Below the pieces are notes generated by a model. It made no database searches. It had not been told where the DNA came from and saw nothing but the letters and a program-made list of their open reading frames with translations. The position numbers were made by a program, and so were the translations under genes. Shown here piece by piece: positions 1-64,000 of a stretch of 64,000 nucleotides of DNA; positions within the stretch are counted from its first letter, which is position 1; each line of letters begins with the position of its first letter. This DNA is from an uncultured Bacillota bacterium (lineage in GTDB: Bacteria; Bacillota; Clostridia; Acetivibrionales; DTU013), in the NCBI GenBank assembly GCA_942493145.1, contig OW818679.1, positions 740,901 to 804,900 on the forward strand. The letters are read 5' to 3'.

Positions 1-993
1 CTGGCTGAGACCTATCAAAATGAGAACCGGCTGGAAGAGGCCAGAACTATTCTTCGTCGGGTACTGAAGCTCTACGAGGATACGGTCGGTTCAGGACATC
101 CTGCATTCGCGGATGCATTAAGCAGGCTGGCGGAAAATTATCTGGCCGGGGGAGCATATCAGGCAGCAGAGCCTCTTCTGGAACAAGCCATTTCTCTTCT
201 GAAGGGGACCCTTCAAAAGGATGATCCCGAAATCGCCCGCAAGACTGAAAAACTTGCCGGTTTATATCTGGCGTCCGGGCAAAACGAAAAAGCCGAACCG
301 CGTCTGAAGGAGACGATCGATATTTATAAAAAAGCTCTCGGAGATGAGCATCCTGCAGTCGCACAAGCCCAGAACAATCTTGGTGAATGCTATTTATCGC
401 AGGATCGGGCAGATGAAGCCAGGCAGCTCTTTGAAGCCTCATTAAAAGCCCGTGAGGCATCTCTGGGACTCTATCATCCTGCTGTTGCACAGTCTTTGAA
501 CAACCTTGCCGTGCTTTTAGGAAACAAAGGGCAATTCGCCGACGCCGAGCCGTTGCATTCGAGAGCACTTGATATACGGCGAAAGCATTTCGGCCCAAAG
601 CATATTGTTGTTACCCAGAGTATGGATAATCTTGCCGCAATATATCAGGCTCTTGATAAGTCCCAGGAGGCAGAAGATCTTCTCAGGGAATCGGTTTCGA
701 TCAGGGAAGAGAATTTGGGTAAGGATCACCCGTCAACAGCTGAGGCCTGGTTCAATTTGGGAACCCTGTTGTTCGCATGCAATAAGTATAAAGAATCGGA
801 AAAAGTGCTCCAGTGTTCCAGAAAGATACTGGTTGAAAAATTCGGACAGGACAATCATAACCTGGCTATGGTTTATAAGGCTCTGGCTATTGTCAATGAA
901 AAGCTGGGGAAGGAACAGGAAGTAAAAGAATACATAGCACGATTTGTCAAAATCCGCAGACAGGAATCCCCGGAAAAAGATAAGAAGAACTGA
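1..993 (+). CDS. Tetratricopeptide repeat protein (kinesin-light-chain-like ~42-aa TPRs), 5' truncated by the window edge
   Basis: Frame 1 is open from base 1 to TGA at 991-993. Repeated HP.VA....NNL(A/G)..Y/L....AEPL...AL.I....LG units. Confidence 0.85.
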   Translation: MAETYQNENRLEEARTILRRVLKLYEDTVGSGHPAFADALSRLAENYLAGGAYQAAEPLLEQAISLLKGTLQKDDPEIARKTEKLAGLYLASGQNEKAEPRLKETIDIYKKALGDEHPAVAQAQNNLGECYLSQDRADEARQLFEASLKAREASLGLYHPAVAQSLNNLAVLLGNKGQFADAEPLHSRALDIRRKHFGPKHIVVTQSMDNLAAIYQALDKSQEAEDLLRESVSIREENLGKDHPSTAEAWFNLGTLLFACNKYKESEKVLQCSRKILVEKFGQDNHNLAMVYKALAIVNEKLGKEQEVKEYIARFVKIRRQESPEKDKKN

Positions 994-994
994 G

Positions 995-1070
995 TCTTGA
1001 CGAACCTAAAATTCATCCCCTATTACCTAAATTGAGCCTCCTTGTTAAAGAGTGGCCGTGATGTTATTCT
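995..1070 (+). promoter_or_regulatory. Conserved upstream element, copy 1: ACCTAAA direct repeats at 21-bp period, then TTGTTA-N17-TATTCT with an extended -10 TG
   Basis: 46/51 nt identical to 15393-15443, and both copies share ATGTTATTCT downstream. Lies directly upstream of the athL-like gene. Confidence 0.7.
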
Positions 1071-1136
1071 GAAAAAGTAAATCATGCCAGAGAAAATTAT
1101 CAAGATTCAGCTGTTTATTAATAAGTGGAGGGTATT

Positions 1137-3665
1137 ATGGCAGAACAAATTTTTACCAACTGCGCAATCGGCGGGGCAGTATTCGTGCACGTTGACGACG
1201 GCAGGATCACCAAGATCCGGCCTATCGTTTTTGATGAGACCGACGCGCCGGCATGGTCCATCGAGGCACGCGGCAAGACATTTACGCCGCCTCGTCAGAC
1301 CTCATTGGGCTCCTATGTTGTAACGCAGAAGGCACGCATTTATTCGGAAAACCGGATCAAGTATCCGATGAAGCGCGTCGACTTTGATCCTAACGGGGAA
1401 CGTAATCCCCAGAACCGCGGCAAGTCCGGCCACGTCCGCATCACCTGGGATGAAGCTTTTGATATGCTGGAATCAGAAATCACCCGGATTCACGCCACCT
1501 ATGGCAAGGCCGCTATCACCGCCTCCACCAGCTCCCACGCCGATTTCGGCCTGCTTCAGTACAAGATGGGCCCCTTCGGTCGCTTCTGGAACATGCTGGG
1601 TTATACGCAGCTCAGCGACAACCCGGACTCATGGGAAGGCTGGCACTGGGGCGCCACTCATGCCTGGGGTTACTACTGGAAGCTGGGAATCAGCGACAAC
1701 TTCGACATGCTCGAAGAGGCAATGAAACACACCGAACTGCTCGTCTTCTGGGGCGTTGACCCGAATACCTCAGCTGGCGGTTACAACGGCCAGGACGGAT
1801 GTCGCTGGCGCTTGTGGTGCAAGGAGCTGGGGATGAAAATGGTCTTCATCGATCCCTGGAATAATTTCACAGCCAGCACCTGGGGCGACAAATGGATTGC
1901 GCCCTATCCCGCCACCGACGGCGCCATGGCCGAAGCCATCGCCTGGGTCTGGATCACCGAGGATACTTATGATCACATGTTCGTTGAGAATAAAACACTA
2001 GGTTTTGAAGAGTTCAAAAAGCATATCCTTGGCCAGGAAGAAGGGGGCTTCCCCCGTACTCCAGAGTGGGCCGCCGGGGTATGCGGAGTCAACGCGCGTG
2101 ATATCTATGCACTCGCCCGGGAATGGGCCGCCAAGAAAACGATGTTGTGCACGGGCTCCATCTACGGAGTGTCCGGCGCCTGCCGCCAGCCCTACGCTAC
2201 CGAATGGGCGCGTCTCATGGTTTTTCTGCTTGCTATGAAAGGGCTGGGTAAGGATGGATGCAACACTTGGGGCGGGGCCTCCATGGCGCCTCCTATGGAC
2301 ATGAGCTTCAGATTCTTCGGATACTCCGACAACGGCTGGGATACCTTCGGGATTGTGGCCAAGGAATCAGCTAAGAACACGGTCCAACAGAAGACCTACC
2401 GTCTGCTGCTGCCCGAGTGCATCATGAACGAGAAGACCGAATGGATAGGGGAAGGGTTCTGTGGGAACTCCCTGGAACAGCAACTGACCAGGAATGTCTG
2501 TCCGCTCCCAAAGGAAGAGGGCGGAGCTCCCATCAAGATGCTTTACCGCCAAGGCGGTTCATACATATCCACTATGACCGACACCAACCGCTGGGTGAAC
2601 ATGTTCCAGCATCCCAACCTGGAGTTCTTTGTTACCGCCGACATCCACTGGCAGAGTGAGACCAGGTTCGCTGACCTGATTCTGCCCATCTGCTCCGGCT
2701 TTGAGAAGGAAGACATCTGCGAGCTGGGGGCGCCGGGTGGTTACGGTGCCAACGACATGGGCGCCAACTTCCGGGTTATCATCTACATGAAGCAGTGCAT
2801 CAAGCCCCTGTGGGAATCCAAGTCCGACTACGATATTTACGTTGAGCTTTCCAAGCGGTTCGGCTTCCAGGACCGGTTCACCGAGGGGAATACCATGGAG
2901 GACTGGATTAAAAAGATTTTTTACAAGTCGTCACTTCACGAGCGCGTTACCTACGAGGAGTTCAAGAAGAAAGGGTACTACGTGGTGCCCCCACCAAAGC
3001 CGGACTTCAAGCGTGCCGTTTCCAACAAGTGGTACTATGAGGATCGGGAGTGTGATGTGCCTGACCACAAGAATCCCATGAAGGGAACCCCAAGGGCCAA
3101 GATGATGGGGACTCCCAGCGGCAAGATCGAGTTCGTTTCCACCTTCCTGGAAGAGCACTTCCCGGAGGACAAGGAGCGTCCGGTCATGGGTCAGTACCTG
3201 GAGCCTTGGGAAGGAGTGCGCGCACCCCTCGCGGAAAAATATCCGCTGATTTTGGAAACCCCGCATATGCGATTCTCTTACCACACTCACTTCGACAACA
3301 AGTCTCCGTGGCTGGATGAGATTCCCATACATCGCGCAATGAAGGACGGATACGCCTATTGGCCGGTCCGCATGCATCCGATCGATGCCAATGCCCGCGG
3401 GATTAAGAATGGTGATCTCCTGAAGATGTACAATGACCGCGGCGCTGTTTTGGTTGTGGCATATCTGACTGAGCGTATGAAGCCTGGCGTGCTTATGTCC
3501 TATCAAGCCGGCGCCAAGTATGATCCGCTGGAACCGGGGAAGCCGGGAAGTATCGACCGCGGCGGCTGCGTGAACTTGCTTGCACCATCCCGTATGGTTT
3601 CCAAGAATGCACCGGGCATGGTTAGCAACTCGATTTGTGTCGAAATCGATAAATGGGAGGCTTGA
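1137..3665 (+). CDS. Mo-bisPGD (DMSO reductase family) enzyme, pyrogallol transhydroxylase large-subunit (AthL)-like
   Basis: Motifs IEARGKTFTPPR, DFDPNGERNPQ, NPDSWEGWHWG (Ser Mo ligand), FADLILP and DRGGCVN match recalled AthL. No Tat signal and no N-terminal Fe-S motif. Start set at ATG 1137 after GGAGG. Confidence 0.85.
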   Translation: MAEQIFTNCAIGGAVFVHVDDGRITKIRPIVFDETDAPAWSIEARGKTFTPPRQTSLGSYVVTQKARIYSENRIKYPMKRVDFDPNGERNPQNRGKSGHVRITWDEAFDMLESEITRIHATYGKAAITASTSSHADFGLLQYKMGPFGRFWNMLGYTQLSDNPDSWEGWHWGATHAWGYYWKLGISDNFDMLEEAMKHTELLVFWGVDPNTSAGGYNGQDGCRWRLWCKELGMKMVFIDPWNNFTASTWGDKWIAPYPATDGAMAEAIAWVWITEDTYDHMFVENKTLGFEEFKKHILGQEEGGFPRTPEWAAGVCGVNARDIYALAREWAAKKTMLCTGSIYGVSGACRQPYATEWARLMVFLLAMKGLGKDGCNTWGGASMAPPMDMSFRFFGYSDNGWDTFGIVAKESAKNTVQQKTYRLLLPECIMNEKTEWIGEGFCGNSLEQQLTRNVCPLPKEEGGAPIKMLYRQGGSYISTMTDTNRWVNMFQHPNLEFFVTADIHWQSETRFADLILPICSGFEKEDICELGAPGGYGANDMGANFRVIIYMKQCIKPLWESKSDYDIYVELSKRFGFQDRFTEGNTMEDWIKKIFYKSSLHERVTYEEFKKKGYYVVPPPKPDFKRAVSNKWYYEDRECDVPDHKNPMKGTPRAKMMGTPSGKIEFVSTFLEEHFPEDKERPVMGQYLEPWEGVRAPLAEKYPLILETPHMRFSYHTHFDNKSPWLDEIPIHRAMKDGYAYWPVRMHPIDANARGIKNGDLLKMYNDRGAVLVVAYLTERMKPGVLMSYQAGAKYDPLEPGKPGSIDRGGCVNLLAPSRMVSKNAPGMVSNSICVEIDKWEA

Positions 3666-3669
3666 TCAG

Positions 3670-4503
3670 ATGAGTAAGCAATATGGAATTGTAATAGATG
3701 TGGCGAAGTGCACCGGATGTTATGCCTGCTACCTCGCCTGTAAGGATGAAAACTGCGGGGAGGAGCATCCCGGTTATACGGCGGCGCAGCCCATGACCGG
3801 CCAGTATTGGCTCAACATTACTGAGGTTGAGCGCGGTACCTTTCCCAAGGTCAAATTAAGCAACGTTCCGAAGCTTTGCGGTCACTGCGACAACCCCAGC
3901 TGTATGATGCAAGCGGAGAACGGCGCGGTATACAAGCGGGAAGACGGAATTGTGATGATTGATCCGGTCAAGGCTGTCGGCCAGAAGCAGATCGTGTATA
4001 CCTGTCCGGAACGGTTGATCTTCTGGAACGAGGAGAAGCAGCTTCCCCAGAAGTGTGACATGTGTGCCCATCTTCTGGATCAGGGCTACAAGATGCCCCG
4101 CTGCGTGGAAATGTGTCCTACGGGTGCGCTAATCTTCGGGGATATGAACGACCCCGACAGCGAGATTTCCAAGCTGGTGGCTGAAAAGAAACCTTATTCG
4201 GCTTATCCGGAGTTCGGCCTGAAGGAAAAAGTCCTATACCTGAACATCCCGAAGAAGTTTGTGGCTGGCACCGTGGCCTTCAAGGAAACCGATCAGTGCG
4301 CCAAGGATGTCAAGGTGACCCTGAAGGGTAACGGCATCGAGCAGTGCATCGAAACGGACGTGTTCGGCGATTTCTGGTTTGATGATCTGGAAAACAAGGC
4401 GGACTACACTTTGGAGATCGCGGCGGAAGGGTACAAGAAAATCAGCCTCACCACCCGTACCATAAATGATGTCAACCTGGGAGAAATTTTCCTGGAAAAA
4501 TAA
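3670..4503 (+). CDS. Fe-S subunit, pyrogallol transhydroxylase small-subunit (BthL)-like, with C-terminal beta-sandwich domain
   Basis: IDVAKCTGCYACYLAC, CGHCDNPSC, AVYKREDGIVMIDP, KCDMCAH..PRCVEMCP and ETDVFGDFWFD. ATG is 4 nt after the athL-like stop. Confidence 0.85.
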   Translation: MSKQYGIVIDVAKCTGCYACYLACKDENCGEEHPGYTAAQPMTGQYWLNITEVERGTFPKVKLSNVPKLCGHCDNPSCMMQAENGAVYKREDGIVMIDPVKAVGQKQIVYTCPERLIFWNEEKQLPQKCDMCAHLLDQGYKMPRCVEMCPTGALIFGDMNDPDSEISKLVAEKKPYSAYPEFGLKEKVLYLNIPKKFVAGTVAFKETDQCAKDVKVTLKGNGIEQCIETDVFGDFWFDDLENKADYTLEIAAEGYKKISLTTRTINDVNLGEIFLEK

Positions 4504-4559
4504 GGCTCTATGTCAATTTATGGGGTGGGGATCAAGTAAAAAAATATTGAGATATTTTC

Positions 4560-4600
4560 CCGACGGATGATCTGAAAATGATTATCCGTCGGTTTTGTTT
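4560..4600 (+). terminator. Probable intrinsic terminator after the athL/bthL-like pair
   Basis: CCGACGGAT-N15-ATCCGTCGG followed by TTTTGTTT. Confidence 0.5.
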
Positions 4601-4787
4601 CTGATGATACACAGGAGGGGCAAGCTTGCAATTGATACTGATAGGTAAAACTAAAATGCCCGACGGCACCAAAAATAACCCTACCGATTCCAAACATACT
4701 CGCCTTTTCATCATTTAATATAATGATATAATTATTAATTGAAGTAGTGTTTTTTAACGAATCACAAAATAAGATAGGAGAATAATT

Positions 4788-5999
4788 ATGAGTCTTCAAT
4801 TAGGCATTCCAGAATCAGCAATGATCGCTCTCACTGACTTGGTGGACAATTGCTGCGGAGTGGACAATTACGCAGGAGCAAACAAACCGCAGCTCAAGGA
4901 ACCACTCATCGGTCCGGGCAAGGAAATCCTCATTATTGCGCACAAGGACGGTCTTTACGGCGGCAACAACCTGATCGACGAAGAGGCTGTCGCCTGGCTG
5001 TCTTCCGTCATTACCTCACGCGGCGCGCGTTGCTCAATTCTATGGGTCGACGATCCACAAAAGCCGCACGAGTGGCGTTATCCCAAAATCGTTAAAGCCG
5101 CTATCGCCGGTGCTGACTTAATCATCAACACTTCCTTCCAGATGGCTGTTGAGGAGATCGCTGAGTTCCGTAACCACATCGAAGAAGCGGACACCTGGAT
5201 GGTCCGTCTGTTCCCCGTAACAAAGGAACTGCTCATGACAGAATGGGCACAAACACCTTATGAGCTTACGAAGATGATGCGTCACGCTGCGTCCAAATCT
5301 TTCCAGGGCAAAGAGGGAGACGAATTCAAATTCGTCATGACCGATACCAACGGCACACACATCGAAGGCAACACGATCCAGCCAAAACCACGTCCCGGCA
5401 TCCCCGGACATGGCTATGCTTCATGGCGCAGAGACTCAAGCCACTACCTGCCCTTCCCTGAGTGGGTACATCCTCCAATCAACTGCAAAAACGTCAACGG
5501 CGTATTTATATTCGACTCCATGCTGAGCTGGTGGTCGCCCGTAATCGGCATTGATCCCGAGTGGAAAACTCCAATCAAAATCGAAGTACAAGACTCCAGG
5601 ATGGTCAATATCACCGGCGGTCTGGAAGCTGCCAAACTCAATAGCTTCCTTAAGACCATGGTAGGCAAAGTCGGAGAGGGCATCTACAACTTCGATACCT
5701 TCCACTTCGGTATTCATCCCAACGCGAAGGTCGCAGATTATCAGTGTCCGCATGACCTCTACAGGCGCATAGTCGACCATATGCATACCTCAAATCTGCA
5801 TTTCCACATAGGATCGGCTCCTGCCAACCCGAGCTACAACTTCTATCCCCATGTCACCGGCGACATCCGCAATGCTGACCTGGTTGTCAACGGCAAGAAG
5901 GTCTATGACAATGGCTGGCTCTGCTGTCAGGACGATCCGGATGTAAGGGCAGTTGCTGCCAAGTATCCCGGTCGCCCAGGTATCCCTGAAAGATTTTAA
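4788..5999 (+). CDS. M29 aminopeptidase-fold / NicX-like metalloenzyme of unknown function
   Basis: C-terminal FHFGIHPNA...HTSNLHFHIGS...PHVTGDIRNADLVVNGKKVYDNG resembles the M29/NicX C-terminal pattern. Good RBS. Confidence 0.55.
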   Translation: MSLQLGIPESAMIALTDLVDNCCGVDNYAGANKPQLKEPLIGPGKEILIIAHKDGLYGGNNLIDEEAVAWLSSVITSRGARCSILWVDDPQKPHEWRYPKIVKAAIAGADLIINTSFQMAVEEIAEFRNHIEEADTWMVRLFPVTKELLMTEWAQTPYELTKMMRHAASKSFQGKEGDEFKFVMTDTNGTHIEGNTIQPKPRPGIPGHGYASWRRDSSHYLPFPEWVHPPINCKNVNGVFIFDSMLSWWSPVIGIDPEWKTPIKIEVQDSRMVNITGGLEAAKLNSFLKTMVGKVGEGIYNFDTFHFGIHPNAKVADYQCPHDLYRRIVDHMHTSNLHFHIGSAPANPSYNFYPHVTGDIRNADLVVNGKKVYDNGWLCCQDDPDVRAVAAKYPGRPGIPERF

Positions 6000-6083
6000 T
6001 CAACGGCGTTGCGAAGCAACAGCCAAAAGGCGAGAGGGGCTCGATGCCTCCGAGACTTTTAGTGTCAGAACAGGAGAATTAAT

Positions 6084-7271
6084 ATGAGTAAATTAATAGC
6101 ATATGTTGGACGCAACCACGTTGCTGGTTTTCAGGGCGGTGGTATCGACGTATTTGAAGTTAGCAGAGACGGATCCGTGATTACTCCTCTTGGAAACGGA
6201 ATCAAGGATGAGCCGAAGCGCGCCGGATTTCTTGGCTATGCTCCGAAATCAGGTGTCCTCTATTCAGTAGACGAAAGGAAAACCGACGGTCGTGGACCGA
6301 AGATGCCACCTGCTACTATTATGGCGTTCAAGGTTGACCAGAAGACTGCTGCACTCAGCCTTATCAACAAGCAGGAAGCTATCGGATGCAATCCGGCTTC
6401 TGTATGTGTGGGTCCGGATGAGAAATATCTGTTTACTGCCAACCACGGTTTCTTTGAGCATGTCATCAAAGCTGTCGAAACCGCAGACGGCAAATGGGTC
6501 AACACTTTCGTTTATGACGACTCAACGGTTGTTCAGTACCCGTTGAATGCAGATGGTTCCATCGAACCGGCTTGTGACTGTAATGTCCTCACCGCTCATG
6601 GCAAGGACCCTAACAGTTCTCCACAAGGTGGTGGCCATGCCCAGGCAAGTTCACATGCACACATTGTTGTCGTAGATCCTTCCGGCAAGTTCCTTCTGGT
6701 CTGCGAAAAAGCAGGCGAACGGGTTTACGTTTACCGCCTTGGCGGTGACAAGCTTGTCCTGGCTTCAATTTACCAGTGTCCGCTGGGAACCGGTCCAAGG
6801 CATTGCGCTTTTGATAATAAAGGTCGCATGTTCATGACCAGTGAATTCTCTTCCGAGATATGGGCATTTGGGTTTGACACTGAAACAGGTGTCCTGAAGT
6901 ACATTGACAAACAGTCCACGATCGCTGAAGGCTTCAAAGGCCGCAACGAGCTGGCAACTATTCAGATTCATCCGAATGGCAAGTTAGTCTACGTGAACAA
7001 TCGCGGAGAGGATACTATTGTCTGCTTCAATATCTCCGAGGATGGGAAGCTAAAGAAGGCGTCATCAATTTCTGTCGGCAAATGCCCGGCGGATCCAAAG
7101 GACGCAGTTCGCGACATGCAGCTATCCCCGGACGGCGCATTCCTGCTTGTCCCGGTACGCCCGGATGATGTGATCCGCTCATATGCAGTGGATCAAAAAA
7201 CCGGAGATTTGAAGAATATAGCTGAAGTTCCGGTTGAGAACCCCGTATACATACAATTCATCGAACTTTAA
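6084..7271 (+). CDS. Beta-propeller lactonase family protein (6-phosphogluconolactonase / carboxymuconate cyclase-like)
   Basis: SHAHIVVVDPSGKFLLV, GTGPRHCAF, IHPNGKLVYVNNRG. Confidence 0.85.
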   Translation: MSKLIAYVGRNHVAGFQGGGIDVFEVSRDGSVITPLGNGIKDEPKRAGFLGYAPKSGVLYSVDERKTDGRGPKMPPATIMAFKVDQKTAALSLINKQEAIGCNPASVCVGPDEKYLFTANHGFFEHVIKAVETADGKWVNTFVYDDSTVVQYPLNADGSIEPACDCNVLTAHGKDPNSSPQGGGHAQASSHAHIVVVDPSGKFLLVCEKAGERVYVYRLGGDKLVLASIYQCPLGTGPRHCAFDNKGRMFMTSEFSSEIWAFGFDTETGVLKYIDKQSTIAEGFKGRNELATIQIHPNGKLVYVNNRGEDTIVCFNISEDGKLKKASSISVGKCPADPKDAVRDMQLSPDGAFLLVPVRPDDVIRSYAVDQKTGDLKNIAEVPVENPVYIQFIEL

Positions 7272-7289
7272 GATGTTTAATTTGCTTGA

Positions 7290-7329
7290 ATACATTGCTC
7301 CCGGCCATCATTGGCCGGGAGCAATGTAT
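7290..7329. other. Perfect 18-bp inverted repeat with a 4-nt loop and no T-tract (possible mRNA-stabilising stem)
   Basis: ATACATTGCTCCCGGCCA-TCAT-TGGCCGGGAGCAATGTAT. Confidence 0.75.
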
Positions 7330-7398
7330 ATTGGCCCGTCTGTGAAACAAAAATAGAGTTAAAAAATCAAAACTATTTTTTTATGAGGAGGAATCAAA

Positions 7399-8442
7399 AT
7401 GATTATTGATGCAAATATGCACCATCTTCCGGAAGATTTGTTTACAAACGAAGAAGTGCTGAACGGTTTTCTATCGACTGCTCCGCGCGGCTTTGGTGAA
7501 ATAGCATCTGTGGGTATTACCGAGTCCGGCAAACGTCAGATCATTGTGGAAAAACCGAAAGGCTACCAGAACCTGAACTACGTGGAAGGCGACTATTCGC
7601 TCGAAATGAAGATAAAAGCCATGGATGAGAACGGCGTCGACAAAGCTATCCTGCGGGTACCGGTATGGCAGGAATGGCTGCGGCTGGATACCTGCAAGAT
7701 CGTCAATGACAACGCAGCCGATATGTGCAAACGCTCAAACGGCCGTCTCTATGCCAACGCTTGCGTTCCACCATGGGGCGGCAAGGATAATATCTATGAG
7801 TTCGAACGCTGCATCAAGGAGCTCGGCATGGTCGGTGTCCAGCTGGCATGCCATTACGGCCAGCTCTACCTCGACGATGAAGCCTTCAAGCCCTATCTCA
7901 AGGTCATAAACGATATGAAAATCCCTGTCGTCGTACACCACACCCCTGGACCGGTCCGTTGGGAGTCAATGTATGAATACACGAACCTGCGCCGCGAGTT
8001 AGGCCGCGTCACCGACCAGGCTACAGCCGTGGGACGCGAACTCTTCAGCGGCATGTTCGAAGAATTCCCGAACCTGAAGTTCATCCACACCATGCTCGGC
8101 GGCAACTGGTTCGCGAACTACAACCTTCTGGTTCCGAAGCATGGGAAGAAGAAGGAAGCAATGCAGCGTCTGGACATGAGTGAAGGAGAACGTGTTCTGG
8201 GTTATCTGAAGAACAACCTGTACTTCGATACGACCCATCCGGCTTCCTGGGGCAAAGATCAGATCGAATGCGCGATCAAAGTCTGCGGAGCCGACCACAT
8301 CCTGTTTAGCTCGTCGTTCCCCGTATTTTACAACTGGATGTCGGATGGAGTCGATTTCATGAAGTCACTCGATCTCTCAGACAAAGACCGCGAGCTTGTT
8401 ATGAGCGGTAACGCTATCCGTTTGTTCAATCTTAAGGTTTGA
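7399..8442 (+). CDS. Amidohydrolase-2 (ACMSD/LigW-like TIM barrel) protein with non-canonical metal ligands
   Basis: IIDANMH, ELGMVGVQL, PVVVHH, LKFIHTMLGG, LYFDT, HILFSSSFP. Confidence 0.8.
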   Translation: MIIDANMHHLPEDLFTNEEVLNGFLSTAPRGFGEIASVGITESGKRQIIVEKPKGYQNLNYVEGDYSLEMKIKAMDENGVDKAILRVPVWQEWLRLDTCKIVNDNAADMCKRSNGRLYANACVPPWGGKDNIYEFERCIKELGMVGVQLACHYGQLYLDDEAFKPYLKVINDMKIPVVVHHTPGPVRWESMYEYTNLRRELGRVTDQATAVGRELFSGMFEEFPNLKFIHTMLGGNWFANYNLLVPKHGKKKEAMQRLDMSEGERVLGYLKNNLYFDTTHPASWGKDQIECAIKVCGADHILFSSSFPVFYNWMSDGVDFMKSLDLSDKDRELVMSGNAIRLFNLKV

Positions 8443-8443
8443 C

Positions 8444-8884
8444 CAGCCGGCGATCTTCTGGTACTATTGAAGTGTTCTGCGGCTGCATGATATATGCCAG
8501 CACTGCGATGAGGCTCCTTGCATAGAGGCTTGCAAGTCCAATGCGGTTTACAAACGGGAGGATGGCATCGTTATCATTGACCCGTATAAATGTACGGGCA
8601 ATCGTAACTGCCTGGATGCTTGTCCTACTGGCGCTCTTAAATTTGGCGAAGAAGAGGATTTAAAAGACTTATTAGCAGATGCCGCGATACTTCATTCCGA
8701 GTATGGTACACGTCCCAGGGTTTACTATAAAGGTTTACCCAATAAGTACTTCTGGTTTGAAAGACAAGAACCAGGCATCTACCGGCTTAAGATGGAGATG
8801 GATGGATACATTCCTGTGGTTCTGGATGATATTGAGGTAACCAAAGATATCAACGTGGGAGATATTGAGTTGCGGCAGGGGTGA
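8444..8884 (+). pseudogene. Internally deleted remnant of a BthL-like Fe-S subunit paralog
   Basis: Own translation: QPAIFWYY*SVLRLHDICQHCDEAPC..AVYKREDGIVIIDP..CLDACP|TGALKFG..RPRVYYKGLPNKYF|WFE..DINVGDIEL. In-frame TGA at 8468, no start codon, two blocks missing relative to 3670-4503. Confidence 0.8.
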
Positions 8885-8942
8885 ACAGGTCAGATTATCG
8901 CCAAGGGATCACCACGGATGCTCATTTGGAAGGAACATAGTT

Positions 8943-9187
8943 ATGGGAAAGGTTGCTTTGGAGATGGATAAGACTGAAAGGACCGTAGTAAAGGGACTGT
9001 AGACGGTCACGGCGAAACGAAGGTAGTGCGTGCTCCTCATGGTTGCAGTCGCAGATTGTTGGATCTTTTGGGAGGCTACACTCTGCAGTCCCGCGATATG
9101 GATGCTATGCGCCGTGAGTATCCTGAAGTCTTCTCTCAACCCTATGACAAAGCCTCAGGGCTGGCTTGGAAACGGATGATGGCATAA
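8943..9187 (+). pseudogene. Possible degraded N-terminal fragment of a Mo-enzyme large subunit
   Basis: MGKVALEMDKTERTVVKGL*, then frameshifted DGHGETKVVR.. Follows the BthL relic. Similarity is from recall only. Confidence 0.25.
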
Positions 9188-9293
9188 AGTGGGAATTAAA
9201 CCGCTGCGCAGGTACTCATCCCAAAATCCGCTTATCAACTAACTCTCGAGCTTGAGAACATAAACAATCTGCTACAGGACGTGGGGGGTTATT

Positions 9294-10274
9294 ATGGAAA
9301 TACTTCAACTTGAGCATTTACTGATGATAGAAAAAAATAAGACCATGCGATTAGCAGCAGAAAAAGTTTTCATGTCGCAACCCGCACTGAGCCATGGTTT
9401 AAAGAAGCTGGAGCATGAGTTGGGCTGTCAGCTGTTTGACCGTATCCACAACCAATTGTGCATTAATGCATACGGTGAAATTATGTTGAAACATTCCGAG
9501 CGGATTATGCAGGAAATCGAAGCGGCTAAGCAGGAGATTGCCGAAGAGCAAATGCGTCAGGCAAAAAAAATCAGAATCGGGTGTTATTCATATGCATTTC
9601 AGAGCCTCGTGCTTCCTCAACTCGCAAATGTTTTAAAGCAGAATATTCTTGAATGCCGGATCAGTGATTTTCATCCTATGGCAAGGGACTTACAGGAAGG
9701 CATCTTTGATGTTGTTTTCACAGACAAAGCCTGTGAAGGGGACGGCATAAAAACAGTCAAGCTGTTTAATGAACAGGTTATGGTCTCACTGCCTTCTTCC
9801 TCTGAGTATGCATCACGGCAGTGTATATATGTTACCGACCTTAAAAAGCTGAATTTATATCTGCCAACAGATGCATCAGGCTACACGGACTGGTTTGTCC
9901 GGATATTGAGTTCCGCCGGAGTTTCAGCCCCGCTCTCAGGTGGTGTACCATTTGGAGAATATCTGTATAATAAAGACAGCGTAGACAAATGTCACTTAAC
10001 GTCTTCCTTTATCATGCGTTTCGTACCGACTGCCGCAAGGAGAGTAGTTATCCCACTGGCAGACGGGATGGCTACACGTGACGTTTTTATGTCGTATAAT
10101 CAAAAAGATGAAGACCGGCTTATACAATTGGTCTCTTACATTGAAAAAAATCGCGATAGCTTTTTTTGTAGCTATTCTTACATCTCATATTTCCTTTTCC
10201 CCAGTGAAAGACAGAATCTTCTTTTCATCAATGATAAAAATTTAGAATCACCTGATTCAAAAAGCGGCGCCTGA
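9294..10274 (+). CDS. LysR-family transcriptional regulator
   Basis: N-terminal HTH LAAEKVFMSQPALSHGLKKLEHELGCQLFDR. Confidence 0.9.
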   Translation: MEILQLEHLLMIEKNKTMRLAAEKVFMSQPALSHGLKKLEHELGCQLFDRIHNQLCINAYGEIMLKHSERIMQEIEAAKQEIAEEQMRQAKKIRIGCYSYAFQSLVLPQLANVLKQNILECRISDFHPMARDLQEGIFDVVFTDKACEGDGIKTVKLFNEQVMVSLPSSSEYASRQCIYVTDLKKLNLYLPTDASGYTDWFVRILSSAGVSAPLSGGVPFGEYLYNKDSVDKCHLTSSFIMRFVPTAARRVVIPLADGMATRDVFMSYNQKDEDRLIQLVSYIEKNRDSFFCSYSYISYFLFPSERQNLLFINDKNLESPDSKSGA

Positions 10275-10294
10275 AATGGCGCCGTTTTTTTTTT
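10264..10294 (+). terminator. Intrinsic terminator overlapping the lysR stop
   Basis: GCGGCGCC-TGAAAT-GGCGCCGT followed by a poly-T run. Confidence 0.85.
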
Positions 10295-10666
10295 ACACAA
10301 AATAACGAGACGGCTATGTCCCCCGCCTCCTTGAAACGCACGCCTAAAGGCGCTTAAGGCAAGAAAATTTCTACAGCACATGCTGCGGCATATGCCAGAC
10401 GAAATTTTTTACCATTGCGTTATAATCAGCTGATAAACACTACTTATTAGCTTTATTTCACATGAAGAATTACACTGAATCATAGTGACTATACAGAGTA
10501 GTTTATTCTAACCGCTCTGAGTAGCGAGCTGATTACTACCCTGCATCAAAAATAGTTTGAATTATTAATCGTCCCTGTAGATTCCTTTAAAATACAGATA
10601 AATTATGTGAGAAAGATGTTTAGCGCTTCAGGCGCGAATTTCCTCATAAAACATAAGGAGGCAAAT

Positions 10667-11908
10667 ATGCCAGAGACTATCTATGAACAACGAATAAGGA
10701 TAGCGAATGAAGCTATTCGTCACGAAGAGCCGGAACGTGTTCCTATATGGATTAATTACGGCACCACACCTTTTATGCTGAGCAATGACGGAACGACCTA
10801 CAGAGACGCACTGTACAACCATGAAGCCGCGGCAAAAGCCATTATTACATTTCATCTGGACTTCCAGCCGGATGTTCAGCTTTCCCAACTTTTAAGCGGA
10901 AAAGCAGAAGAAATTGCCGGTACCAAGTATATAGACTGGCCTGGCCGTCCCGGTACTACGCTACGAAATGACAGTATATTTCAGGTACACGAGTATGAGT
11001 TTATGAAAGAGGACGAATATCCTGAGTTGTTGAGCGATTTTACCGGATTTATGCTCCACAAATACATACCTCGCGCGTTTCCCGGTCTTGAGGGTCTATC
11101 CACGGTTCTCAATCCGTCTCCATGCGGATTGATGTATTTCGGGCAATTAGGCAATATGTTCAGACCACAAGCTATGGAAGCTTATGAGAAGCTCATTGAA
11201 ATCGGAAAACTGCAGGATGAGACACAGAAGGACACTTATGCAGTAATGGGCCAGCTCACTCAGCTCGGGTTTCCCCCTATGCTGACAGGCGTCGGTCTCG
11301 TCCCGTTTGATTTGCTCTCCAACTATTTCCGTGGCACCGTTGCTATGTTTGAGGATCTTATCGAGTGCCCGGATATGGTCGAAAAGGCCGTAAACATGTT
11401 TGCGGACCTTCAGATTGCTAATCTCCAGTACCTCCGCTTCGCGCCTTTGCCGGTGAAGCGTGTCATGTTCTGGATGCACAAGGGTATGGATGGATTTATA
11501 AGCCCCAAGCAATTTGATGTCTTGTACTGGAGGCCGTTCCTGAAAGTAATCAATGCATTGGTCGATATGGGGGTCACACCGATCATCTACACCGAAGGCA
11601 ATTACTACAAGAGAATTGACCAAATGAAAGACCTCCCTGCTGGAAAGTGCGTTATTCACTTTGAAAACGTCGACCTGGAATATGCCAAGAAGACTATTGG
11701 CGTAGAAAACTGCATCACAAGCAATTTTCCGATTTATCTTCTGGAACACGGCACAAAGGAACAGGTCATTAATGAAGTAAAGAGGGAAATCGACATATGT
11801 GCGCCGGGTGGCGGTTTTATATTTGAAACAAATGCATCGATTATGGCTGTAAAGCGTGAAAATCTTGAGGTGCTTTATGATACAGTTCGTGAATATGGCA
11901 GGAAATAA
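10667..11908 (+). CDS. URO-D/MtaA-CmuA superfamily protein (candidate corrinoid methyltransferase I or decarboxylase)
   Basis: EEPERVPI, PFDLLSNYFRG, MHKGMDGFISPKQF..YW, CAPGGGFIF. ATG 10667 after AAGGAGG. Confidence 0.75.
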   Translation: MPETIYEQRIRIANEAIRHEEPERVPIWINYGTTPFMLSNDGTTYRDALYNHEAAAKAIITFHLDFQPDVQLSQLLSGKAEEIAGTKYIDWPGRPGTTLRNDSIFQVHEYEFMKEDEYPELLSDFTGFMLHKYIPRAFPGLEGLSTVLNPSPCGLMYFGQLGNMFRPQAMEAYEKLIEIGKLQDETQKDTYAVMGQLTQLGFPPMLTGVGLVPFDLLSNYFRGTVAMFEDLIECPDMVEKAVNMFADLQIANLQYLRFAPLPVKRVMFWMHKGMDGFISPKQFDVLYWRPFLKVINALVDMGVTPIIYTEGNYYKRIDQMKDLPAGKCVIHFENVDLEYAKKTIGVENCITSNFPIYLLEHGTKEQVINEVKREIDICAPGGGFIFETNASIMAVKRENLEVLYDTVREYGRK

Positions 11909-12000
11909 CAGGATTTCCTATCAGGCGAACCAGACTGACATGCGGTTTTAAAGTGCGAGAGCGCTTTTAACAAAAAAATAAAAAACTGGAGGGAACAAAA

Positions 12001-13137
12001 ATGTTTGGAAAGAAAAAAGGCTTAAATTACCTATCTTTATTTATTTTATTGGTCCTGGTGTCCGTGGTATTTTTAAGTGGTTGCGCGCAACAGGAACAAC
12101 AGCCGGCTACTCAATCCAATACTACTGTCCAACAGGAACAACAGCCGACTGCTCAATCTACTACTCCTGTCCAACAGGAACAAGAGCCGGTAGTATTTAA
12201 TGTGAACTTATCGGCTTCGGAGCAAGCACACAAGTCAGTGATTAATTTTGGCAAGGCTCTTGAAGAACGGACCGGTGGTAAAGTAAAATTAAAGTTGTAT
12301 TATAACAGTTCATTGCTGCCAATCCCTGACCAAATAACAGGTTTGCAAAGCGGTATTGCTGACATTTCCAATATGACGGCTTCAACTTTTCTTGGTGCTT
12401 TGCCGTTAAATGATATGCTCGGCTGGCCATTTATGGGGTATTCCAATTATAATGATGTTTTTGCCTTGCACATGAAGCTCTTGCAGGATGTACCGGAGTT
12501 GGGAGCTGAGTTTAGCGATATAGGGCTTCGGGTATTTTCAGGGTTTGCGATGCCCCCGCACGATTTGCTGATAGCCAGTAACAAAAAAGTGCAAAGTCCC
12601 GCTGATATTAAAGGAATGAAAATTGTTTCAACCAAGCCCGTTTCGTCAGCCATGATTCAGAAATGGGGCGGGGCACCTATAGCAATTCAGATACCGGATT
12701 ATTACATGTCCCTGGAAAGGGGTGTTGCGGACGGAGTCCTACTCAACTTGCATGGTACTCTTGCTTTCGGGATAACACCTCTGGTGAAGCAGTATGTGTC
12801 ATTTGGCACTCAAGGATTAACTGTAGAGAATGTGCTTTATGTAATGAGTGAGAATGCCTGGAATAAGATGACTCCTGAGACCCAAAAGATTTATATGGAA
12901 GAAGCCGCCAAGCTCAATTTAGAAGATAGTGCAACAGTTGGCAACAATGTTAAGAAAACTACTGAAATACTTGAAAAAACCGGTGCACTTACCGTTCTTA
13001 CGCCGGAACAGGTTGCCGAATTCTCTAAAGATGCGCCTGAAATTCATAAAGAAAAGATCGCTGAACTGGAGAAACAAGGTAAACCGGCACAGAAAGTTTA
13101 TGACGCCATCAGGAAAGCGGCAACAGAAATGAAATAA
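12001..13137 (+). CDS. dctP: TRAP transporter substrate-binding lipoprotein (DctP family)
   Basis: Lipobox FLSGC, ERTGGKVKLKLY, DYYMSLERGVADG, YVMSENAWNKM. Followed by dctQ and dctM. Confidence 0.9.
   Translation: MFGKKKGLNYLSLFILLVLVSVVFLSGCAQQEQQPATQSNTTVQQEQQPTAQSTTPVQQEQEPVVFNVNLSASEQAHKSVINFGKALEERTGGKVKLKLYYNSSLLPIPDQITGLQSGIADISNMTASTFLGALPLNDMLGWPFMGYSNYNDVFALHMKLLQDVPELGAEFSDIGLRVFSGFAMPPHDLLIASNKKVQSPADIKGMKIVSTKPVSSAMIQKWGGAPIAIQIPDYYMSLERGVADGVLLNLHGTLAFGITPLVKQYVSFGTQGLTVENVLYVMSENAWNKMTPETQKIYMEEAAKLNLEDSATVGNNVKKTTEILEKTGALTVLTPEQVAEFSKDAPEIHKEKIAELEKQGKPAQKVYDAIRKAATEMK
12088..12189 (+). repeat. 42-nt tandem repeat (about 2.4 copies) encoding the Q/T-rich linker after the lipobox
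   Basis: CAACAGGAACAACAGCCG.. starts at 12088, 12130 and 12172. Confidence 0.9.
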
Positions 13138-13166
13138 TAACAACTTTCTATGGGTGGTAGTTTACC

Positions 13167-13317
13167 TGAGGAAATGTCACCCTATATCGAACCGGTTTGA
13201 GATTAGCTCAAACCGGCTTCGATTACCTTGATTCACCTTGCGACGGCTAATTTTTCATTAGCTGTTACCCGTCGCAAACTATATGGGCCACTTTCATTTT
13301 TAGGTGGCATTTCCTCA
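13167..13317 (+). ncRNA. Structured intergenic element (three-way junction) between dctP and dctQ; function unknown
   Basis: Outer stem 13167-13181/13303-13317 (14 Watson-Crick pairs + 1 GU). Inner hairpins at 13186-13223 and 13238-13277. Confidence 0.45.
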
Positions 13318-13368
13318 AAATATTGATCATCCGAGTTGACTTTCTGGAGATAGGGAGGAATTACATAA

Positions 13369-13845
13369 GTGAAAATCTTGAAAGGGATAAATTTGACTGC
13401 GAAAGTCAGCGGCTATATCGGCGGGGCAGCCGTCGTTGTTTTAATGCTCCTAATGGTCGCTGATATCCTAATGCGCAGGTTTTTTGCCATGCCAATCGTC
13501 GGGGCAACCGAGATTGCCCAATTGGCTATGATTATTATTTTTGTAGGCGTTGCGTATACCACGCTGGAAAACAAGCAAGTGAAAGTGGATTCCTTGATGG
13601 AATGTTTCCCGGTTAAAGTGCAGAACGTTATTGATATGATAATATATCTCTTCACTTTATGCTTTGATCTGTGGCTGGGTTGGCAAACCTACCAGATGGG
13701 TTTCCTTAAGCAGAACCAGATTTATTCCATGCTTAAATTGCCGGTATCCCCTTTTTACTGGGTGTTGTCTGCTGCTTTTTTCCTCACCGCCATTGCAGTT
13801 ATTGGAAAGTTGATTATTAAAGCGAGGGAGGTGGCGGGTAAATGA
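13369..13845 (+). CDS. dctQ: TRAP small permease DctQ
   Basis: Four hydrophobic segments, DILMRRFFAMPIVGATE, HV-like QVKVD motif. GTG start after GGAGG. Confidence 0.9.
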   Translation: MKILKGINLTAKVSGYIGGAAVVVLMLLMVADILMRRFFAMPIVGATEIAQLAMIIIFVGVAYTTLENKQVKVDSLMECFPVKVQNVIDMIIYLFTLCFDLWLGWQTYQMGFLKQNQIYSMLKLPVSPFYWVLSAAFFLTAIAVIGKLIIKAREVAGK

Positions 13846-15140
13846 GTCCAGAAGTAGTAGGAATAATTGGAGTGATAATGATTCTTGTCCTGCTGGCTTT
13901 CCGTATGTATATCGGTTCAGCCATGGGCCTGATTGGATTAATCGGCATTATTTTGCTTCGGGGTATTACGCCGGCTAATAGCATTGCAGGATTCATACCC
14001 TTCCAAAACATCAGTGCTTACTCCATGACCGTAATACCCATGTTTGCCTTTATGGGGGTGATCATTTCCGAGACTGAAATTGGCACCGACTTGTTTCAAA
14101 CGGCAAACAAGTGGATCGGTCATGTTCGCGGCGGGCTGGCTTCGGCTAGTATTGTGGCCTGCGGGCTGCTGGGGGCCATCATCGGTTCCAGTACCATCTC
14201 AACCATTGTGATGGGTAAAATCGCTTTGCCGGAAATGCGGAAGAATGGATATGACGATCTGCTCTCTACCGGTACCATTGCTGCCGGTTCGCCCCTGGCC
14301 ATCATTATTCCACCTAGTATGCCCTTTGTTTTATACGGGATATTGACGGAACAGTCGATTGGCAAGCTGTTTATTTCCGGTGTTCTTCCCGGCGTGCTGA
14401 TGATGATTGCCTACGTTGCCGTAATCGCAGTCATGTGCCGGGTAAAGCCCAAGCTGGCTCCTGCCGAAGTCCAGAGCTTTTCTTTAAAAGAAAAACTACT
14501 TTCACTGAAAAGTACCTGGGCTATGCTGGCACTGGTAGTGCTAGTGCTGGGCGGTATCTATGGAGGCTTCTTTACCCCCACTGAATCCGGCGCTATCGGT
14601 GCCCTTGGAGCATTGATCATTGGTATGGTCAAGAGAAAAATAAACTTGAAAGTCTTTATGCGTTGTGTTAAGCAAGCAGCTTATCTGTCCGGAATGATTC
14701 TGTACTTGCTTGCCGGGACCTTTATTTTCAATTCCTTCATAACTATGAGCAATTTGCCGGAATTGATTACCTCCTTTGTGACAGGCTTAGCGGTACCGGT
14801 TTTCGTGGTTCTTCTGGCCATAGGTGTGATGTATCTGATTTTAGGCTGTTTTTTACCCGAATATCCCATGATGGTATTGACAGTGCCCCTTCTTTTCCCT
14901 GCCATTATGAACCTGGGTGTTGACCCTATCTGGTTTGGCTTATTCGTTGTCTTATTGATGGCGCTGGGGTCAATCTCACCACCCATTGGCTTGACTGTTT
15001 TTATTTTAGGAGGCATTACAGGGGTATCTGTAAACAAAATATTCAGGGGGGTCATGCCCTTCCTTGTTGTTACAATCGTGATCATTGTGTTGATAGTGAT
15101 TTTCCCGTCGCTGGCCACCTTCCTGCCCAGTTTGATGTGA
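13842..15140 (+). CDS. dctM: TRAP large permease DctM
   Basis: IPMFAFMG, IIIPPS, LFISGVLPG, FTPTESG, PIWFG, SPPIG. Confidence 0.95.
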   Translation: MSPEVVGIIGVIMILVLLAFRMYIGSAMGLIGLIGIILLRGITPANSIAGFIPFQNISAYSMTVIPMFAFMGVIISETEIGTDLFQTANKWIGHVRGGLASASIVACGLLGAIIGSSTISTIVMGKIALPEMRKNGYDDLLSTGTIAAGSPLAIIIPPSMPFVLYGILTEQSIGKLFISGVLPGVLMMIAYVAVIAVMCRVKPKLAPAEVQSFSLKEKLLSLKSTWAMLALVVLVLGGIYGGFFTPTESGAIGALGALIIGMVKRKINLKVFMRCVKQAAYLSGMILYLLAGTFIFNSFITMSNLPELITSFVTGLAVPVFVVLLAIGVMYLILGCFLPEYPMMVLTVPLLFPAIMNLGVDPIWFGLFVVLLMALGSISPPIGLTVFILGGITGVSVNKIFRGVMPFLVVTIVIIVLIVIFPSLATFLPSLM

Positions 15141-15143
15141 TAT

Positions 15144-15238
15144 CTTAATCCGGCTCCATGCGGAATGATGTATTTCTGGCAATTAGGCAATATGTTCGGG
15201 CCAAAAGCTAATGATCGATTATGACTGTAAAGCGTGAA
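15144..15238 (+). pseudogene. Scar made of two fused fragments of a paralog of the URO-D-family gene
   Basis: 15144-15210 matches 11108-11174 (60/67 nt). 15214-15238 matches 11836-11860 (24/25 nt). Confidence 0.85.
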
Positions 15239-15257
15239 GAGTATAGTTTACAATATG

Positions 15258-15310
15258 AGAAAAATGACCTTATTGATGGGCCTGGATTTAAGGTCATTTT
15301 TCTTTCCTTT
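15258..15310 (+). terminator. Probable intrinsic terminator of the URO-D/TRAP operon
   Basis: AGAAAAATGACCTTA-N16-TAAGGTCATTTTTCT followed by T-rich sequence. Confidence 0.6.
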
Positions 15311-15392
15311 TTTTAAGGCGGGACCAAAACTGTCTTCTACATAGTTGAATGTAAAAGATACCCTTTTCCCAAGGAATTATGACAAACCTGAA

Positions 15393-15469
15393 TCTTGACG
15401 AACCTAAAATTTTTCCCATAATACCTAAACTGAGCCTCCTTGTATAAGGGCAGGCGCTATGTTATTCTA
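15393..15469 (+). promoter_or_regulatory. Conserved upstream element, copy 2, preceding the SDR-crotonase-thiolase-BKACE operon
   Basis: 46/51 nt identical to 995-1045. ACCTAAA at 15402 and 15423. TTGTAT-N18-TATTCT with TG extension. Extra related unit TGACAAACCTGAA at 15380. Confidence 0.7.
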
Positions 15470-15497
15470 AAAAAAAAGTCAGGGAAAGGACATTATC

Positions 15498-16283
15498 ATG
15501 ACTGATTACCGTGAATTATTCAATCTTAAAAATAAACGCGCCGTTGTGATCGGAGGAGCTGGAGGCATCGGTGGCGAAATTGCCGAAGGGTTCGCCGCGG
15601 TCGGCATGAACGTTGCAATTGCCAGCCGAAGCATGGAAAAGCTTCAAAAGCAGGCGGACAAAATCAAGGAAAACACCGGCGTATCGGTAAAGTGCTTTAC
15701 AGTTGATGGCAGCAGCGAGGACTCTGTGGCAAAGCTGTATGACGAGGTAATAGCTGCATTTGGAGGAGTAGATATCCTGGTCAATTCCCAGGGTTTGAAC
15801 AAGAAGTTTTCCGCCCTTGAACATCCTGTCAACGAATGGGATGAGATGTTCGCGGCAAATGCCAAAAGCGTCATGCTCACCTGCAAGTACTTTGGAAAAT
15901 ACATGAAAGAGCAGCATTACGGGCGGATTATAAACATCAGCTCTATTGGAGCCATACGCTCCAAGCAAAGTGATATCTCTGTGTGCTACGGTTCCACCAA
16001 AGGCGCGGTTAACGCCTATTCAGTGAATCTTGCGGCAGGTTGGGCGGAATATGGCATCACCGTCAATTGCATCGGACCCATCATAACCGAGACTGATATG
16101 ATGAAGCCCCTCTTCGAAAAAAATCCCGAGCTTCGTGCCGGCACCATCGCCAGAGTTCCCATCGGTCGCCTTTGCCAGCCGGAGGACTGCGCGGGCATTG
16201 CCTTGTTCCTCGCGTCAGACGCGTCGGCGTTTGTTACCGGCCAAATCATCTATGCCGACGGCGGGCTCATGACTCTGCAGTAA
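15498..16283 (+). CDS. Classical SDR oxidoreductase (gluconate-5-DH/KduD-like; candidate phloroglucinol-reductase-type)
   Basis: GGAGGIG, ASRS (basic residue suggests NADP), DILVNSQG, INISS, YGSTK, ADGG. Confidence 0.9.
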   Translation: MTDYRELFNLKNKRAVVIGGAGGIGGEIAEGFAAVGMNVAIASRSMEKLQKQADKIKENTGVSVKCFTVDGSSEDSVAKLYDEVIAAFGGVDILVNSQGLNKKFSALEHPVNEWDEMFAANAKSVMLTCKYFGKYMKEQHYGRIINISSIGAIRSKQSDISVCYGSTKGAVNAYSVNLAAGWAEYGITVNCIGPIITETDMMKPLFEKNPELRAGTIARVPIGRLCQPEDCAGIALFLASDASAFVTGQIIYADGGLMTLQ

Positions 16284-16327
16284 TTTTTTTGTATAATATA
16301 GAAGTATAAAAAAGGATTGATTACATA

Positions 16328-17170
16328 ATGCCAAAAGCAAAGTACAATTATGTAAAAATGCTCACGCTTGAGGATCTTCAGGAGAAGTACAAGGATTTCT
16401 TCTTTTTTAAGTTCAAGGACGGAATCCTCGAAATGAAGATGCACTCTGACGGCGGCCCTGTCGTGTGGAGCTATCAGATGCACCACGCGTTAGCAGAGGT
16501 TTACACCGATATTGGTCACGCAAGGTGGGTTGAGTGCCTCATAATCACCTCCACACCGCCCTACTGGATCCACGGCAGCGACAACGCGTCTTTCCAGGAG
16601 GTTGAGCAGTCCCCGGACAATGACCAGCGCTTCAATGTCCAGATATACGATACCCTTAAAGTAGTTGAAAACTTCCTCAGCGACATTGAGGTTCCCACAA
16701 TCGCCGCAATCAATGGCCGCGGCTTCCACTGGGAAATGTGCCTGCTCAGCGATATCACCTTGTGCAGTCCCGACTTCATCCTGCAGGATGACCATTTCGG
16801 CATGAAGGACGGACACGTGCCCGGAGACGGCATGACCATGATCCTGCAACAACTCTGCGGCCTCAAACGCGGCGGGTACATGTCGTATATGTGCCATGGC
16901 ATAGACGCCGAGGAGTGCCTTCGAATTGGTGCGGTCAACGAAATCGTTGACGCCGGTAAAATTCTTGACAGGGCCTGGGAAATTGCCGAACAGCACATCA
17001 TGACAAGGACACGTTCCTGCCGGCGCATGACCCACTATAATATCATGCGTCCTTGGAAGGCCATCTTCGAGCGCGACTTCCGCATTAACGTCTACTCCGA
17101 AATGTATTCCTTCAACCTCTCCGGCAGCGCGCATGATTTTGAGTACATAAAGTACGAGGGCGAAGAATAA
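16328..17170 (+). CDS. Crotonase-superfamily beta-diketone hydrolase (6-oxocamphor hydrolase-like), paralog 1
   Basis: VVWSYQMH, IEVPTIAAINGRGFH, DDHF...VPGDG, GAVNEIV, RAWEIA and C-terminal SE match recalled OCH W40/H45/H122/H145/D154/E244. Confidence 0.8.
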   Translation: MPKAKYNYVKMLTLEDLQEKYKDFFFFKFKDGILEMKMHSDGGPVVWSYQMHHALAEVYTDIGHARWVECLIITSTPPYWIHGSDNASFQEVEQSPDNDQRFNVQIYDTLKVVENFLSDIEVPTIAAINGRGFHWEMCLLSDITLCSPDFILQDDHFGMKDGHVPGDGMTMILQQLCGLKRGGYMSYMCHGIDAEECLRIGAVNEIVDAGKILDRAWEIAEQHIMTRTRSCRRMTHYNIMRPWKAIFERDFRINVYSEMYSFNLSGSAHDFEYIKYEGEE

Positions 17171-17213
17171 ATAAGCAGATTATAAACTGATATAAGAAAG
17201 CGACGTGATCCAT

Positions 17214-18395
17214 ATGAACCATTTAAGAGAGGCTGCGATTGTCTCCGCGGTCCGCCTGCCTGTGGGCAGAGTCGGAGGTGCGTTGGCGGGTATCCGGCCT
17301 GAAAAGCTTGGCGGAATGATTGTAAAAGAGGCTGTGCGCCGGGCGGGTATTGATCCCGAAATCATCGACGAGGTCATATTCGCCTCCTGCGATAATGAAG
17401 ACCTTAAGATCGCGGCAAGAGTAGTCGCGCTTGAGGCGGGGCTCCCGTACACTATTCCCGCTTATCAGATACAAAGAGGATGCGCTTCTTCCCTGACAGC
17501 TCTGTGGGACGGCGCCATGATGATACAGACAGGCTTCGCGGACACCATAGTCTGCGGCGGCTGTGAGAGTACCACTATGGCGCCCTATCTTATGAACAAG
17601 CCGACAAGGGCTTATTCCGTGGCGCCTATGTCCTGGTGTGAGCCTGTGTTCTCCCCCAAGGAGCCATACGGTAATCTCCCAAACGGCCCAACAGCCGACG
17701 AGATTGCAAGGCGATATGGCATAACCCGCGAGGATTGCGACGAATTTTCCGTTAACAGCCACTGCAAGGCCGCTATAGCCTATAAAAACGGATATTTTGA
17801 CAGCCAACTGCTGCCCGTCGAGGTTCCCCAGAAGGGTGGGAAGACCCTCCTTTTTAACCGTGACGAGCCGTTGCGCGATGACTGTACAATGGATGATCTG
17901 ACAAAGCTCAAGCCTTCTTTTTCCAAAGACGGCGTCTCCACCGCGGGCAACAGTTCGCCCCTGACAGACGGAGCTTCATGCGTCATCCTGATGGAACGCG
18001 GCAAAGCCGAAGCTCTCGGACTTGACATTATTGCGATTCTGAAAAACTTTGCCGATGCCGGTTGTGAGCCAATGGTAATGGGTGAGGGTCCCATTTATGC
18101 TACAAGGAAACTCCTCGCCAAAACCGGCCTTACAATAGACGATTTTGATCTCATTGAGATGAACGAAGCCTTTGCCACTCAGTCGATCCGATGCGCCAGG
18201 GAACTGGGCATGGATCCCGAAAGGCTTAATGTCAATGGAGGCGCTATTGCTTTAGGCCATCCTTTTGCAGCAACAGGTACGATACTTGTTGCAAAACTTG
18301 TACATGAAATGCGCCGGCGGGACGCCAAACGCGGACTGGTTACTTTCTGCGTCGGCGGCGGTCTGGGCGTTTCAGCCATGTTTGAAAAACCATAA
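17214..18395 (+). CDS. Acetyl-CoA C-acyltransferase (thiolase)
   Basis: QRGCASS (catalytic Cys), NEAF, GAIALGHPFAATG, FCVGGG. Confidence 0.95.
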   Translation: MNHLREAAIVSAVRLPVGRVGGALAGIRPEKLGGMIVKEAVRRAGIDPEIIDEVIFASCDNEDLKIAARVVALEAGLPYTIPAYQIQRGCASSLTALWDGAMMIQTGFADTIVCGGCESTTMAPYLMNKPTRAYSVAPMSWCEPVFSPKEPYGNLPNGPTADEIARRYGITREDCDEFSVNSHCKAAIAYKNGYFDSQLLPVEVPQKGGKTLLFNRDEPLRDDCTMDDLTKLKPSFSKDGVSTAGNSSPLTDGASCVILMERGKAEALGLDIIAILKNFADAGCEPMVMGEGPIYATRKLLAKTGLTIDDFDLIEMNEAFATQSIRCARELGMDPERLNVNGGAIALGHPFAATGTILVAKLVHEMRRRDAKRGLVTFCVGGGLGVSAMFEKP

Positions 18396-18425
18396 ATAAT
18401 TGTTAAATTAAGAGAGGAATGCCTT

Positions 18426-19241
18426 ATGAAAACTATAATCACTGCAGCCCTGACAGGGGCTATTGCACCAAAAGCAAAGAACCCCAACATACCAACCACA
18501 CCAAGGGAGATCGCTGAAGACGGCATTCGCTGCTGGAAAGCAGGAGCTTCTGTACTGCATCTGCATATGAGAGATGACGATTTTAAAGGAACCATGGATA
18601 AAAACCGTTTCGCTGAGACTGTGAACATCTTGCGCGGATCATGTGACGCGATCCTGAACCTTACAACTTCCGGTGAACTGGGAATTCCGGACGAGCGCCG
18701 CATGGAACACGTCATCATGCTGAAGCCCGAGATGGCAACATTTGACGCAGGTACGATTAACGCCGGCGACGGTATTTTTGAAAATAGCATCCCTTTTTTG
18801 TATAAGCTCGGGAAAGTGCTTATTGAAAACGGTGTAAAACCCGAAGTTGAAATCATGGATCTTGGCTTTATAAGCGAAGCGCAGCACTATATAAGCAAGG
18901 GCGTGCTTGTGAACCCTGTCCACTACCAGTTTGTGCTGGGCTTCGGCATCTCAGGAGCACCGGCGACACCCGAAAATCTGCTCTATATGAAGAGCAAGAT
19001 CCCATCCGATTCTACATGGTCTGCGTTCGGCACCGGCAATTCGCATCTGCCGATAATGTATACCGCGATCGCTGCTGGAGGGCATATACGAGTAGGTCTT
19101 GAAGATAATCTCTTCTACGGGCCGGGTGTACTCGCGACGAATGAGATGCTCGTACAGCGTGCCGGAAGGGTTGTTAAAGAGTTCGGCAATGAAGTTGCAA
19201 CACCTGCTGATGCCAGAGAGATATTAGGTCTGCGCAAATAA
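18426..19241 (+). CDS. Beta-keto acid cleavage enzyme (BKACE / DUF849, Kce family)
   Basis: IITAALTG, NIPTTPREIA, HLHMRD (Zn His pair), KPEVE, GGHIRVGLEDN. Confidence 0.92.
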   Translation: MKTIITAALTGAIAPKAKNPNIPTTPREIAEDGIRCWKAGASVLHLHMRDDDFKGTMDKNRFAETVNILRGSCDAILNLTTSGELGIPDERRMEHVIMLKPEMATFDAGTINAGDGIFENSIPFLYKLGKVLIENGVKPEVEIMDLGFISEAQHYISKGVLVNPVHYQFVLGFGISGAPATPENLLYMKSKIPSDSTWSAFGTGNSHLPIMYTAIAAGGHIRVGLEDNLFYGPGVLATNEMLVQRAGRVVKEFGNEVATPADAREILGLRK

Positions 19242-19250
19242 CGGTCAAAA

Positions 19251-19397
19251 TCGCCGGTTAAGCGGCGCAATTTGGACAACGACACAGTCTCCCCCACGGT
19301 CGTTGTTCAAACGCCACGCGTAAGCGGGGCGCGCGAAGCGTAGCGTAGGGCGGATTCATTCCGCCCGTAGCGAGGGGGCATGGGGGCTTGCCCCCAT
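19251..19397. repeat. GC-rich multi-hairpin intergenic element containing a GTAG-type REP-like palindrome
   Basis: Hairpins at 19272-19310, GTAG+GGGCGGA-TTCAT-TCCGCCC at 19345-19366, and ATGGGGGC-TT-GCCCCCAT at 19380-19397. Single copy in the window. Confidence 0.45.
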
Positions 19398-19441
19398 TGG
19401 AAATCGAGTGACGGCGCACTGGTGCCGGAATGGAGGAAACC

Positions 19442-20401
19442 ATGAAAACAGGAAAAATAGCATTTGTAGGCGCTGGCCAAATCGGCAGCGGATTGGCACT
19501 CAATTGCATTACCCACGGCATGCCAGTCGTCCTGCAGACAAGAAAGCAGACAGAGCTGGTAAAGAGCCGCATTGATTCGGGGTTGGTATTTTTCGTAGAT
19601 AGTGGCATCATTTCACAGGAAGAGGCCGACAAAGCCGCAAAGCTTGTTACAATTACTACATCCATTGAGGAAGCAGTCACCGGCGCCTATATGATACAGG
19701 AGTCCGGTCCGGACAGTATTGAGTTGAAGCATTCTCTTATTGAGCAAATCGAAGCTTATGCGCCTGAGGATGCCATTATTGCTACAAGCACCTCCAGCCG
19801 TTCCATTACGGAGGTGTTTTCAAAAGCGAAGCATCCTGAACGTTGCATGGGCGGACATCCCTATAACCCTGCCTATCTGATACCGCTGGTGGAGATCACA
19901 AAGGGCGAAAAAACCTCTGATGAATACGTAGTAAAGGCTAAAGCGTTATATGAGCAAATGGGTAAAGTACCCACAGTTCTAAACAAAGAGGTAATCGGCT
20001 TTATAGCAAACCGCTACCAGAGCGCGATCCATCGCGAGGCGGTAGACCTTGTGGAAAATGGGATATGCTCGGTCGAAGACGCTGATAAGGCCTTGGTCTA
20101 TAGCGTCGGTCTGCGCTGGAGCGTTCTCGGTCAATTCCTTTCCATGCATCTTGGCGCTGCTCCGGAAGGCTTGGGCGGTTTTAACGAGAAATATCATATC
20201 GACGTAACAAAGCCCGATGGACGTTTGAGTAATATGCCCACCTGGACGACTTTCCCTGAGAAATGGAGCGAGCATGCCAGTGTCGGTATTGAGGAAGCCA
20301 TTGCAAAACGCGACACCTCGACAGGAAACGACATCGCTTCCATAGAAAAATGGAGAGACAACATGTTGGTTGAAACACTTCGTCTCCATGGCATACTGTA
20401 A
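19442..20401 (+). CDS. 3-hydroxyacyl(-CoA) dehydrogenase family protein, carnitine/L-gulonate dehydrogenase-like
   Basis: VGAGQIG, IQESGPD, ATSTS, GGHPYNPAYLIPLVE, GFIANR, GLRW. Confidence 0.88.
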   Translation: MKTGKIAFVGAGQIGSGLALNCITHGMPVVLQTRKQTELVKSRIDSGLVFFVDSGIISQEEADKAAKLVTITTSIEEAVTGAYMIQESGPDSIELKHSLIEQIEAYAPEDAIIATSTSSRSITEVFSKAKHPERCMGGHPYNPAYLIPLVEITKGEKTSDEYVVKAKALYEQMGKVPTVLNKEVIGFIANRYQSAIHREAVDLVENGICSVEDADKALVYSVGLRWSVLGQFLSMHLGAAPEGLGGFNEKYHIDVTKPDGRLSNMPTWTTFPEKWSEHASVGIEEAIAKRDTSTGNDIASIEKWRDNMLVETLRLHGIL

Positions 20402-20446
20402 CAGACTAATGTATCAGATCATTCAGAAAGTAGAGGAGAGATTATT

Positions 20447-21307
20447 ATGGCTTTACAACCTTACATTCACGTTGAAACCTTTGAAGAATACAAGGAACGG
20501 TTTAAGGATTTTGCATACATGGAGCGTACAGAGGATGGCATTATTCTGGTGCGTCTTCACTGGAAGGGAGGACCTGTTGTCTGGAGCTATCAGACACAAC
20601 ATTGTTACGGTGAGCTTTGGACAGCAATAGGTCATGACAAGAAGAATGAAGTGATGATCCTTACTTGTCAGGATCCTTACTGGATGGTTCAGAAGAGCGA
20701 TCCTGCATCATTCGATGAAGTAGAAGATTCTACAGACACTGCACTTAAATATAACTGCAATATTCCTGACACAATGAATTTTGTTGAAAACTTCATCAAT
20801 GACATTGAGATCCCGGTTATTGCCGCGGTAAACGGAATAGGACAGCATTTCGAATTTGCATTGATGTCTGATATTACGATTTCTGACCCCGACTTTTATT
20901 TCTCCGATGCTCACTTCTCCCATAATATTGTACCCGGCGATGGTATGAATTTCTCTTATCGCACCTGCCTCGGAATCAAGCGGTCAACTTACATGGCGTA
21001 TATGGAGCCGAAAATTGACGCAAAAACTGCGCTGGAATGGGGCCTTATCCATGAAATCGTCGAGCATGACCAACTCATTCCGCGTGCCTATGAGATTGCT
21101 AATCACATCATGAAAACAAATCGCGCTGTCCGCCGTCTGACGCATGAACTTGCAATGCGTCCTTGGAAGAGGGCACTTCAGGACGATGAGCGCGTACACG
21201 TTCTTTCAGAAATGTATGCTGTTCAGCTTGAAGCAACACGCCACAATTTCGACAAAATTGCTGCTGATTTTACCGGGGATCGGCCTCAGCATAAGCAGGA
21301 CAAATAG
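20447..21307 (+). CDS. Crotonase-superfamily beta-diketone hydrolase (6-oxocamphor hydrolase-like), paralog 2
   Basis: GGPVVWSYQ, IEIPVIAAVNGIGQH, DAHFSHNIVPGDG, GLIHEIV, RAYEIA, LSEMY. Clear paralog of 16328-17170. Confidence 0.8.
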   Translation: MALQPYIHVETFEEYKERFKDFAYMERTEDGIILVRLHWKGGPVVWSYQTQHCYGELWTAIGHDKKNEVMILTCQDPYWMVQKSDPASFDEVEDSTDTALKYNCNIPDTMNFVENFINDIEIPVIAAVNGIGQHFEFALMSDITISDPDFYFSDAHFSHNIVPGDGMNFSYRTCLGIKRSTYMAYMEPKIDAKTALEWGLIHEIVEHDQLIPRAYEIANHIMKTNRAVRRLTHELAMRPWKRALQDDERVHVLSEMYAVQLEATRHNFDKIAADFTGDRPQHKQDK

Positions 21308-21383
21308 TAGTCTGCAATTCTTGATGAATTCTCATGGCCTTTTCAGAAAGCTTACCTCGGAATTTGATGAAAGGGGGGATAGT

Positions 21384-22442
21384 ATGAACATACTGGTTTT
21401 AAACCCGGGCTCTACCTCGACGAAGGTCGCAATATACCGTGATACGGAGGAACTGCACAAAAAGACACTCTCCCATTCCAGGGAGGAGCTGTCGGCTTTT
21501 CATAACCTGATGGACCAGCTGGACTTCAGGTATGGGCTAGTTATGGATTTTCTGAAAGAGGTTGGCTTTGAGCCTGCAATGCTCGATTGTATCATGTCCC
21601 GCGGCGGTTCCCCGCCAAATGTCAATTCAGGTGCAACGATCATCGGAGACCGTTTGGTCCAGGCTCTCCGTGAGCGTCCCAAGGAACCGCACCCAGCCTC
21701 CCTCGGACCGATCATAGCCGATCGGATCTCAAAGAGTGCAGGAATTCCGGCCTATATCTATGACCCCATCACCGCCGACGAGATGAACCCGATGGCCAAG
21801 GTATTCGGAATAAAAGGAATCGAACATGACAGCATGTGCCATTTCCTGAATTCGCATGCCATGGGTATCTCCGTGGCAAAGGAGCTGGGCAGGCCATTTG
21901 AAGAGCTGAACCTGATTGTTGCCCATTTCGGCGGCGGAAACTCTCTTTGCTTCTGGTCCAAAGGACGTCCGACAGATGTAGTCCCCGGTGATGCCGGCAC
22001 ATTTTCCTCCGAGCGCTGCGGTCCCATCCGTGGAGAGCGATTGCTTCAGCTGTGCAAAGAACATGGCTTTGAAACGCTTTCAGGCTGGTTCCACGGAAAG
22101 GGAGGACTTGTTTCCCTTTTGGGAACCAATGACCTGCGCGATGTGGAGAAGAAGATACAAGCTGGCGACAGCTACGCGCTTCTGGTTTTACAGGCCATGG
22201 CATACCAGCTGTCCAAAAACATCGCATCCCTGTTCCCTGTAACCTGCGGTAATGTGGATGGTATCATCCTGACAGGCGGAGGTGCTCACCTTGAACGCCT
22301 TGTCAACGAAATCAAAAACAGGCTTGCCTATCTGAACACCCCCATATACGTGCGACCCGGGGAAAACGAGATGCAGTCTCTTGCCGAAGGCGCGTACCGC
22401 GTCATGCGTGGAGAGGAAGACGCCAAGGAATATGTGGGATAG
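21384..22442 (+). CDS. buk: Butyrate kinase
   Basis: MNILVLNPGSTSTK, RGG, DEM, AHFGGGNS, FSSER, IILTGG, PGENEMQSLA. Confidence 0.92.
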   Translation: MNILVLNPGSTSTKVAIYRDTEELHKKTLSHSREELSAFHNLMDQLDFRYGLVMDFLKEVGFEPAMLDCIMSRGGSPPNVNSGATIIGDRLVQALRERPKEPHPASLGPIIADRISKSAGIPAYIYDPITADEMNPMAKVFGIKGIEHDSMCHFLNSHAMGISVAKELGRPFEELNLIVAHFGGGNSLCFWSKGRPTDVVPGDAGTFSSERCGPIRGERLLQLCKEHGFETLSGWFHGKGGLVSLLGTNDLRDVEKKIQAGDSYALLVLQAMAYQLSKNIASLFPVTCGNVDGIILTGGGAHLERLVNEIKNRLAYLNTPIYVRPGENEMQSLAEGAYRVMRGEEDAKEYVG

Positions 22443-22513
22443 AAAAGCACTGGATATGGAAAATGAAACGGAAAGAATGCGCGGGACATAAACAGAAAGA
22501 AAGGATTGTTGAT

Positions 22514-23431
22514 ATGGAACTGCATAGCTTTGAAGAAATATTGGCCATGGCGGGCGGAAGCGGCAAAAAAAGCATTATGGCTGTGGCAGGCGCCGGAAAG
22601 GCCGCCGTTATCGACGCAGTGCTCGAAGCCGTAGACCGTGGGGTCGTGGAACCTGTCCTGGTCGGTGAACCGGAGGATATCCAGGAATTGCTCCGGGAGA
22701 GAGGAAGAAGCGTTTCGGATTTCAATATCGTCAAAACAGCAGTGGGGCAGACCCCTGCGGAAACCGCCGTTGAGATTATAAAGGAGGGCAGCGCCAATTT
22801 CCTGATGAAGGGGTCGGTGGAGACCTCGGACCTGCTGAGGCCGGTCGTAAAAAAGGAAAACGGGCTTCGCACCGGACGGACGATCTCACATGTTGCCTTT
22901 TATCAGCTGCCCTTCTACCACAAGCTCATAATAACAACAGACGGAGGAATATGCGCGTACCCTGACCTCGCAATGAAGAAGGACATAATAATGAATGCTC
23001 TTGATGCACTGCATCTGCTGGGATATGAAAAGCCTAATGTTGCAGTGCTTTGCTGCAAGGAAACCGTTGACAAGAACATGATAGAAACACAGGATGCATA
23101 TGCGCTTAAGGAAATGAGCGAACGCGGTGAATTGGGAAGCTGTGTGGTTGAGGGCCCGATATCCTACGACCTTGCAATGAGCAAGGAAAGGGCGAAACTT
23201 AAGAAATACGATTGCCCGTATTCCGGTGATTTCGACATTCTTGTGGCGCCGAATATCCATGCGGGTAATATTCTTGGTAAGTGCCTTGAAATACTGCCCG
23301 GCGTCACCATGGCAAGCTATGTTTCCGGAGCCCGTATACCCATCGTGCTGACTTCCAGGGCAGCGCCCGCGATGGAACGAATTACCTGCATTGCATTGGC
23401 GGGCATTATCGCCACGCGCCACGGCGCCTGA
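22514..23431 (+). CDS. ptb: Phosphate butyryltransferase
   Basis: LMKGSVET, TDGG, VEGPISYDLA, DILVAPNIHAGNILGK, PIVLTSRA. Confidence 0.9.
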   Translation: MELHSFEEILAMAGGSGKKSIMAVAGAGKAAVIDAVLEAVDRGVVEPVLVGEPEDIQELLRERGRSVSDFNIVKTAVGQTPAETAVEIIKEGSANFLMKGSVETSDLLRPVVKKENGLRTGRTISHVAFYQLPFYHKLIITTDGGICAYPDLAMKKDIIMNALDALHLLGYEKPNVAVLCCKETVDKNMIETQDAYALKEMSERGELGSCVVEGPISYDLAMSKERAKLKKYDCPYSGDFDILVAPNIHAGNILGKCLEILPGVTMASYVSGARIPIVLTSRAAPAMERITCIALAGIIATRHGA

Positions 23432-23468
23432 TATTGCGGTCAATGGACCATTTGTGTTTGACGTAGCA

Positions 23469-23497
23469 TTGACATATAATGAATATGCAATTATAGT
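23469..23497 (+). promoter_or_regulatory. SigA-type promoter upstream of the Fe-S / Mo-enzyme-2 pair
   Basis: TTGACA-N17-TATAGT. Confidence 0.6.
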
Positions 23498-23674
23498 CAC
23501 AGAATGAAAGTTTAATCCATTGAATATATTGCCAAGATAGACCTATAAGCAGGTCTGTTTTGGTTATTATCATATAAGTGTATTGCATTCAATGATGCGT
23601 TATTACGATACCCTGTTGCAATATATAAATGATTATATTATTAATGAGGAAGATGAAAGACAAGGAGAAATCTC

Positions 23675-24001
23675 ATGAAGAAATATGGAATGCTTATCGA
23701 TGTATATTATTGCACTGGCTGTCATACGTGCGAGGTTGCCTGTCAGCAGGAGAATGGTTTTGAAGCAGAGCAATTCGGCATCAAGGTGACCGAACATATT
23801 CTTAAGAAAAGAAACGGGTTCACAATTGACTATGTTCCGTATATGACGGATCTGTGCAACTTCTGCATGGCCAGGGTTGCAGATGGCAGAAAACCTTCCT
23901 GTGTTAAACACTGTCTGTCAAGATGCATGTCTTTTGGTCCAATTGAGGAAATTATGGAAGAGGCTAGGAACAGCAAAAAAGGAATGATATTTATTAAATA
24001 G
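23675..24001 (+). CDS. Small 4Fe-4S dicluster protein, partner of the downstream Mo/W enzyme
   Basis: YGMLIDVYYCTGCHTCEVAC...CNFC....PSCVKHC..CMSFG. Confidence 0.85.
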   Translation: MKKYGMLIDVYYCTGCHTCEVACQQENGFEAEQFGIKVTEHILKKRNGFTIDYVPYMTDLCNFCMARVADGRKPSCVKHCLSRCMSFGPIEEIMEEARNSKKGMIFIK

Positions 24002-24044
24002 GAGTATTTGCCACCTAAGTCCGAAAAAAATAAGGAGAATACCT

Positions 24045-26588
24045 ATGGAAAATAAAGATAATGTCAAAGTAGTTAAAACAGGAGCATGGTCGGGCGGTCC
24101 TGGATGTCATGGCGGATGCGGTGTGGAACTGTATATCAAGGACGGTAAACTTATTAAAGTAGAAGGCGATGAGGATCATCCGTTTCTGCAGGGTCGACTT
24201 TGTCCAAGAGCTCTGGCTATGACCCAGTATGCCTATCATCCCAACCGTTTGCAGCAGCCATTGAGACGTGTGGGTGCCCGCGGTGAGGGAAAATGGGCTC
24301 CCATTTCCTGGGATGAGGCTCTGGACGAGATCGAGTATAAGTTCAAGAAGATCCGCCAGGAAGATGGCCCGGAGTCCATAGTCTTTGGTCAGGGTACCGG
24401 TCGTGATGCCGGCGGCTCACTGATCTTCCTGGCCTATGCTTACGGCAGCCCCAACTGGACGCTGTTCGGCCTTTCGGGTATTGCCTGCTTCACACCCAGG
24501 CTTGCTGCCATGAATATGGTTGCCGGTGATATCCAGTTCGAGGATGCAGCTCAGATGTCACCTGAGCGTTATAATGATCCTGATTTTGTAGTTCCTGAGG
24601 TCATGATCATATGGGGCCGCGGCACCCGCGGAAGCCAGTGTGCTGACCACTACTATTCCAGTCACTGGGTTGTAGACCTGATGAAGCGCGGCACAAAGTT
24701 TATCGTTATAGATCCGCGCCAGACGTGGATGTCCACCCGTGCTGAAAAGTTCCTGCAGGTTCGTCCCGGTTCTGACTGTGCTCTGGCACTGGGTATGCTG
24801 CACGTCATCATAAACGAGGAACTGTATAACAAGGAATTCGTTGAGAAGTGGACCTATGGCTTTGAAGACCTGAAAAAGCGCGTGCAGGAATATACGCCTG
24901 AGAGAGTTGCAGAAATTACCTGGGCAAAGGCTGAGGACATTGTCGACGTTGCCCGTATGTATGCTCGTGCAAAACCGGCTTCGATCCGATGGGGTCAGCC
25001 GCTTGACAGTAATGCAAATTCCATCGGTTCAATACAGGCCCTTAACTGCCTGTGGGCGATAACCGGCAATTTGGATGTTCCTGGCGGTGAGGTCATTGCA
25101 CGTCCTCCGTACAAGGTTACGCTTTATCCTTATTCAACATGGGAGACGGTCCAGCTGTACGGCCAGGAATTTGTCGATACGATGAACCAGAAGCGTATCG
25201 GGTGTGACAAGTATGATCTGGTTAAGAATTTTCGCTCCTGGGCTATTTCGGACGATGTTCTGGCCCAGATGGAGACGCAGAAGCCATATCCTATCCGTGG
25301 TCTGTATCTGTATACCAATAACTTCATGGCCTGCACGGCACAGGATCCACGACGCTATTATGAGGCTGTCAAGAAGCTCGAGTTCAACGTTGTTGCCGAT
25401 ACCTTCATGACGCCTACCTGTCAGGCTGTTGCAGACCTTATTCTACCGGGAACAACATTCGCGGAGAAAGACTCTGTATTTACGACCGGCGTTCCGCTTA
25501 ATGCGATTTCAAAACAGATTCAGGTCGCGGAATGCCGCAGCCATTGGGAAGTGGCATTTGAGCTGGCAAAGCGTCTGAACCCGCAGGCTGTGCCCTGGCC
25601 AACGCTGAAGGATCTTTTTGATGCTCGTCTCGCCGTGACCGGCAAGACGTTTGATGAACTGGCGAAGAATACATGGGATCTGGCGCCCAAGGATCATCCC
25701 TCTGGCTGCAGCGGCTACTATCGTTATGAGAAAGGACTCCTGAGAACCGACGGAAAGCCTGGCTTCAATACTCCCACCGGTAAGGTTGAGCTTTACTCTA
25801 CATTACTTGAAAAATATGGTGCCGACCCGTTGCCTCATCACGAAGAGCCCATCGAGAGTCCCATCAGCACTCCTGAAGTATATGAAGAGTATCCCCTGAC
25901 ACTGATTACAGGCCGTCGTATGCCCACCATGTTCCATAGTGAGCACAGGCAGATACCCTGGCTTCGTCAGTTTGAGGAGGAGCCTATTGTTGAACTTCAT
26001 CCAAAGACAGCAGAGAAGCTTGGACTTAACGATGGACAGTGGGTATGGATTGAAGGCGTTCGCGGCAAATGTAAGCGTAAACTAAAGGTTACCCCGGTAA
26101 TTCATGAGGATATTGCCATGGCGCCTCATGCATGGTGGCTTCCGGAATCAGAAGGCGCGGCTCCTAACCTGTATGGTATTTGGGATATTAATGTTAACCA
26201 GCTTATACCGACCGGCTTCAATCATCCACTGACTGGTTACGGCGGAGCACCGACAAAAACCATGCTCTGCAAAATTTATTCACTTGGTGAAAACGATGTA
26301 ATACCGACTGAGCATACCAAGGTTGACCGCCTTGATTTCTCGAATCTGTATGATATTGTTAAACAAGAGGATATGAACGATCCGAATTACCGCGGAGATA
26401 AGCCGACCGAATTTGCTACAGAGAAAAGCTGGGATATTCCGCAAAATACTCCTGTTTACAGTTTTAAACAGCCGCAGGGAAATATGAAAGTTAAGCAAAT
26501 GGATATAGAGGAAACGAATGAGCAGATACGCGAGTTCAAGGCCAGGTTCGACGGTCAGGTATTTGCACCAAGCAGTGAGACGAAATAG
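24045..26588 (+). CDS. Mo/W-bisPGD oxidoreductase, acetylene hydratase / catechol dehydroxylase-like clade, cytoplasmic
   Basis: WSGGPGCHGGCG..GRLCPR, YGSPNW..SGIACF (Cys Mo ligand), ADLILP, TPTGKVEL, LITGRR..FHSEHRQ, LCKI. No Tat motif. Confidence 0.85.
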   Translation: MENKDNVKVVKTGAWSGGPGCHGGCGVELYIKDGKLIKVEGDEDHPFLQGRLCPRALAMTQYAYHPNRLQQPLRRVGARGEGKWAPISWDEALDEIEYKFKKIRQEDGPESIVFGQGTGRDAGGSLIFLAYAYGSPNWTLFGLSGIACFTPRLAAMNMVAGDIQFEDAAQMSPERYNDPDFVVPEVMIIWGRGTRGSQCADHYYSSHWVVDLMKRGTKFIVIDPRQTWMSTRAEKFLQVRPGSDCALALGMLHVIINEELYNKEFVEKWTYGFEDLKKRVQEYTPERVAEITWAKAEDIVDVARMYARAKPASIRWGQPLDSNANSIGSIQALNCLWAITGNLDVPGGEVIARPPYKVTLYPYSTWETVQLYGQEFVDTMNQKRIGCDKYDLVKNFRSWAISDDVLAQMETQKPYPIRGLYLYTNNFMACTAQDPRRYYEAVKKLEFNVVADTFMTPTCQAVADLILPGTTFAEKDSVFTTGVPLNAISKQIQVAECRSHWEVAFELAKRLNPQAVPWPTLKDLFDARLAVTGKTFDELAKNTWDLAPKDHPSGCSGYYRYEKGLLRTDGKPGFNTPTGKVELYSTLLEKYGADPLPHHEEPIESPISTPEVYEEYPLTLITGRRMPTMFHSEHRQIPWLRQFEEEPIVELHPKTAEKLGLNDGQWVWIEGVRGKCKRKLKVTPVIHEDIAMAPHAWWLPESEGAAPNLYGIWDINVNQLIPTGFNHPLTGYGGAPTKTMLCKIYSLGENDVIPTEHTKVDRLDFSNLYDIVKQEDMNDPNYRGDKPTEFATEKSWDIPQNTPVYSFKQPQGNMKVKQMDIEETNEQIREFKARFDGQVFAPSSETK

Positions 26589-26590
26589 CT

Positions 26591-26889
26591 CAGTTCACGA
26601 TGATACTGAAAACGGGCCAATAGTGGAACTCTATCCGAAAATTGCGATGGCTCCGCATGGCTGGTGGCTTCCGGAAACAGAAGGTTCTGCACCTAATTTG
26701 TATGGTGTCTTTGATGTAAACGTAAATCAGCTTATTCCAATGGGCAAAAAGGGTAAGGCTGGTTATGGCGGTGCGCCTCTTAAGACGATGCTGTGTAAAA
26801 TCTATCCCATCTCTGAAGGGGATACAATACCAACTGCGAACACAAAAATGGACCGGTTGGATTTCACAAATTCATATGACAAGGTGTGA
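26591..26889 (+). pseudogene. Remnant of the C-terminal domain of a paralog of the upstream Mo enzyme, with a 35-codon internal deletion
   Basis: PIVELYPK|IAMAPHGWWLPE..DRLDFTNSYDKV* versus PIVELHPK(35 aa)IAMAPHAWWLPE..DRLDFSNLYD in 24045-26588. No RBS or start of its own. Confidence 0.85.
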
Positions 26890-26902
26890 ACAACGCCAGT
26901 GT

Positions 26903-27008
26903 TATAAAATGAAGTAATTTCATTTTACAATTGTATTAAAGAATTACTTCACTTTATATAGGTATTAGAATCATAAAGGGCACAGATAACATTCTGTTGC
27001 CCTTTATG
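26903..27008. terminator. Two hairpins between convergent transcription units (probable terminators)
   Basis: 17-bp stem 26903-26919/26942-26958 and 11-bp stem 26972-26982/26998-27008. Confidence 0.55.
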
Positions 27009-27038
27009 TATTCCGTGAGAATTAATAAATAACTTGAA

Positions 27039-27980
27039 TTACTCTGCCCAAACATCAATGCTGCCATATGGTACGATGCAGGTAAACTGATGGAAGCCGA
27101 CCATTTTTCCGGAATGGAAGCGGTGCATGGATACAGTCAGACTGGTGGCTTTCATTTCGATAACAACATTTTTGCCTTCAAAGAGCTCGGGTTTCATGGT
27201 TTTCTTATGCATATCCGACATCTTCTCCGGTACGAAGCAGGAGCTGGTTTCGTCAGAAACTATGTAGGGGAAGGTAATGCCGGGAACTACTCCGAAAGCG
27301 GCAACAATTCCATTGTTATCATCAACAGCCAGAACACGTGCATTGGGGTCACTGGGACGGCCGGGCATCAGACCGAAGTTGATAGGGCTACGGGTCGGTG
27401 TTTTCACTTCATTGGAACTCAGAGTATTGCTTATGTCCATATCACTTGCAAGACTGTCTGTATAATCGGAGTTTTCCATTACAACACCGCCAAGCTCCAT
27501 CAAATAGCAGTCATCGGTTGCCGGATAGGGATCGGTGCTGATGCTGTCATCAAAAACAGCCTTTGCCAGACCCTGCAGGAATTCATAGCTTGCTTTTCCG
27601 CCTTCAGGAATGGCTTCGGTCCATCCGTGAGGCTGTTTGTGGAAGCCTTCGGGTTCAAACCAGAAACCGGCTTCGCAGCGGGAACGAATGAGGAAGAGTT
27701 CCAGCTCGCTTACTTTTTCTTCTTCGATTTTCATACGGCCGATGAATACTGATGGTGCACTGCCTTCCATCAAACTGGCTACAACCAGTATAGTGTTCTG
27801 GCGGGAGTCTTCTATTATCTGTCCGATACAGTCAACAGCTGTTACTGTTCTCCAGCAGGTCATGTGACAGATGGCTGCAGGCTTTCCGTTTTCTGTTGCT
27901 TTGAAGCGCGTAGTTACTGGCAACAGTGATGAATCCTTTTTAATCATGGATTCAAATAATAAATCAACAAATTTCTTCAT
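27039..27980 (-). CDS. Hypothetical protein, possible tandem NTF2/SnoaL-like fold
   Basis: Long ORF with GGAGG RBS. LP....F..TENG..W.T..D....Q...E......R.KI.E.KVSELE pattern. Fold call is recall only. Confidence 0.6.
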   Translation of the reverse strand: MKKFVDLLFESMIKKDSSLLPVTTRFKATENGKPAAICHMTCWRTVTAVDCIGQIIEDSRQNTILVVASLMEGSAPSVFIGRMKIEEEKVSELELFLIRSRCEAGFWFEPEGFHKQPHGWTEAIPEGGKASYEFLQGLAKAVFDDSISTDPYPATDDCYLMELGGVVMENSDYTDSLASDMDISNTLSSNEVKTPTRSPINFGLMPGRPSDPNARVLAVDDNNGIVAAFGVVPGITFPYIVSDETSSCFVPEKMSDMHKKTMKPELFEGKNVVIEMKATSLTVSMHRFHSGKMVGFHQFTCIVPYGSIDVWAE

Positions 27981-28312
27981 GGGCTCCAACCTCCGTTAAT
28001 GTATATTTGTTAGTTACTTTGAAAAACTGCATAGTTTATTCACTGGTTATTATGGTCTCAATGTATTGTATCATTATAAAATTACAACTGTCTGTATAAA
28101 TTAATGACAAAATGGCAAATGGAAGTGTGCAGCATGCACCATAAAATCCAAAGACGCTTATGATCCTGATTAAACTCTTATATCAAGAGCTATGCTGCAG
28201 GTTAACAAAAAAATAACTCCATATATTCCTGACTGTGATATAATAATCACAATTAAGGTGTGCATAATGCAGCAGCCTGAAAAATACAATTATTGTATGG
28301 AGAAACAACCGA

Positions 28313-29581
28313 ATGAAAACAGATAAGGAAATATATCAGGAGCGGGATGCCAATGCACTTGCACGAAAGCTTTTTTCTTCTCTGGCAAAGGGGCAGGGGA
28401 TGCAGGCCCTGCTCGACATGGGATATGATTTTCTCGAAAACCCGATTCTGCTGTTTGATCTGAGCCATACCCTTTTGTGTTATACAAAAAATGTTACAAT
28501 TGATGATCCGGTCTGGAATGACATCACTCTGAGGGGGTACAGTTCATACTCCATTGTTTCGCAGGGTGAGGCAGTCGGCCTCTACAGACGCATTCGCACC
28601 AGTTATGAACCATTTATCAACTATTCGGATATTTCCGGGAATCCTATACTCCACTGCAATATCAGTGTGGAAGGAAAGTCGGTCGGGTATCTGGTGGTCG
28701 TAGGTGCATACCGCGGGTTTGTACAGGCGGATATGGCATATTCGGAACTGCTGAGCCAGGCTGTTTCGATGGAACTGCAGAAAAATCCTGCCTACAGTAT
28801 CCCGGAGATGCAGCTGCACGGCTTGTTTCTTACGGATCTTCTGGACGGAATGATAACAGAACCTGCGATTATAAGAGAGCGTCTTGCATATATGAAACTG
28901 GATATTTCGCAGGAGACCCTGCTCATCGTCTTTTGCTGGGATGAATTCGAAGCAGATGAAAAACAGACTTCGGAGTTGTTGCATATTCTGAACCGGAAGG
29001 GCTGGGCATTTTCCTACAGAAAAGAAGTTCTGCTTTTGGTGGACACTAAGGCTGAACTGATGAATCCCCAGAGAACATGGATCCAGGAAATATATGACAA
29101 CTTATCGGAAAAGTTCACCTTCTCATCCCTGCGATGCGGAGTCAGCCGTCCCTTCAGCGGACTGTATGAGCTGCCCAAGCCGTACTTTCAGGCGAAGCAG
29201 GCACTGGAAGCGGGAATAAAGGCAAGCATTGATGAACGCGTTTTTTTCTTTGACGAATATATGGAGTTTTCGCTGTTCAACAACTGCAAATTAATAGCAG
29301 AACTGCAGCATTTCTGCCACCCTGCGCTGGTCAAGCTTAAGGAATATGATGCAGTCAATCATTCCGAGCTGCTGAAAAGCCTGTATGTTTATCTATATTG
29401 TGACAAGAACATTAACAAGGCGGCATCTACGCTTTTTGTTCACCGCAATACCTTGAGCCGCCGTTTGGAAAAGATAACTGAAATAATACACATACCGTCG
29501 ATGGAAGGTGATGAGAGTTTCCGGCTGCTTCTTTCCTATAAAATCCTGATTTTTTTGGGGCAGTTTTCGTCTGACATTTAA
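28313..29581 (+). CDS. PucR/CdaR-family transcriptional regulator
   Basis: C-terminal LLKSLYVYL..NINKAASTLFVHRNTLSRRLEKI, plus CGVS and Y.QA..AL. Confidence 0.9.
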   Translation: MKTDKEIYQERDANALARKLFSSLAKGQGMQALLDMGYDFLENPILLFDLSHTLLCYTKNVTIDDPVWNDITLRGYSSYSIVSQGEAVGLYRRIRTSYEPFINYSDISGNPILHCNISVEGKSVGYLVVVGAYRGFVQADMAYSELLSQAVSMELQKNPAYSIPEMQLHGLFLTDLLDGMITEPAIIRERLAYMKLDISQETLLIVFCWDEFEADEKQTSELLHILNRKGWAFSYRKEVLLLVDTKAELMNPQRTWIQEIYDNLSEKFTFSSLRCGVSRPFSGLYELPKPYFQAKQALEAGIKASIDERVFFFDEYMEFSLFNNCKLIAELQHFCHPALVKLKEYDAVNHSELLKSLYVYLYCDKNINKAASTLFVHRNTLSRRLEKITEIIHIPSMEGDESFRLLLSYKILIFLGQFSSDI

Positions 29582-30507
29582 ATATCAACATTGTCTTGCA
29601 GATTCTTAAAATAGTTGATTGTGAAATGAAAGAATCTCTGTGCCGCTTTTGTCAATTGATGAATATTCGATCTTGAGATGCCAATTGTCCATCTGCAATC
29701 AGGCTCCCTGAGTTTCAAAATGCGCACACTTTCCTTATAAAAGGGTGAGGTTGAATCTGTTGTACTGTTCATAAACTGTTTTGCGGTTGATGCAGAAATA
29801 AAACCAACTCCCAACTGAAGCGATACCAGCTTGCCCAGCATTTCAGGGAAAGTGCCTTCAAATGTTATTTTTGGCGGAAAACCAGCCTTTGCGCAGAGCT
29901 CGTCCGTTAAGTTCCTCGGGCCGTAGCCTGCTGAAGGACATATAAAATTATCCTCCTTAAAATCCTTCAGATACAAATCGTGACAACCGGCTAACCTATG
30001 GGAGGCGGGAACCATAAGATAAATTTCCTCGTCCAGCAGGGGGGTCCAAAGTATGCCTGTACTGTCAATTGGAGAAGAGGAGAATGCAAAATCAAGGTCT
30101 CCATGCATAAGGGGATCCTTAATTGTAGGTAAAGGCATAATGGCTTGATGTATTCTGACAGATCTGTGTGTAGTAAGGAATTGCTCCATAAGATCCGGCA
30201 GAAAACCCGGAACCGAGGTTGCCAGCGAGACTTCGCCCGATTCAGGACCTACCAGCTCCAATACTTCATTCCTCCCGAGCTCCAACTCATGGAAAATGGT
30301 ATTTGTATGTCGTAGAAAAGCCTCTCCGGCAGAGTTCAGTTTGATTTTGCTGGAGGACCTGTCGAACAATGCAGCCCCCAGATCGTCTTCAAGCTTAATA
30401 ATAGCCTTGCTTAAGGCTGACTGTGAGATCATCAGTTCCTCGGCAGCTTTTGTTATATGCTGTGTTTTGGCCACGGTTTTAAAATATTGAAGATGTAAAA
30501 GATCCAT
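29578..30507 (-). CDS. LysR-family transcriptional regulator, divergent from the flavodoxin operon
   Basis: QYFKTVAKTQHITKAAEELMISQSALSKAIIKLEDDLGAALFDR. Confidence 0.93.
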   Translation of the reverse strand: MDLLHLQYFKTVAKTQHITKAAEELMISQSALSKAIIKLEDDLGAALFDRSSSKIKLNSAGEAFLRHTNTIFHELELGRNEVLELVGPESGEVSLATSVPGFLPDLMEQFLTTHRSVRIHQAIMPLPTIKDPLMHGDLDFAFSSSPIDSTGILWTPLLDEEIYLMVPASHRLAGCHDLYLKDFKEDNFICPSAGYGPRNLTDELCAKAGFPPKITFEGTFPEMLGKLVSLQLGVGFISASTAKQFMNSTTDSTSPFYKESVRILKLREPDCRWTIGISRSNIHQLTKAAQRFFHFTINYFKNLQDNVDI

Positions 30508-30769
30508 GTTCAACCACCATTCACTTAACAGATTAAATCCATATTAACATAAATTTCATCCGGATTGCTAGTGGCCGGTAAGAGTTATAACTTTAGGATA
30601 TGCAGGCCACAACTCATGGAATCCAAAGCGGTTGAATTTTATCATGAATCAAACAACTTGCAAGAGTCGTGTTTTGGATATTGGACTTTCCACAAGACAG
30701 GGACTATGATTGACATGTGTTCATTTGTATCTTTATGGTAATTTAAATATCAAAATTACGGAGGAATTT

Positions 30770-31996
30770 ATGAAAGGAATCGTCATCTACTACTCTGCAA
30801 CAGGCAGTACCGCAAAAATTGCACAAGCGATTCATAAAGGAATGAGTAAGGAATTGGAGGTTTGTGACCTGGCATCAGTCAGAAAGGCCGACCCGGCTGC
30901 CATGGGGCAGTATGACCTTGTCGTAGTCGGCAGTCCGATCTGGTATCGCAGGGAAACCGCCAACCTCAGAGATTTTCTCTACAACATGCCGGATATGAGA
31001 GGCAAGCTCTGCGTCCTGTTCTGCACCCATGGGGTAGGACCTGACGGATTGATGCTCAGCCTTTCCACACAGGTCAAGCGCAAGGGTATGACCATCATCG
31101 GTTGGAATGACTGGTACGGAAGTGTATACCAGGTTTTACACCAGTTCAAGCCCTATGTGACCGACGGCCATCCGGATGAAATCGACCTGAAGGAAGCGGA
31201 AGAATTTGGTCGTGAAATGGGACAACGGGCAAAGAAAATCGCCGCAGGAGATACCAGCCTCATTCCGAAGCCCGGGACGGATACCTTGTGGAAAATCCAC
31301 ACCATGCCCAAGGATGATCCCCAGAGACACGGAATGCCGCCGCCCGGCAGGCCAGGACCCGGCGGACATGAAGGAAACGGCGGTCCGGGAGGTCCGGGGG
31401 AATTCGGCGACGATGGACCAAAATTCAGGCCGCTTAAAGCTGTGAGAACCTTCAATATGGAAAAATGCATCCATCCGTCCTGCACCAAATGTATGGATAC
31501 CTGCCCGATCAATGCCATTGATTTTTCCTCCGGCACTCCAACCGTTAAAAACGGCTGCATTGACTGCGCCTTATGCGACAAGATGTGCCCGGTGGGCGCC
31601 ATTGAGATCAATGAGGAAGCAATGCTCCAGAGAACGCAGCATGTCATCGACATGGAAAAATGCAAGTATCCGGCGTGTACCATTTGCGTGGATTACTGTC
31701 CAATGCAAAGCATCGATTTTTCCGTCAACCCGCCGGCGTTTAAGAAGAACTGCGAGGGCGACGATTTGTGCTGGGTCATTTGTCCACACGATGCCATCGG
31801 GGTCACCAATCTGGACAAAACCCATGAGCTTCTGGGGTCCAACAGCCCTGACAGCCCGTTCCTGAGGATGGTCGAGGCGAACGAGGCGACCGGGAAGTTC
31901 CGTCGCCTGGTCCCGAGGGATCAGATCAATGTTATGAACAAAATCATGTATAACCCGAATGCTCCAAGATTTGTTATCGAGCATGAAGAACCATAA
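30770..31996 (+). CDS. Flavodoxin domain fused to duplicated 4Fe-4S dicluster domains, with a Gly/Pro-rich linker
   Basis: YYSATGSTAKIA, VGSPIW, and four Cys clusters (one CEGDDLC variant). ATG 30770 after GGAGG. Confidence 0.85.
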   Translation: MKGIVIYYSATGSTAKIAQAIHKGMSKELEVCDLASVRKADPAAMGQYDLVVVGSPIWYRRETANLRDFLYNMPDMRGKLCVLFCTHGVGPDGLMLSLSTQVKRKGMTIIGWNDWYGSVYQVLHQFKPYVTDGHPDEIDLKEAEEFGREMGQRAKKIAAGDTSLIPKPGTDTLWKIHTMPKDDPQRHGMPPPGRPGPGGHEGNGGPGGPGEFGDDGPKFRPLKAVRTFNMEKCIHPSCTKCMDTCPINAIDFSSGTPTVKNGCIDCALCDKMCPVGAIEINEEAMLQRTQHVIDMEKCKYPACTICVDYCPMQSIDFSVNPPAFKKNCEGDDLCWVICPHDAIGVTNLDKTHELLGSNSPDSPFLRMVEANEATGKFRRLVPRDQINVMNKIMYNPNAPRFVIEHEEP

Positions 31997-32020
31997 ACAA
32001 AAAACAAAACGGAGGTAAGT

Positions 32021-33445
32021 ATGAGCAATTTTGACCCGAATGATTTTGAAGTATTGTATCCCGGTGTATACACTGAAAGGGAAAAGCCATTGGTGGACAA
32101 ATTCAATGCAGACATCATGGCGATCAAGGAAAGAGGGCCCATAGACGTGGATGCGCTCATCAACGGCAGGCTGCCGAAGGACACTCCCGGCCTGGGACCT
32201 GTTGCCAAGGTAACAGAGGCCATGGTCCGGTATAACAGTGAAAAATACGATCCTGAGAATCCTCTTCTAAATGATGCTGAATACGCCAAAAGGCTCGGCT
32301 ATGAAAACATCCTGGCTTTCCCATGCTTCGGCGCTCACGACGATTCATACATCATACCCTGGCCGCCGGAATCCAGGGATACCATCCTGGTATCACAGCT
32401 GAGCCATAGTGTTACGACCCATAAGCCGATTGTTCCCGGAGATACACTTTATATGGTGATCGACAACAGGGAGGTATCCGACCTGACGGATCCCAAGGGC
32501 TCCATTTACCGGAATGTTGCAATTAAAAACAGCGGGAGTGTATATAACCAGAAGGGTGAAAAGGTCAACGATGTTTCCTTCAGTGTCATGGAAAGCGTGA
32601 AAACATACAAGGAAGACAAGAGGCCGGGAAAAATGGGCTTTGACAAGGTCTGGGAAGGACCCGACTGGACGGCGAGGCCGGAGCATTATTATACCGATGA
32701 GGACTGGGAAATCATTAAAAACCTCTGGTCAAAGGAAAAACGCCGAGGTAGTGAGCCCTTGTACTGGGAGGATGTCAAAGCCGGAGATGAGCCTGTCTGG
32801 ACGGTCGACGGTCCCATCCTGAAATCTTTGTCGCCGGAAGCTCCCTATGGACTCGGCTGCGGCGGAAGCCGCACCATCCGGAAGGAACTTCTGGATCCAG
32901 AGCTATCCAAAACACTGGTCAGGGACCCTAAAAACGGTATCTGGTTGCTGCCCAATGAAGAGGATTATGTTCCCGCCGTTCCCGACGGTGCTGGCAGGAG
33001 ACCGCCCATGCCGCCACCGGATGATTCCGGGGCTATCGATACCAGGGATATCCACGCTCAGAAGGAAACCAGGGCACCACTGATCAATTTCCTGGGACGT
33101 GAACTGGCCTGCAGGCACCTGTTCAACTGGATGGGCGATTACGGCTGGCTGTATAACATAAAATGGGGCATTATGCCATCTGAAGCACATGCAGCGGTAG
33201 GCAAAATTGTTCCGAAGAGTCCTTATAAGGAACAGCTCCTTACAAAGGTTCCCCATATGAAGGACAAAGCCGCCCTTGCCCATGGGTTGACTACTGACCT
33301 GGCAGTGGTCAAATCCTACGTATATGACAAGTTCTCGCGAAAAGGCGAATACTTTGCAGAGCTTGCCTGGTGGATCGAGACCATCGAGGGCGATATCTGG
33401 CTGGAAGGCGGCGCTACTGTGAAACTGCCGTCAAAGAAGGCATAA
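32021..33445 (+). CDS. Double hot-dog (MaoC/FAS1-like) dehydratase-family protein
   Basis: YDPENPLLNDAEYAKRLGY..LAFP, PIVPGDTL, LYWEDVKAGDE, GGATVKLP. Confidence 0.75.
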   Translation: MSNFDPNDFEVLYPGVYTEREKPLVDKFNADIMAIKERGPIDVDALINGRLPKDTPGLGPVAKVTEAMVRYNSEKYDPENPLLNDAEYAKRLGYENILAFPCFGAHDDSYIIPWPPESRDTILVSQLSHSVTTHKPIVPGDTLYMVIDNREVSDLTDPKGSIYRNVAIKNSGSVYNQKGEKVNDVSFSVMESVKTYKEDKRPGKMGFDKVWEGPDWTARPEHYYTDEDWEIIKNLWSKEKRRGSEPLYWEDVKAGDEPVWTVDGPILKSLSPEAPYGLGCGGSRTIRKELLDPELSKTLVRDPKNGIWLLPNEEDYVPAVPDGAGRRPPMPPPDDSGAIDTRDIHAQKETRAPLINFLGRELACRHLFNWMGDYGWLYNIKWGIMPSEAHAAVGKIVPKSPYKEQLLTKVPHMKDKAALAHGLTTDLAVVKSYVYDKFSRKGEYFAELAWWIETIEGDIWLEGGATVKLPSKKA

Positions 33446-33486
33446 AATACCATATCAACCCCAAACCACAAATAAAGGAGATTCCT

Positions 33487-34536
33487 ATGAAAGCGCTTAA
33501 ATATTACGGTGAACAAAAAAAAGTTGCATTTGAAGAAGTTCCAAAACCAAAGGCAGGACCTGGACAGGTAGTCGTCAAGATAGCCTATTGTGGAATCTGC
33601 GGGACCGACCTGCATGTTTATGCCCATGGGATGTTTCCCTGGGAGTTGGTTCTTGGACATGAGGCCGTCGGCTATGTGGAAGAGGTCGGTGAAGGTATAG
33701 GCGATTTCAAGGTCGGCGACCGCGTGGCGGTAGGACCTCCCGGTGATTGCGGCAAATGCTGGTCCTGCAACACGGGCAAGCCGAACACCTGCGTGAATGC
33801 ATTCCCCAACACACTTGGTATCGGTCCCAATACGCAGGGAGCCTATGCGGAATATATCCTTTCAAAATTCCCGCAGAACGAGCTGTTCAAAATACCTGAA
33901 AAAGTAGGATTTGAGCAGGCTGTACTGTTTGATGTCATCGGAGTCGGATTCCATGCGGTCCGGTATTCCGATATGAAGGTTGGGGACAGTGTCGTTGTTT
34001 CCGGCTGCGGAGGGATTGGGTTGTCTGTGATCCAGTCTGCAAAACTGGCGGGCGCGACAAATCTCATTGCATTTGATCCTCTGGAATCCCGACGTATTAT
34101 AGCTCTTGAAAGTGGTGCAGATTATGTCTTCGACCCCGGTAAGGAGGAAGATGTCGCAAAAGCGAAGGAAATCCTTTGCAAGTCAAATGGGGCGCAGGTC
34201 TGCTTCGAAGCGGCGGGTCATCCGTCGTCCATACAGACATGTATCGACCTTTGCATGCCAAGTGGGCAGGTCATGCTCATCGGGACAGACAACAGACCAT
34301 TCAGCCTCGTAACGGCAGACATCGGGATAAGACAAATCGAATTCAAAGCCACTTTCGTTTATACGAAGGAGGAGATCACGATGCTGTTCGATCTGATTTC
34401 CATGGGGAAATTCGATTTGAAACCATATAAGATATTGAAAGCCCCATTGTCCGATGCAATTCATAAGCTGGAAGAACTCTCCACAGGAAAGCTGGACGTT
34501 ACCCGCGTCCTCCTGATGCCCAACGGAGAAATATAA
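33487..34536 (+). CDS. Zn-dependent medium-chain alcohol/polyol dehydrogenase
   Basis: CGICGTDLH, LGHE, CGKCWSC..C, SGCGGIG, FEAAG. Confidence 0.93.
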   Translation: MKALKYYGEQKKVAFEEVPKPKAGPGQVVVKIAYCGICGTDLHVYAHGMFPWELVLGHEAVGYVEEVGEGIGDFKVGDRVAVGPPGDCGKCWSCNTGKPNTCVNAFPNTLGIGPNTQGAYAEYILSKFPQNELFKIPEKVGFEQAVLFDVIGVGFHAVRYSDMKVGDSVVVSGCGGIGLSVIQSAKLAGATNLIAFDPLESRRIIALESGADYVFDPGKEEDVAKAKEILCKSNGAQVCFEAAGHPSSIQTCIDLCMPSGQVMLIGTDNRPFSLVTADIGIRQIEFKATFVYTKEEITMLFDLISMGKFDLKPYKILKAPLSDAIHKLEELSTGKLDVTRVLLMPNGEI

Positions 34537-34557
34537 CGATTGAGAGGAGAAAACAGC

Positions 34558-35025
34558 ATGTCGATTACAGGAACATATTATATCAGGAAATGGATACCGA
34601 ACCCTGCGCTTGTGCATGGGAAAGACTTTAATCCCGGCGGACCGGGCGGACCCGGCGGCCTTGGCGGACCTGGCGGCCTTGGCGGACCAGGAGGTCCGGG
34701 AGGCCCAGGTGGACCAGGTGGAGATAGTAAACCGCCGGTTGAGCTCCCCGATTACGGCAAGCCGGGAGAAAATTTCTTCGAGGGCGAAATGACCTTCGAA
34801 CTGGAAGGGCAATCCGATGGCACGCTGAAAGGGACTGCAGGCGGACAACCCATCAATTTCGGTTATTATACCGGGGATGAGTTCTTCAAGGTCGACTATC
34901 CGGCCGGCCCAGGCAGGTGGGAAATCTGGGCGCGCGTCGACAGGAACGGTAATGTGACCGGTATGATTTCGGTCGGTGATGGCGGTGGCTTTCCCAACTT
35001 CGTTTACGGTAAAAAAATCGGTTGA
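34558..35025 (+). CDS. Small hypothetical beta-rich protein with a (GGP/GGL)n insert
   Basis: RBS GAGGAG, last gene of the operon, followed by a terminator. Confidence 0.7.
34633..34722 (+). repeat. In-frame 9-nt-period repeat encoding [30 protein letters not shown]
   Basis: Ten triplet-codon units with varied synonymous codons. Confidence 0.9.
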
Positions 35026-35072
35026 TGGACATGCGCCTGTTATACAATGAATAACCACAACAGATCATAAAG

Positions 35073-35102
35073 AACTGCCTCTAAAAATTGAGGCAGCTCT
35101 TT
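35073..35102 (+). terminator. Intrinsic terminator
   Basis: CTGCCTC-TAAAAATT-GAGGCAG followed by CTCTTT. Confidence 0.6.
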
Positions 35103-35149
35103 CCATCTGTAATTGCCGGCGATGTTTCAGCAGTTTATGAAGGAAACTA

Positions 35150-35180
35150 TTGACCTGTCTATAGCTTTATAGTTTATACT
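35150..35180 (+). promoter_or_regulatory. MerR-type promoter with a 19-bp spacer and internal dyad
   Basis: TTGACC-N19-TATACT with CTATA-GCTT-TATAG inside the spacer, directly upstream of a merR-family gene. Confidence 0.8.
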
Positions 35181-35214
35181 GGTTTTAGTTGCATATCCGG
35201 AAAGGTGGCTTGAA

Positions 35215-35751
35215 ATGGCTATAACAGTCGGAAAATTAGCTAAAATGTTTGGCGTTTCACGGACAGCATTACTTTTTTATGACTCCATAGGCCTGCTTAA
35301 GCCTTCAGGAAAAAGCAAGTCAGGGTATAGACTGTATAACCAGGAGGATGTAAACAAGCTTGGTGACATAATAGTTTTCAAAGAAATAGGCACTCCTTTA
35401 GACGAAATCTCCGTTTTATTATCTTCCAGAGATGAACATGAACTTTCACATATGTTAATCAGAAGGCTTCATGACCTGAATAAGGAAATCGAAGCATTAA
35501 AAAAACAACAGGAATTTATTGTGAAGATGATGAGAAACGGCGGTATCTACCATGACAACAAGAAAATTGACAAATCTATATGGCTGCAGATATTAAAATC
35601 AGCAGGCATAAATGAGGACACGGCATATGAATGGCATGCCATATTTGAAAGGAATTCGGCAGAACAGCACGAAGAATTTCTAGCCATGATCGGGATTTCA
35701 AAATCTGAGATTTCTCAATGGAAAGACGAGTTTATAAAATCGACTCCATAA
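35215..35751 (+). CDS. MerR-family transcriptional regulator
   Basis: TVGKLAKMFGVSRTALLFYDSIGLLKP...GYRLY. Confidence 0.93.
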   Translation: MAITVGKLAKMFGVSRTALLFYDSIGLLKPSGKSKSGYRLYNQEDVNKLGDIIVFKEIGTPLDEISVLLSSRDEHELSHMLIRRLHDLNKEIEALKKQQEFIVKMMRNGGIYHDNKKIDKSIWLQILKSAGINEDTAYEWHAIFERNSAEQHEEFLAMIGISKSEISQWKDEFIKSTP

Positions 35752-36047
35752 TTTAAAACCTTTATTCTATTGTACCAATAAATAACATACAAACAAAGTT
35801 TCAGTTAATATTGACTGCGGCCGTGGATTTCCATGTTCAAATACATTTTACAAATTCAAATAGTTCCAGAATTAAAAATATGAAGGAGGAAGCAACGCAA
35901 AATAAGACACCGGAAAAATCAGAGAGGAACTTTCCTTGATGGGCGTTACCGTCCCGGAGGGCACAACATCGGTCATAAACGACGACGATGGAAAGACGAT
36001 AATGGAAAAAGGTAATCAATAAAAATCTTAATGGGAGGTTTGAAATT

Positions 36048-37763
36048 ATGAGAAATTTGAAAAGAGGTTTATGTTTGCTGCTCGTTCTTGTTTTAGCGGG
36101 TTCATTTATGCCAGGATGCCAGAATCAATCAACGGAAACCAGCCAACCACAGTCAACGGCGAACGATCAGGTACAGACAGCGGTTTCGTCAGCTCAAACA
36201 CAGGAAGCTGCCACAGTGGAAGCACAACCCGGCCAAGTCCAATTACCTCTGGCAAAAGAAAAGAAGACCTTGTCCCTGTGGACACAGTTCAGCCCGATGA
36301 TTTCGCAATACATCACAGACTTCAATGAAAACCCGACTTTCCAAAAGGCCGAGGAATTGACAAATGTGCATATCAAATTCGTACAGGTATCCCCTGAAGC
36401 CTCTAAGGAAAATTACAACCTTATGGTAGCTTCCGGCCAGCTTACGGATTTTATCTGCAATGACATGACCGTAATGTCTTATGGCGGTGATAAGGCCATT
36501 GCCGATGAAACGGTAGTGAATCTTGAAGATTACAAGCAGTATATGCCCAATTTATTCAAGTATGTAAATATGAATGATGCAACACGCAAGCAGCTCTATA
36601 CAGACAGCGGGAAACTGGCCATATGCGCCAACTTCAGCGTAAATGCCACACCATCTACCCAGGCGGGGTTCGGGTCCATGATACGTCAGGACTGGCTGGA
36701 TAAGGTCGGACTTTCCGCACCGGTGACCTATGATGACTATTATAAAACTCTCAAGGCTTTCAAGGAGAAACTTGGCGTCGATGGCCCAATGATGATGCTG
36801 AGCAATTGTGTTCCCATGAATAATTTCCTGATAGGGGGATATGGTGTAAAAGGTTATCTGAGTGTTGGCTTTATGCCCGAATATCCTTTTTATCAGGTGG
36901 ACGGCAAGGTTAAATTCGGGTTGATTGAATCCGGATTCAAGGATTACATCACTATGATGGCAAAATGGTATTCAGAAGGGCTGATCAATAAAGATTTGAT
37001 TCTTAGCAACCAGGGGTGGGGCAGCCCTGATATGGTGAAACCCGTAATAACTGATAAGGTTGGTCTCTGGTTTGGTGACAGGTTTAAAATGCCTTTATAT
37101 AAAATGCAGGCAAAAGACACGAATTTCAAAGTGGTTGCTGCACCTGACCCGGTGAAGAATCCTGGAGACAAAATCCATTTCGGCGGATTTTCGGATAAGC
37201 TTGCTGCGGAAATGGGCGGCGCCATAAATGGTATTTCCATATCGGGACAATGCTCGGATCCGGTTTTGGCAGCAAAATGGATAGATTTCTGGTATGGCGA
37301 ACAGGGGAGCCTGCTTGCAAACTTTGGAGTAGAAGGCTCGACTTTCAATTTTGACGGAAATAAAAAGCCGGTATACACTGATATGATCACCAAAAACCCA
37401 AAAAAGATGGACTCCATGGCAGCTAAATTCGTGTATCTCAATATGGTTGGAACTACTGCGACGGATGCAAGTCTGACAACAGTCTTCAGCGGCGAGGATG
37501 AAAAGAATGCAGGTGTGATCTGGATGGGCAACAAGGATACAACCTGGGAGCTGGAAGGTACCATGACCAATGAAGAAGGCTCGGAATATACCCAATTGAT
37601 AGGTGATATAAGTACATATGCAGGCGAAATGGTATTGAAGATGGTCATGGGTCAGGAACCAATAACAAAATTCGACGAATTCGTAAAGAGAATCAAAGAT
37701 ATGGACATAGACAAATGTATTCAATTAAAGCAGGCTGCTTACGACAGATACAAAGCAAGATAA
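36048..37763 (+). CDS. ABC-type extracellular solute-binding lipoprotein (family 1, LplA-like) with no adjacent permease
   Basis: Signal peptide ending MPGC, NLMVASGQLTD, IRQDWLDKVGLSAPVTYDD, KWYSEGLI, NFGVEG. Confidence 0.85.
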   Translation: MRNLKRGLCLLLVLVLAGSFMPGCQNQSTETSQPQSTANDQVQTAVSSAQTQEAATVEAQPGQVQLPLAKEKKTLSLWTQFSPMISQYITDFNENPTFQKAEELTNVHIKFVQVSPEASKENYNLMVASGQLTDFICNDMTVMSYGGDKAIADETVVNLEDYKQYMPNLFKYVNMNDATRKQLYTDSGKLAICANFSVNATPSTQAGFGSMIRQDWLDKVGLSAPVTYDDYYKTLKAFKEKLGVDGPMMMLSNCVPMNNFLIGGYGVKGYLSVGFMPEYPFYQVDGKVKFGLIESGFKDYITMMAKWYSEGLINKDLILSNQGWGSPDMVKPVITDKVGLWFGDRFKMPLYKMQAKDTNFKVVAAPDPVKNPGDKIHFGGFSDKLAAEMGGAINGISISGQCSDPVLAAKWIDFWYGEQGSLLANFGVEGSTFNFDGNKKPVYTDMITKNPKKMDSMAAKFVYLNMVGTTATDASLTTVFSGEDEKNAGVIWMGNKDTTWELEGTMTNEEGSEYTQLIGDISTYAGEMVLKMVMGQEPITKFDEFVKRIKDMDIDKCIQLKQAAYDRYKAR

Positions 37764-37814
37764 GTTAATATGACAGTTAATGCAGCATTAAAGCAGGTAC
37801 ATAAGGAGAAAATC

Positions 37815-39884
37815 ATGGTCAGCAAATACAAAAACATTTTGACACCTGTAAAAATCGGCAATGTTGTTTTGAAAAACCGGCTCCTGTCAGCTAAATGTGT
37901 GCCCTCTCATTTGGATGACTTTGCTGCCCTTACAGCCTTTTACGAAGGTCTTGCACGAAATGGCGCCGCTACAGTTACCGTAGCAGTGGGCACCTACCCT
38001 GACTGTGAAGGCAAACGCAACCCCATGGCCAGACTGCACATGGATGACCCAGACACCCAGAGCTTTTTCGCCTCTCTGGTAGAGTGTATACATGACCACG
38101 GCACTCTGGCCTCAGCCTCGCTCATGGGTATCGAACCACAGGATGTGGCTATATCGGACACTCCCAACTGGGACGAGATACCCCGAACCGGCGACTATTC
38201 AAGAAACTTCTCAAACAAGCCAGGCATATCAGAGCAAAGGCTTGAAGGCTTGATAGAGGATTTCGTATTCCAGTGCAGGGAATTCAAGCGCATAGGCTTC
38301 GATATGGTTACCATATACATGTCTTACCGGGGATCAATCCTTGCCTGCTCTCTTTCACCTTTGCTGAACCAGCGTACGGACAGGTATGGCGGTAAGACAA
38401 TGAAGGAACGTGCCACCCTCAGCCTGGAAATATTCCGCCGCATCAAGGAGGCATGTGGAAGTGACTTCCTTATCGAAGCGCAGATATCTGCAACTGAAGA
38501 GGCTCCGGGTTATACCCTTGAGGATTGCCTTGACTATTGCGAATTGTGTGAGGGGCTGGTGGACATATTCCAATTCAGAGGCTGGGAGGGTTCCACTACG
38601 CATGGCAACGGTTACAACAGCATAAAAGGCCGGCCTTACAACCTACAGTTCGCCGAGGCCTTTAAAAAGCGCGGAATAAAGGCTCTTGTTTCACCGGTGG
38701 GCACCTTTGGTAATCCTGACGATATTGAGCGTTTTATTTCAGAGGGCAGGACCGACCTGGTCTCCATGGCCCGTACCTTCATTGCCGATGAGAATTATGG
38801 TTTGAAGCTTGTGGAGGAAAGAGGGGAAGACGTGGTACCATGCCTGTTATGCAACAGCTGCCACGACGGTTTTTGCTCAGTCAATCCAAAAGCAGGCTAT
38901 TACCATATTCTCGATACAATGTATAAAAAGCCGGAGTATCAAAAGAAGGTAGCGGTAATCGGTGGAGGGCCTGCCGGCATGAAAGCAGCACTTGTCGCAA
39001 AAGAAAGGGGACATTGTGTCACCTTGTTTGAAAAATCCGATAAATTGGGCGGCCAGTTGAATATTGCCGATCATGCGTATTTCAAATGGCCGGTAAGGGA
39101 TTACAAGAATTGGCTTATCTCGGAGGTTTACAGGGCAGGAATTGATTTGTGTCTATCTACACCGGCCTTGCCTGAAGTAATCAGGGACGAAGGCTACGAA
39201 GCCATTATCTGCGCTCTTGGGTCAAGGCCGACCATCCTTCCCATAAAAGGAGCCGATAGTGATAAGATATGGGATGCAGAAAAAGTATTCGGACGCGAAA
39301 GTGAACTGGGCGAGCGCGTCGTTGTAATCGGCGGTGCTGCCAGCGGCAGGGAGGCTGCTCTCTATCTGGCCTGTTGCGGACATAAGGTTATCATGCTTAC
39401 ACGCAGTCAGGCAATTCTTTTTGATGATCCTCATGCAAAGCGTGCCTGCGAGATTGCATATGAGACAGAACCGAACTTCAGCTTCATCGAACACGCAAGT
39501 ACGACTGAAATCGGAGACGGTTATGTCGTTTGTGATGTCAAGCTCGGAATGCCCAGGCTGGATGAAATGGAATTATTGTTCGGAGGCGGTGGACATGAGG
39601 GGGTGCATGGTGGACCAAGGGGTATGGCCGGCGGACCAGGTGGCCTCGGTGGTCCTGGTGATATGCGCCGCAGGGTAATCGTGCCCGAGCATGAAATCAA
39701 AATTGAGACCCGCAAATTGGAGTTTGACAGTGTAGTAGTTTCCGGAGGGCGTACACCCAGAACAGAGGAAGCCATGATATACGCCGGACTGGCACCACAG
39801 TTTTTTATCATTGGAGACAACCTGTCAGCTGGAGATATCAGGAACTGCACTTCTACTGCGTTTGCAGCTGCAATGCAGATTTAG
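37815..39884 (+). CDS. NAD(P)H:flavin oxidoreductase (OYE TIM barrel + Fe-S + FAD domain; FadH/BaiCD/BaiH-like ene-reductase)
   Basis: LKNR, NQRTDRYGG, CLLCNSC..CSVNP, VAVIGGGPAGM, LGGQL. ATG 37815 after AAGGAG. Confidence 0.88.
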   Translation: MVSKYKNILTPVKIGNVVLKNRLLSAKCVPSHLDDFAALTAFYEGLARNGAATVTVAVGTYPDCEGKRNPMARLHMDDPDTQSFFASLVECIHDHGTLASASLMGIEPQDVAISDTPNWDEIPRTGDYSRNFSNKPGISEQRLEGLIEDFVFQCREFKRIGFDMVTIYMSYRGSILACSLSPLLNQRTDRYGGKTMKERATLSLEIFRRIKEACGSDFLIEAQISATEEAPGYTLEDCLDYCELCEGLVDIFQFRGWEGSTTHGNGYNSIKGRPYNLQFAEAFKKRGIKALVSPVGTFGNPDDIERFISEGRTDLVSMARTFIADENYGLKLVEERGEDVVPCLLCNSCHDGFCSVNPKAGYYHILDTMYKKPEYQKKVAVIGGGPAGMKAALVAKERGHCVTLFEKSDKLGGQLNIADHAYFKWPVRDYKNWLISEVYRAGIDLCLSTPALPEVIRDEGYEAIICALGSRPTILPIKGADSDKIWDAEKVFGRESELGERVVVIGGAASGREAALYLACCGHKVIMLTRSQAILFDDPHAKRACEIAYETEPNFSFIEHASTTEIGDGYVVCDVKLGMPRLDEMELLFGGGGHEGVHGGPRGMAGGPGGLGGPGDMRRRVIVPEHEIKIETRKLEFDSVVVSGGRTPRTEEAMIYAGLAPQFFIIGDNLSAGDIRNCTSTAFAAAMQI

Positions 39885-39992
39885 TTCTGCCAGAAGGTCT
39901 GCGACTGGAACTGCAGGTAAGTAAAGATGCAAAGAAAGAGGTCGCTTTCTATTAAGGATAGCGGCCTCTTACTATGTGAGACAGTCCTCACA

Positions 39993-41327
39993 TCAGCCTG
40001 GAGTAACTCCCGGAGGCGGAGGCGGTGGTCCGGCATCCACGTAATCATCTACCAGTGTATCCGAATAGATATAATGTACATGGCCAACGGTATAATCAGC
40101 GGTTATGGCTTTGCCGCCGATATTCAAGGTGTTGAAATATACATTTACATCCTGGGCAGCTGTTACTTTTTTCGCATTGGCAATAGTAATATTTACAATA
40201 CTGCTCTCGCCTGTAACATTCCATTTGGATTGGGCATCCATAGTGAAATTGGTAGCGCTCACGGCAGCATTGATCCTGGTGTTGTCAAGTGAAACCTCAA
40301 GAAAGGCCTTGGCAGGGCGAATCACGTTGCCGGTAACGTTCATACCTTTAAGATTAACAATAAGACGTCCGGATTGAGGTTCGATCAGGTTGCCGTTTCC
40401 GATAGTTCCAACTCTTACGCTTTTCAATGTCATAACGGTCTTTCCACCAGCTTCTGTGATGAGTGCACCTATTGTGCTGTTCAGAATGCCGCTCTTCATG
40501 TCGATGTAGGAATAGTCGGGAGTCATACTATTGTGGCCGTTAAGTCCATATGTACCGGTTACAATGCAATCATACAGATATGTATGGCCGTTGTCGTGCG
40601 CAGCCATGACTCCCTCACAACCATTGGCTGTAAAGGTCGAGTCATAAGCTGTAATGATGGAATTGCCAGCACAGTATATGCCCGGAGAACCGGCTACTTC
40701 AGTGGTTGCATTTATGTCGTGAACAGTTATGTATCCGCCGCCGAAGTCAGTAGCCAAAGCCCCGGAATTCATACCCGAAGTGTGGATCGTAGTGCCATAG
40801 GCATAGATATAACCACCATAAGTTGAATCAAGACCATGCCCAAGTCTGTTGTTGGTGGTGATTGTACCATCCCTGATAGTAAGCTTGCCCCCGCAGGTAG
40901 CAAAACCACCGTTTGCATTGCTTGCTTCAGTGGCGACTATGGTTGGATCGTTCAGGGTTATTTCAGTACCGGTACCATAAACAAGCACTGCTGCAGCATA
41001 CCCGTACTTGCTTGCCAGTTCGGCTGTCAAATCATCATCGGTAAGGTAACCATTACCGGTAAGTTTGGCATCATTAAACTTTGCAATAGCACCATTTTTA
41101 GCATAGATCGCTGAAGCTCCAGGCAGATAATCTGAAATGTAGATTTTGTTTGGGGTATCCCTTCTGTCTGTAATTACGGAACCATCCAGAACATATTCCG
41201 AATTGGCTGATATGACTGCCTCAACTGCGACTTCTATTGCATCAGCTGCTAATGCAACAGAAAATAATGAAAATAGCAGTGTCAACATTAGAATGAAAGA
41301 AATAATTGGCCTTCTCGGTTTTAACAT
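39993..41327 (-). CDS. Secreted protein, probable right-handed beta-helix, with C-terminal polyproline
   Basis: Signal peptide ending ..VALA, repetitive G/T/N/I-rich beta segments, C-terminal AGPPPPPPGVTPG. Confidence 0.6.
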   Translation of the reverse strand: MLKPRRPIISFILMLTLLFSLFSVALAADAIEVAVEAVISANSEYVLDGSVITDRRDTPNKIYISDYLPGASAIYAKNGAIAKFNDAKLTGNGYLTDDDLTAELASKYGYAAAVLVYGTGTEITLNDPTIVATEASNANGGFATCGGKLTIRDGTITTNNRLGHGLDSTYGGYIYAYGTTIHTSGMNSGALATDFGGGYITVHDINATTEVAGSPGIYCAGNSIITAYDSTFTANGCEGVMAAHDNGHTYLYDCIVTGTYGLNGHNSMTPDYSYIDMKSGILNSTIGALITEAGGKTVMTLKSVRVGTIGNGNLIEPQSGRLIVNLKGMNVTGNVIRPAKAFLEVSLDNTRINAAVSATNFTMDAQSKWNVTGESSIVNITIANAKKVTAAQDVNVYFNTLNIGGKAITADYTVGHVHYIYSDTLVDDYVDAGPPPPPPGVTPG

Positions 41328-41578
41328 TGTCTTACCTCCTCAAAAAATAATAATAGGAATAAAATGTTAAATATTACCTTTTATTTACATTAACACATAA
41401 ACACAAACATGTCAACGCGATAACTATCAACATGCAAACAAATAAAAAATAAAATTGATTGCTAATTAAGATTTTGAATTCAGGGGAAATTAGCCATAAT
41501 ATACCATGAAACTACTACCTTTTTCAAAAAGAAGAAATTTACAGGAGGATTTCTCATAAATTTGTCGAATTAAAAATT

Positions 41579-41633
41579 ATGTAAGTATTATGCAAGTATC
41601 ATGTAAGTATTATGTAAGTATTATGTGGGTACA
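41579..41633 (+). repeat. 11-bp tandem repeat ATGTAAGTATT (4 copies plus 1 degenerate) upstream of the MCP gene
   Basis: Units start at 41579, 41590, 41601, 41612 and 41623. Confidence 0.9.
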
Positions 41634-41683
41634 TAAAATGACATGCGACCCATCACAATACAGATGAGGAAGGTCTTGATAAT

Positions 41684-43891
41684 ATGGGGATTTTTAAGAA
41701 GCAAAAACCTATCACAGGCAAATCAAAGAGTAACTTCGATTTTAAAATCAAAGAATCTGTAAGCAACGAGAAACCAAACATACCCGTAAATTCAGACAAA
41801 CCAATCGTGCCCGGCAAACCGGTAAAACCCGGCAAACTCCCTAAAAAGCGGAGCATAAGGACAAGACTTATAGCAGCTTTTCTAGTGCCAGTGTTTTTAA
41901 TAATAGTACAGGGTGTTTTGTCATATAACATCTCTTCGAATTCAATTTCAAGTGTCGCAAAACAGTCTGATCTTAATGCCATGGAGAGCAACGGCAGATA
42001 TATGCAGGTAATACTGGAAAGTATTGAAAGTCAGACATTCCAGTTTTTTGCAGAGGATAATAACCAGAACTACCTTAATACATTAAGTGGTAACGACGCA
42101 AATAGTGAATTGTTATCACTTTCAACAGCGACCAAGGGTGAAGTGAGGGATCAGTTAAATATAATTGCCAACACAAATTCATACATAAGCAATATTTACC
42201 TTATTGCAAACGGCGAAAAAACATATGTGTTTAATGGTGATGAAAGCGGCGAATTAAATCTGGAGAGCATCAGGCAGACTGAGTTTTATAAAAGTATCCA
42301 GGCTTCTACGGAGAGGCAGGGCTGGATAGGTAAACATAAAGAAATAGACGAAATAATCTCGGGAGATTCGTCTTCTTATGCATTTTCTGCAATATATAAA
42401 AGAATTGATTTATCGAAAAATGAGATAAACGGTATACTTGTAGTCGATATCAAGTCTGATTTCATTGGTGAAATGCTCACAAATATGAAGATGAATGAGT
42501 CAAGCGAGGTGCATCTTATTTATCCGGGGCAGATGGATATAAGCACTGGAGGCGAACAGGAGGAATCCATTACTGAACAGGCATTCTTTGCTGATATAAC
42601 TGCCGACTCAAATTTATCCAACTCAAAAATCATAACATATAACGGCGACCAGCAGCTTCTGTCATACAGCAAACTTGAGTCAGGATATATTCTGTTGAGT
42701 ATAACTCCTTTATCCGTAATAAACAGTGCAACCAGGCCTATCGTTGTTTCAACCATAATTTCCTTGTTAATAGCAGCTATTCTGGCAATTGGGATTGGTT
42801 TGTATATTTCCGGCAGTATGAGCAACATCATCAAAGTAATAATTGCAGCTGCAGGACGTGCCTCGCAAGGCGATCTGACAGGAAAGATGACCACAAAAAG
42901 AAGAGACGAGTTCGGCACTTTAACTGAAAGCATGAATCTGATGATCGGAAACATGAGAAATCTCATTGAACAGACAAAGCTGATATCGCAGCAGGTTGCA
43001 AAGTCTGCAATAACAGTGTCATCCACATCGCAGAATGTCTCGACTGTATCGGTGGAAATAACGCGCGCCGTTCAGGAAATAGCCCTGGGTGCATCAGCAC
43101 AGGCGGGGGACGCAGAAAAGGGTGTGCAGAAAATCGGAGAACTGGCAGATAACGTCGGATTGGTCTCCGAGAACGCAAAGCTTATCGATAAACTTACAAA
43201 GGGTACGATGGATATGACGCAGAAAGGCTTGAAATCAATTGATGATCTGGATGCGAAAGCGAATCAGACAACACTGATTTCAGGAGAAATAATGAAGAGC
43301 ATCAGGGAACTTGAAGAAAATTCAAAATCCATCGGTAATATTGTTGAGGTAATAAGCGGAATAGCTGACCAGACAAACCTTCTTGCGCTCAACGCAGCTA
43401 TAGAAGCAGCCAGGGCGGGAGAATCGGGCAGAGGCTTTGCGGTGGTCGCCGATGAAGTGAGAAAACTGGCAGAGCAGTCTATGAATGCCGCCGATGAAAT
43501 AACAAAGATAATTAAGAATACCCAGGTCCAAACAGCAGGTGCGGTTGAAAAAGCGGTTATGACTGAGGGGATCCTGAAATCGCAGAATGAGGCTGTTAAC
43601 AACACTCTTGGCGCTTTTAACGGGATCAAGGATTCAATGGATAACCTTGCAGCCCAGGTCAGTCAGATAATGAAACTGATTGCAGATACAGAAGAGCATA
43701 AGGATCAGGCAATACAGTCAATCCAGAACATATCCGCTGTGACCGAGGAAACGGCAGCCGCTTCAGAGGAAGTCAATGCATCGGCTGAAGAGCAGTTGGC
43801 TGGAATAGAGGAACTTGCACGGAATGCAAGTGAGCTTGGCGATGCTGCGAAGCAGCTTGAGGAATCGATATCAATATTTAAATTGAACTGA
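41684..43891 (+). CDS. Methyl-accepting chemotaxis protein
   Basis: Two TM segments, HAMP (GDLT..DEFG.L), and [40 protein letters not shown]. Confidence 0.96.
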
Positions 43892-43911
43892 TTACAACAC
43901 TGACTCAATTA

Positions 43912-46900
43912 TTAATTAATAAAATATTCCTCAATGGCTACTGCAAGGTTAGCAGCAAGCCTGGCCTGGTTGTCTCCATTTATAAGCCATTCATGTTCGG
44001 AGGGATGAGGCACAAAACCGCTTTCAATAAGTATCGAGGGCGCCCATGTGGCTGTTGTGACAAAGAAGTTCTTATCGTGCACACCTCGTGGATATCGGCT
44101 GAGCGAACTTATAATGCGGTTATACACAGCTTCTGCAAGCTGCTTTGAAAGCTCTTCCCTGTAATATGATGAGAAGCCTTCGTATTTTGAGATATCAACA
44201 TTATCCTCCATGCTGTTGGCATGAACTGATATGAACAGATCGGGCCGTGTCTTGCGTGAAGCTGACAGGCGTTCGTTCAATGATACAGTTGTATCTGCCG
44301 TCCTTGTCATGAGTACCTTGGCTCCGAGGGACTCCAGCTCCGCCTTAAGCTTAAGAGAGATAGACAGATTAATGGTCTTCTCCGGATATGTCATACCAGT
44401 AGGGCCAATGGCTCCTGCATCACTGCCGCCATGCCCGGGATCGACCATTATAGTATAGCCTGACAATGTGCCAGCAGTTAAACCTGTCCCAGAGCTGTTT
44501 ACCGGAGACGCATGCCTCTTGATATGCAGAACCAATCCATCAGCTGTATTTTCCACGTAGTAGCCGTCGCATCGTTGGCCATCCTTTAATGTAAGTTCAT
44601 ATATAGCCTTGTATCCATCCCTCGAAACAGTTACGCCTGAGAATAGTGAATCCATGGGCAATGTCGGAATCGGGGCCTGTGGGGCTGTTGATGCCGTTGA
44701 AAGAACGAATTTCATTACAGCTCCGTCAAACGTAGCTGTTGCTGCTACTGATGCTGGTACCGCCGAAGTGACGGCCTTGGAAGCCTGAATGGAAAGCTTC
44801 AGTTCATCCCATCTGTCGCCGGTGGTATATGAAGCACCTCTAATTTCTGGTCGGAACTGACTTTTTGAGGAATATGTCTTCACATCAGAGGTTTTTACCC
44901 ACAAGCCGGAGGAGAGCCGGACAAAGCTACCCGTCATGCCGGTGATATAATCGGACATGCCCTTGTAAAGCTCGAACCTAACGCCGTTTGAGCTGGTGGG
45001 AGATTTGTATGCAATGACCGTATCATGATTGATCATTGCATAGAAAGGCGATTCTTTCATGATAACGCTTATCTTTGCAGGTGCTGAAAGGCTTCTGGTC
45101 TTTCCACCATAATTCATAGTATAAACCGGAGTGCCGATTACAATATTCCTGGGTGATCCGGTATAACTTGCCGGAAGTGTATGTACATAGGTGAAGGTGG
45201 CAGCATAAAGTCCGGAACCGATGGAGCTTGAAGTTTGTTTCATATGATAGCTTTTACTGCCCAATTTGACAGTCACCTTCGCGCCTGATGGTGCCTTGCA
45301 GGATAATGTTATTTTTTCTCCAGGCATCCTGTATTCCTGTGATTGTGGGAATGTTGATGCTGATATGATCTCAGCCCTGTCCATCTTTTGTGGACTGGAA
45401 GCTTTAGTCCTGTATATTACCCTGGTCGCATATGAAGCATCCTGTGATACAGTGAAGATATTGACACCCTCTTCAAGTTTCACCAAAATTCCATAATACC
45501 CGGCTGATGAACGGCCTGCCAGGGACTGCCCGTTTATGAAGAGCGGTTTGGTGGGATCGGAAACCCCACTGAGGTAGTACGTCCCGTAGCTTGTACTGAT
45601 ATTCGCAACTGGCCGGGCGATGGTGACGGATACAGATGTCGCTATTCCATCCTTTTTGCTATAATAGGCTTTCATCGCCGCACTCAAGGCAGGTAGTTCC
45701 TCCAGGGATTTATACCTGAAAAAGATGCTGCCTTTGACTTCGGGCAGGGTATCATTAAGCTTTAACTGCTTCTCAATCTCCGAAATGCCATACCAGGAGC
45801 TTGTCCTGTCAGAATTCCCAGCCCGGTAGGCTGCCTGACCGATATACAAATCTACTCCTGTCCCGGAGGTAACATCCTTCCACCAGAGCAGCAGCTTGCT
45901 GTAGTCTGCGACTGAATAACCGACGTTCCAGTAAATCTGTGGTGCGATATAGTCAATAAGTCCTTCTTTAACCCATTTCCTTGAATCAGCATAATGGTCG
46001 TAATAGGATTGCAGTCCTCGCGTATCGCTTCCCAACAGGTTTTTATCCTTGTTCGCCCATATGCCGAAGGGGCTTATGCCGAAGCGGACTTCCCTGCCTG
46101 AAGCTTTTATCGTTTTTGAAATATCGGATATCAGAATATCGACATTCGACCTTCGCCAGTCATCTATGCTTTTATAACCAGAGCCGTATTTTATATATGC
46201 AGCCCCGTCATTGAAATTCTTGCCTGGGTAAAAATAGTCATCCATATGGATGCCGTCGACATCATAACCTCCAATTATTTCGAGTACACTGTCCGTAATC
46301 ATTTTTCTGACACCAGGGATTCCAGGATTGAAATACAGGTTGCCGTCGGAATATTTGACGACCCAGGAAGGGTTTTTGACAGCGGGATTGGAGGCATCAA
46401 GGGTTTTAAGATCCTGTACCGGTTCGTCTGAAGTTTTCTTTGTGATCCTGTAGGGGTTGATCCAGGCGTGAACCTCAATACCACGTTTGTGGGCTTCGTC
46501 CACCCAGAACTTCAGAGGGTCGAAACTGTTGCCGGGTGCAAGGCCTTGAGTGCCGCTCAGATATTTTGACCACGGGAACAGTGAGGATTTGTAGAAAGCA
46601 TCTGCCGTTGGCCTGACCTGTAGGAATATAGCATTAAATCCGGTATCCGAAGCATATTCTATTATTTTACCTGCTTCACTTTTTAGTGTTTCGGAGTCGG
46701 TTCCGGGTTGGGACGGATAATCCAGATTAAGGACAGTAGCTACCCATAGTCCTCTGAGCTCGGTCTTGGCGTCTGGGGATGAACCTGTAAACGAAGCAGC
46801 ATCCGCAAAGACAGAGACTGGATTTGTGCCTGGTAAACCCTTGCCTGTACCTTCATCCGGAACTGCAAGTGTAAAAATGAAGGGCAGTAGGAACAGAATC

Positions 46901-46980
46901 ATAATCATGACCAAATACTTCGATAGCTTTCCTGAGAGTTTTCTGGTGCGTTTCCTTGGACGTTTCAATGACGGTATCAT
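43912..46980 (-). CDS. GHL10 (DUF187) glycoside hydrolase-like domain fused to N-acetylmuramoyl-L-alanine amidase (Amidase_3)
   Basis: ELRGLWVATVLNLDYP, AHKRGIEVHAWINPYR, YDVDGIHMDDYFYP, IDYIAPQIYW, then DPGHGG, E, SVHANS, LIESGF. ATG 46980 after AAAGGAG. Confidence 0.88.
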   Translation of the reverse strand: MIPSLKRPRKRTRKLSGKLSKYLVMIMILFLLPFIFTLAVPDEGTGKGLPGTNPVSVFADAASFTGSSPDAKTELRGLWVATVLNLDYPSQPGTDSETLKSEAGKIIEYASDTGFNAIFLQVRPTADAFYKSSLFPWSKYLSGTQGLAPGNSFDPLKFWVDEAHKRGIEVHAWINPYRITKKTSDEPVQDLKTLDASNPAVKNPSWVVKYSDGNLYFNPGIPGVRKMITDSVLEIIGGYDVDGIHMDDYFYPGKNFNDGAAYIKYGSGYKSIDDWRRSNVDILISDISKTIKASGREVRFGISPFGIWANKDKNLLGSDTRGLQSYYDHYADSRKWVKEGLIDYIAPQIYWNVGYSVADYSKLLLWWKDVTSGTGVDLYIGQAAYRAGNSDRTSSWYGISEIEKQLKLNDTLPEVKGSIFFRYKSLEELPALSAAMKAYYSKKDGIATSVSVTIARPVANISTSYGTYYLSGVSDPTKPLFINGQSLAGRSSAGYYGILVKLEEGVNIFTVSQDASYATRVIYRTKASSPQKMDRAEIISASTFPQSQEYRMPGEKITLSCKAPSGAKVTVKLGSKSYHMKQTSSSIGSGLYAATFTYVHTLPASYTGSPRNIVIGTPVYTMNYGGKTRSLSAPAKISVIMKESPFYAMINHDTVIAYKSPTSSNGVRFELYKGMSDYITGMTGSFVRLSSGLWVKTSDVKTYSSKSQFRPEIRGASYTTGDRWDELKLSIQASKAVTSAVPASVAATATFDGAVMKFVLSTASTAPQAPIPTLPMDSLFSGVTVSRDGYKAIYELTLKDGQRCDGYYVENTADGLVLHIKRHASPVNSSGTGLTAGTLSGYTIMVDPGHGGSDAGAIGPTGMTYPEKTINLSISLKLKAELESLGAKVLMTRTADTTVSLNERLSASRKTRPDLFISVHANSMEDNVDISKYEGFSSYYREELSKQLAEAVYNRIISSLSRYPRGVHDKNFFVTTATWAPSILIESGFVPHPSEHEWLINGDNQARLAANLAVAIEEYFIN

Positions 46981-47105
46981 ATGCGTAAACTCCTTTAACA
47001 TATAATTCGACCGCCATTACATAAATACCTGTGTAGTAACTTATTATTAACCATTACGCAACAGTATTGAAATGTGTCATGATTTTGAAGGACAATCTGT
47101 CCCAT

Positions 47106-47135
47106 AAAAAAGGCGCTTCCCAATTGGAAAGCGCC
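47106..47135 (-). terminator. Intrinsic terminator of gdhA
   Basis: GGCGCTTTCC-AATTG-GGAAGCGCC plus T6 on the minus strand. Confidence 0.75.
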
Positions 47136-47153
47136 CCATTTAAGTTATATCGA

Positions 47154-48512
<1,359 letters not shown>

Positions 48513-48836
48513 TTATTTTGGCTCTTTGTGAGATGCACGACATTGTACACCACTTGAAAATATACCGCGTTGTATACCCCAAAATCGCTATTGGGGTTGC
48601 ATTAATGATACAAATTATGTTATGTAGAATTATAGCAAATGGAAAGCAAAATTGCAAGTGGGAGAAACATAACTTTCATAAATTTTTCCCTTACCAGAAT
48701 AAGTATTCTGTTATTCTTTAGCTATAACCTTGATATATCAAGCTTTTACGTAAAATAATCATATTTCATATTAAAAAATGTTTAAATTCACAACATGGAA
48801 ATATGCAGGAAAGCCTTCAAAAATCATCGCATATGA

Positions 48837-48889
48837 GCATAATTTGCATAATCTTATGCATCATCTTGTGTATAATCTCGTGCATCCTC
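48837..48889 (+). repeat. Degenerate 12-bp tandem repeat (GCATAATCTTAT-like) in the gdhA/PilZ divergent region
   Basis: GCATAATTT, GCATAATCTTAT, GCATCATCTTGT, GTATAATCTCGT, GCATCCTC. Confidence 0.65.
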
Positions 48890-49012
48890 AACAAGCCATT
48901 GTAGCTTGATTTACAAAACAAGAGTATGATATCATTAATCAATCAGGAATTTATATGTTGTAATATTACTCTTGAAATGCTGATGTTCACAGTTGATTTC
49001 TTAGGAGGTAAT

Positions 49013-49624
49013 ATGAGCTTTAATTCCAAAGTAGAAAAAATTGACCTGTTGGTTTATAGTGCGGATAATTTGATCAGATGCAATGTCGTAGAATCCCTGG
49101 ATAACAAAATAAAAGCCGCACCTATTGCCAGTAAGGTTGACATGTTCCAGGCAGGCTATCCTGTGGTGTGCATGTTTATAAGTGAAGGGGTACTTAAATT
49201 CCGAAATGGTGAAATTTCTGAAGTTGATAATAAAAACTTGTTGCTTGTTGTTGACATGCCATTTGAGGTGGTCATAGAAGAACGGCGAATTTTTGAAAGA
49301 TACCCCGTATCCCTTGAAGTCAGTGCCAGAAGGAAGTTTTCCAACAAGAGGTTCCTCCTGATTGCAAAAGACTTGAGTGAATATGGAATGGGAGCGGTTT
49401 CAAAAATTGATTTGGAAATGGATGAGATCATCGACATGAACCTTATCACCGGCCGTTATATGTTTTACTTTGTCGGGAAGGTGACGTGGAAGCAGCAAAA
49501 GAGAGATTATTTTGATTATGGCTTCCAGCTGACTGAATTCGATATAACAACAAAAGCATCCATGGCATCTTATCTTGGAAAGCTCAACGAAGATTATAAA
49601 AAATTATATGAAAAGACCAAATGA
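49013..49624 (+). CDS. PilZ-domain (c-di-GMP-binding) protein
   Basis: ERRIFER (RxxxR) and DLSEYG (DxSxxG). ATG 49013 after AGGAGG. Confidence 0.85.
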   Translation: MSFNSKVEKIDLLVYSADNLIRCNVVESLDNKIKAAPIASKVDMFQAGYPVVCMFISEGVLKFRNGEISEVDNKNLLLVVDMPFEVVIEERRIFERYPVSLEVSARRKFSNKRFLLIAKDLSEYGMGAVSKIDLEMDEIIDMNLITGRYMFYFVGKVTWKQQKRDYFDYGFQLTEFDITTKASMASYLGKLNEDYKKLYEKTK

Positions 49625-49669
49625 ATATTTGCATTGAATCGAACAAACCATAATCATAGATAATTTTGT

Positions 49670-51373
49670 ATGATTGTTGGTGATTTTGGTGTGCTCAGAT
49701 TCGTTATAAAAAAATTGCAGTATAGACGATTGAAAGTCTTAAATGACCGGAATGAAAGACCGTCAGGAGAAAAACCTGCCGATTCATTCAATGATACCTT
49801 ATTTGGCAGTGTTCTTGAGATCAATCTGGCACTTCTGAAAAAAACCTTTCACGATAGCAATGACTTGATAATAAGAAGGTTCGAATTCATTATGAATACC
49901 AGGAACAGGTGTGCATTGGCATTCATAAATAATTTGATCGATAACGATGCTCTTAGCAATAATGTCCTTAAGCCGCTTATGAACATCAATATTCCAGCTG
50001 AAAGAGTACAATGCACAACAGAAGGATCCCAGCAGCCACATGCATCGGGCACGGCCGGAATGACAGACTGTGCAGCGCTTTTGGATGTCATTGCATATGA
50101 GATACTTTCGGTAAGCAGCATCAACAAAATATCCTCCATTGAGGATGTTACCGCAAGACTTCTGTCCGGGAGTGCGATCCTTATTCTGGATGGATGTGAA
50201 AATGCCCTGGAGATTCCAGCGCAAAAATGGGAGAAAAGGCAAATTGAAGAGCCTCAGACGGAGAGTGTGGTCAGGGGTCCGAGGGAAGGCTTTGTTGAGA
50301 ATATTAATTATAACAGGGAATTGCTCAGACGGAAGCTTAAAGATCCCGATCTCTGTTTTGAGAGTCTTGTCATCGGCGACAAAAGCAGAACAGAAATTAA
50401 TGTAGTTTACTTGAAAAGTGTTGCATCATCAGAATTAATCGATGAAATAATGACCAGGCTGAAGCGGATCAAAATCGACGCTGTACTTGAATCGGGGTAT
50501 ATTGAGCAATTGATTGAGGATGCTCCTTATTCCATTTTCTCTACGATCGCTAACAGTGAAAAGCCGGACAAGGTCGCTGCGAAGATACTGGAAGGCCGTG
50601 TGGCAATTCTGGCTGACGGGTCACCGTTTGTGCTGACTGTTCCGATGCTCTTCATGGAGAGCTTCCAGAGCGTTGAGGACTACTACTCCAGGCCTTACTT
50701 CGCAAGCTTTGTAAGGCTGGTGAGGATAACAGCATATTTTATAAGTGTACTTGCCCCAGCTGCATATGTTGCGTTGACTGTCTACCATCAGGAGCTTATA
50801 CCAACCGAGCTTCTTATATCCATAACCTCAACAAGAAGGCAGGTGCCTTTCCCAGCAATTGTCGAAGCGCTTTTGATGACAGGAATGTTCGATATACTGA
50901 GGGAAGCGGGGGTCCGTCTTCCAAAGCCTGTCGGACCGGCAGTGAGCATCGTCGGCGCTTTGGTACTGGGTCAGTCCGCTGTACAGGCAGGCCTTGTAAG
51001 CCCTATCATGATAATAGTCGTAGCCGCAACGGCAATCTGTAGTTTTACAGTCCCACCGCAGACAGACTCGGGTACAATACTCAGGTACTTTTTTCTTACC
51101 CTTGCAGGTGTTGCAGGTGGTTTTGGAGTTATCATGGGGTTCCTGGCAACTACAGTACATCTTTTATCTCTCAGGTCCTTCGGAACTCCATACATGTCTC
51201 CTGTTGCCCCATTTTCAAAGTCATTTTTAAAGGATACCTTCATAAGACTTCCCCTCTGGAGCATGATAAACCGTCCTGCTGCAATAGAAGGTCGCAATGC
51301 AGCAAGGATGAGTACCGGGCAGAAGCCATCGGTGGAAAATCCGGGAAGGAAAGGTCAGAGGCAACATGAATGA
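49670..51373 (+). CDS. gerKA: Spore germination receptor A subunit (GerKA-like); exact start uncertain
   Basis: VRGPREGFVE, ESGYIEQLIED, SEKPDKV, REAGVRLP, AVSIVGALVLGQ. Confidence 0.9.
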   Translation: MIVGDFGVLRFVIKKLQYRRLKVLNDRNERPSGEKPADSFNDTLFGSVLEINLALLKKTFHDSNDLIIRRFEFIMNTRNRCALAFINNLIDNDALSNNVLKPLMNINIPAERVQCTTEGSQQPHASGTAGMTDCAALLDVIAYEILSVSSINKISSIEDVTARLLSGSAILILDGCENALEIPAQKWEKRQIEEPQTESVVRGPREGFVENINYNRELLRRKLKDPDLCFESLVIGDKSRTEINVVYLKSVASSELIDEIMTRLKRIKIDAVLESGYIEQLIEDAPYSIFSTIANSEKPDKVAAKILEGRVAILADGSPFVLTVPMLFMESFQSVEDYYSRPYFASFVRLVRITAYFISVLAPAAYVALTVYHQELIPTELLISITSTRRQVPFPAIVEALLMTGMFDILREAGVRLPKPVGPAVSIVGALVLGQSAVQAGLVSPIMIIVVAATAICSFTVPPQTDSGTILRYFFLTLAGVAGGFGVIMGFLATTVHLLSLRSFGTPYMSPVAPFSKSFLKDTFIRLPLWSMINRPAAIEGRNAARMSTGQKPSVENPGRKGQRQHE

Positions 51374-52577
51374 GCGAGGTGTGAGAAGAAAAATTGCATT
51401 GCTCTCCTGCCTCCTGGTCTTTTCAACCATGTCCATGACAGGCTGCTGGAATGCCAGAGAACTGAAATCGCTTCAGATAGTGGCGGGCATGGGGATAGAT
51501 ATGGGAGAGGAACCGGGGAATATCCGGTTGACGGCGCAGATAATAAATACCAATAATATGGGAAGTAATTCGTCAAGCGATTCAGGAAACGGAGGTGGTG
51601 GGAATGAAGGTGCAAAGCCATATTGGAATCTCACAAGTGAGGAGGCGCACATTTTCCTTGCAGCGAGGGAAATGACCCATAAACTGGATCAAAAACTGTT
51701 TGTGGCACACAACCAGGTGATAGTTTTCTCAGAAGAAGTGGCAGCAGAAGGCCTGGGTGAATACATCGACTTTTTTTTAAGGGCTCATGAAATGCGCCCG
51801 AACTCGCTGGTGCTGATCTCAAAACCAGAGGCTTTTGATGTGCTGGATAATATGCCCGAAACTGGATTGCTGCCTGCGACAAGCCTTGCAAAGCTGGATA
51901 AGTCATATGGGAATACATCACATTGGCTCAAGGTGAATTTAAAAGACTTTACCACAGCTTTGAGAAGTAAGACCATTTCACCTACGCTTCCTTTGGTCGA
52001 CATAATCTTGGAAAATGGCGAAAAGAATTTTGAAATAGACGGCTTGGCAGTGTTGAAGAAAGACAAAATGGTGGGGACCCTTGATAAGGAGGAAACAAGG
52101 GGACTTCTTTGGGTTACAGGCATGGTTAAAAGTGGAGTTATCACTGTCCCTTCACCCGATGGCAAAGAGGAAGTCATTTTGGAAATTACAAAGACCAGCA
52201 CAAAAACTAATCCGGAATTAAAGGATGGGAAAATCATCATCAACATTGATATTAAGGAAGAGTCCAGCCTCACCGAACAAACTTCGCAGGAAGACATGTC
52301 AAAAGCGCCTTTGGCGGAGGTACTGCAAAAGGAACAGGAGGATATCATCAGGAGTGAAATAATTAAGTCATTTAAAAAATCCAAAGAATTGAAAACCGAT
52401 ATTTTTGGTTTTGGAGAGATGATCCATAAAAAATACAAAAATGAATGGAAAGAGTTGGAGTTAAACTGGGATGAAATTTATCCTTCAATACAATTGAACA
52501 TTTCCATAAAATCAAAACTGGGGGGGACAGGACTTATCAGTGAACCTGTCATCTCTGAAAAGGGGGGAGCACAGTGA
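51366..52577 (+). CDS. gerKC: Ger(x)C germination lipoprotein
   Basis: TGCWNAREL, GMGID, HNQVIVFSEE, DIFGFG. Confidence 0.88.
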   Translation: MNERGVRRKIALLSCLLVFSTMSMTGCWNARELKSLQIVAGMGIDMGEEPGNIRLTAQIINTNNMGSNSSSDSGNGGGGNEGAKPYWNLTSEEAHIFLAAREMTHKLDQKLFVAHNQVIVFSEEVAAEGLGEYIDFFLRAHEMRPNSLVLISKPEAFDVLDNMPETGLLPATSLAKLDKSYGNTSHWLKVNLKDFTTALRSKTISPTLPLVDIILENGEKNFEIDGLAVLKKDKMVGTLDKEETRGLLWVTGMVKSGVITVPSPDGKEEVILEITKTSTKTNPELKDGKIIINIDIKEESSLTEQTSQEDMSKAPLAEVLQKEQEDIIRSEIIKSFKKSKELKTDIFGFGEMIHKKYKNEWKELELNWDEIYPSIQLNISIKSKLGGTGLISEPVISEKGGAQ

Positions 52578-53677
52578 ATATCGAAAAAGGGAGAATTTCT
52601 GTTTCACAACTATTCTTTGTTGTTGCCGGTTATATCCAGGGAGCAGTCATATCGATTCCATTCATGCCACAGATCGCCCGGCAGGACAGCTGGCTTGGCA
52701 TTCTATCTGGCTTTGTATTCACCGTCCCTTTCATAATGGTTTTTTGTTCATTAGCCTTAAGATTTACGGGTATGAACCTTATACAGATAAATGCCATGGT
52801 ATTTGGTAAAATTCCAGGAGGTTTTGTTTCAGTGGCATATATCTATTATTTCACGATATTGCTTTCATTTAATGCAAGGAGCATAGCAACGCTTTACACT
52901 ACATACCTCATGCCCGAAACACCGATGCCGTTTTTTTTAATCATCTTCATAACAGTATGCGCATATACCGTCGGTAAGGGGTTGGAGGTCATAACACGCC
53001 TCGCGCCTATCTGTATTGTTTTTGTATCTGTGACAATAATCAGCACATTTGTTTTGCTTATTCCCGAGATGAAATTTTCCAATTTCCTTCCTTTGTTCGA
53101 TCTACCGTTTATAAAATATGTACAGGCAACAAATGCCTCCAGCAGTATATTTTTCGGCGAAATAGTCATTATGATTGTAATCATGTCATCACTTGACAGT
53201 AAAGCACATGTAAAAAGGAACGTCATGCTTGGCGTACTTACAGGACTGGTTAGCCTGCTGCTTGCCCAAATCCGCAATACGGCGGTAGCCGGGGGTATTG
53301 AGCCAATACTGATTACCGCATCATTCGAAGTGACGAGGCTGATAGACATAGGGGATATCTTCACAAGGATGGATATGCTAATAATTATCGCACAAACTGT
53401 AATACTGTTCTTCCGGTGCAGTGTATTATATTATGCCATATCGTTGTCCCTGGGACAACTGATGGGATTAAGATCGTATGGTCCTTTGATACTGCCTGTG
53501 GGTGGGATTGTTGTTGTGCTTTCCATGATTGTTTTTGAATCATATGCAGAGGTGGGAAAATATGCTTCTACGAATATTGTTTTTGTTGTGCCTTTTATTA
53601 TATTTATTCCTCTGATCATGCTTATTACCGCAAAGGTGCGTCATTTGCCCGAAAAGCACCGGGAAGGCGGTGCTTGA
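52574..53677 (+). CDS. gerKB: Germination receptor B subunit (APC-type permease)
   Basis: QDSW, MPETP, GLEVITR, NFLP, TRMD. A-C-B gene order. Confidence 0.88.
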   Translation: MNIEKGRISVSQLFFVVAGYIQGAVISIPFMPQIARQDSWLGILSGFVFTVPFIMVFCSLALRFTGMNLIQINAMVFGKIPGGFVSVAYIYYFTILLSFNARSIATLYTTYLMPETPMPFFLIIFITVCAYTVGKGLEVITRLAPICIVFVSVTIISTFVLLIPEMKFSNFLPLFDLPFIKYVQATNASSSIFFGEIVIMIVIMSSLDSKAHVKRNVMLGVLTGLVSLLLAQIRNTAVAGGIEPILITASFEVTRLIDIGDIFTRMDMLIIIAQTVILFFRCSVLYYAISLSLGQLMGLRSYGPLILPVGGIVVVLSMIVFESYAEVGKYASTNIVFVVPFIIFIPLIMLITAKVRHLPEKHREGGA

Positions 53678-53898
53678 GGTTGTTTATCGTGATTCTCATA
53701 TATGCAGCTATGGCGTTATTCCAGATACCTCCACTTGTTAAGAAAAGGCAATGGCGGGAGCTTACAGCCTTCAGTGCATTTTATGTAACAGCTCTGACAA
53801 TGGGTATACTCTTTGCCCTTGATGTGAAAATTCCAAATCCGCTGGAGGGGATGAGGATAATACTTGAGGATATGCTTCATTTAAAATATCCCGAGTGA
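53674..53898 (+). CDS. Small membrane protein of the type often found after ger operons
   Basis: Two hydrophobic segments, KKRQWREL, IPNP. Overlaps the gerKB stop. Confidence 0.65.
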   Translation: MRLFIVILIYAAMALFQIPPLVKKRQWRELTAFSAFYVTALTMGILFALDVKIPNPLEGMRIILEDMLHLKYPE

Positions 53899-53925
53899 AT
53901 TAACCGATAATCTAGTTAAAGGTAC

Positions 53926-56457
53926 TTATAAATCCCTGTAGAAAGCCAACGTTGACTCCAGTTCCGGCTCAAGGGTGCCATTGCGCTTTATGTACCTCGA
54001 GTAGCGGCTTGCATATTCCTTTGCAATCCTGGTTCGCTGGAACTTGAAAGGTGTGGCAATCTCGGCATACATGGGCTGCTTTTCAAGCTGTTCCCGGATA
54101 TCCCTGTTAAAGGGGCAATGCTTGTAAAATATGCCCCTTGAAACCTTGTTCAGGCGGATATTGCCTTTGGCTTCATTGTTGATCCACAGCTCATAATCAG
54201 AGTGAAAAATTTCCCTTGTCCTGTTGTTGTATTTCTGGACCTGTGCCTTGATCCTTTCACGAGCCTCATCCGAGAGATCTCTGTTCTTCTTGAAAAACTG
54301 TATATAATCGGTGTAGTCTGACGTAAGCGAGCTTTGTGTGACATCGTTCCAGGCACTTCCCATCATTGTCCGGCACAGTTCCCAGCGGAAATATGACACA
54401 AGCCGCGTCATCATATCATCCAGGTCTTCGTCTGTAAAGGCGGGGAGAAGGAAACGACCTGGAGAGCTGCGGTTCCTGCCTGTGATTTCCTGCCACATTA
54501 CCGGCCTGGAGCCGAAGATAGGTAATAATATGATATCAGGCAGAACATCTTTAATAATAAGTTCTTTTTCAATACCGAGTTCTGGATTATTATAGTTGAC
54601 TTCCCTGCTGAATGCAGAAAAATCAATCTTCAAAATCCTGTCCAGACTCATTTCCACCTTATCGGCAGTAACCTGCCAATCTGAAAGATTCCTTGTTATC
54701 ATGTCCTTGTGTAGTATGGGGAGGTAAATGGAGGTCTGACCATGGCATATGCGCTGGTTGACCTTAAGCATGTTGTTTATTTCAAAGGATAACCTTCCTT
54801 CGGCATCTGCGTCATACTGTCGTTTTTCGTCATCGGATACCTTGCCGGTCTTCTTTAGATCCCTGAAGACATCGTAATAATCCCTTCCGAACTCATTTAT
54901 AGAAGTGTCAGCCTTCATCGCGTATATTTCAGCCAACCATTCCTTCATTGAATATACCGGGTATTTTGCACTGATCTTTTCCTTCCCGGCAAGCCGGTAC
55001 AGGGTAAGTATCTGTTCTGCCGTAAGAAGTTCTTCATCCATATACCCAAAATTTATAAACATATTGAGAAGCCTGGAATTGTCCTGCTGCCGGAACATTT
55101 TCTTAGCCACGGCTTCATATATCTCAAAGAATACCGCAGTAATCGAGCTCCTGATGGCTCTGGCATAATCATCACTGGAATTCCTGTCTTCCAGTTTTTT
55201 AAAGGAAGCTATGCCGCTAAGGAAGATTTCTGCTTTTGTGGCGGGTATGTCGGCATATTCAAGTATTTTGTACATGCTGCTCTTGAGCTCGTCTGGTATT
55301 GAGGATTCATCTGCAGGTGATTCCTGTATTATGCCGGAATTCGAGGGTTTACCGGATGCCGCATTAAGAATTGACCTTTCCGGATCCCTGGAGACGGAGC
55401 TTTTAAGATTGGCAAGGGTATATTCCAGATAATCGGAATCGGCATTTAGTTTATGAAGGTATTCATCATTAAAATATGACACAGCCGAGCCGATACGCAC
55501 TACAATGTATTCAAGAGCATGCATAACCGGGCTGGTGTCCCGGTGTCTGGCGGATGTTTCGGATATTGCTTTGGAAAAAACGGAAAACAGGCTCTCGCTG
55601 TTATCGGAGTAAAGCCTGCTGAAAGCTGCCTCTGTTTCATTCAATTCCAGCTGTATGCTGTTTACGAGTTTTAAAAGACAATCTGCAGCATCGCGGCAAT
55701 TATATGCTGTTATGAAAACATCGCTGTTGAAATAGCTTTTCTTGACATCCTGAGATATGCCGCATATGTGCGAGTAATAATCAGCCCTTAGGTTTTCTTT
55801 GATTTTTATGGGATCATCGGAATCAGAATCATCATCTCGTGCTGATCCCGGTCGCATTTCCATTGTTGACGCATCAAAAATGGGTATAATCGATTTGGTT
55901 TCCTTGCGGCTCTCGGTATATTTTGCTTCGAGTTCGCGGATGAATTGCTGTGATGGCGCCAGTTCAAGGTTATACCTGGTTTTGACTTCCCAGAAAAACA
56001 GAGTAAGATTTTCTGTTACGACTTTTAAGGATTTATTGAACATTCTGATTTTTTGCTGTGTTCCTACCAAATTGGAAATCAGTATGCAGATGGAGTTCAG
56101 TATATATGTGCCATAATCCTTCTGGGAATCGACGAGTGACCAAATCTGGTTGGAGGTTTTGGCGGGGTAATTGTATAAATTGCAGTCTTCGGCAGCAACT
56201 ATGCTCAAACTGGCAGGACTGTTGTTGAATATATCGTATGCTCCGAGGAATATATTGCCGTCGAGACTGAAAAGCCTGTAACTGCGCCTTAGCCTGTCTT
56301 CCTTGTGCTTTATGCCGGCTGCTGATGAAGGTGACAGGTAAATATCGAGCTTTCCCTGCAATAGTAAAGCCAGCGCCTCCATATTTGCATCTTCCAGGAA
56401 GATGCATTTACCCTTACCAGCGATAAAGCTGCCTGTCTTTTGAGGTATTGTAATCAT
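53926..56457 (-). CDS. Large protein with an N-terminal cyclic-nucleotide-binding-like domain and an unassigned helical C-terminus
   Basis: IFLED..ALLLQGKLDIY...LGA.....S.SIVAAEDC pattern, long ORF. Confidence 0.65.
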   Translation of the reverse strand: MITIPQKTGSFIAGKGKCIFLEDANMEALALLLQGKLDIYLSPSSAAGIKHKEDRLRRSYRLFSLDGNIFLGAYDIFNNSPASLSIVAAEDCNLYNYPAKTSNQIWSLVDSQKDYGTYILNSICILISNLVGTQQKIRMFNKSLKVVTENLTLFFWEVKTRYNLELAPSQQFIRELEAKYTESRKETKSIIPIFDASTMEMRPGSARDDDSDSDDPIKIKENLRADYYSHICGISQDVKKSYFNSDVFITAYNCRDAADCLLKLVNSIQLELNETEAAFSRLYSDNSESLFSVFSKAISETSARHRDTSPVMHALEYIVVRIGSAVSYFNDEYLHKLNADSDYLEYTLANLKSSVSRDPERSILNAASGKPSNSGIIQESPADESSIPDELKSSMYKILEYADIPATKAEIFLSGIASFKKLEDRNSSDDYARAIRSSITAVFFEIYEAVAKKMFRQQDNSRLLNMFINFGYMDEELLTAEQILTLYRLAGKEKISAKYPVYSMKEWLAEIYAMKADTSINEFGRDYYDVFRDLKKTGKVSDDEKRQYDADAEGRLSFEINNMLKVNQRICHGQTSIYLPILHKDMITRNLSDWQVTADKVEMSLDRILKIDFSAFSREVNYNNPELGIEKELIIKDVLPDIILLPIFGSRPVMWQEITGRNRSSPGRFLLPAFTDEDLDDMMTRLVSYFRWELCRTMMGSAWNDVTQSSLTSDYTDYIQFFKKNRDLSDEARERIKAQVQKYNNRTREIFHSDYELWINNEAKGNIRLNKVSRGIFYKHCPFNRDIREQLEKQPMYAEIATPFKFQRTRIAKEYASRYSRYIKRNGTLEPELESTLAFYRDL

Positions 56458-56539
56458 GTATCCACCCGCTTGCAATTGATTTATGTCATGCTGCAGTCTA
56501 TATTATAACCCATACATAAACTTTTTCCAATTGTTTTCC

Positions 56540-58153
56540 TTATATAGCCAATCCGGTTGTGGAAATTTCACTCAAAACAATGCCTTTGTTTTTATCTTCC
56601 GCCCAGCGGATGGACCAATCGTTTTCAAATAGCAATACGGTTTTTCCATCCTTGTCTTCAGCTATCATGGTCGAGCTGGTAAGACTGAGTTTCCTGGCAT
56701 AATCAGCATCACCATCCAACCACCGTGCATATCTGAACTGCAGTTGGTTTATCCTTATATCCACACTATATTCATTTTTAAGCCTATGTTCCAATACCTC
56801 AAACTGAAGAGCACCGACTACGCCCACAATGACGGTTTCCATGCCAATGTCTATCTGCTTGAAAACCTGTACGGCGCCTTCTTCTGAAAGTTGGTTTATG
56901 CCTTTGACGAACTGCTTGCGCTTCATTGAATCCATTGGTGCGACCCTGGCAAAATGTTCAGCCGGAAAGACAGGTATGCCTTCGAAATTCAACCTCGTAG
57001 AGCCTTCGCACAATGTATCGCCAATTTTAAAGATGCCGGGATCGAAAACTCCTATTATATCGCCAGGGAAGGCCTCCTCAACGATTGCCCTTTCCTGTGC
57101 CATAAACTGCTGGGGTTGTGAAAGGCGGATCTCTTTTCCAGCCTGCATGTGGTACACAGACATGCCTTTTGTAAACTGTCCGGAGCATATACGCATGAAG
57201 GCTATCCTGTCGCGGTGCGTCGGATTCATGTTCGCCTGTATTTTAAATATGAAGCTTGTAAACTTGTCATTTTCGGGATCGACCTCACCTGCGGTGGACA
57301 TTCTTATACCGGGTGCCGGTGCAAGATTCAGGAATTCCTCCAGGAACTGCTGTACGCCGAAATTGGTCATGGCGCTTCCGAAGAACATCGGTGTCAATTC
57401 TCCAATACGGACCTTTTCAAAATCAAACTCATCTCCTGCCATATCTAGAAGTTGTATATCGTCACACAGCTTTTTATAGTAATGGTCATCGAGATAATCG
57501 GAGATGGTTTTATCATATATACCGCCTTTTATGGTTGAAACAGCGGTCTGGCCATGGTTTCCGCCATGGTAGAGCTCGATTTGTTCAAGCTTGCGGTTGT
57601 AAACACCCTGAAAATCACCATCAGTGCCGATAGGCCAGTTCATTGGATATGAGCGTATACCCAGTACCTGCTCAAGTTCCTCCATCAGCGCAAAGGTGTC
57701 CTTGCTTGCCCTGTCCATTTTGTTGACAAAGGTGAATATGGGTATACCCCTCATCTTGCATACATGAAACAGCTTTATGGTCTGGGCCTCGACACCTTTT
57801 GCACCGTCTATAAGCATGACGGCACTGTCGGCAGCGATCAGGGTCCTGTAGGTATCTTCACTGAAATCCTGGTGGCCGGGTGTATCCAGTATATTGATGC
57901 AATAGTCATTATAAATGAACTGCATAACGCTGGAGGTGACTGATATACCTCTCTGTTTTTCGATATCCATCCAGTCGGATACGGCATAATTCCCCGATTT
58001 TCTGGCCTTGACCGTACCTGCGAGCCTAATGGCACCACCATATAGCAGCAGCTTTTCTGTCAATGTAGTCTTACCTGCGTCAGGATGGGATATTATCGCA
58101 AAGGTCTTTCTTTTTTCTACTTCACTTTTTATTATGGCTTTCTTGTCCTGCAT
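56540..58153 (-). CDS. prfC: Peptide chain release factor 3
   Basis: FAIISHPDAGKTT, EKQRGISVTSS, DTPGHQDFSEDTYR, NKMD. Confidence 0.98.
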   Translation of the reverse strand: MQDKKAIIKSEVEKRKTFAIISHPDAGKTTLTEKLLLYGGAIRLAGTVKARKSGNYAVSDWMDIEKQRGISVTSSVMQFIYNDYCINILDTPGHQDFSEDTYRTLIAADSAVMLIDGAKGVEAQTIKLFHVCKMRGIPIFTFVNKMDRASKDTFALMEELEQVLGIRSYPMNWPIGTDGDFQGVYNRKLEQIELYHGGNHGQTAVSTIKGGIYDKTISDYLDDHYYKKLCDDIQLLDMAGDEFDFEKVRIGELTPMFFGSAMTNFGVQQFLEEFLNLAPAPGIRMSTAGEVDPENDKFTSFIFKIQANMNPTHRDRIAFMRICSGQFTKGMSVYHMQAGKEIRLSQPQQFMAQERAIVEEAFPGDIIGVFDPGIFKIGDTLCEGSTRLNFEGIPVFPAEHFARVAPMDSMKRKQFVKGINQLSEEGAVQVFKQIDIGMETVIVGVVGALQFEVLEHRLKNEYSVDIRINQLQFRYARWLDGDADYARKLSLTSSTMIAEDKDGKTVLLFENDWSIRWAEDKNKGIVLSEISTTGLAI

Positions 58154-58333
58154 TTTTTCATTCCCTCTGTCTGTATAGATTTCAACGGAGTATATTTACC
58201 CGATAAATTGTACCGTTAATAGTTTTTATAAAATAATATGCAATTTTTTGTGCATCACTACTTATAATATCTTATCCAATTATACTGTGTCAATCAATGG
58301 ACTTGGTGTATAATACAAATATTGGGGTGATTA

Positions 58334-60010
58334 ATGATGACGCAAAACAACGACAGGTTTGTAACGGTTGAATATGACTCTGGTGAGACGGCATCAGTCA
58401 AGGCTGGTGTGACATTGCTTGAACTGAGCATGGAACATTCGTCAAAGATAGACTCTCAAATAATGGCTGCTAAAGTCAACAATGAGATAAGAGAGCTGGG
58501 ATACAGGATAAAAGAGGATTGCAGTATTAGTTTTATCAGCCTTCGGGATGAAGAAGGGATAAGGATTTACTGCCGGAGTTTGTATCTGATTCTTATAAAA
58601 GCAGTGCATGAGCTTTTCCCTGAAAGGGAGGTTAAAATACAACATTCCATCAGCAAGGGAACCTATTGTGAGATTTCAGCCGGTACAGATGGCAGTGTGT
58701 TAACCGAGGATGATGCTGCTCTCATTGAGGATCGCATGCGTGTGATATCGGGTAGAAGGATCCCCTTCAAAAAAATGACCCTTTCGTTAGAGTTGGCGAA
58801 AGAGGTGTTTTCACGGAATGGCAGACTGGACAGGTACCATGCCATTGAACACAGGGCAAAGGATTGCGTAACCATATATGATTGCGATGGCTTCCAGGAC
58901 TACTTTTATGGATATATGGCGCCTGATACGGGCTTTGTCAAGCTTTTCGCGCTTAAACATTACCATGACGGGATCATTGTGATGTTCCCCGAGAAGCAGG
59001 CACCGGAAAAGCTTCCTGAATTCATCGAACAAAAGAAACTGTTTGCGATTTTCAAAGAGTATATAAAATGGGGACATATACTTGGTGTGGATAATGTAGG
59101 GGAATTAAACGATCTGATCATGGAGGGGCAGGCTGAAGACCTTATCAGGATATCCGAGGCGCTTCATGAGAAGAAAATAGCACATATAGCCGATATGGTG
59201 GCCAAATGCGAAGAACCGAAGCGAATTATACTTATTTCGGGCCCGTCGTCTTCAGGAAAGACTACTTTTGCCAAAAGACTCTCGGTACAGCTGAGAGTAA
59301 ACGGATTGAAACCTGTGACAATAAACATGGACAATTATTTCGTCAACAGGGAGAAAACGCCCAGGGATGAAAAGGGTGGTTTTGATTATGAAGCACTGGA
59401 GGCAATAGATGTAAAGCTTTTCAACACGCACCTTAAGGAGTTGATAGGAGGGGCTGAAGTGGAAATCCCTATTTTCAATTTCTTTAATGGTTGCAGAGAA
59501 CCGGTGGGAAAGAATATGAAGATAAATGAGGACAACATACTTGTCATCGAAGGGATTCATGGCCTCAATGAAAAGCTTACCGGCGACATACCTGCCGACA
59601 TCAAGTTTAAGATATATGTAAGTGCATTAACATCGATGAACATCGACGACCATAACAGGATACCCTCAACAGATACCAGAATACTGAGGAGAATCGTCAG
59701 AGATAACCAGTTCAGGGGTACCAGCGCGACAAATACCATAAAGCAATGGCCATCGGTGCGCAACGGCGAGAGCAGGTATATATTCCCCTACCAGGAGAGC
59801 GCCGATATCATGTTTAACTCCTCACACATGGTAGAATTAGGGATCCTGAAGAACTTTGCAGAGCCACTCCTTAAGGAAATTGACCAGAAATCCCCGGTCT
59901 TTGCCGAAGCAAAAAGGCTGCTGGAGTTTTTAAGCTATTTCCTGCCGATAGACGGAAGTGAATTGCCGAGAAATTCGATTATCAGGGAGTTCATAGGGGG
60001 CGGGCTGTGA
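58334..60010 (+). CDS. Nucleoside (uridine) kinase-family protein with N-terminal TGS/ThrRS-like domain
   Basis: AAKVNNE, HSISKG, ISGPSSSGKTT, EGIHGLN, RRIVRD, FPYQESAD. Confidence 0.9.
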   Translation: MMTQNNDRFVTVEYDSGETASVKAGVTLLELSMEHSSKIDSQIMAAKVNNEIRELGYRIKEDCSISFISLRDEEGIRIYCRSLYLILIKAVHELFPEREVKIQHSISKGTYCEISAGTDGSVLTEDDAALIEDRMRVISGRRIPFKKMTLSLELAKEVFSRNGRLDRYHAIEHRAKDCVTIYDCDGFQDYFYGYMAPDTGFVKLFALKHYHDGIIVMFPEKQAPEKLPEFIEQKKLFAIFKEYIKWGHILGVDNVGELNDLIMEGQAEDLIRISEALHEKKIAHIADMVAKCEEPKRIILISGPSSSGKTTFAKRLSVQLRVNGLKPVTINMDNYFVNREKTPRDEKGGFDYEALEAIDVKLFNTHLKELIGGAEVEIPIFNFFNGCREPVGKNMKINEDNILVIEGIHGLNEKLTGDIPADIKFKIYVSALTSMNIDDHNRIPSTDTRILRRIVRDNQFRGTSATNTIKQWPSVRNGESRYIFPYQESADIMFNSSHMVELGILKNFAEPLLKEIDQKSPVFAEAKRLLEFLSYFLPIDGSELPRNSIIREFIGGGL

Positions 60011-60051
60011 TAGCAGGATTGCGCATCAGTTCACAAGTCCGGATATCAAAA

Positions 60052-60073
60052 AGGGACACTTTACAGTGTCCCT
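60052..60073. terminator. Hairpin between convergent genes (terminator)
   Basis: AGGGACACT-TTAC-AGTGTCCCT preceded by an A-run. Confidence 0.7.
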
Positions 60074-60085
60074 CGACATGTTACA

Positions 60086-60259
60086 TCATGTTATTTGTGG
60101 TGTGAAGGTGTTGCAATCCGTATCATCCGAATTGGATGCGTTCTTTGGTGATACTTCGATTTTGTCCGCTGTGCACTTGTCGCCCTGCAAGTAATAGTAA
60201 CATGTATTTACTTCGCATTTAATTCCCTGATTGGGGTGGTTCATCTTTTTTGCTTCCAT
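60086..60259 (-). CDS. DUF1540 small Cys-rich protein
   Basis: IKCEVNTCYY....CTADKIEV....DTDCNTF. ATG 60259 after GGAGG. Confidence 0.85.
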   Translation of the reverse strand: MEAKKMNHPNQGIKCEVNTCYYYLQGDKCTADKIEVSPKNASNSDDTDCNTFTPQIT

Positions 60260-60348
60260 ATATACTTTCCCTCCTGATAAATAATATCTGGCTTGCAAAT
60301 CGGCCATCAGGATTATTATTGTCAAAGGAAGCGGGAATATGCATTTCA

Positions 60349-62154
60349 TCAGCACGGTAGCCGAATCGTAAATTCCGTCCCTTTTCCAGAATCACTATCC
60401 ACGCTTATATCGCCGTTGTATAGATTGACAATATGCTTCACGATTGAAAGTCCCAGACCGGTGCCGCCCATGCTCCTTGATCTGCCCTTATCGACTCTGT
60501 AGAATCTTTCAAAAATCCGGCTCTGGTGCTCTTTTGCTATGCCTATTCCTGTGTCTTTAACTTTTATAACAATCCTGCCGCCGGTATTTTCAGCCCTGAC
60601 CGTTACTGTGCCGCCTTCGGAATTGTATTTTATGGCGTTGTCTATCAGGTTAATGAGCATCTGTTTAATGCGGTCCCTGTTTGCAGTCATTTTTATCTGG
60701 GGTTCAACTTCAACATTTATGGTGATATTCTTCTTGTCTGCTGTTCCCTGAAGTATGGACACTGTTTCTTCAATTATGTCGGCAAGTGAGTGGCTTCTTA
60801 TATTATTATCCTTCTGCCCGGACTCAATTTCGGAGAGTTGAAGGATGTCGTTTATAAGCATTGTAAGCCTTTCAGCCTCTATATCGATTATATCCAGGAA
60901 CTTTCCTGCTACCTCGGGATCTTCCAATGCACCGCCCCTGAGTGTTTCAACAAATCCGCGTATGGATGTCAGCGGGGTTTTTAATTCATGTGTCACGTTA
61001 GATACAAATTCGGTCCTGATTTGTTCCAGCTTTTTTATATTTGTTATATCGATGATGGACAAGATACCTCCGGAGTTTACCGGCTCAACCGTGGATGATT
61101 TGATGGGCGCGGAATATATCCTGAAAATCCTTTCCTCCGGCACTCTTATGGAAATTTCAGACACGGACGGTGTACCGTCTTCAATTACTTGTTTCAGGAG
61201 CCTGTAGACATGGTTGTTCCTGATAACCTCCATGATATTTTTACCGATGAGGTCCATTTCATCCATTATGCCGTTTTCATTCCTTATGCCAAGCAGCTCG
61301 CATGCGATCCGGTTAATCAATATGATCCTGAAGGATTTGTCCACTGCTACAAAACCATTTGTCATACTGTTCATAATGGAATCGAATTTCAGGTTCTTGT
61401 CCTTCAGGTCGGCAATTGTCGAATCAAGCTTCCCGGCCATCTCATTAAAAGTAAGCGCAAGCTGTCCCAGTTCATCCTTTGATTTTATCGACACCTGCCT
61501 TTTATAGTTTCCGTTAGCAATGTCGTTCGACACTGATATCAGCTGATTCAAAGGGGTTGTTATGGATTGGGTGAACTTAAGGGCCAGAAGCGTAGCAAGG
61601 ATGAGCCCTGCAAGCATTCCAAGGAGCGTATATGACCAGATACCCCTGTTGATGTCCTGCAATTGGTCAAGCGGTACCGATATCCTGACTACAGCATTGG
61701 AACCATCCATTTTGAGCGCAACATATAGGAAGTCAAGGCCAAGGGTTTTGCTGGACCGTATATCGATGCCTGTTCTGCCTTCAAGAGCTTCCTTGAACTC
61801 TGTCCTGTACTTGTGGTTCTCCATGGAAAGGTAATCAGTCTCTGATTCTCCCAGAACCACTCCATCATTTTGGATGAAGGTCACCCTGTTTTTTGAGGAT
61901 TCATCGCTTTCGGAAAGGGTGGTGGAGTTGTTCAGCAACTCGGCATAAGAAGCGGCTTCCTTATTGAAATCTATGGTTTCGCCCAAGGCCATCCTTTGAG
62001 TGAGCTGATAATTGATAAGGGTTGCAGAGTTTTTGAGCCGTTGCTCAACTTCATGCTTGTACAGACGCTGTGAAAGTCCAGAGACAAAAAAAGCTGTCGT
62101 TGACATACCTACTACGATTATTATCAAATAATAAAGCAGAATTTTTTTCTTCAT
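60349..62154 (-). CDS. phoR: Phosphate regulon sensor histidine kinase
   Basis: FVSNVTHELKTPLTS, NLIDNAIKYN, DTGIGI, FERFYRVDKGRSR, GGTGLGL. Lies downstream of phoP/phoU/pstB. Confidence 0.92.
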   Translation of the reverse strand: MKKKILLYYLIIIVVGMSTTAFFVSGLSQRLYKHEVEQRLKNSATLINYQLTQRMALGETIDFNKEAASYAELLNNSTTLSESDESSKNRVTFIQNDGVVLGESETDYLSMENHKYRTEFKEALEGRTGIDIRSSKTLGLDFLYVALKMDGSNAVVRISVPLDQLQDINRGIWSYTLLGMLAGLILATLLALKFTQSITTPLNQLISVSNDIANGNYKRQVSIKSKDELGQLALTFNEMAGKLDSTIADLKDKNLKFDSIMNSMTNGFVAVDKSFRIILINRIACELLGIRNENGIMDEMDLIGKNIMEVIRNNHVYRLLKQVIEDGTPSVSEISIRVPEERIFRIYSAPIKSSTVEPVNSGGILSIIDITNIKKLEQIRTEFVSNVTHELKTPLTSIRGFVETLRGGALEDPEVAGKFLDIIDIEAERLTMLINDILQLSEIESGQKDNNIRSHSLADIIEETVSILQGTADKKNITINVEVEPQIKMTANRDRIKQMLINLIDNAIKYNSEGGTVTVRAENTGGRIVIKVKDTGIGIAKEHQSRIFERFYRVDKGRSRSMGGTGLGLSIVKHIVNLYNGDISVDSDSGKGTEFTIRLPC

Positions 62155-62160
62155 GGATAT

Positions 62161-62871
62161 TTATCCCTCTTTATCGCTGAATTTGTACCCAATACCCCTT
62201 ATGGTTTCTATGTAGACCGGATTGCTGTCATCATCCTCGATTTTTTGTCTGAGATAGCGGATATGCACATCCACAGTCCTGGTTTCTCCATAGTAATCGA
62301 AGCCCCAGATTTTTTCAAGAAGAAGCTCTCGTGATAAAACCCTTCCCTTATTCTGCATTAGCATCTTGAGCAGTTCGAATTCCTTTAGAGGCATCTCAAC
62401 CAATTTCGTGTTCTTGTACACTTCATGCCTTGTAAAATCGATTGATATGTCCCCGTGACTTGCGTTTATGATCTCTACAGGTGACTGGCTGGCTGGGCCT
62501 GATCTGCGAAGCATGGCCTTCACCCTGGCGACAAGCTCACGGACACTGAAAGGTTTTGTAATATAATCGTCAGAACCAAGCTCAAGCCCCAGCACTTTGT
62601 CAAACTCTTCGCTTTTGGCAGTCAGCATTATGATGGGTATGCCTTTTGTAGCAGGGCTGGTCCGTAATTGCCTGCATATTTCGAGGCCGTCCATACCCGG
62701 CAGCATGATATCCAGTATAAAAAGATCGGGAGTGCCGTTCTTCAATCCTTCAAGGAGGCTTTCACCGCTTCCAAAGGTGGAAACCTTGTAACCGTTTGTT
62801 TCCAGGTTGTATTTGATTAATTGTTGTATGTGTTCTTCATCTTCTACAGCATAAATCAATTCTTTTGACAT
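62161..62871 (-). CDS. phoP: OmpR-family response regulator PhoP/PhoB
   Basis: ILDIMLPG, LTAK, DDYITKPF, RTVDVHIRYLR, ETIRGIGY. Confidence 0.92.
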   Translation of the reverse strand: MSKELIYAVEDEEHIQQLIKYNLETNGYKVSTFGSGESLLEGLKNGTPDLFILDIMLPGMDGLEICRQLRTSPATKGIPIIMLTAKSEEFDKVLGLELGSDDYITKPFSVRELVARVKAMLRRSGPASQSPVEIINASHGDISIDFTRHEVYKNTKLVEMPLKEFELLKMLMQNKGRVLSRELLLEKIWGFDYYGETRTVDVHIRYLRQKIEDDDSNPVYIETIRGIGYKFSDKEG

Positions 62872-62907
62872 ACCACTCGATACCCCCGCAGCCCGTATTT
62901 TCCGTGC

Positions 62908-63597
62908 TTAAATCCATGTGCGGCCTTCCTTGTGGAAAAGCCTTGTCAGGTGATCGTGTTCGCCTGTTACGGTGTAGACCACCCATTCGCCGATATTTGT
63001 AGCGTGGTCGGCCATTCTTTCAAGATACTTGGCTATGAACATGAAATCTGTAGCCTGCTCGACCTTTTCCGGATCGGATTTCATGATGTTGGTCAAATCC
63101 ATGATAATTTTTTGGAACAGGTCATCCACTTCATCATCACTGGCGCATACTTGCTTTGCCAGCTCGATATCATGGCGGACATAGGCGTCGATCGCCTTGC
63201 TTACCATTATTTTAGCCAGCTCTGCCATTTTGGGGATGTCAATGAGCTGCTTTACATGCTTGTTATTTCCGATTCGGATGGTAATTTCTGCAATATCAGA
63301 CGAATGGTCTGCGATCCTTTCCATATCGGTTATCATCTTCAGAGCTGCGCTGATTGCTCTGAGGTCCTTGGCCAGAGGCTGCTGTCGGGCAATAAGGTCA
63401 ATACATTTTTTCTCGATTTTCTTTTCGAGTTCATCCACAACGTCATCATTATCGAGTATTTTTTGGGCCAGGACCAGATCCTGCGTTTGCAGAGCCCTGA
63501 TGGTATTATCGATGGACTCCTCCACGAGGCTCCCCATCTTTATCAAATCCAAATGCAGGTCTTGCAGACCTGATTCAAAAGAATGCCTTGCAACCAT
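62908..63597 (-). CDS. phoU: Phosphate signalling protein PhoU
   Basis: QQPLAKDLR, DMERIADH, DDEVD, LERMADHATNI. Confidence 0.96.
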   Translation of the reverse strand: MVARHSFESGLQDLHLDLIKMGSLVEESIDNTIRALQTQDLVLAQKILDNDDVVDELEKKIEKKCIDLIARQQPLAKDLRAISAALKMITDMERIADHSSDIAEITIRIGNNKHVKQLIDIPKMAELAKIMVSKAIDAYVRHDIELAKQVCASDDEVDDLFQKIIMDLTNIMKSDPEKVEQATDFMFIAKYLERMADHATNIGEWVVYTVTGEHDHLTRLFHKEGRTWI

Positions 63598-63615
63598 TTC
63601 ATCTACCTCCTAATA

Positions 63616-64000
63616 TCAGCCAAAACGGCCGGTAATATAATCCTCTGTGCGTTTGTCAACCGGGGTGCTGAAAATCTTTTCAGTGTGATCGTACTCTACA
63701 ATTTCACCATGAAGAAAAAATGCAGTCTTGTCGGAAATACGGCCTGCCTGCTGCATGTTGTGTGTTACGATCACTATGGTATATTTGGTTTTCAATTCAT
63801 CAATCAGGTCTTCAATCTTCATTGTAGAAATGGGATCCAGAGCTGAAGTGGGCTCATCCATAAGGACCACTTCCGGTTCCACCGCCAGCACCCTGGCGAT
63901 ACAGAGACGTTGCTGTTGCCCACCTGAGAGGCCAAGGGCATTTTGCTTAAGGCGGTCCTTGACTTCGTCCCAGAGGGCTGCGCCCCTAAGACTCTTTTCT
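63616..64000 (-). CDS. pstB: Phosphate ABC ATPase PstB, 5' truncated by the window edge
   Basis: [43 protein letters not shown]. Confidence 0.96.

Follow-up and report, generated by a model that had tools for sequence, protein, structure and literature searches.

The stretch of DNA analysed here, hereafter the window, comprises 64,000 nt of contig OW818679.1 (GCA_942493145.1) from an uncultured Bacillota bacterium, whose genome amounts to 4.34 Mb. Pfam scans and comparisons with PDB entries placed between positions 995 and 26588, all on the + strand and at the predicted positions, every element listed in the original prediction, namely two molybdenum enzyme pairs, a URO-D-like protein, a TRAP transporter and an operon running from an SDR to Ptb (Table 1). 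The statement that the window holds no gene for MGD biosynthesis, a corrinoid protein or a CoA-transferase was upheld by Pfam scans of all its larger ORFs. A 403-amino-acid protein, a lactonase, an Amidohydro_2 protein, a LysR-family regulator and two gene remnants had been overlooked.

Table 1. Genes and other features of the island, with the matches that identify them.
Feature	Position	Strand	Evidence
AthL-like Mo (bis-MGD) hydroxytransferase, large subunit	1125-3665	+	PF21423, PF00384, PF01568; 4v4c_A, E 6e-231, full length
BthL-like Fe-S small subunit	3580-4503, probable start 3670	+	Fer4_11 and CarboxypepD_reg domain
Terminator-like hairpin 3' of the transhydroxylase pair	4560-4592	+	13-bp stem, then T run
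Conserved 403-aa protein, predicted NicX (2,5-dihydroxypyridine dioxygenase) fold	4788-5999	+	AF2 and Foldseek
7-bladed beta-propeller lactonase-family protein	6084-7271	+	PF10282, 3.6e-64
Amidohydro_2, candidate non-oxidative hydroxybenzoate decarboxylase	7399-8442	+	PF04909
Remnant of a second BthL-like gene	8471-8881	+	No start codon, two internal deletions, frame open
LysR-family regulator	9294-10274	+	HTH_1 and LysR_substrate
URO-D-like protein	10607-11908	+	PF01208, 5.6e-16, residues 224-430 only (C-terminal half)
TRAP transporter: DctP 12001-13137, DctQ 13369-13845, DctM 13842-15140	12001-15140	+	Pfam
SDR, candidate NADPH-dependent ring reductase (phloroglucinol to dihydrophloroglucinol)	15498-16283	+	adh_short_C2
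OCH1, crotonase-fold beta-diketone hydrolase, candidate dihydrophloroglucinol hydrolase	16328-17170	+	ECH_1; PDB matches; AF2 model
Acetoacetyl-CoA thiolase	17205-18395	+	Thiolase_N, Thiolase_C; TIGR01930, 423 bits, above cutoff
BKACE, candidate triacetate:acetyl-CoA lyase (TAL-like)	18426-19241	+	PF05853, 1.9e-95; Kce 2y7d, 5e-63
3-hydroxyacid dehydrogenase, HAD family, TfD-like	19430-20401	+	3HCDH_N, 3HCDH
OCH2, second beta-diketone hydrolase (candidate)	20447-21307	+	ECH_1; PDB OCH 5e-30, ABDH 5e-29
Butyrate kinase	21384-22442	+	NF002834, 372 bits, and TIGR02707, 345 bits, both above cutoff
Phosphate butyryl/acetyl-transferase	22463-23431	+	PTA_PTB; NCBIfam Ptb models, 264-278 bits, below cutoff
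Promoter-like site upstream of Fer4S-Mo2	23469-23497	+	11/12 consensus matches
Small 4Fe-4S protein (Fer4S), Mo2 partner	23675-24001	+	Fer4 families
Mo2, bis-MGD Mo/W enzyme, acetylene-hydratase/catechol-dehydroxylase branch	24045-26588	+	PF04879, PF00384, PF01568
Fragment of a second Mo2-type gene	26629-26886	+	69% identical to residues 689-775 of L088 Mo2

The core operon (15498-23431) encodes, in this order, the SDR, an ECH_1 protein, a thiolase, a BKACE, a 3HCDH protein, a second ECH_1 protein, butyrate kinase and Ptb, so that two paralogous ECH_1 proteins, here named OCH1 and OCH2, stand alongside one SDR. Both have as best sequence and structure matches two crotonase-fold enzymes, the 6-oxocamphor hydrolase (OCH) of Rhodococcus (1o8u/1szo) and ABDH of Anabaena (2j5g/2j5s). 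The match of OCH1 to ABDH (5e-29) and OCH (1e-26) contrasts with only 5e-11 for the best enoyl-CoA hydratase, and for OCH2 the best enoyl-CoA hydratase (2e-18) also ranks behind the two diketone hydrolases. When an AF2 model of OCH1 was searched with Foldseek, 12 of the 12 top matches were OCH or ABDH (TM 0.79/0.88, rmsd 2.3 Å), and the invariant residues of the window hydrolase family align with W40, H122, H145, D154 and E244 of OCH, which we take to be the catalytic set of that enzyme. OCH1 and OCH2 are thus apparently not CoA enzymes and are predicted to hydrolyse beta-diketones independently of CoA, in the manner of 6-oxocamphor hydrolase and ABDH. OCH and ABDH presumably share with them the retro-Claisen cleavage of a cyclic beta-diketone without CoA; nevertheless, identity is only 26-30%, the genes lie in a setting of polyphenol catabolism and not of terpene catabolism, and the window proteins are predicted to act on the monocyclic 5-hydroxycyclohexane-1,3-dione. 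OCH1 and OCH2 are 45% identical to each other and constitute two separate, tightly conserved subfamilies, OCH1 being at least 60% identical across phyla.

The HAD-family dehydrogenase is 36.5% identical to CsTfD and 29% to the CoA-dependent HBD, and it keeps the Ser/His/Asn residues while lacking the CoA-binding Lys56 and Asn221; L-carnitine dehydrogenase is among its nearest NCBIfam models. BKACE reaches neither the Kce nor the TAL cutoff of NCBIfam (for the TAL model, 199 bits where 430 are required), and the position of the amino-group-binding Glu14 of Kce is occupied by Ile in the window protein and by I, V, G or A in all OCH-linked BKACEs. Both enzymes would fit free, non-amino acid substrates. 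A core operon with enoyl-CoA hydratase and Kce-type (lysine) functions, lying beside the molybdenum enzymes by chance, would agree with the public names of the homologues, which are all of that kind, and with the thiolase and the butyrate kinase (whose match begins at residue 81 of ORF 21144-22442), which meet the NCBIfam cutoffs for those functions. We nevertheless regard it as extremely improbable, given the far greater closeness of the "hydratases" to OCH and ABDH than to solved enoyl-CoA hydratases, the retention of the OCH catalytic-set residues, the missing Glu14 and CoA contacts, and the absence of lysine aminomutase and ammonia-lyase genes from Pfam scans of the window. The synteny with transhydroxylase genes is, moreover, maintained across phyla: the same gene sets adjoin one another in other genomes of several phyla, as had been anticipated, and the clustering in the island therefore exceeds chance.

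A near counterpart among described systems is the anaerobic phloroglucinol pathway of Clostridium scatologenes, in which a reductase (PGR), a ring hydrolase (DPGC), a 3-hydroxy-5-oxohexanoate dehydrogenase (TfD) and a triacetate lyase (TAL) act in succession, DPGC being a Mn-dependent member of the cyclase family (Zhou et al., 2023; PMC10470551). The window would follow the same reaction sequence, the TfD and TAL families are shared, thiolase and acyl kinase genes are clustered in both, and in both the BKACE has a non-acidic residue at the position of Kce Glu14 (Ile in the window, Trp in C. scatologenes TAL). The window differs in that two OCH-type hydrolases are found instead of a cyclase-family DPGC, no homologue of which was retrieved from the 64 kb either by tblastn with CsDPGC (E<=1) or by a regular expression for the metal motif, and in that genes for a transhydroxylase, a decarboxylase-like protein and a TRAP transporter are fused to its cluster. 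Its SDR is approximately 31% identical to the crystallised PGR (5g4k), does not contain the GYTGYCTSKG motif of that enzyme and, from its sequence, falls outside the known PGR clade, and homologues with 60-76% identity are the first gene of the same operon in other Firmicutes. The view that the enzyme families differ from those of characterised routes consequently holds for the SDR and for the OCH-type hydrolases in place of DPGC, and fails for the dehydrogenase and BKACE, which are of the TfD and TAL families of the 2023 pathway (PMC10470551), on which the original prediction did not draw. PGR without DPGC, or a suspected "cryptic" alternative, has been reported (bioRxiv 10.64898/2026.07.17.739263; CAMPER), and we found no paper linking the OCH1/OCH2 family to phloroglucinol. 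The ring-opening step has apparently been taken over by OCH1/OCH2, and this OCH-type phloroglucinol variant would be an uncharacterised one, widespread among other bacteria.

Relatives of OCH1 and OCH2 were examined at 79 loci, all from genomes that represent GTDB species, within ±10 kb of each homologue. An SDR and the free-acid 3-hydroxyacid dehydrogenase (HAD) are next to them in 51 loci, and in 44 these are joined by either BKACE or an FAA-hydrolase (fumarylacetoacetase family, FAH). BKACE is present in 23 loci and FAH in 25, never both together, as expected for alternative triacetate-cleaving steps. A cyclase is absent from 34 of the 44 loci, as well as from a Desulfobacteraceae contig where a PGR-clade SDR (YCTSK motif) directly adjoins OCH1, and in Lachnospiraceae OCH2 is the sole hydrolase of a six-gene operon (SDR-thiolase-BKACE-HAD-Buk-OCH2) that encodes nothing beyond these functions and lies between housekeeping genes, either arg genes or era/recO. 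A point against ring opening by OCH1 is that approximately 14 proteobacterial loci have DPGC-like cyclases together with it. Four Alteromonadaceae loci contain a cyclase and neither BKACE nor FAH; in these, OCH1 might cleave triacetate or act on another dione. The cluster of Paraglaciecola, Alteromonas and Aliiglaciecola is made of a PGR-clade SDR, two DPGC-like cyclases, a TfD-like HAD and OCH1, and since it includes no BKACE or FAH, OCH1 occupies the TAL position. These genera favour the idea that OCH-like proteins hydrolyse linear triacetate (to acetate and acetoacetate), or another open-chain diketone, the ring of dihydrophloroglucinol being opened by an enzyme that went unrecognised in this analysis or is encoded elsewhere. 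We find this improbable, because BKACE already covers triacetate cleavage in the window, in L001/L005, L004 and L086 and in Lachnospiraceae, where there is no other candidate for the hydrolase; because the conserved FAA-hydrolase, a natural 3,5-diketo-acid hydrolase, accompanies OCH1 in its 25 proteobacterial loci; and because OCH and ABDH, the relatives with known structures, have cyclic or bicyclic diketones as substrates according to their PDB entry titles.

Upstream of the core, the AthL-like subunit is a full-length homologue of Pelobacter acidigallici AthL (4v4c), including the AthL-specific N-terminal domain, and its BthL-like partner also combines Fe-S clusters with a C-terminal beta-sandwich domain. 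Judging from the translation, the true start of the latter is probably the ATG at 3670 (MSKQYGIVID), 4 nt past the AthL stop. The large subunit keeps H144, D174, S175, W176, Y404 and Y560, which in P. acidigallici presumably serve as Mo ligand or bind the substrate, and carries the replacements R153K and W354V. With 44.5% identity to P. acidigallici AthL it belongs to another subfamily; for the latter enzyme, the nearest relatives retrieved show 57-59% identity. The 403-amino-acid protein, without match in Pfam and NCBIfam, has a His-rich invariant site and an AF2 model (pLDDT 91) whose best Foldseek match is 7cn3 (E 6e-19, TM 0.61/0.70). This NicX-fold protein and the lactonase are part of the conserved set: they are syntenic in L001, L049, L073, L074 and L090, and lactonase homologues (64-82% identity) adjoin AthL and the 403-amino-acid protein in other loci. 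The PDB matches of the Amidohydro_2 protein are mostly decarboxylases of the ACMSD clade (LigW2, 5e-19, and gamma-resorcylate decarboxylase among them), with weaker matches to 4-oxalomesaconate hydratase and unnamed amidohydrolases, and its homologues adjoin SDR-OCH1 in L086 and L085. In related Firmicute and actinobacterial loci, AthL/BthL, the 403-amino-acid protein, the lactonase and Amidohydro_2 are again beside the core.

Taking these observations together, we propose, with a probability of about 0.6, that the island serves the catabolism of trihydroxybenzenes converging on phloroglucinol, through a variant fermentation pathway, the substrates being inferred from protein family, active-site residues and gene context. 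Amidohydro_2 would decarboxylate an imported hydroxybenzoate, our best guess being an ortho-hydroxy acid such as 2,4,6-trihydroxybenzoate, and AthL/BthL would convert pyrogallol-type rings to phloroglucinol. The SDR would then use NAD(P)H to reduce phloroglucinol to dihydrophloroglucinol (5-hydroxycyclohexane-1,3-dione), which OCH1 and/or OCH2, through their His/His/Asp/Glu set, would hydrolyse by a retro-Claisen reaction to 3-hydroxy-5-oxohexanoate. Oxidation of this free acid by the HAD-family dehydrogenase would yield triacetate (3,5-dioxohexanoate), from which BKACE, with acetyl-CoA, would form acetoacetate and acetoacetyl-CoA; thiolase would lead to acetyl-CoA, and Ptb/Buk would draw ATP from acyl-CoA. 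Gene families and context support the chemistry from gallate or pyrogallol through phloroglucinol and triacetate to acetyl-CoA on which the original prediction was based, but not its completeness from uptake to ATP, since the window has no gene for activating acetoacetate and its URO-D and TRAP genes are only weakly linked to the rest. The host, a spore-forming anaerobe, would ferment gallate/pyrogallol-type plant phenols via phloroglucinol by means of this island.

A route through cyclohexane-1,3-dione, as in resorcinol fermentation, had also been considered. Both routes reduce a meta-dihydroxylated ring and then hydrolyse a cyclic 1,3-dione, a likeness by reaction rather than by sequence, as we know of no gene for the cyclohexane-1,3-dione hydrolase. 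However, cyclohexane-1,3-dione gives 5-oxohexanoate, on which HAD and BKACE/FAH have no role, and phloroglucinol is much better supported because these near-universal dehydrogenase and diketo-acid-cleaving partners are meaningful only where a 3-hydroxy-5-oxo acid is formed. The same argument weighs on the broader notion that the SDR/OCH pairs serve a different or additional ring (dihydroresorcinol, reduced hydroxyhydroquinone, methyl- or acyl-phloroglucinols), with the paralogues acting on two substrates or enantiomers. The low mutual identity of OCH1 and OCH2, their partnership with different SDR types in Actinomycetota, the DPGC and OCH1 sets lying side by side in marine loci, the separate subfamily of the window AthL and the resorcinol-type rings that Mo2 could yield are all in its favour; still, the transhydroxylase homologues adjoining the core also point to phloroglucinol as the hub, and we judge such a role unlikely.

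Mo2 was likened, on the basis of their description, to the Gordonibacter-type soluble catechol dehydroxylases Dodh and Cldh (Maini Rekdal et al., 2020; PMC7028382). Like them, it is a bis-MGD enzyme without TAT signal, encoded after a small 4Fe-4S gene, with acetylene hydratase as the nearest solved structure (2e7z, 5e-100); unlike them, it occurs in a Firmicute, beside a ring-fermentation operon. Fer4S and Mo2 probably form a module for the reductive dehydroxylation of a catechol/pyrogallol-type substrate that feeds the same pool. The predicted pair is present, but as part of the island it has to be seen as a portable module, since L088 has it standing alone: Mo2 (89% identity) and Fer4S (74%) are found there between housekeeping genes, with a non-orthologous TRAP (DctP 24%). 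Together with the strong promoter-like site ahead of Fer4S, the merely 24-29% identity of the URO-D relatives near OCH genes (four loci) and the two gene remnants, taken as a sign of recent rearrangement, this would agree with a mosaic 26-kb stretch in which only 1125-8442 and 15498-23431 belong together, URO-D/TRAP and Fer4S-Mo2 being independent modules for other aromatics. We hold this to be a real possibility, somewhat short of even odds; against it, Mo2 copies with 62% identity directly adjoin OCH1/OCH2 or AthL in Actinomycetota and Acidobacteriota (L047, L066; fragments in L044) and TRAP genes accompany OCH1 in L085, L083 and L040. The URO-D-like protein has no NCBIfam match, and the TRAP transporter is indeed "Arg-less", as its DctP reads HDL where 4pfb has Arg (gfRn). 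By blastx, the remnant of the second BthL-like gene is 53% identical to the BthL of L001, gaps making up 36%.

The gene families named in the original prediction (a transhydroxylase-like and a catechol-dehydroxylase-like Mo enzyme pair, a URO-D-fold protein, a TRAP transporter, and an operon encoding SDR, crotonases, thiolase, BKACE, dehydrogenase, Buk and Ptb) were all located by domain and profile searches in one unbroken series of plus-strand genes. The match to the URO-D-fold protein covers only its C-terminal half. Pfam scans of the larger ORFs of the 64-kb window retrieved no gene for MGD biosynthesis, corrinoid protein or CoA-transferase, in agreement with what had been stated. The positions of the features discussed here are compiled in the table.

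Positions of the features in the window and in related loci of other genomes
Feature	Sequence	Position	Strand
Unbroken gene series	window	1125-26588	+
AthL	window	1125-3665	+
BthL	window		+
403-aa NicX-fold protein	window	4788-5999	+
Lactonase	window	6084-7271	+
NicX-fold protein and lactonase pair	window	4788-7271	+
Amidohydro_2 protein	window	7399-8442	+
Decayed BthL-like gene	window	8471-8881	+
Core operon, SDR to Ptb	window	15498-23431	+
SDR	window	15498-16283	+
OCH1	window	16328-17170	+
OCH2	window	20447-21307	+
Fer4S-Mo2	window	23675-26588	+
Mo2	window	24045-26588	+
Fragment of Mo2-type gene	window	26629-26886	+
Flavodoxin to oxidoreductase genes	window	30710-39884	+
GerA, GerAC, spore permease genes	window	49670-53677	
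Tandem DPGC-like cyclases	L003	6254-7889	
FAA-hydrolase	L084	11647-12642	
Hydantoinase A/B genes	L085	1642-5462	
LarE-, LarB-, LarC-like genes	L086	9841-12804	

The phloroglucinol pathway of C. scatologenes comprises four steps, catalyzed by the reductase PGR, an SDR; by DPGC, an Mn-dependent member of the cyclase family that opens the ring of dihydrophloroglucinol; by TfD, a HAD-family dehydrogenase acting on the free acid; and by the triacetate lyase TAL, a BKACE in which Glu14 of Kce, another BKACE, is replaced by Trp (Trp16 in CsTAL) (PMC10470551). In our comparisons, PDB 5g4k stood in for CsPGR and the NCBIfam TAL model NF053538 for CsTAL, and the CsTfD and CsDPGC query sequences were OCR text that may contain errors. 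The 5g4k entry is presumably the PGR of Clostridium sp. ATCC BAA-442. A structural study of that PGR is cited in the supplement of PMC10470551. With 5g4k, the window SDR shares about 31% identity; it presents CYGSTKGA in place of the GYTGYCTSKG segment and has a gluconate-5-dehydrogenase-like protein as its best PDB match, so that, judging from its sequence, it is outside the PGR clade; the SDR adjoining the cyclases in Paraglaciecola has 5g4k as top match (2e-55) and contains the GYTGYCTSKG motif. As for DPGC, no larger ORF of the window matched PF04199, a tblastn search of the window with CsDPGC (OCR sequence) returned nothing at E<=1, and the HxGTHxDxPxH metal motif is absent from all six frames of the window. 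A TfD-like role would fit the window HAD, which is 36.5% identical to CsTfD (OCR sequence; E 1e-37) versus 29% to a CoA-dependent HBD, retains all three catalytic residues (Ser, His and Asn), and has Gly and Leu/Arg at the positions of the CoA-contacting Lys56 and Asn221. Glu14 of Kce binds the 5-amino group of the substrate. In the window BKACE this position is occupied by Ile, neither Glu nor the Trp of CsTAL, and the protein scored 199 bits against NF053538 (cutoff 430) and 292 bits against the NCBIfam Kce model, below its equivalog cutoff of 382; a non-amino substrate would fit this BKACE, which does not seem to be a clear TAL.

The window system would be a variant of phloroglucinol fermentation that probably works as the C. 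scatologenes pathway does, differing from the characterized set in two of its four genes, as the PGR-clade reductase and DPGC are absent. The proposed departure from the characterized route holds for these two parts but not for the HAD. In the proposed comparison with phloroglucinol reductase, OCH and Kce, the catalytic residues of OCH are kept in the crotonases, and the PGR motif and Kce Glu14 are missing.

The two crotonases, ECH_1 proteins here called OCH1 and OCH2, are encoded in a core operon with the order SDR-OCH1-thiolase-BKACE-HAD-OCH2-Buk-Ptb; their homologues are all publicly named just 'enoyl-CoA hydratase'. In PDB sequence searches, the two proteins matched 6-oxocamphor hydrolase (OCH) and Anabaena beta-diketone hydrolase (ABDH) with 1e-26 to 5e-30, versus 5e-11 and 2e-18 for the best enoyl-CoA hydratases, and with the AlphaFold model of OCH1 (pLDDT 83) the top 12 Foldseek matches were all OCH/ABDH (TM 0.79/0.88, rmsd 2.3 Å). 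The catalytic set of OCH, which we take to be Trp40, His122, His145, Asp154 and Glu244, was reportedly described by Leonard and Grogan in 2004; this numbering agrees with the OCH PDB sequence, the identical residues are present in both OCH1 and OCH2, and the five positions are invariant in a 21-sequence alignment of the family (A1), OCH1 and OCH2 constituting two tightly conserved subfamilies. The window pair shares with OCH and ABDH the crotonase fold and with OCH the five aligned catalytic residues, and is predicted to perform CoA-independent hydrolysis of cyclic beta-diketones. Since dihydrophloroglucinol is a cyclic 1,3-dione, and falls in the substrate class of OCH and ABDH, OCH1 and OCH2 are natural candidates for the missing ring opening. 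A 490-aa OCH1-OCH2 'fusion' (P0008, locus L090, contig_94811) was considered as Rosetta-stone evidence and rejected: this long-read contig is full of frameshifts and has many split genes, AthL being divided into three, and the fusion most likely results from misassembly or frameshifting.

The gene neighbourhoods were analyzed in 79 loci from GTDB species-representative genomes, in which the ORFs were compared with the window proteins, CsDPGC, CsTfD, 5g4k and one FAA-hydrolase (fumarylacetoacetase family, FAH), and genes were counted up to 10 kb to either side of the OCH gene. An SDR was observed in 59 of the 79 loci, a HAD in 56, both in 51, and both together with either a BKACE or an FAA-hydrolase in 44, of which 34 have no cyclase within 10 kb. 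BKACE (23) and FAA-hydrolase (25), counted anywhere among the 79 loci, were never found in the same locus (0/79), a mutual exclusion that fits two alternative cleavages of the 3,5-diketo acid triacetate. The FAA-hydrolase, which accompanies OCH1, SDR and HAD in Proteobacteria (L084 and 24 other loci) and is 57-71% identical across loci (two weaker matches, 53% and 31%), is a candidate for the enzyme that would cleave triacetate by hydrolysis in an aerobic form of the pathway. In loci bearing BKACE or FAA-hydrolase, the OCH protein is then the sole ring-opening candidate.

The search for conserved neighbourhoods that had been proposed was productive: core gene sets recur in loci of Lachnospiraceae, Clostridiales, Desulfobacteraceae and Actinomycetota. 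Two Lachnospiraceae MAGs contain a compact operon, SDR-thiolase-BKACE-HAD-Buk-OCH2, lying between arginine-biosynthesis genes or era/recO, whose six proteins are 62-75% identical to those of the window. A Clostridiales MAG (L001) encodes BthL, AthL, the 403-aa protein, the lactonase, SDR, OCH1, thiolase, BKACE, HAD and Buk, and actinobacterial contigs carry several AthL/BthL paralogues with OCH1-OCH2, HAD, SDR and BKACE. The contig of L086, a close relative, has the order Amidohydro_2-SDR-OCH1-thiolase-BKACE-HAD-Buk-Ptb; directly after its SDR-to-Ptb operon, we observed LarE-, LarB- and LarC-like genes (nickel-pincer cofactor synthesis). In the Desulfobacteraceae locus L085, a PGR-clade SDR adjoins OCH1, and Amidohydro_2, TRAP genes and a homologue of the 403-aa protein are on the same contig; hydantoinase A/B genes (acetone-carboxylase/oxoprolinase family) are located there between Amidohydro_2 and TRAP-OCH1-SDR.

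Some loci complicate this picture. DPGC-like cyclases and OCH1 are present together in about 14 proteobacterial loci, and in four Alteromonadaceae loci a cyclase is accompanied by neither BKACE nor FAH; because these two are absent, triacetate could be hydrolysed by OCH1 in these four loci. Several marine loci contain two sets, one of cyclases, PGR-type SDR and TfD-like HAD and the other of OCH1, HAD, SDR and FAH, which suggests different ring substrates for the cyclase set and the OCH1 set. In Actinomycetota, OCH1 and OCH2 are paired with different SDR types. The two DPGC-like cyclases of L003 and related marine loci are in tandem, with the full HxGTHxDxPxH motif in the second only.

Our most far-reaching reading is that a second phloroglucinol pathway would be widespread, in which members of the OCH1 and OCH2 subfamilies would hydrolyse dihydrophloroglucinol, acting with BKACE in many anaerobes and with a fumarylacetoacetase-family triacetate hydrolase in many aerobes among the Alphaproteobacteria, Gammaproteobacteria and Actinomycetota, and that the conserved NicX-fold protein, the beta-propeller lactonase and Amidohydro_2 would be new oxygen-independent enzymes of trihydroxybenzene/trihydroxybenzoate conversion; we give this reading a probability somewhat below one half (about 0.45). 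Phloroglucinol is the hub of flavonoid and tannin mineralisation without oxygen, in guts, rumen, peat and sediments. Because CAMPER-type tools and surveys recognize only PGR-DPGC-TfD-TAL, incomplete pathways or suspected cryptic alternatives are obtained: SAR116 genomes were described with PGR and transhydroxylase genes and no DPGC (bioRxiv 10.64898/2026.07.17.739263), and the possibility of an 'alternative cryptic' pathway was raised by CAMPER. If true, our reading would explain genomes with PGR and transhydroxylase and without DPGC. In the literature searched, no paper was found that connects phloroglucinol with crotonase, OCH or diketone hydrolases. Should OCH-type proteins open the ring, the consequences for annotation would be broad: many 'enoyl-CoA hydratase' genes would be re-assigned, and polyphenol carbon flux would become predictable for far more genomes. 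It would also be a documented case of one C-C hydrolase replaced by a non-orthologous one, and would supply biocatalysts of a new family for the desymmetrisation of 1,3-diones.

Upstream of the core operon, AthL matches the large subunit of pyrogallol hydroxytransferase (4v4c_A) over its full length (E 6e-231). Its N-terminal domain is the AthL-specific PF21423 (3.6e-23), with no PF04879, and BthL, encoded directly after it, is composed of Fer4_11 (Fe-S clusters) and CarboxypepD_reg domains. The pair has the same subunit architecture as AthL/BthL of P. acidigallici, with no N-terminal Fe-S cluster in the alpha subunit and a C-terminal beta-sandwich in the beta subunit. We take the Mo ligand of AthL to be Ser175 and the substrate residues to be His144, Arg153, Asp174, Tyr404 and Tyr560, a list said to come from Messerschmidt in 2004, and verified the residue types in the PDB sequence. 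The window AthL is 44.5% identical to that of P. acidigallici, with His144, Asp174, Ser175, Trp176, Tyr404 and Tyr560 kept and Arg153 and Trp354 replaced (R153K, W354V). The surveyed loci contain at least four subfamilies of AthL, another one being closer to the P. acidigallici reference (57-59% identity). A startless open frame after Amidohydro_2 is a decayed second BthL-like gene, of the L001 type, which lost its N-terminus and two internal segments.

The PDB relatives of Amidohydro_2 are mostly ACMSD-clade non-oxidative decarboxylases, including LigW2 and gamma-resorcylate decarboxylase. Since such aromatic-acid decarboxylases take ortho-hydroxy acids, our guess is that Amidohydro_2 may be a 2,4,6- or 2,3,4-trihydroxybenzoate decarboxylase. 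The 403-aa protein, named only as hypothetical, had no family match; its predicted fold (pLDDT 91) is that of NicX, a 2,5-dihydroxypyridine dioxygenase, with a His-rich invariant site in which His and Asp residues are invariant. A strict anaerobe is unlikely to use it as a dioxygenase. The NicX-fold protein and lactonase pair recurs beside AthL or OCH genes in loci L001, L049, L073, L074 and L090; for the 7-bladed lactonase, putative hydrolysis of triacetic acid lactone is one idea.

Mo2 has an N-terminal Fe-S domain, starts with MENKDNVKVVKTGAWSGG without a twin-arginine motif, and is preceded, 43 nt upstream, by a 108-aa 4Fe-4S protein. Its best solved relative is acetylene hydratase (2e7z, 5e-100), followed by thiosulfate reductase (5.6e-70) in the PDB. 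Acetylene hydratase as the nearest characterized bis-MGD enzyme was used to recognize catechol dehydroxylases (PMC7028382), and Mo2, lacking a TAT signal and encoded next to a small 4Fe-4S protein, matches by description the soluble Gordonibacter-type enzymes (PMC7028382). Fer4S-Mo2 has its own promoter-like site upstream and is found elsewhere alone with a different TRAP, while in Actinomycetota and Acidobacteriota it also adjoins OCH genes. The pair is thus a portable module, which may feed the same pool. Directly 3' of Mo2 there is a fragment that shares 69% identity with residues 689-775 of a Mo2-type enzyme and seems to be what is left of a second Mo2 paralogue. Further downstream, genes encoding a flavodoxin/2x[4Fe-4S] protein, a protein of 474 aa whose sole match is faint and hotdog-like, a Zn-ADH, a MerR regulator, a solute-binding protein and a 704-aa OYE and FAD/NAD(P) oxidoreductase look like another aromatic or enoate-reduction unit; they were left out of the system, since no conserved link to OCH loci was observed, apart from one 25% OYE match in locus L060.

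In carboxylate-binding DctP-type TRAP receptors, a conserved Arg pairs with the substrate carboxylate. In pairwise alignments, 'HDL' of the window TRAP receptor faces the Arg of PDB 4pfb ('gfRn'), and its best matches, 2pfz and 2pfy, are also without Arg at this position. Rfam models, run over the full 64 kb in search of riboswitches (e.g., Moco), gave no match. The genes for GerA, GerAC and a spore permease identify the host as a spore-former.

Follow-up and report, generated by a model that had tools for sequence, protein, structure and literature searches.

Two paralogous genes, A and B, in the window (the whole 64-kb stretch of DNA that was analysed) are assigned by sequence and predicted structure to the crotonase-fold proteins of the 6-oxocamphor hydrolase (OCH) and ABDH type, and not to the enoyl-CoA hydratases. 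Judged from its genes, the operon that holds them is a gallate/pyrogallol/phloroglucinol breakdown operon of a spore-forming anaerobe. We think it reasonably probable that A and B open dihydrophloroglucinol as CoA-independent, cofactor-free retro-Claisen hydrolases in a variant phloroglucinol pathway, where the OCH-like enzyme would most likely stand in for DPGC, an unrelated Mn-dependent enzyme of the cyclase family. If so, this variant is widespread and undescribed; a literature search of incomplete coverage found no published description of such OCH-like phloroglucinol ring opening.

Sequence family and catalytic residues of the paralogs

The two genes are:

16328..17170, + strand: A, OCH-like beta-diketone hydrolase, A-type, 280 aa (Pfam ECH_1); proposed dihydrophloroglucinol ring hydrolase
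20447..21307, + strand: B, OCH-like beta-diketone hydrolase, B-type, 286 aa (Pfam ECH_1); paralog of A

Both have plausible ribosome-binding sites (AAGGA 5' of 16328 and GAGGAG 5' of 20447), and their products share 46% identity across 269 residues (E 2e-84). The closest PDB sequences are ABDH (2j5g/2j5s; 5e-29) and then OCH (1o8u/1szo; 1e-26) for A, and OCH (5e-30) and then ABDH (5e-29) for B. CoA-dependent hydratases gave weaker matches (best 5e-11 for A and 2e-18 for B), and no NCBIfam hydratase model matched either protein at or above its cut-off. AF2 models of A (pLDDT 86.7) and B (pLDDT 84.4) superpose on OCH with an rmsd of about 2 Å, and the top 12 Foldseek matches of each are OCH and ABDH only (TM 0.79–0.82 for A). 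Across both models, values against OCH/ABDH are TM 0.78–0.82 and rmsd 2.0–2.5 Å, versus TM 0.62–0.65 and rmsd 10–15 Å against clostridial crotonase 5z7r. Sequence, predicted fold, and catalytic residues thus all back the initial annotation, which had read the pair as OCH-like rather than as CoA-dependent hydratases.

The motifs on which that reading was built are all present: W-x4-H in A (W47...H52) and W-x5-H in B (W46...H52), AAxNG-x3-H (AAINGRGFH134 in A, AAVNGIGQH134 in B), a His-Asp pair in VPGDG (H-x10-D, H156...D167 in A; H-x8-D, H156...D165 in B), and a C-terminal Glu (E258 in A, E255 in B). Equivalents of the OCH catalytic residues are W47, H52, H134, H156, D167, and E258 in A and W46, Q51, H134, H156, D165, and E255 in B. 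When 195 full-length homologs (110 A-type, 85 B-type) were aligned with OCH and ABDH, the equivalents of OCH W40, H122, and H145 were each found in 195/195, that of D154 in 194/195, and that of E244 in 191/195. Alignment with E. coli PaaF places His156 where enoyl-CoA hydratases have their second catalytic Glu, and PGAGG of PaaF is PGDGM in A and B.

The exception to this near-invariant set is the His45 position of OCH, occupied by His in A-type proteins and by Gln in those of the B-type. This difference had been noted for A and B, together with a His shifted by one in B, and the second part does not hold as a B-type trait: the shifted residue (H52 in B) is His in 33/85 and Asn in 36/85 B-type proteins, so it probably does not substitute for His45. 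The annotated two-residue difference before PGDG can be refined to an insertion specific to the A-type (110/110 A-type, 0/85 B-type, none in OCH or ABDH). Identity is 71% within each type (A-A and B-B) and 49% between types, in a clade distinct from OCH. The types also differ at conserved residues beside the catalytic ones (W135/Y, H52/Q, and the loop insertion, which carries His163), and as paralogs they seem to have the same or overlapping functions, with pockets that differ somewhat.

A phloroglucinol-type operon

The initial annotation placed A and B in a fermentation operon. The operon stands, but generic fermentation does not, as the genes form a phloroglucinol-type catabolic set. Gene order is SDR reductase, A, thiolase, BKACE, lambda-crystallin-type dehydrogenase, B, butyrate kinase, and phosphotransbutyrylase, downstream of a pyrogallol-phloroglucinol transhydroxylase homolog:

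1125..3665, + strand: transhydroxylase large subunit homolog (Pfam AhtL-like_1st); proposed phloroglucinol supply
3580..4503, + strand: transhydroxylase small (Fe-S) subunit homolog (Fer4_11 and CarboxypepD_reg)
7399..8442, + strand: Amidohydrolase_2 protein (Pfam Amidohydro_2, 1e-25)
12001..15140, + strand: TRAP transporter DctP/DctQ/DctM (Pfam match for DctP; ORF list)
15395..15422, + strand: promoter-like site 5' of the SDR gene (TTGACG-16-CATAAT, 10/12 matches; weak evidence)
15498..16283, + strand: SDR reductase (Pfam adh_short_C2); proposed phloroglucinol to dihydrophloroglucinol
17205..18395, + strand: thiolase, acetyl-CoA C-acetyltransferase (Thiolase_N/C; TIGR01930, 423 bits, above cut-off); predicted to split acetoacetyl-CoA
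18426..19241, + strand: BKACE, beta-keto acid cleavage enzyme (Pfam BKACE, 1.9e-95); proposed triacetate:acetyl-CoA cleavage (TAL role)
19430..20401, + strand: lambda-crystallin-type 3-hydroxyacid dehydrogenase (3HCDH_N/3HCDH); proposed 3-hydroxy-5-oxohexanoate dehydrogenase (TfD role)
21381..22442, + strand: butyrate kinase (NF002834, 373 bits, and TIGR02707, 346 bits, both above cut-off)
22463..23431, + strand: phosphate butyryl/acetyltransferase (PTA_PTB; NCBIfam phosphate butyryltransferase models, 264–278 bits)

The large-subunit homolog matches pyrogallol hydroxytransferase large subunit (PDB 4v4c) over its full length (E 5.9e-231), and the real start of the small-subunit homolog is probably downstream of 3580. 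The Amidohydrolase_2 protein is possibly an aromatic-acid decarboxylase that feeds the pathway; it is 77% identical to the neighbor of an OCH-like gene in a Desulfobacteraceae MAG (L003/L018). The TRAP transporter probably takes up a carboxylated substrate. Promoter-like sites across the region, including the one 5' of the SDR gene, do not exceed in total the number in shuffled sequence. The closest PDB entry to the BKACE is Kce (2y7d, 5e-63), and NCBIfam models for Kce and for a 3,5-dioxohexanoate transferase both match it under cut-off. The dehydrogenase is closest to lambda-crystallin (3f3s and 3ado, about 1e-35), not Hbd. Directly downstream, the window also encodes a second Mo enzyme, a relative of acetylene hydratase. 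A tblastn search of the 64 kb found no DPGC-type cyclase (E > 1), with two PF04199 proteins of another locus (L001) as query stand-ins rather than an authenticated DPGC sequence.

Proposed pathway and known ring-opening enzymes

In the proposed route, the TRAP system would bring in trihydroxybenzoate or trihydroxybenzene, the transhydroxylase homolog would isomerise pyrogallol to phloroglucinol, and the SDR would reduce this to dihydrophloroglucinol (5-hydroxycyclohexane-1,3-dione), a cyclic beta-diketone. The OCH-like enzyme would hydrate one ring carbonyl, and a retro-Claisen C-C break would give 3-hydroxy-5-oxohexanoate. By analogy with OCH, the His156/Asp167(165) dyad would activate water, and His134, Trp47(46), and Glu258(255) would stabilise intermediates. 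The dehydrogenase would then form 3,5-dioxohexanoate (triacetate), from which BKACE with acetyl-CoA would yield acetoacetate and acetoacetyl-CoA. Conversion of the CoA esters by thiolase, phosphotransacylase, and butyrate kinase would conserve ATP.

To our knowledge, DPGC is the only enzyme known to open the reduced phloroglucinol ring. This dihydrophloroglucinol cyclohydrolase of Clostridium scatologenes belongs to the cyclase family (PF04199) and is Mn2+-dependent; in the published pathway it follows PGR (an SDR) and precedes TfD and TAL (a BKACE) (PMC10470551). A and B would share its reaction (dihydrophloroglucinol and water to 3-hydroxy-5-oxohexanoate) and its place between reductase and dehydrogenase, but their fold is unrelated, with ECH_1 alone in Pfam, so the likeness is a functional analogy and not family membership.

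The nearest characterised relatives differ from A and B in other ways. OCH of Rhodococcus sp. NCIMB 9784 shares the crotonase fold, the Trp, His, His/Asp dyad, and C-terminal Glu positions, and presumably the CoA-independent retro-Claisen chemistry, at only 28–35% identity. It belongs to aerobic camphor degradation, whereas A and B sit in an anaerobe's operon for polyphenol catabolism. ABDH of Anabaena (Alr4455), also CoA-independent, agrees with A and B in fold and in the placement of the catalytic His, His, Asp, and Glu at about 31–33% identity, with Phe where OCH and the A/B family have Trp; we know of no physiological role for it. It is this kinship that points to CoA independence in A and B. 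Both OCH and ABDH are known for their action on non-enolisable bicyclic diketones, whereas the substrate proposed here is monocyclic and strongly enolised. This counts against the proposal, as do the Mn2+ requirement of the known enzyme and the cyclase-family gene that could lie elsewhere in the genome, beyond the window.

The initial annotation took the fold to be new to anaerobic aromatic ring cleavage. This was too broad, because BadI (2-ketocyclohexanecarboxyl-CoA hydrolase) and Oah/BamA (6-oxocyclohex-1-ene-1-carbonyl-CoA hydrolase) are crotonase-superfamily, CoA-dependent enzymes that hydrolytically open alicyclic beta-keto rings in the anaerobic benzoyl-CoA pathway; novelty holds for the CoA-independent OCH subfamily only. 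BadI and Oah/BamA belong to other superfamily branches and take CoA thioesters, while A and B do not have the Glu pair of hydratases and are closer to the CoA-independent branch. In anaerobes, a cyclic 1,3-diketone is known to be opened hydrolytically and without CoA, as proposed for A and B, by SRAH, a beta-diketone hydrolase that acts on ring A when steroids are degraded anaerobically (PMC11780191). The window does have an amidohydrolase_2 gene (7399..8442), but such a gene is linked to OCH-like genes in only about 5/87 annotated loci, at 3–4 independent places.

Distribution across genomes

Neighborhoods were surveyed in 79 representative genomes with an OCH-like gene (87 loci annotated). 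An SDR accompanies the gene in 61/79 loci and a dehydrogenase in 57/79, and these two head the neighbor counts at both 3 kb and 400 bp. BKACE occurs in 23/79 and an FAH-family hydrolase in 25/79, never together. A cyclase is found in only 13/79 and a transhydroxylase in 17/79; the transhydroxylase subunit pair adjoins OCH-like clusters in L004, L008, L031, L047, and others, and TRAP genes do so in L003, L046, L049, and L064. SDR, dehydrogenase, and either BKACE or FAH occur with no cyclase within 10 kb in 34 loci. A minimal proteobacterial module (e.g., L043, L027, L015, L032) consists of LysR, the OCH-like gene, a PGR-like SDR (closest PDB 5g4k), the dehydrogenase, and FAH. FAH-family enzymes are hydrolases of linear 3,5-dioxo acids, which leaves the OCH-like enzyme as the sole ring-opening candidate. 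These patterns back the annotated substrate, a cyclic beta-diketone that the SDR next to the OCH-like gene would produce.

Alternative substrates and assemblies

A reduced polyphenol other than dihydrophloroglucinol is an unlikely substrate, though the best of the alternatives; candidates are reduced hydroxyhydroquinone, tetrahydroxybenzene, methyl- or acyl-phloroglucinol, and cyclohexane-1,3-dione (from resorcinol). Characterised PGRs are only distant relatives of the SDR in the window, which matches gluconate 5-dehydrogenase 1vl8 (7e-47) better than 5g4k (1.8e-34) and whose substrate could therefore be another polyphenol. Two cyclase-family genes lie beside the OCH-like gene in 13 loci, mostly of marine Proteobacteria, where a cyclase module (Cyc1, Cyc2, SDR2, HCDH1) is paired with an OCH-like module (SDR1, OCH-like, HCDH2, FAH). 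This pairing suggests two substrates; the OCH-like module may handle a different one, or the enzymes may be redundant. The acetylene hydratase-related Mo enzyme, which also adjoins OCH-like genes in L053 and L076, and the differences between types beside the catalytic residues are consistent with another polyphenol, and the two paralogs might differ in which one they use. However, the 3-hydroxyacid dehydrogenase, BKACE or FAH, and thiolase fit the C6 chain of dihydrophloroglucinol exactly. Cyclohexane-1,3-dione would give 5-oxohexanoate, neither a beta-hydroxy nor a beta-keto acid, so the downstream enzymes would not be needed. The phloroglucinol-type operon and its linked transhydroxylase homolog, in the window as in the 17 surveyed loci, favor dihydrophloroglucinol among the candidates.

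Hydrolysis of a linear beta-diketone, with the ring opened otherwise, is less likely still. The substrate would be triacetate (to acetoacetate and acetate) or its decarboxylation product acetylacetone, and one of the two paralogs could have such a role. A triacetate hydrolase would complete the pathway in Paraglaciecola-type loci, which have cyclase-family genes and no BKACE within 10 kb. In the 34 cyclase-free loci, though, BKACE or FAH already covers linear 3,5-dioxo acid cleavage; their mutual exclusion is what would be expected of alternatives for one step, and the OCH-like gene occurs with either. The window and the Firmicutes clusters would be left with no ring hydrolase, and in a fermenter triacetate hydrolysis would presumably lose the CoA-ester energy kept by the BKACE route.

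We give a similarly low probability to A and B acting as an obligate hetero-oligomer (a mixed hexamer); the initial annotation had offered a hetero-oligomer or different specificities as its two options. They are directly adjacent in about eight Actinomycetota loci (L049, L050, L053, L055, L057, L061, L070, L083), at least 12 assemblies have both, and in some genomes an A-type gene lies outside the "B-only" cluster (e.g., L011/L072, L058/L087). Only A is seen in 45 of about 75 assemblies, however, and complete clusters with the same remaining genes occur with A only (L004/L010, L009) or B only (L007/L072, L073, L074, L080), which argues against an obligate heteromer. Neither paralog resembles a degenerate scaffolding subunit, as both retain the full His/Asp/His/Glu/Trp set.

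It is very improbable that A and B are standard CoA-dependent crotonases or hydrolases in an operon for butyrate fermentation (thiolase, Hbd, Crt, Ptb, Buk): the ECH_1 assignments and the thiolase, 3HCDH-family, phosphotransbutyrylase, and butyrate kinase genes fit this, but the His at the second catalytic Glu position, the hydratase cut-offs, and the nearness of OCH and ABDH do not, the 3HCDH protein is of the lambda-crystallin-like type active on free 3-hydroxy acids, no Bcd or Etf is found among the ORFs and Pfam assignments of the operon, and alpha- and gammaproteobacterial modules (Paraglaciecola, Alteromonas, Roseovarius, and others) combine the OCH-like gene with SDR, dehydrogenase, and FAH and lack thiolase, butyrate kinase, and any other gene for the handling of CoA.

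Genomic context of the OCH-like genes

The two crotonase-fold proteins, A and B, are encoded in an operon of close-packed genes separated by gaps of 20–190 nt, and both genes are preceded by Shine-Dalgarno-like sequences. Upstream lies a full-length homolog of the transhydroxylase large subunit, and the setting of A and B is a phloroglucinol-type catabolic island instead of the generic fermentation operon named in the initial annotation.

Genes of the operon (Pfam/NCBIfam assignments)
15498-16283, + strand, short-chain dehydrogenase/reductase (SDR)
16328-17170, + strand, crotonase-fold protein A (280 aa)
17205-18395, + strand, thiolase
18426-19241, + strand, beta-keto acid cleavage enzyme (BKACE)
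19430-20401, + strand, 3HCDH-family dehydrogenase
20447-21307, + strand, crotonase-fold protein B (286 aa)
about 21381-22442, + strand, butyrate kinase (Buk)
22463-23431, + strand, phosphotransbutyrylase (Ptb)

Genes upstream of the operon
1125-3665, transhydroxylase large subunit homolog, full-length (PDB 4v4c, Pelobacter pyrogallol-phloroglucinol enzyme, E 5.9e-231)
about 3580-4503, transhydroxylase small subunit, Fe-S/Ig-like
4788-5999, conserved 403-aa protein with no Pfam match, after the transhydroxylase genes
6084-7271, 7-bladed beta-propeller 'lactonase', after the transhydroxylase genes
7399-8442, amidohydrolase_2 protein
LysR regulator
10607-11908, URO-D-like protein (433 aa), between the LysR regulator and the TRAP transporter
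TRAP transporter

The top PDB match of the BKACE is Kce. The top matches of the 3HCDH protein are lambda-crystallins (about 1e-35), and the sole other dehydrogenase type passing E 1e-25 in the PDB search is a pyridoxal-pathway enzyme. Lambda-crystallins are L-gulonate 3-dehydrogenases, with free 3-hydroxy acids as substrates. A and B are the only hydrolases in the operon without an assigned role. Two cyclase-family proteins from another OCH-like locus (L001) have no homologs in the 64-kb window (tblastn, E > 1). A promoter and terminator scan returned the same numbers of sites as in shuffled sequence, so its sites count as a weak hint at most. A GerA operon at 49.7–53.7 kb marks the host as a spore former.

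Family assignment of A and B

A and B share 46% identity. In a PDB sequence search, both matched 6-oxocamphor hydrolase (OCH; 1o8u, 1szo) and the Anabaena beta-diketone hydrolase (ABDH; 2j5g, 2j5s) with E values of 1e-26 to 5e-30, at least eight orders of magnitude better than the best CoA-dependent hydratase (5e-11 for A, 2e-18 for B). AlphaFold2 models (pLDDT 86.7 for A, 84.4 for B) gave the same placement. For each protein the top 12 Foldseek matches in the PDB were all OCH/ABDH chains (TMq 0.78–0.82, rmsd 2.0–2.5 Å), compared with a TM of 0.62–0.65 and an rmsd of 9.6–14.7 Å for the clostridial classical crotonase 5z7r. The models resemble OCH/ABDH more than any other fold member, also in how the C-terminal helices are arranged.

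An alignment of 195 full-length homologs with OCH (residues 7–244) and ABDH (17–239), with the sequences of the latter two taken from HMMER alignments, was used to locate catalytic residues. The catalytic set, which we take from the OCH literature to be His145/Asp154, His122, Glu244, and Trp40 (OCH numbering), corresponds to H156/D167, H134, E258, and W47 in A and to H156/D165, H134, E255, and W46 in B. Equivalents of Trp40, His122, and His145 occur in all 195 homologs, of Asp154 in 194, and of Glu244 in 191. The initial observation of OCH-like motifs in A and B is confirmed. Canonical hydratases carry two catalytic glutamates (Glu144 and Glu164 of rat ECH), in GxGxE and PE motifs. Aligned with Escherichia coli PaaF (from NC_000913.3), A and B keep the first glutamate (E136). 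Judged by sequence, they are not canonical enoyl-CoA hydratases, because the second glutamate is replaced by His156 and PGAGG by PGDGM. Top scores against NCBIfam hydratase models were 73 and 92 bits, versus cut-offs of 292–354, and no curated NCBIfam family reached its cut-off for A, B, or the SDRs, cyclases, FAH-family hydrolases, and cupins discussed below. Pfam identified ECH_1 alone in both proteins, with the cyclase-family domain (PF04199) absent. Sequence and modeled structure together indicate that A and B very probably belong to the OCH/ABDH branch, the CoA-independent beta-diketone hydrolases of the crotonase superfamily.

Two types of OCH-like protein

The position of OCH His45 separates the homologs. 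It is His in A, in 110 A-type proteins, and in ABDH, whereas B and 85 B-type proteins have Gln. In B this Gln is followed by a His, initially described as shifted by one, but it is present in just 33 of the 85 B-type proteins and is not a family feature. The two-residue length difference before PGDG noted between the paralogs is real, but it is an insertion specific to the A type, found in all A-type proteins and missing from B-type proteins, OCH, and ABDH. Conserved type-specific differences (H52/Q, W135/Y, L152/F, and the insertion with His163) lie beside the catalytic residues, which hints that A-type and B-type pockets differ. With dihydrophloroglucinol, a prochiral compound, as substrate, the two paralogs could act as desymmetrizing enzymes that are enantiocomplementary or substrate-specialized. 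By assembly, A alone is the most common arrangement (n = 45), followed by both (about 12) and B alone (n = 11), the last being mostly incomplete MAGs, at least two of which have A elsewhere in the genome.

A third subgroup of the family (L066, L067, L068, L071, L077, L086), with 45%–54% identity to A, is present in Dehalococcoidales and in Firmicutes of the rumen and gut (Pseudobutyrivibrio, Anaerovibrio), and in L067, L068, and L071 it adjoins a cupin and an SDR. A 490-aa protein, P0008 (L006:10001-11473), matches both A and B, but numerous genes on its contig are split, and a frameshifted assembly seems likelier than a genuine fusion. In another protein, P0196, the N-terminal half resembles A and the C-terminal half resembles B, which points to either recombination or a chimeric assembly.

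Distribution and gene neighborhoods

Homolog clusters at E ≤ 1e-10 numbered 516 and 660. A scan limited to one genome per species yielded 79 loci from Clostridia, Lachnospiraceae, Oscillospiraceae, Sedimentibacter, Desulfobacterota, Dehalococcoidales, Acidobacteriota, many Actinomycetota, and Alpha- and Gammaproteobacteria (Paraglaciecola, Alteromonas, Marinovum, Roseovarius, Sphingomonas). ORFs at these loci were annotated by BLAST against reference proteins, and all neighbors were clustered in parallel without labels.

Genes within 10 kb of an OCH-like gene
SDR, 61/79 loci
3HCDH-type dehydrogenase, 57/79 loci
Small cupin, 34/79 loci
FAH-family hydrolase, 25/79 loci (23 by clustering)
BKACE, 23/79 loci (25 by clustering)
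LysR, 21/79 loci
Transhydroxylase large subunit, 17/79 loci
Cyclase, 13/79 loci

The dehydrogenase (47 loci) and the SDR (46 loci) are also the top neighbors within 3 kb. BKACE and FAH never occur together, and one of the two is present at 48 loci; BKACE was seen mainly in Firmicutes, Actinomycetota, and Desulfobacterota, and FAH in Proteobacteria. SDR, dehydrogenase, and BKACE or FAH are combined at 34 loci without a cyclase and at nine with one. In the conserved core, a reductase and a dehydrogenase flank the hydrolase and a 3,5-dioxo acid-cleaving enzyme comes next, an arrangement with the same redox-neutral logic as the known phloroglucinol pathway.

The clusters fall into four types. Firmicutes clusters contain SDR, OCH-like, thiolase, BKACE, dehydrogenase, and Buk genes, and at times Ptb, with A only in L004/L010 and L009, B only in L007/L072, L073, L074, and L080, and both in the window. 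In Actinomycetota, A (often with B directly after) is followed by dehydrogenase, SDR, cupin, and BKACE, often near several transhydroxylase paralogs and an ADP-forming acyl-CoA synthetase. Alphaproteobacteria (L032, L036, L038, L041-L044, L027, L015) have a minimal module that consists of LysR, OCH-like A, a PGR-like SDR (PGR, phloroglucinol reductase), dehydrogenase, and FAH. Marine Gamma- and Alphaproteobacteria add to it a second module comprising a pair of cyclases, a cupin, and a further PGR-like SDR and dehydrogenase (L001, L016, L017, L019-L022, L025, L028, L037, L040, L045, L048). Cyclase and OCH-like modules can coexist and may act on different substrates. A profile search with the marine cyclases for the DPGC (dihydrophloroglucinol cyclohydrolase) name returned the names 'cyclase family' and 'kynurenine formamidase' alone. 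Both Paraglaciecola SDRs have as top PDB match 5g4k (E 6e-49 and 2e-55), which we take to be the PGR structure of Clostridium sp. ATCC BAA-442. A PGR structure from this organism has been reported (PMC10470551). Neighborhoods of the isolated OCH-like genes in L011, L013, L077, L079, L082, and L085 offered no functional hint.

The FAH-family hydrolase of proteobacterial clusters (L016:17004-17993; Pfam FAA_hydrolase, 1.4e-57) takes the place of BKACE, there and at 24 other loci (e.g., L043:12652, L027:4098, L015:7791). The small cupin (Cupin_2, about 111–125 aa) is the third most conserved neighbor, strict-anaerobe loci included (e.g., L001:7876-8223, L016:15694-16029, L049:13571-13924, L067:10906-11283), and is possibly a tautomerase or decarboxylase; no copy was found in the window (tblastn, E > 1). 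The locus nearest to the window, L009, has an A gene product 92%–93% identical and shares the gene order. Its MAG is labeled 'Accumulibacter sp.', and this Clostridia-type operon in such a bin is probably a binning error.

Proposed role in phloroglucinol degradation

The substrates that FAH-family enzymes hydrolyze are linear 3,5-dioxo acids; fumarylacetoacetate is one example, and triacetate is the simplest acid of this kind. OCH desymmetrizes its symmetrical substrates. In the published anaerobic pathway, phloroglucinol is reduced to dihydrophloroglucinol by PGR, an SDR; the ring is hydrolyzed to 3-hydroxy-5-oxohexanoate by DPGC, a Mn-dependent cyclase-family enzyme; this product is oxidized to triacetate by TfD, also an SDR; and triacetate is converted to acetoacetate and acetoacetyl-CoA by TAL, a BKACE 'closely homologous to Kce' (PMC10470551). 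The operon encodes candidates for all four roles together, namely SDR, OCH-like protein, lambda-crystallin-type dehydrogenase, and BKACE. In contrast to the PGR-DPGC-TfD-TAL pathway, its hydrolase and dehydrogenase come from other families, and its SDR is only a distant relative of characterized PGRs. DPGC (PF04199) and A/B share no family, and the claim is one of functional analogy, not homology.

The FAH-family hydrolase is probably a triacetate hydrolase, with the pathway then running without CoA. In the minimal proteobacterial module it would cover the last step, so the OCH-like protein is the sole candidate for ring opening; BKACE stands in the place of FAH in the window, and the argument therefore extends to A and B. 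Transhydroxylase homologs are often linked to these clusters, which points to phloroglucinol as the SDR substrate. The proposed order is SDR, OCH-like enzyme, lambda-crystallin-type dehydrogenase, and BKACE or FAH. By OCH precedent, the His/Asp dyad would activate water for attack on one ring carbonyl, His134, Trp47, and Glu258 would stabilize and protonate the enolate, and retro-Claisen cleavage would release 3-hydroxy-5-oxohexanoate, desymmetrizing the prochiral dihydrophloroglucinol. Proteobacterial modules (SDR, OCH-like, dehydrogenase, FAH) would form no CoA ester, an indirect pointer to CoA-independent hydrolysis. From family assignment and gene context, opening of the dihydrophloroglucinol ring is the function we favor for A and B, with reasonable though limited confidence. 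The opening of a cyclic beta-diketone, proposed at the outset, appears largely right and is sharpened to this substrate by gene context.

Hydrolysis of triacetate by the OCH-like enzymes themselves was an alternative reading, and the Paraglaciecola locus made it worth serious weight. It was downgraded on finding an FAH-family hydrolase that fills the triacetate step and is mutually exclusive with BKACE. A reading of these genes as the crotonase and Hbd of butyrate fermentation is rejected on the grounds of catalytic residues, closest relatives, and gene context.

We give an even chance to the broader proposal that a large, hitherto unassigned OCH-type clade of metal- and CoA-independent retro-Claisen hydrolases is the ring opener of a second, DPGC-independent phloroglucinol pathway. 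The clade extends across Clostridia, gut and rumen Lachnospiraceae and Oscillospiraceae, Actinomycetota, Desulfobacterota, and marine Alpha- and Gammaproteobacteria.

Relation to known systems

The initial statement that this fold had not been assigned to anaerobic aromatic ring cleavage was too broad, as the benzoyl-CoA pathway has ring hydrolases with a crotonase fold, the CoA-dependent BadI and Oah/BamA. In anaerobic steroid degradation, the beta-diketone hydrolase acting on ring A is an amidohydrolase_2 enzyme, and cyclohexane-1,3-dione hydrolase has yet to be linked to a gene (PMC11780191). Literature searches that covered few subscription journals did not turn up an OCH-type enzyme described for the degradation of phloroglucinol, resorcinol, or hydroxyhydroquinone. 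The pathway logic and the enzyme type are already known, and the combination and physiological role would be new.

Flavonoids, tannins, and algal phlorotannins are broken down anaerobically by way of phloroglucinol as the hub intermediate. DPGC is the sole known phloroglucinol ring-opening enzyme (PMC10470551), and a 2026 preprint on marine SAR116 took a phloroglucinol reductase without DPGC as a detoxification dead end, the kind of gap that the OCH-like clade could fill. If the proposal is correct, genomes with phloroglucinol reductase and 'no DPGC' would be explained, DPGC-based surveys would overlook users of the OCH-like alternative, and polyphenol-degrading capacity would be underestimated in gut, rumen, sediment, and ocean. 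Annotation could then draw on a marker set made up of SDR, OCH-like gene, lambda-crystallin-type dehydrogenase, and BKACE or FAH. The OCH/ABDH family, so far mainly a biocatalysis curiosity, would gain its first widespread physiological role and would supply metal-free desymmetrizing C-C hydrolases for monocyclic 1,3-diones.

Other genes near the operon

The amidohydrolase_2 protein (7399-8442) is probably an aromatic-acid decarboxylase, in a family that also holds the steroid ring beta-diketone hydrolase. Its 77% identity to a Desulfobacteraceae MAG protein (L003/L018), high for a match across phyla, suggests that the island was transferred horizontally. The pair formed by the 403-aa protein and the 'lactonase' recurs beside transhydroxylase or OCH-like genes in L004 (87% and 82% identical), L055, L084, and L085, and possibly has a part in the transhydroxylase system. 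The URO-D-like protein has no NCBIfam match, and distant homologs (24%–29% identity) occur near OCH-like genes in L058, L061, L083, and L084.

Downstream, a 108-aa 4Fe-4S protein (23675-24001) precedes a second molybdopterin enzyme (24045-26588, 847 aa) whose top PDB match is acetylene hydratase (2e7z, E 5e-100). This pair is also found near OCH-like genes in L053 and L076 (62%–63% identity). A 123-aa ORF (26518-26889) overlaps the end of the molybdopterin enzyme gene and looks like a duplicated gene remnant, as it is a 67%-identical copy of the C-terminal approximately 87 residues of that enzyme. Further along, a 704-aa flavoenzyme of the enoate/2,4-dienoyl-CoA reductase type (Oxidored_FMN and Pyr_redox_2; 37770-39884) adjoins a solute-binding protein and, with a nearby flavodoxin/4Fe-4S protein (30710-31996) and Zn alcohol dehydrogenase, may serve further polyphenol metabolism.
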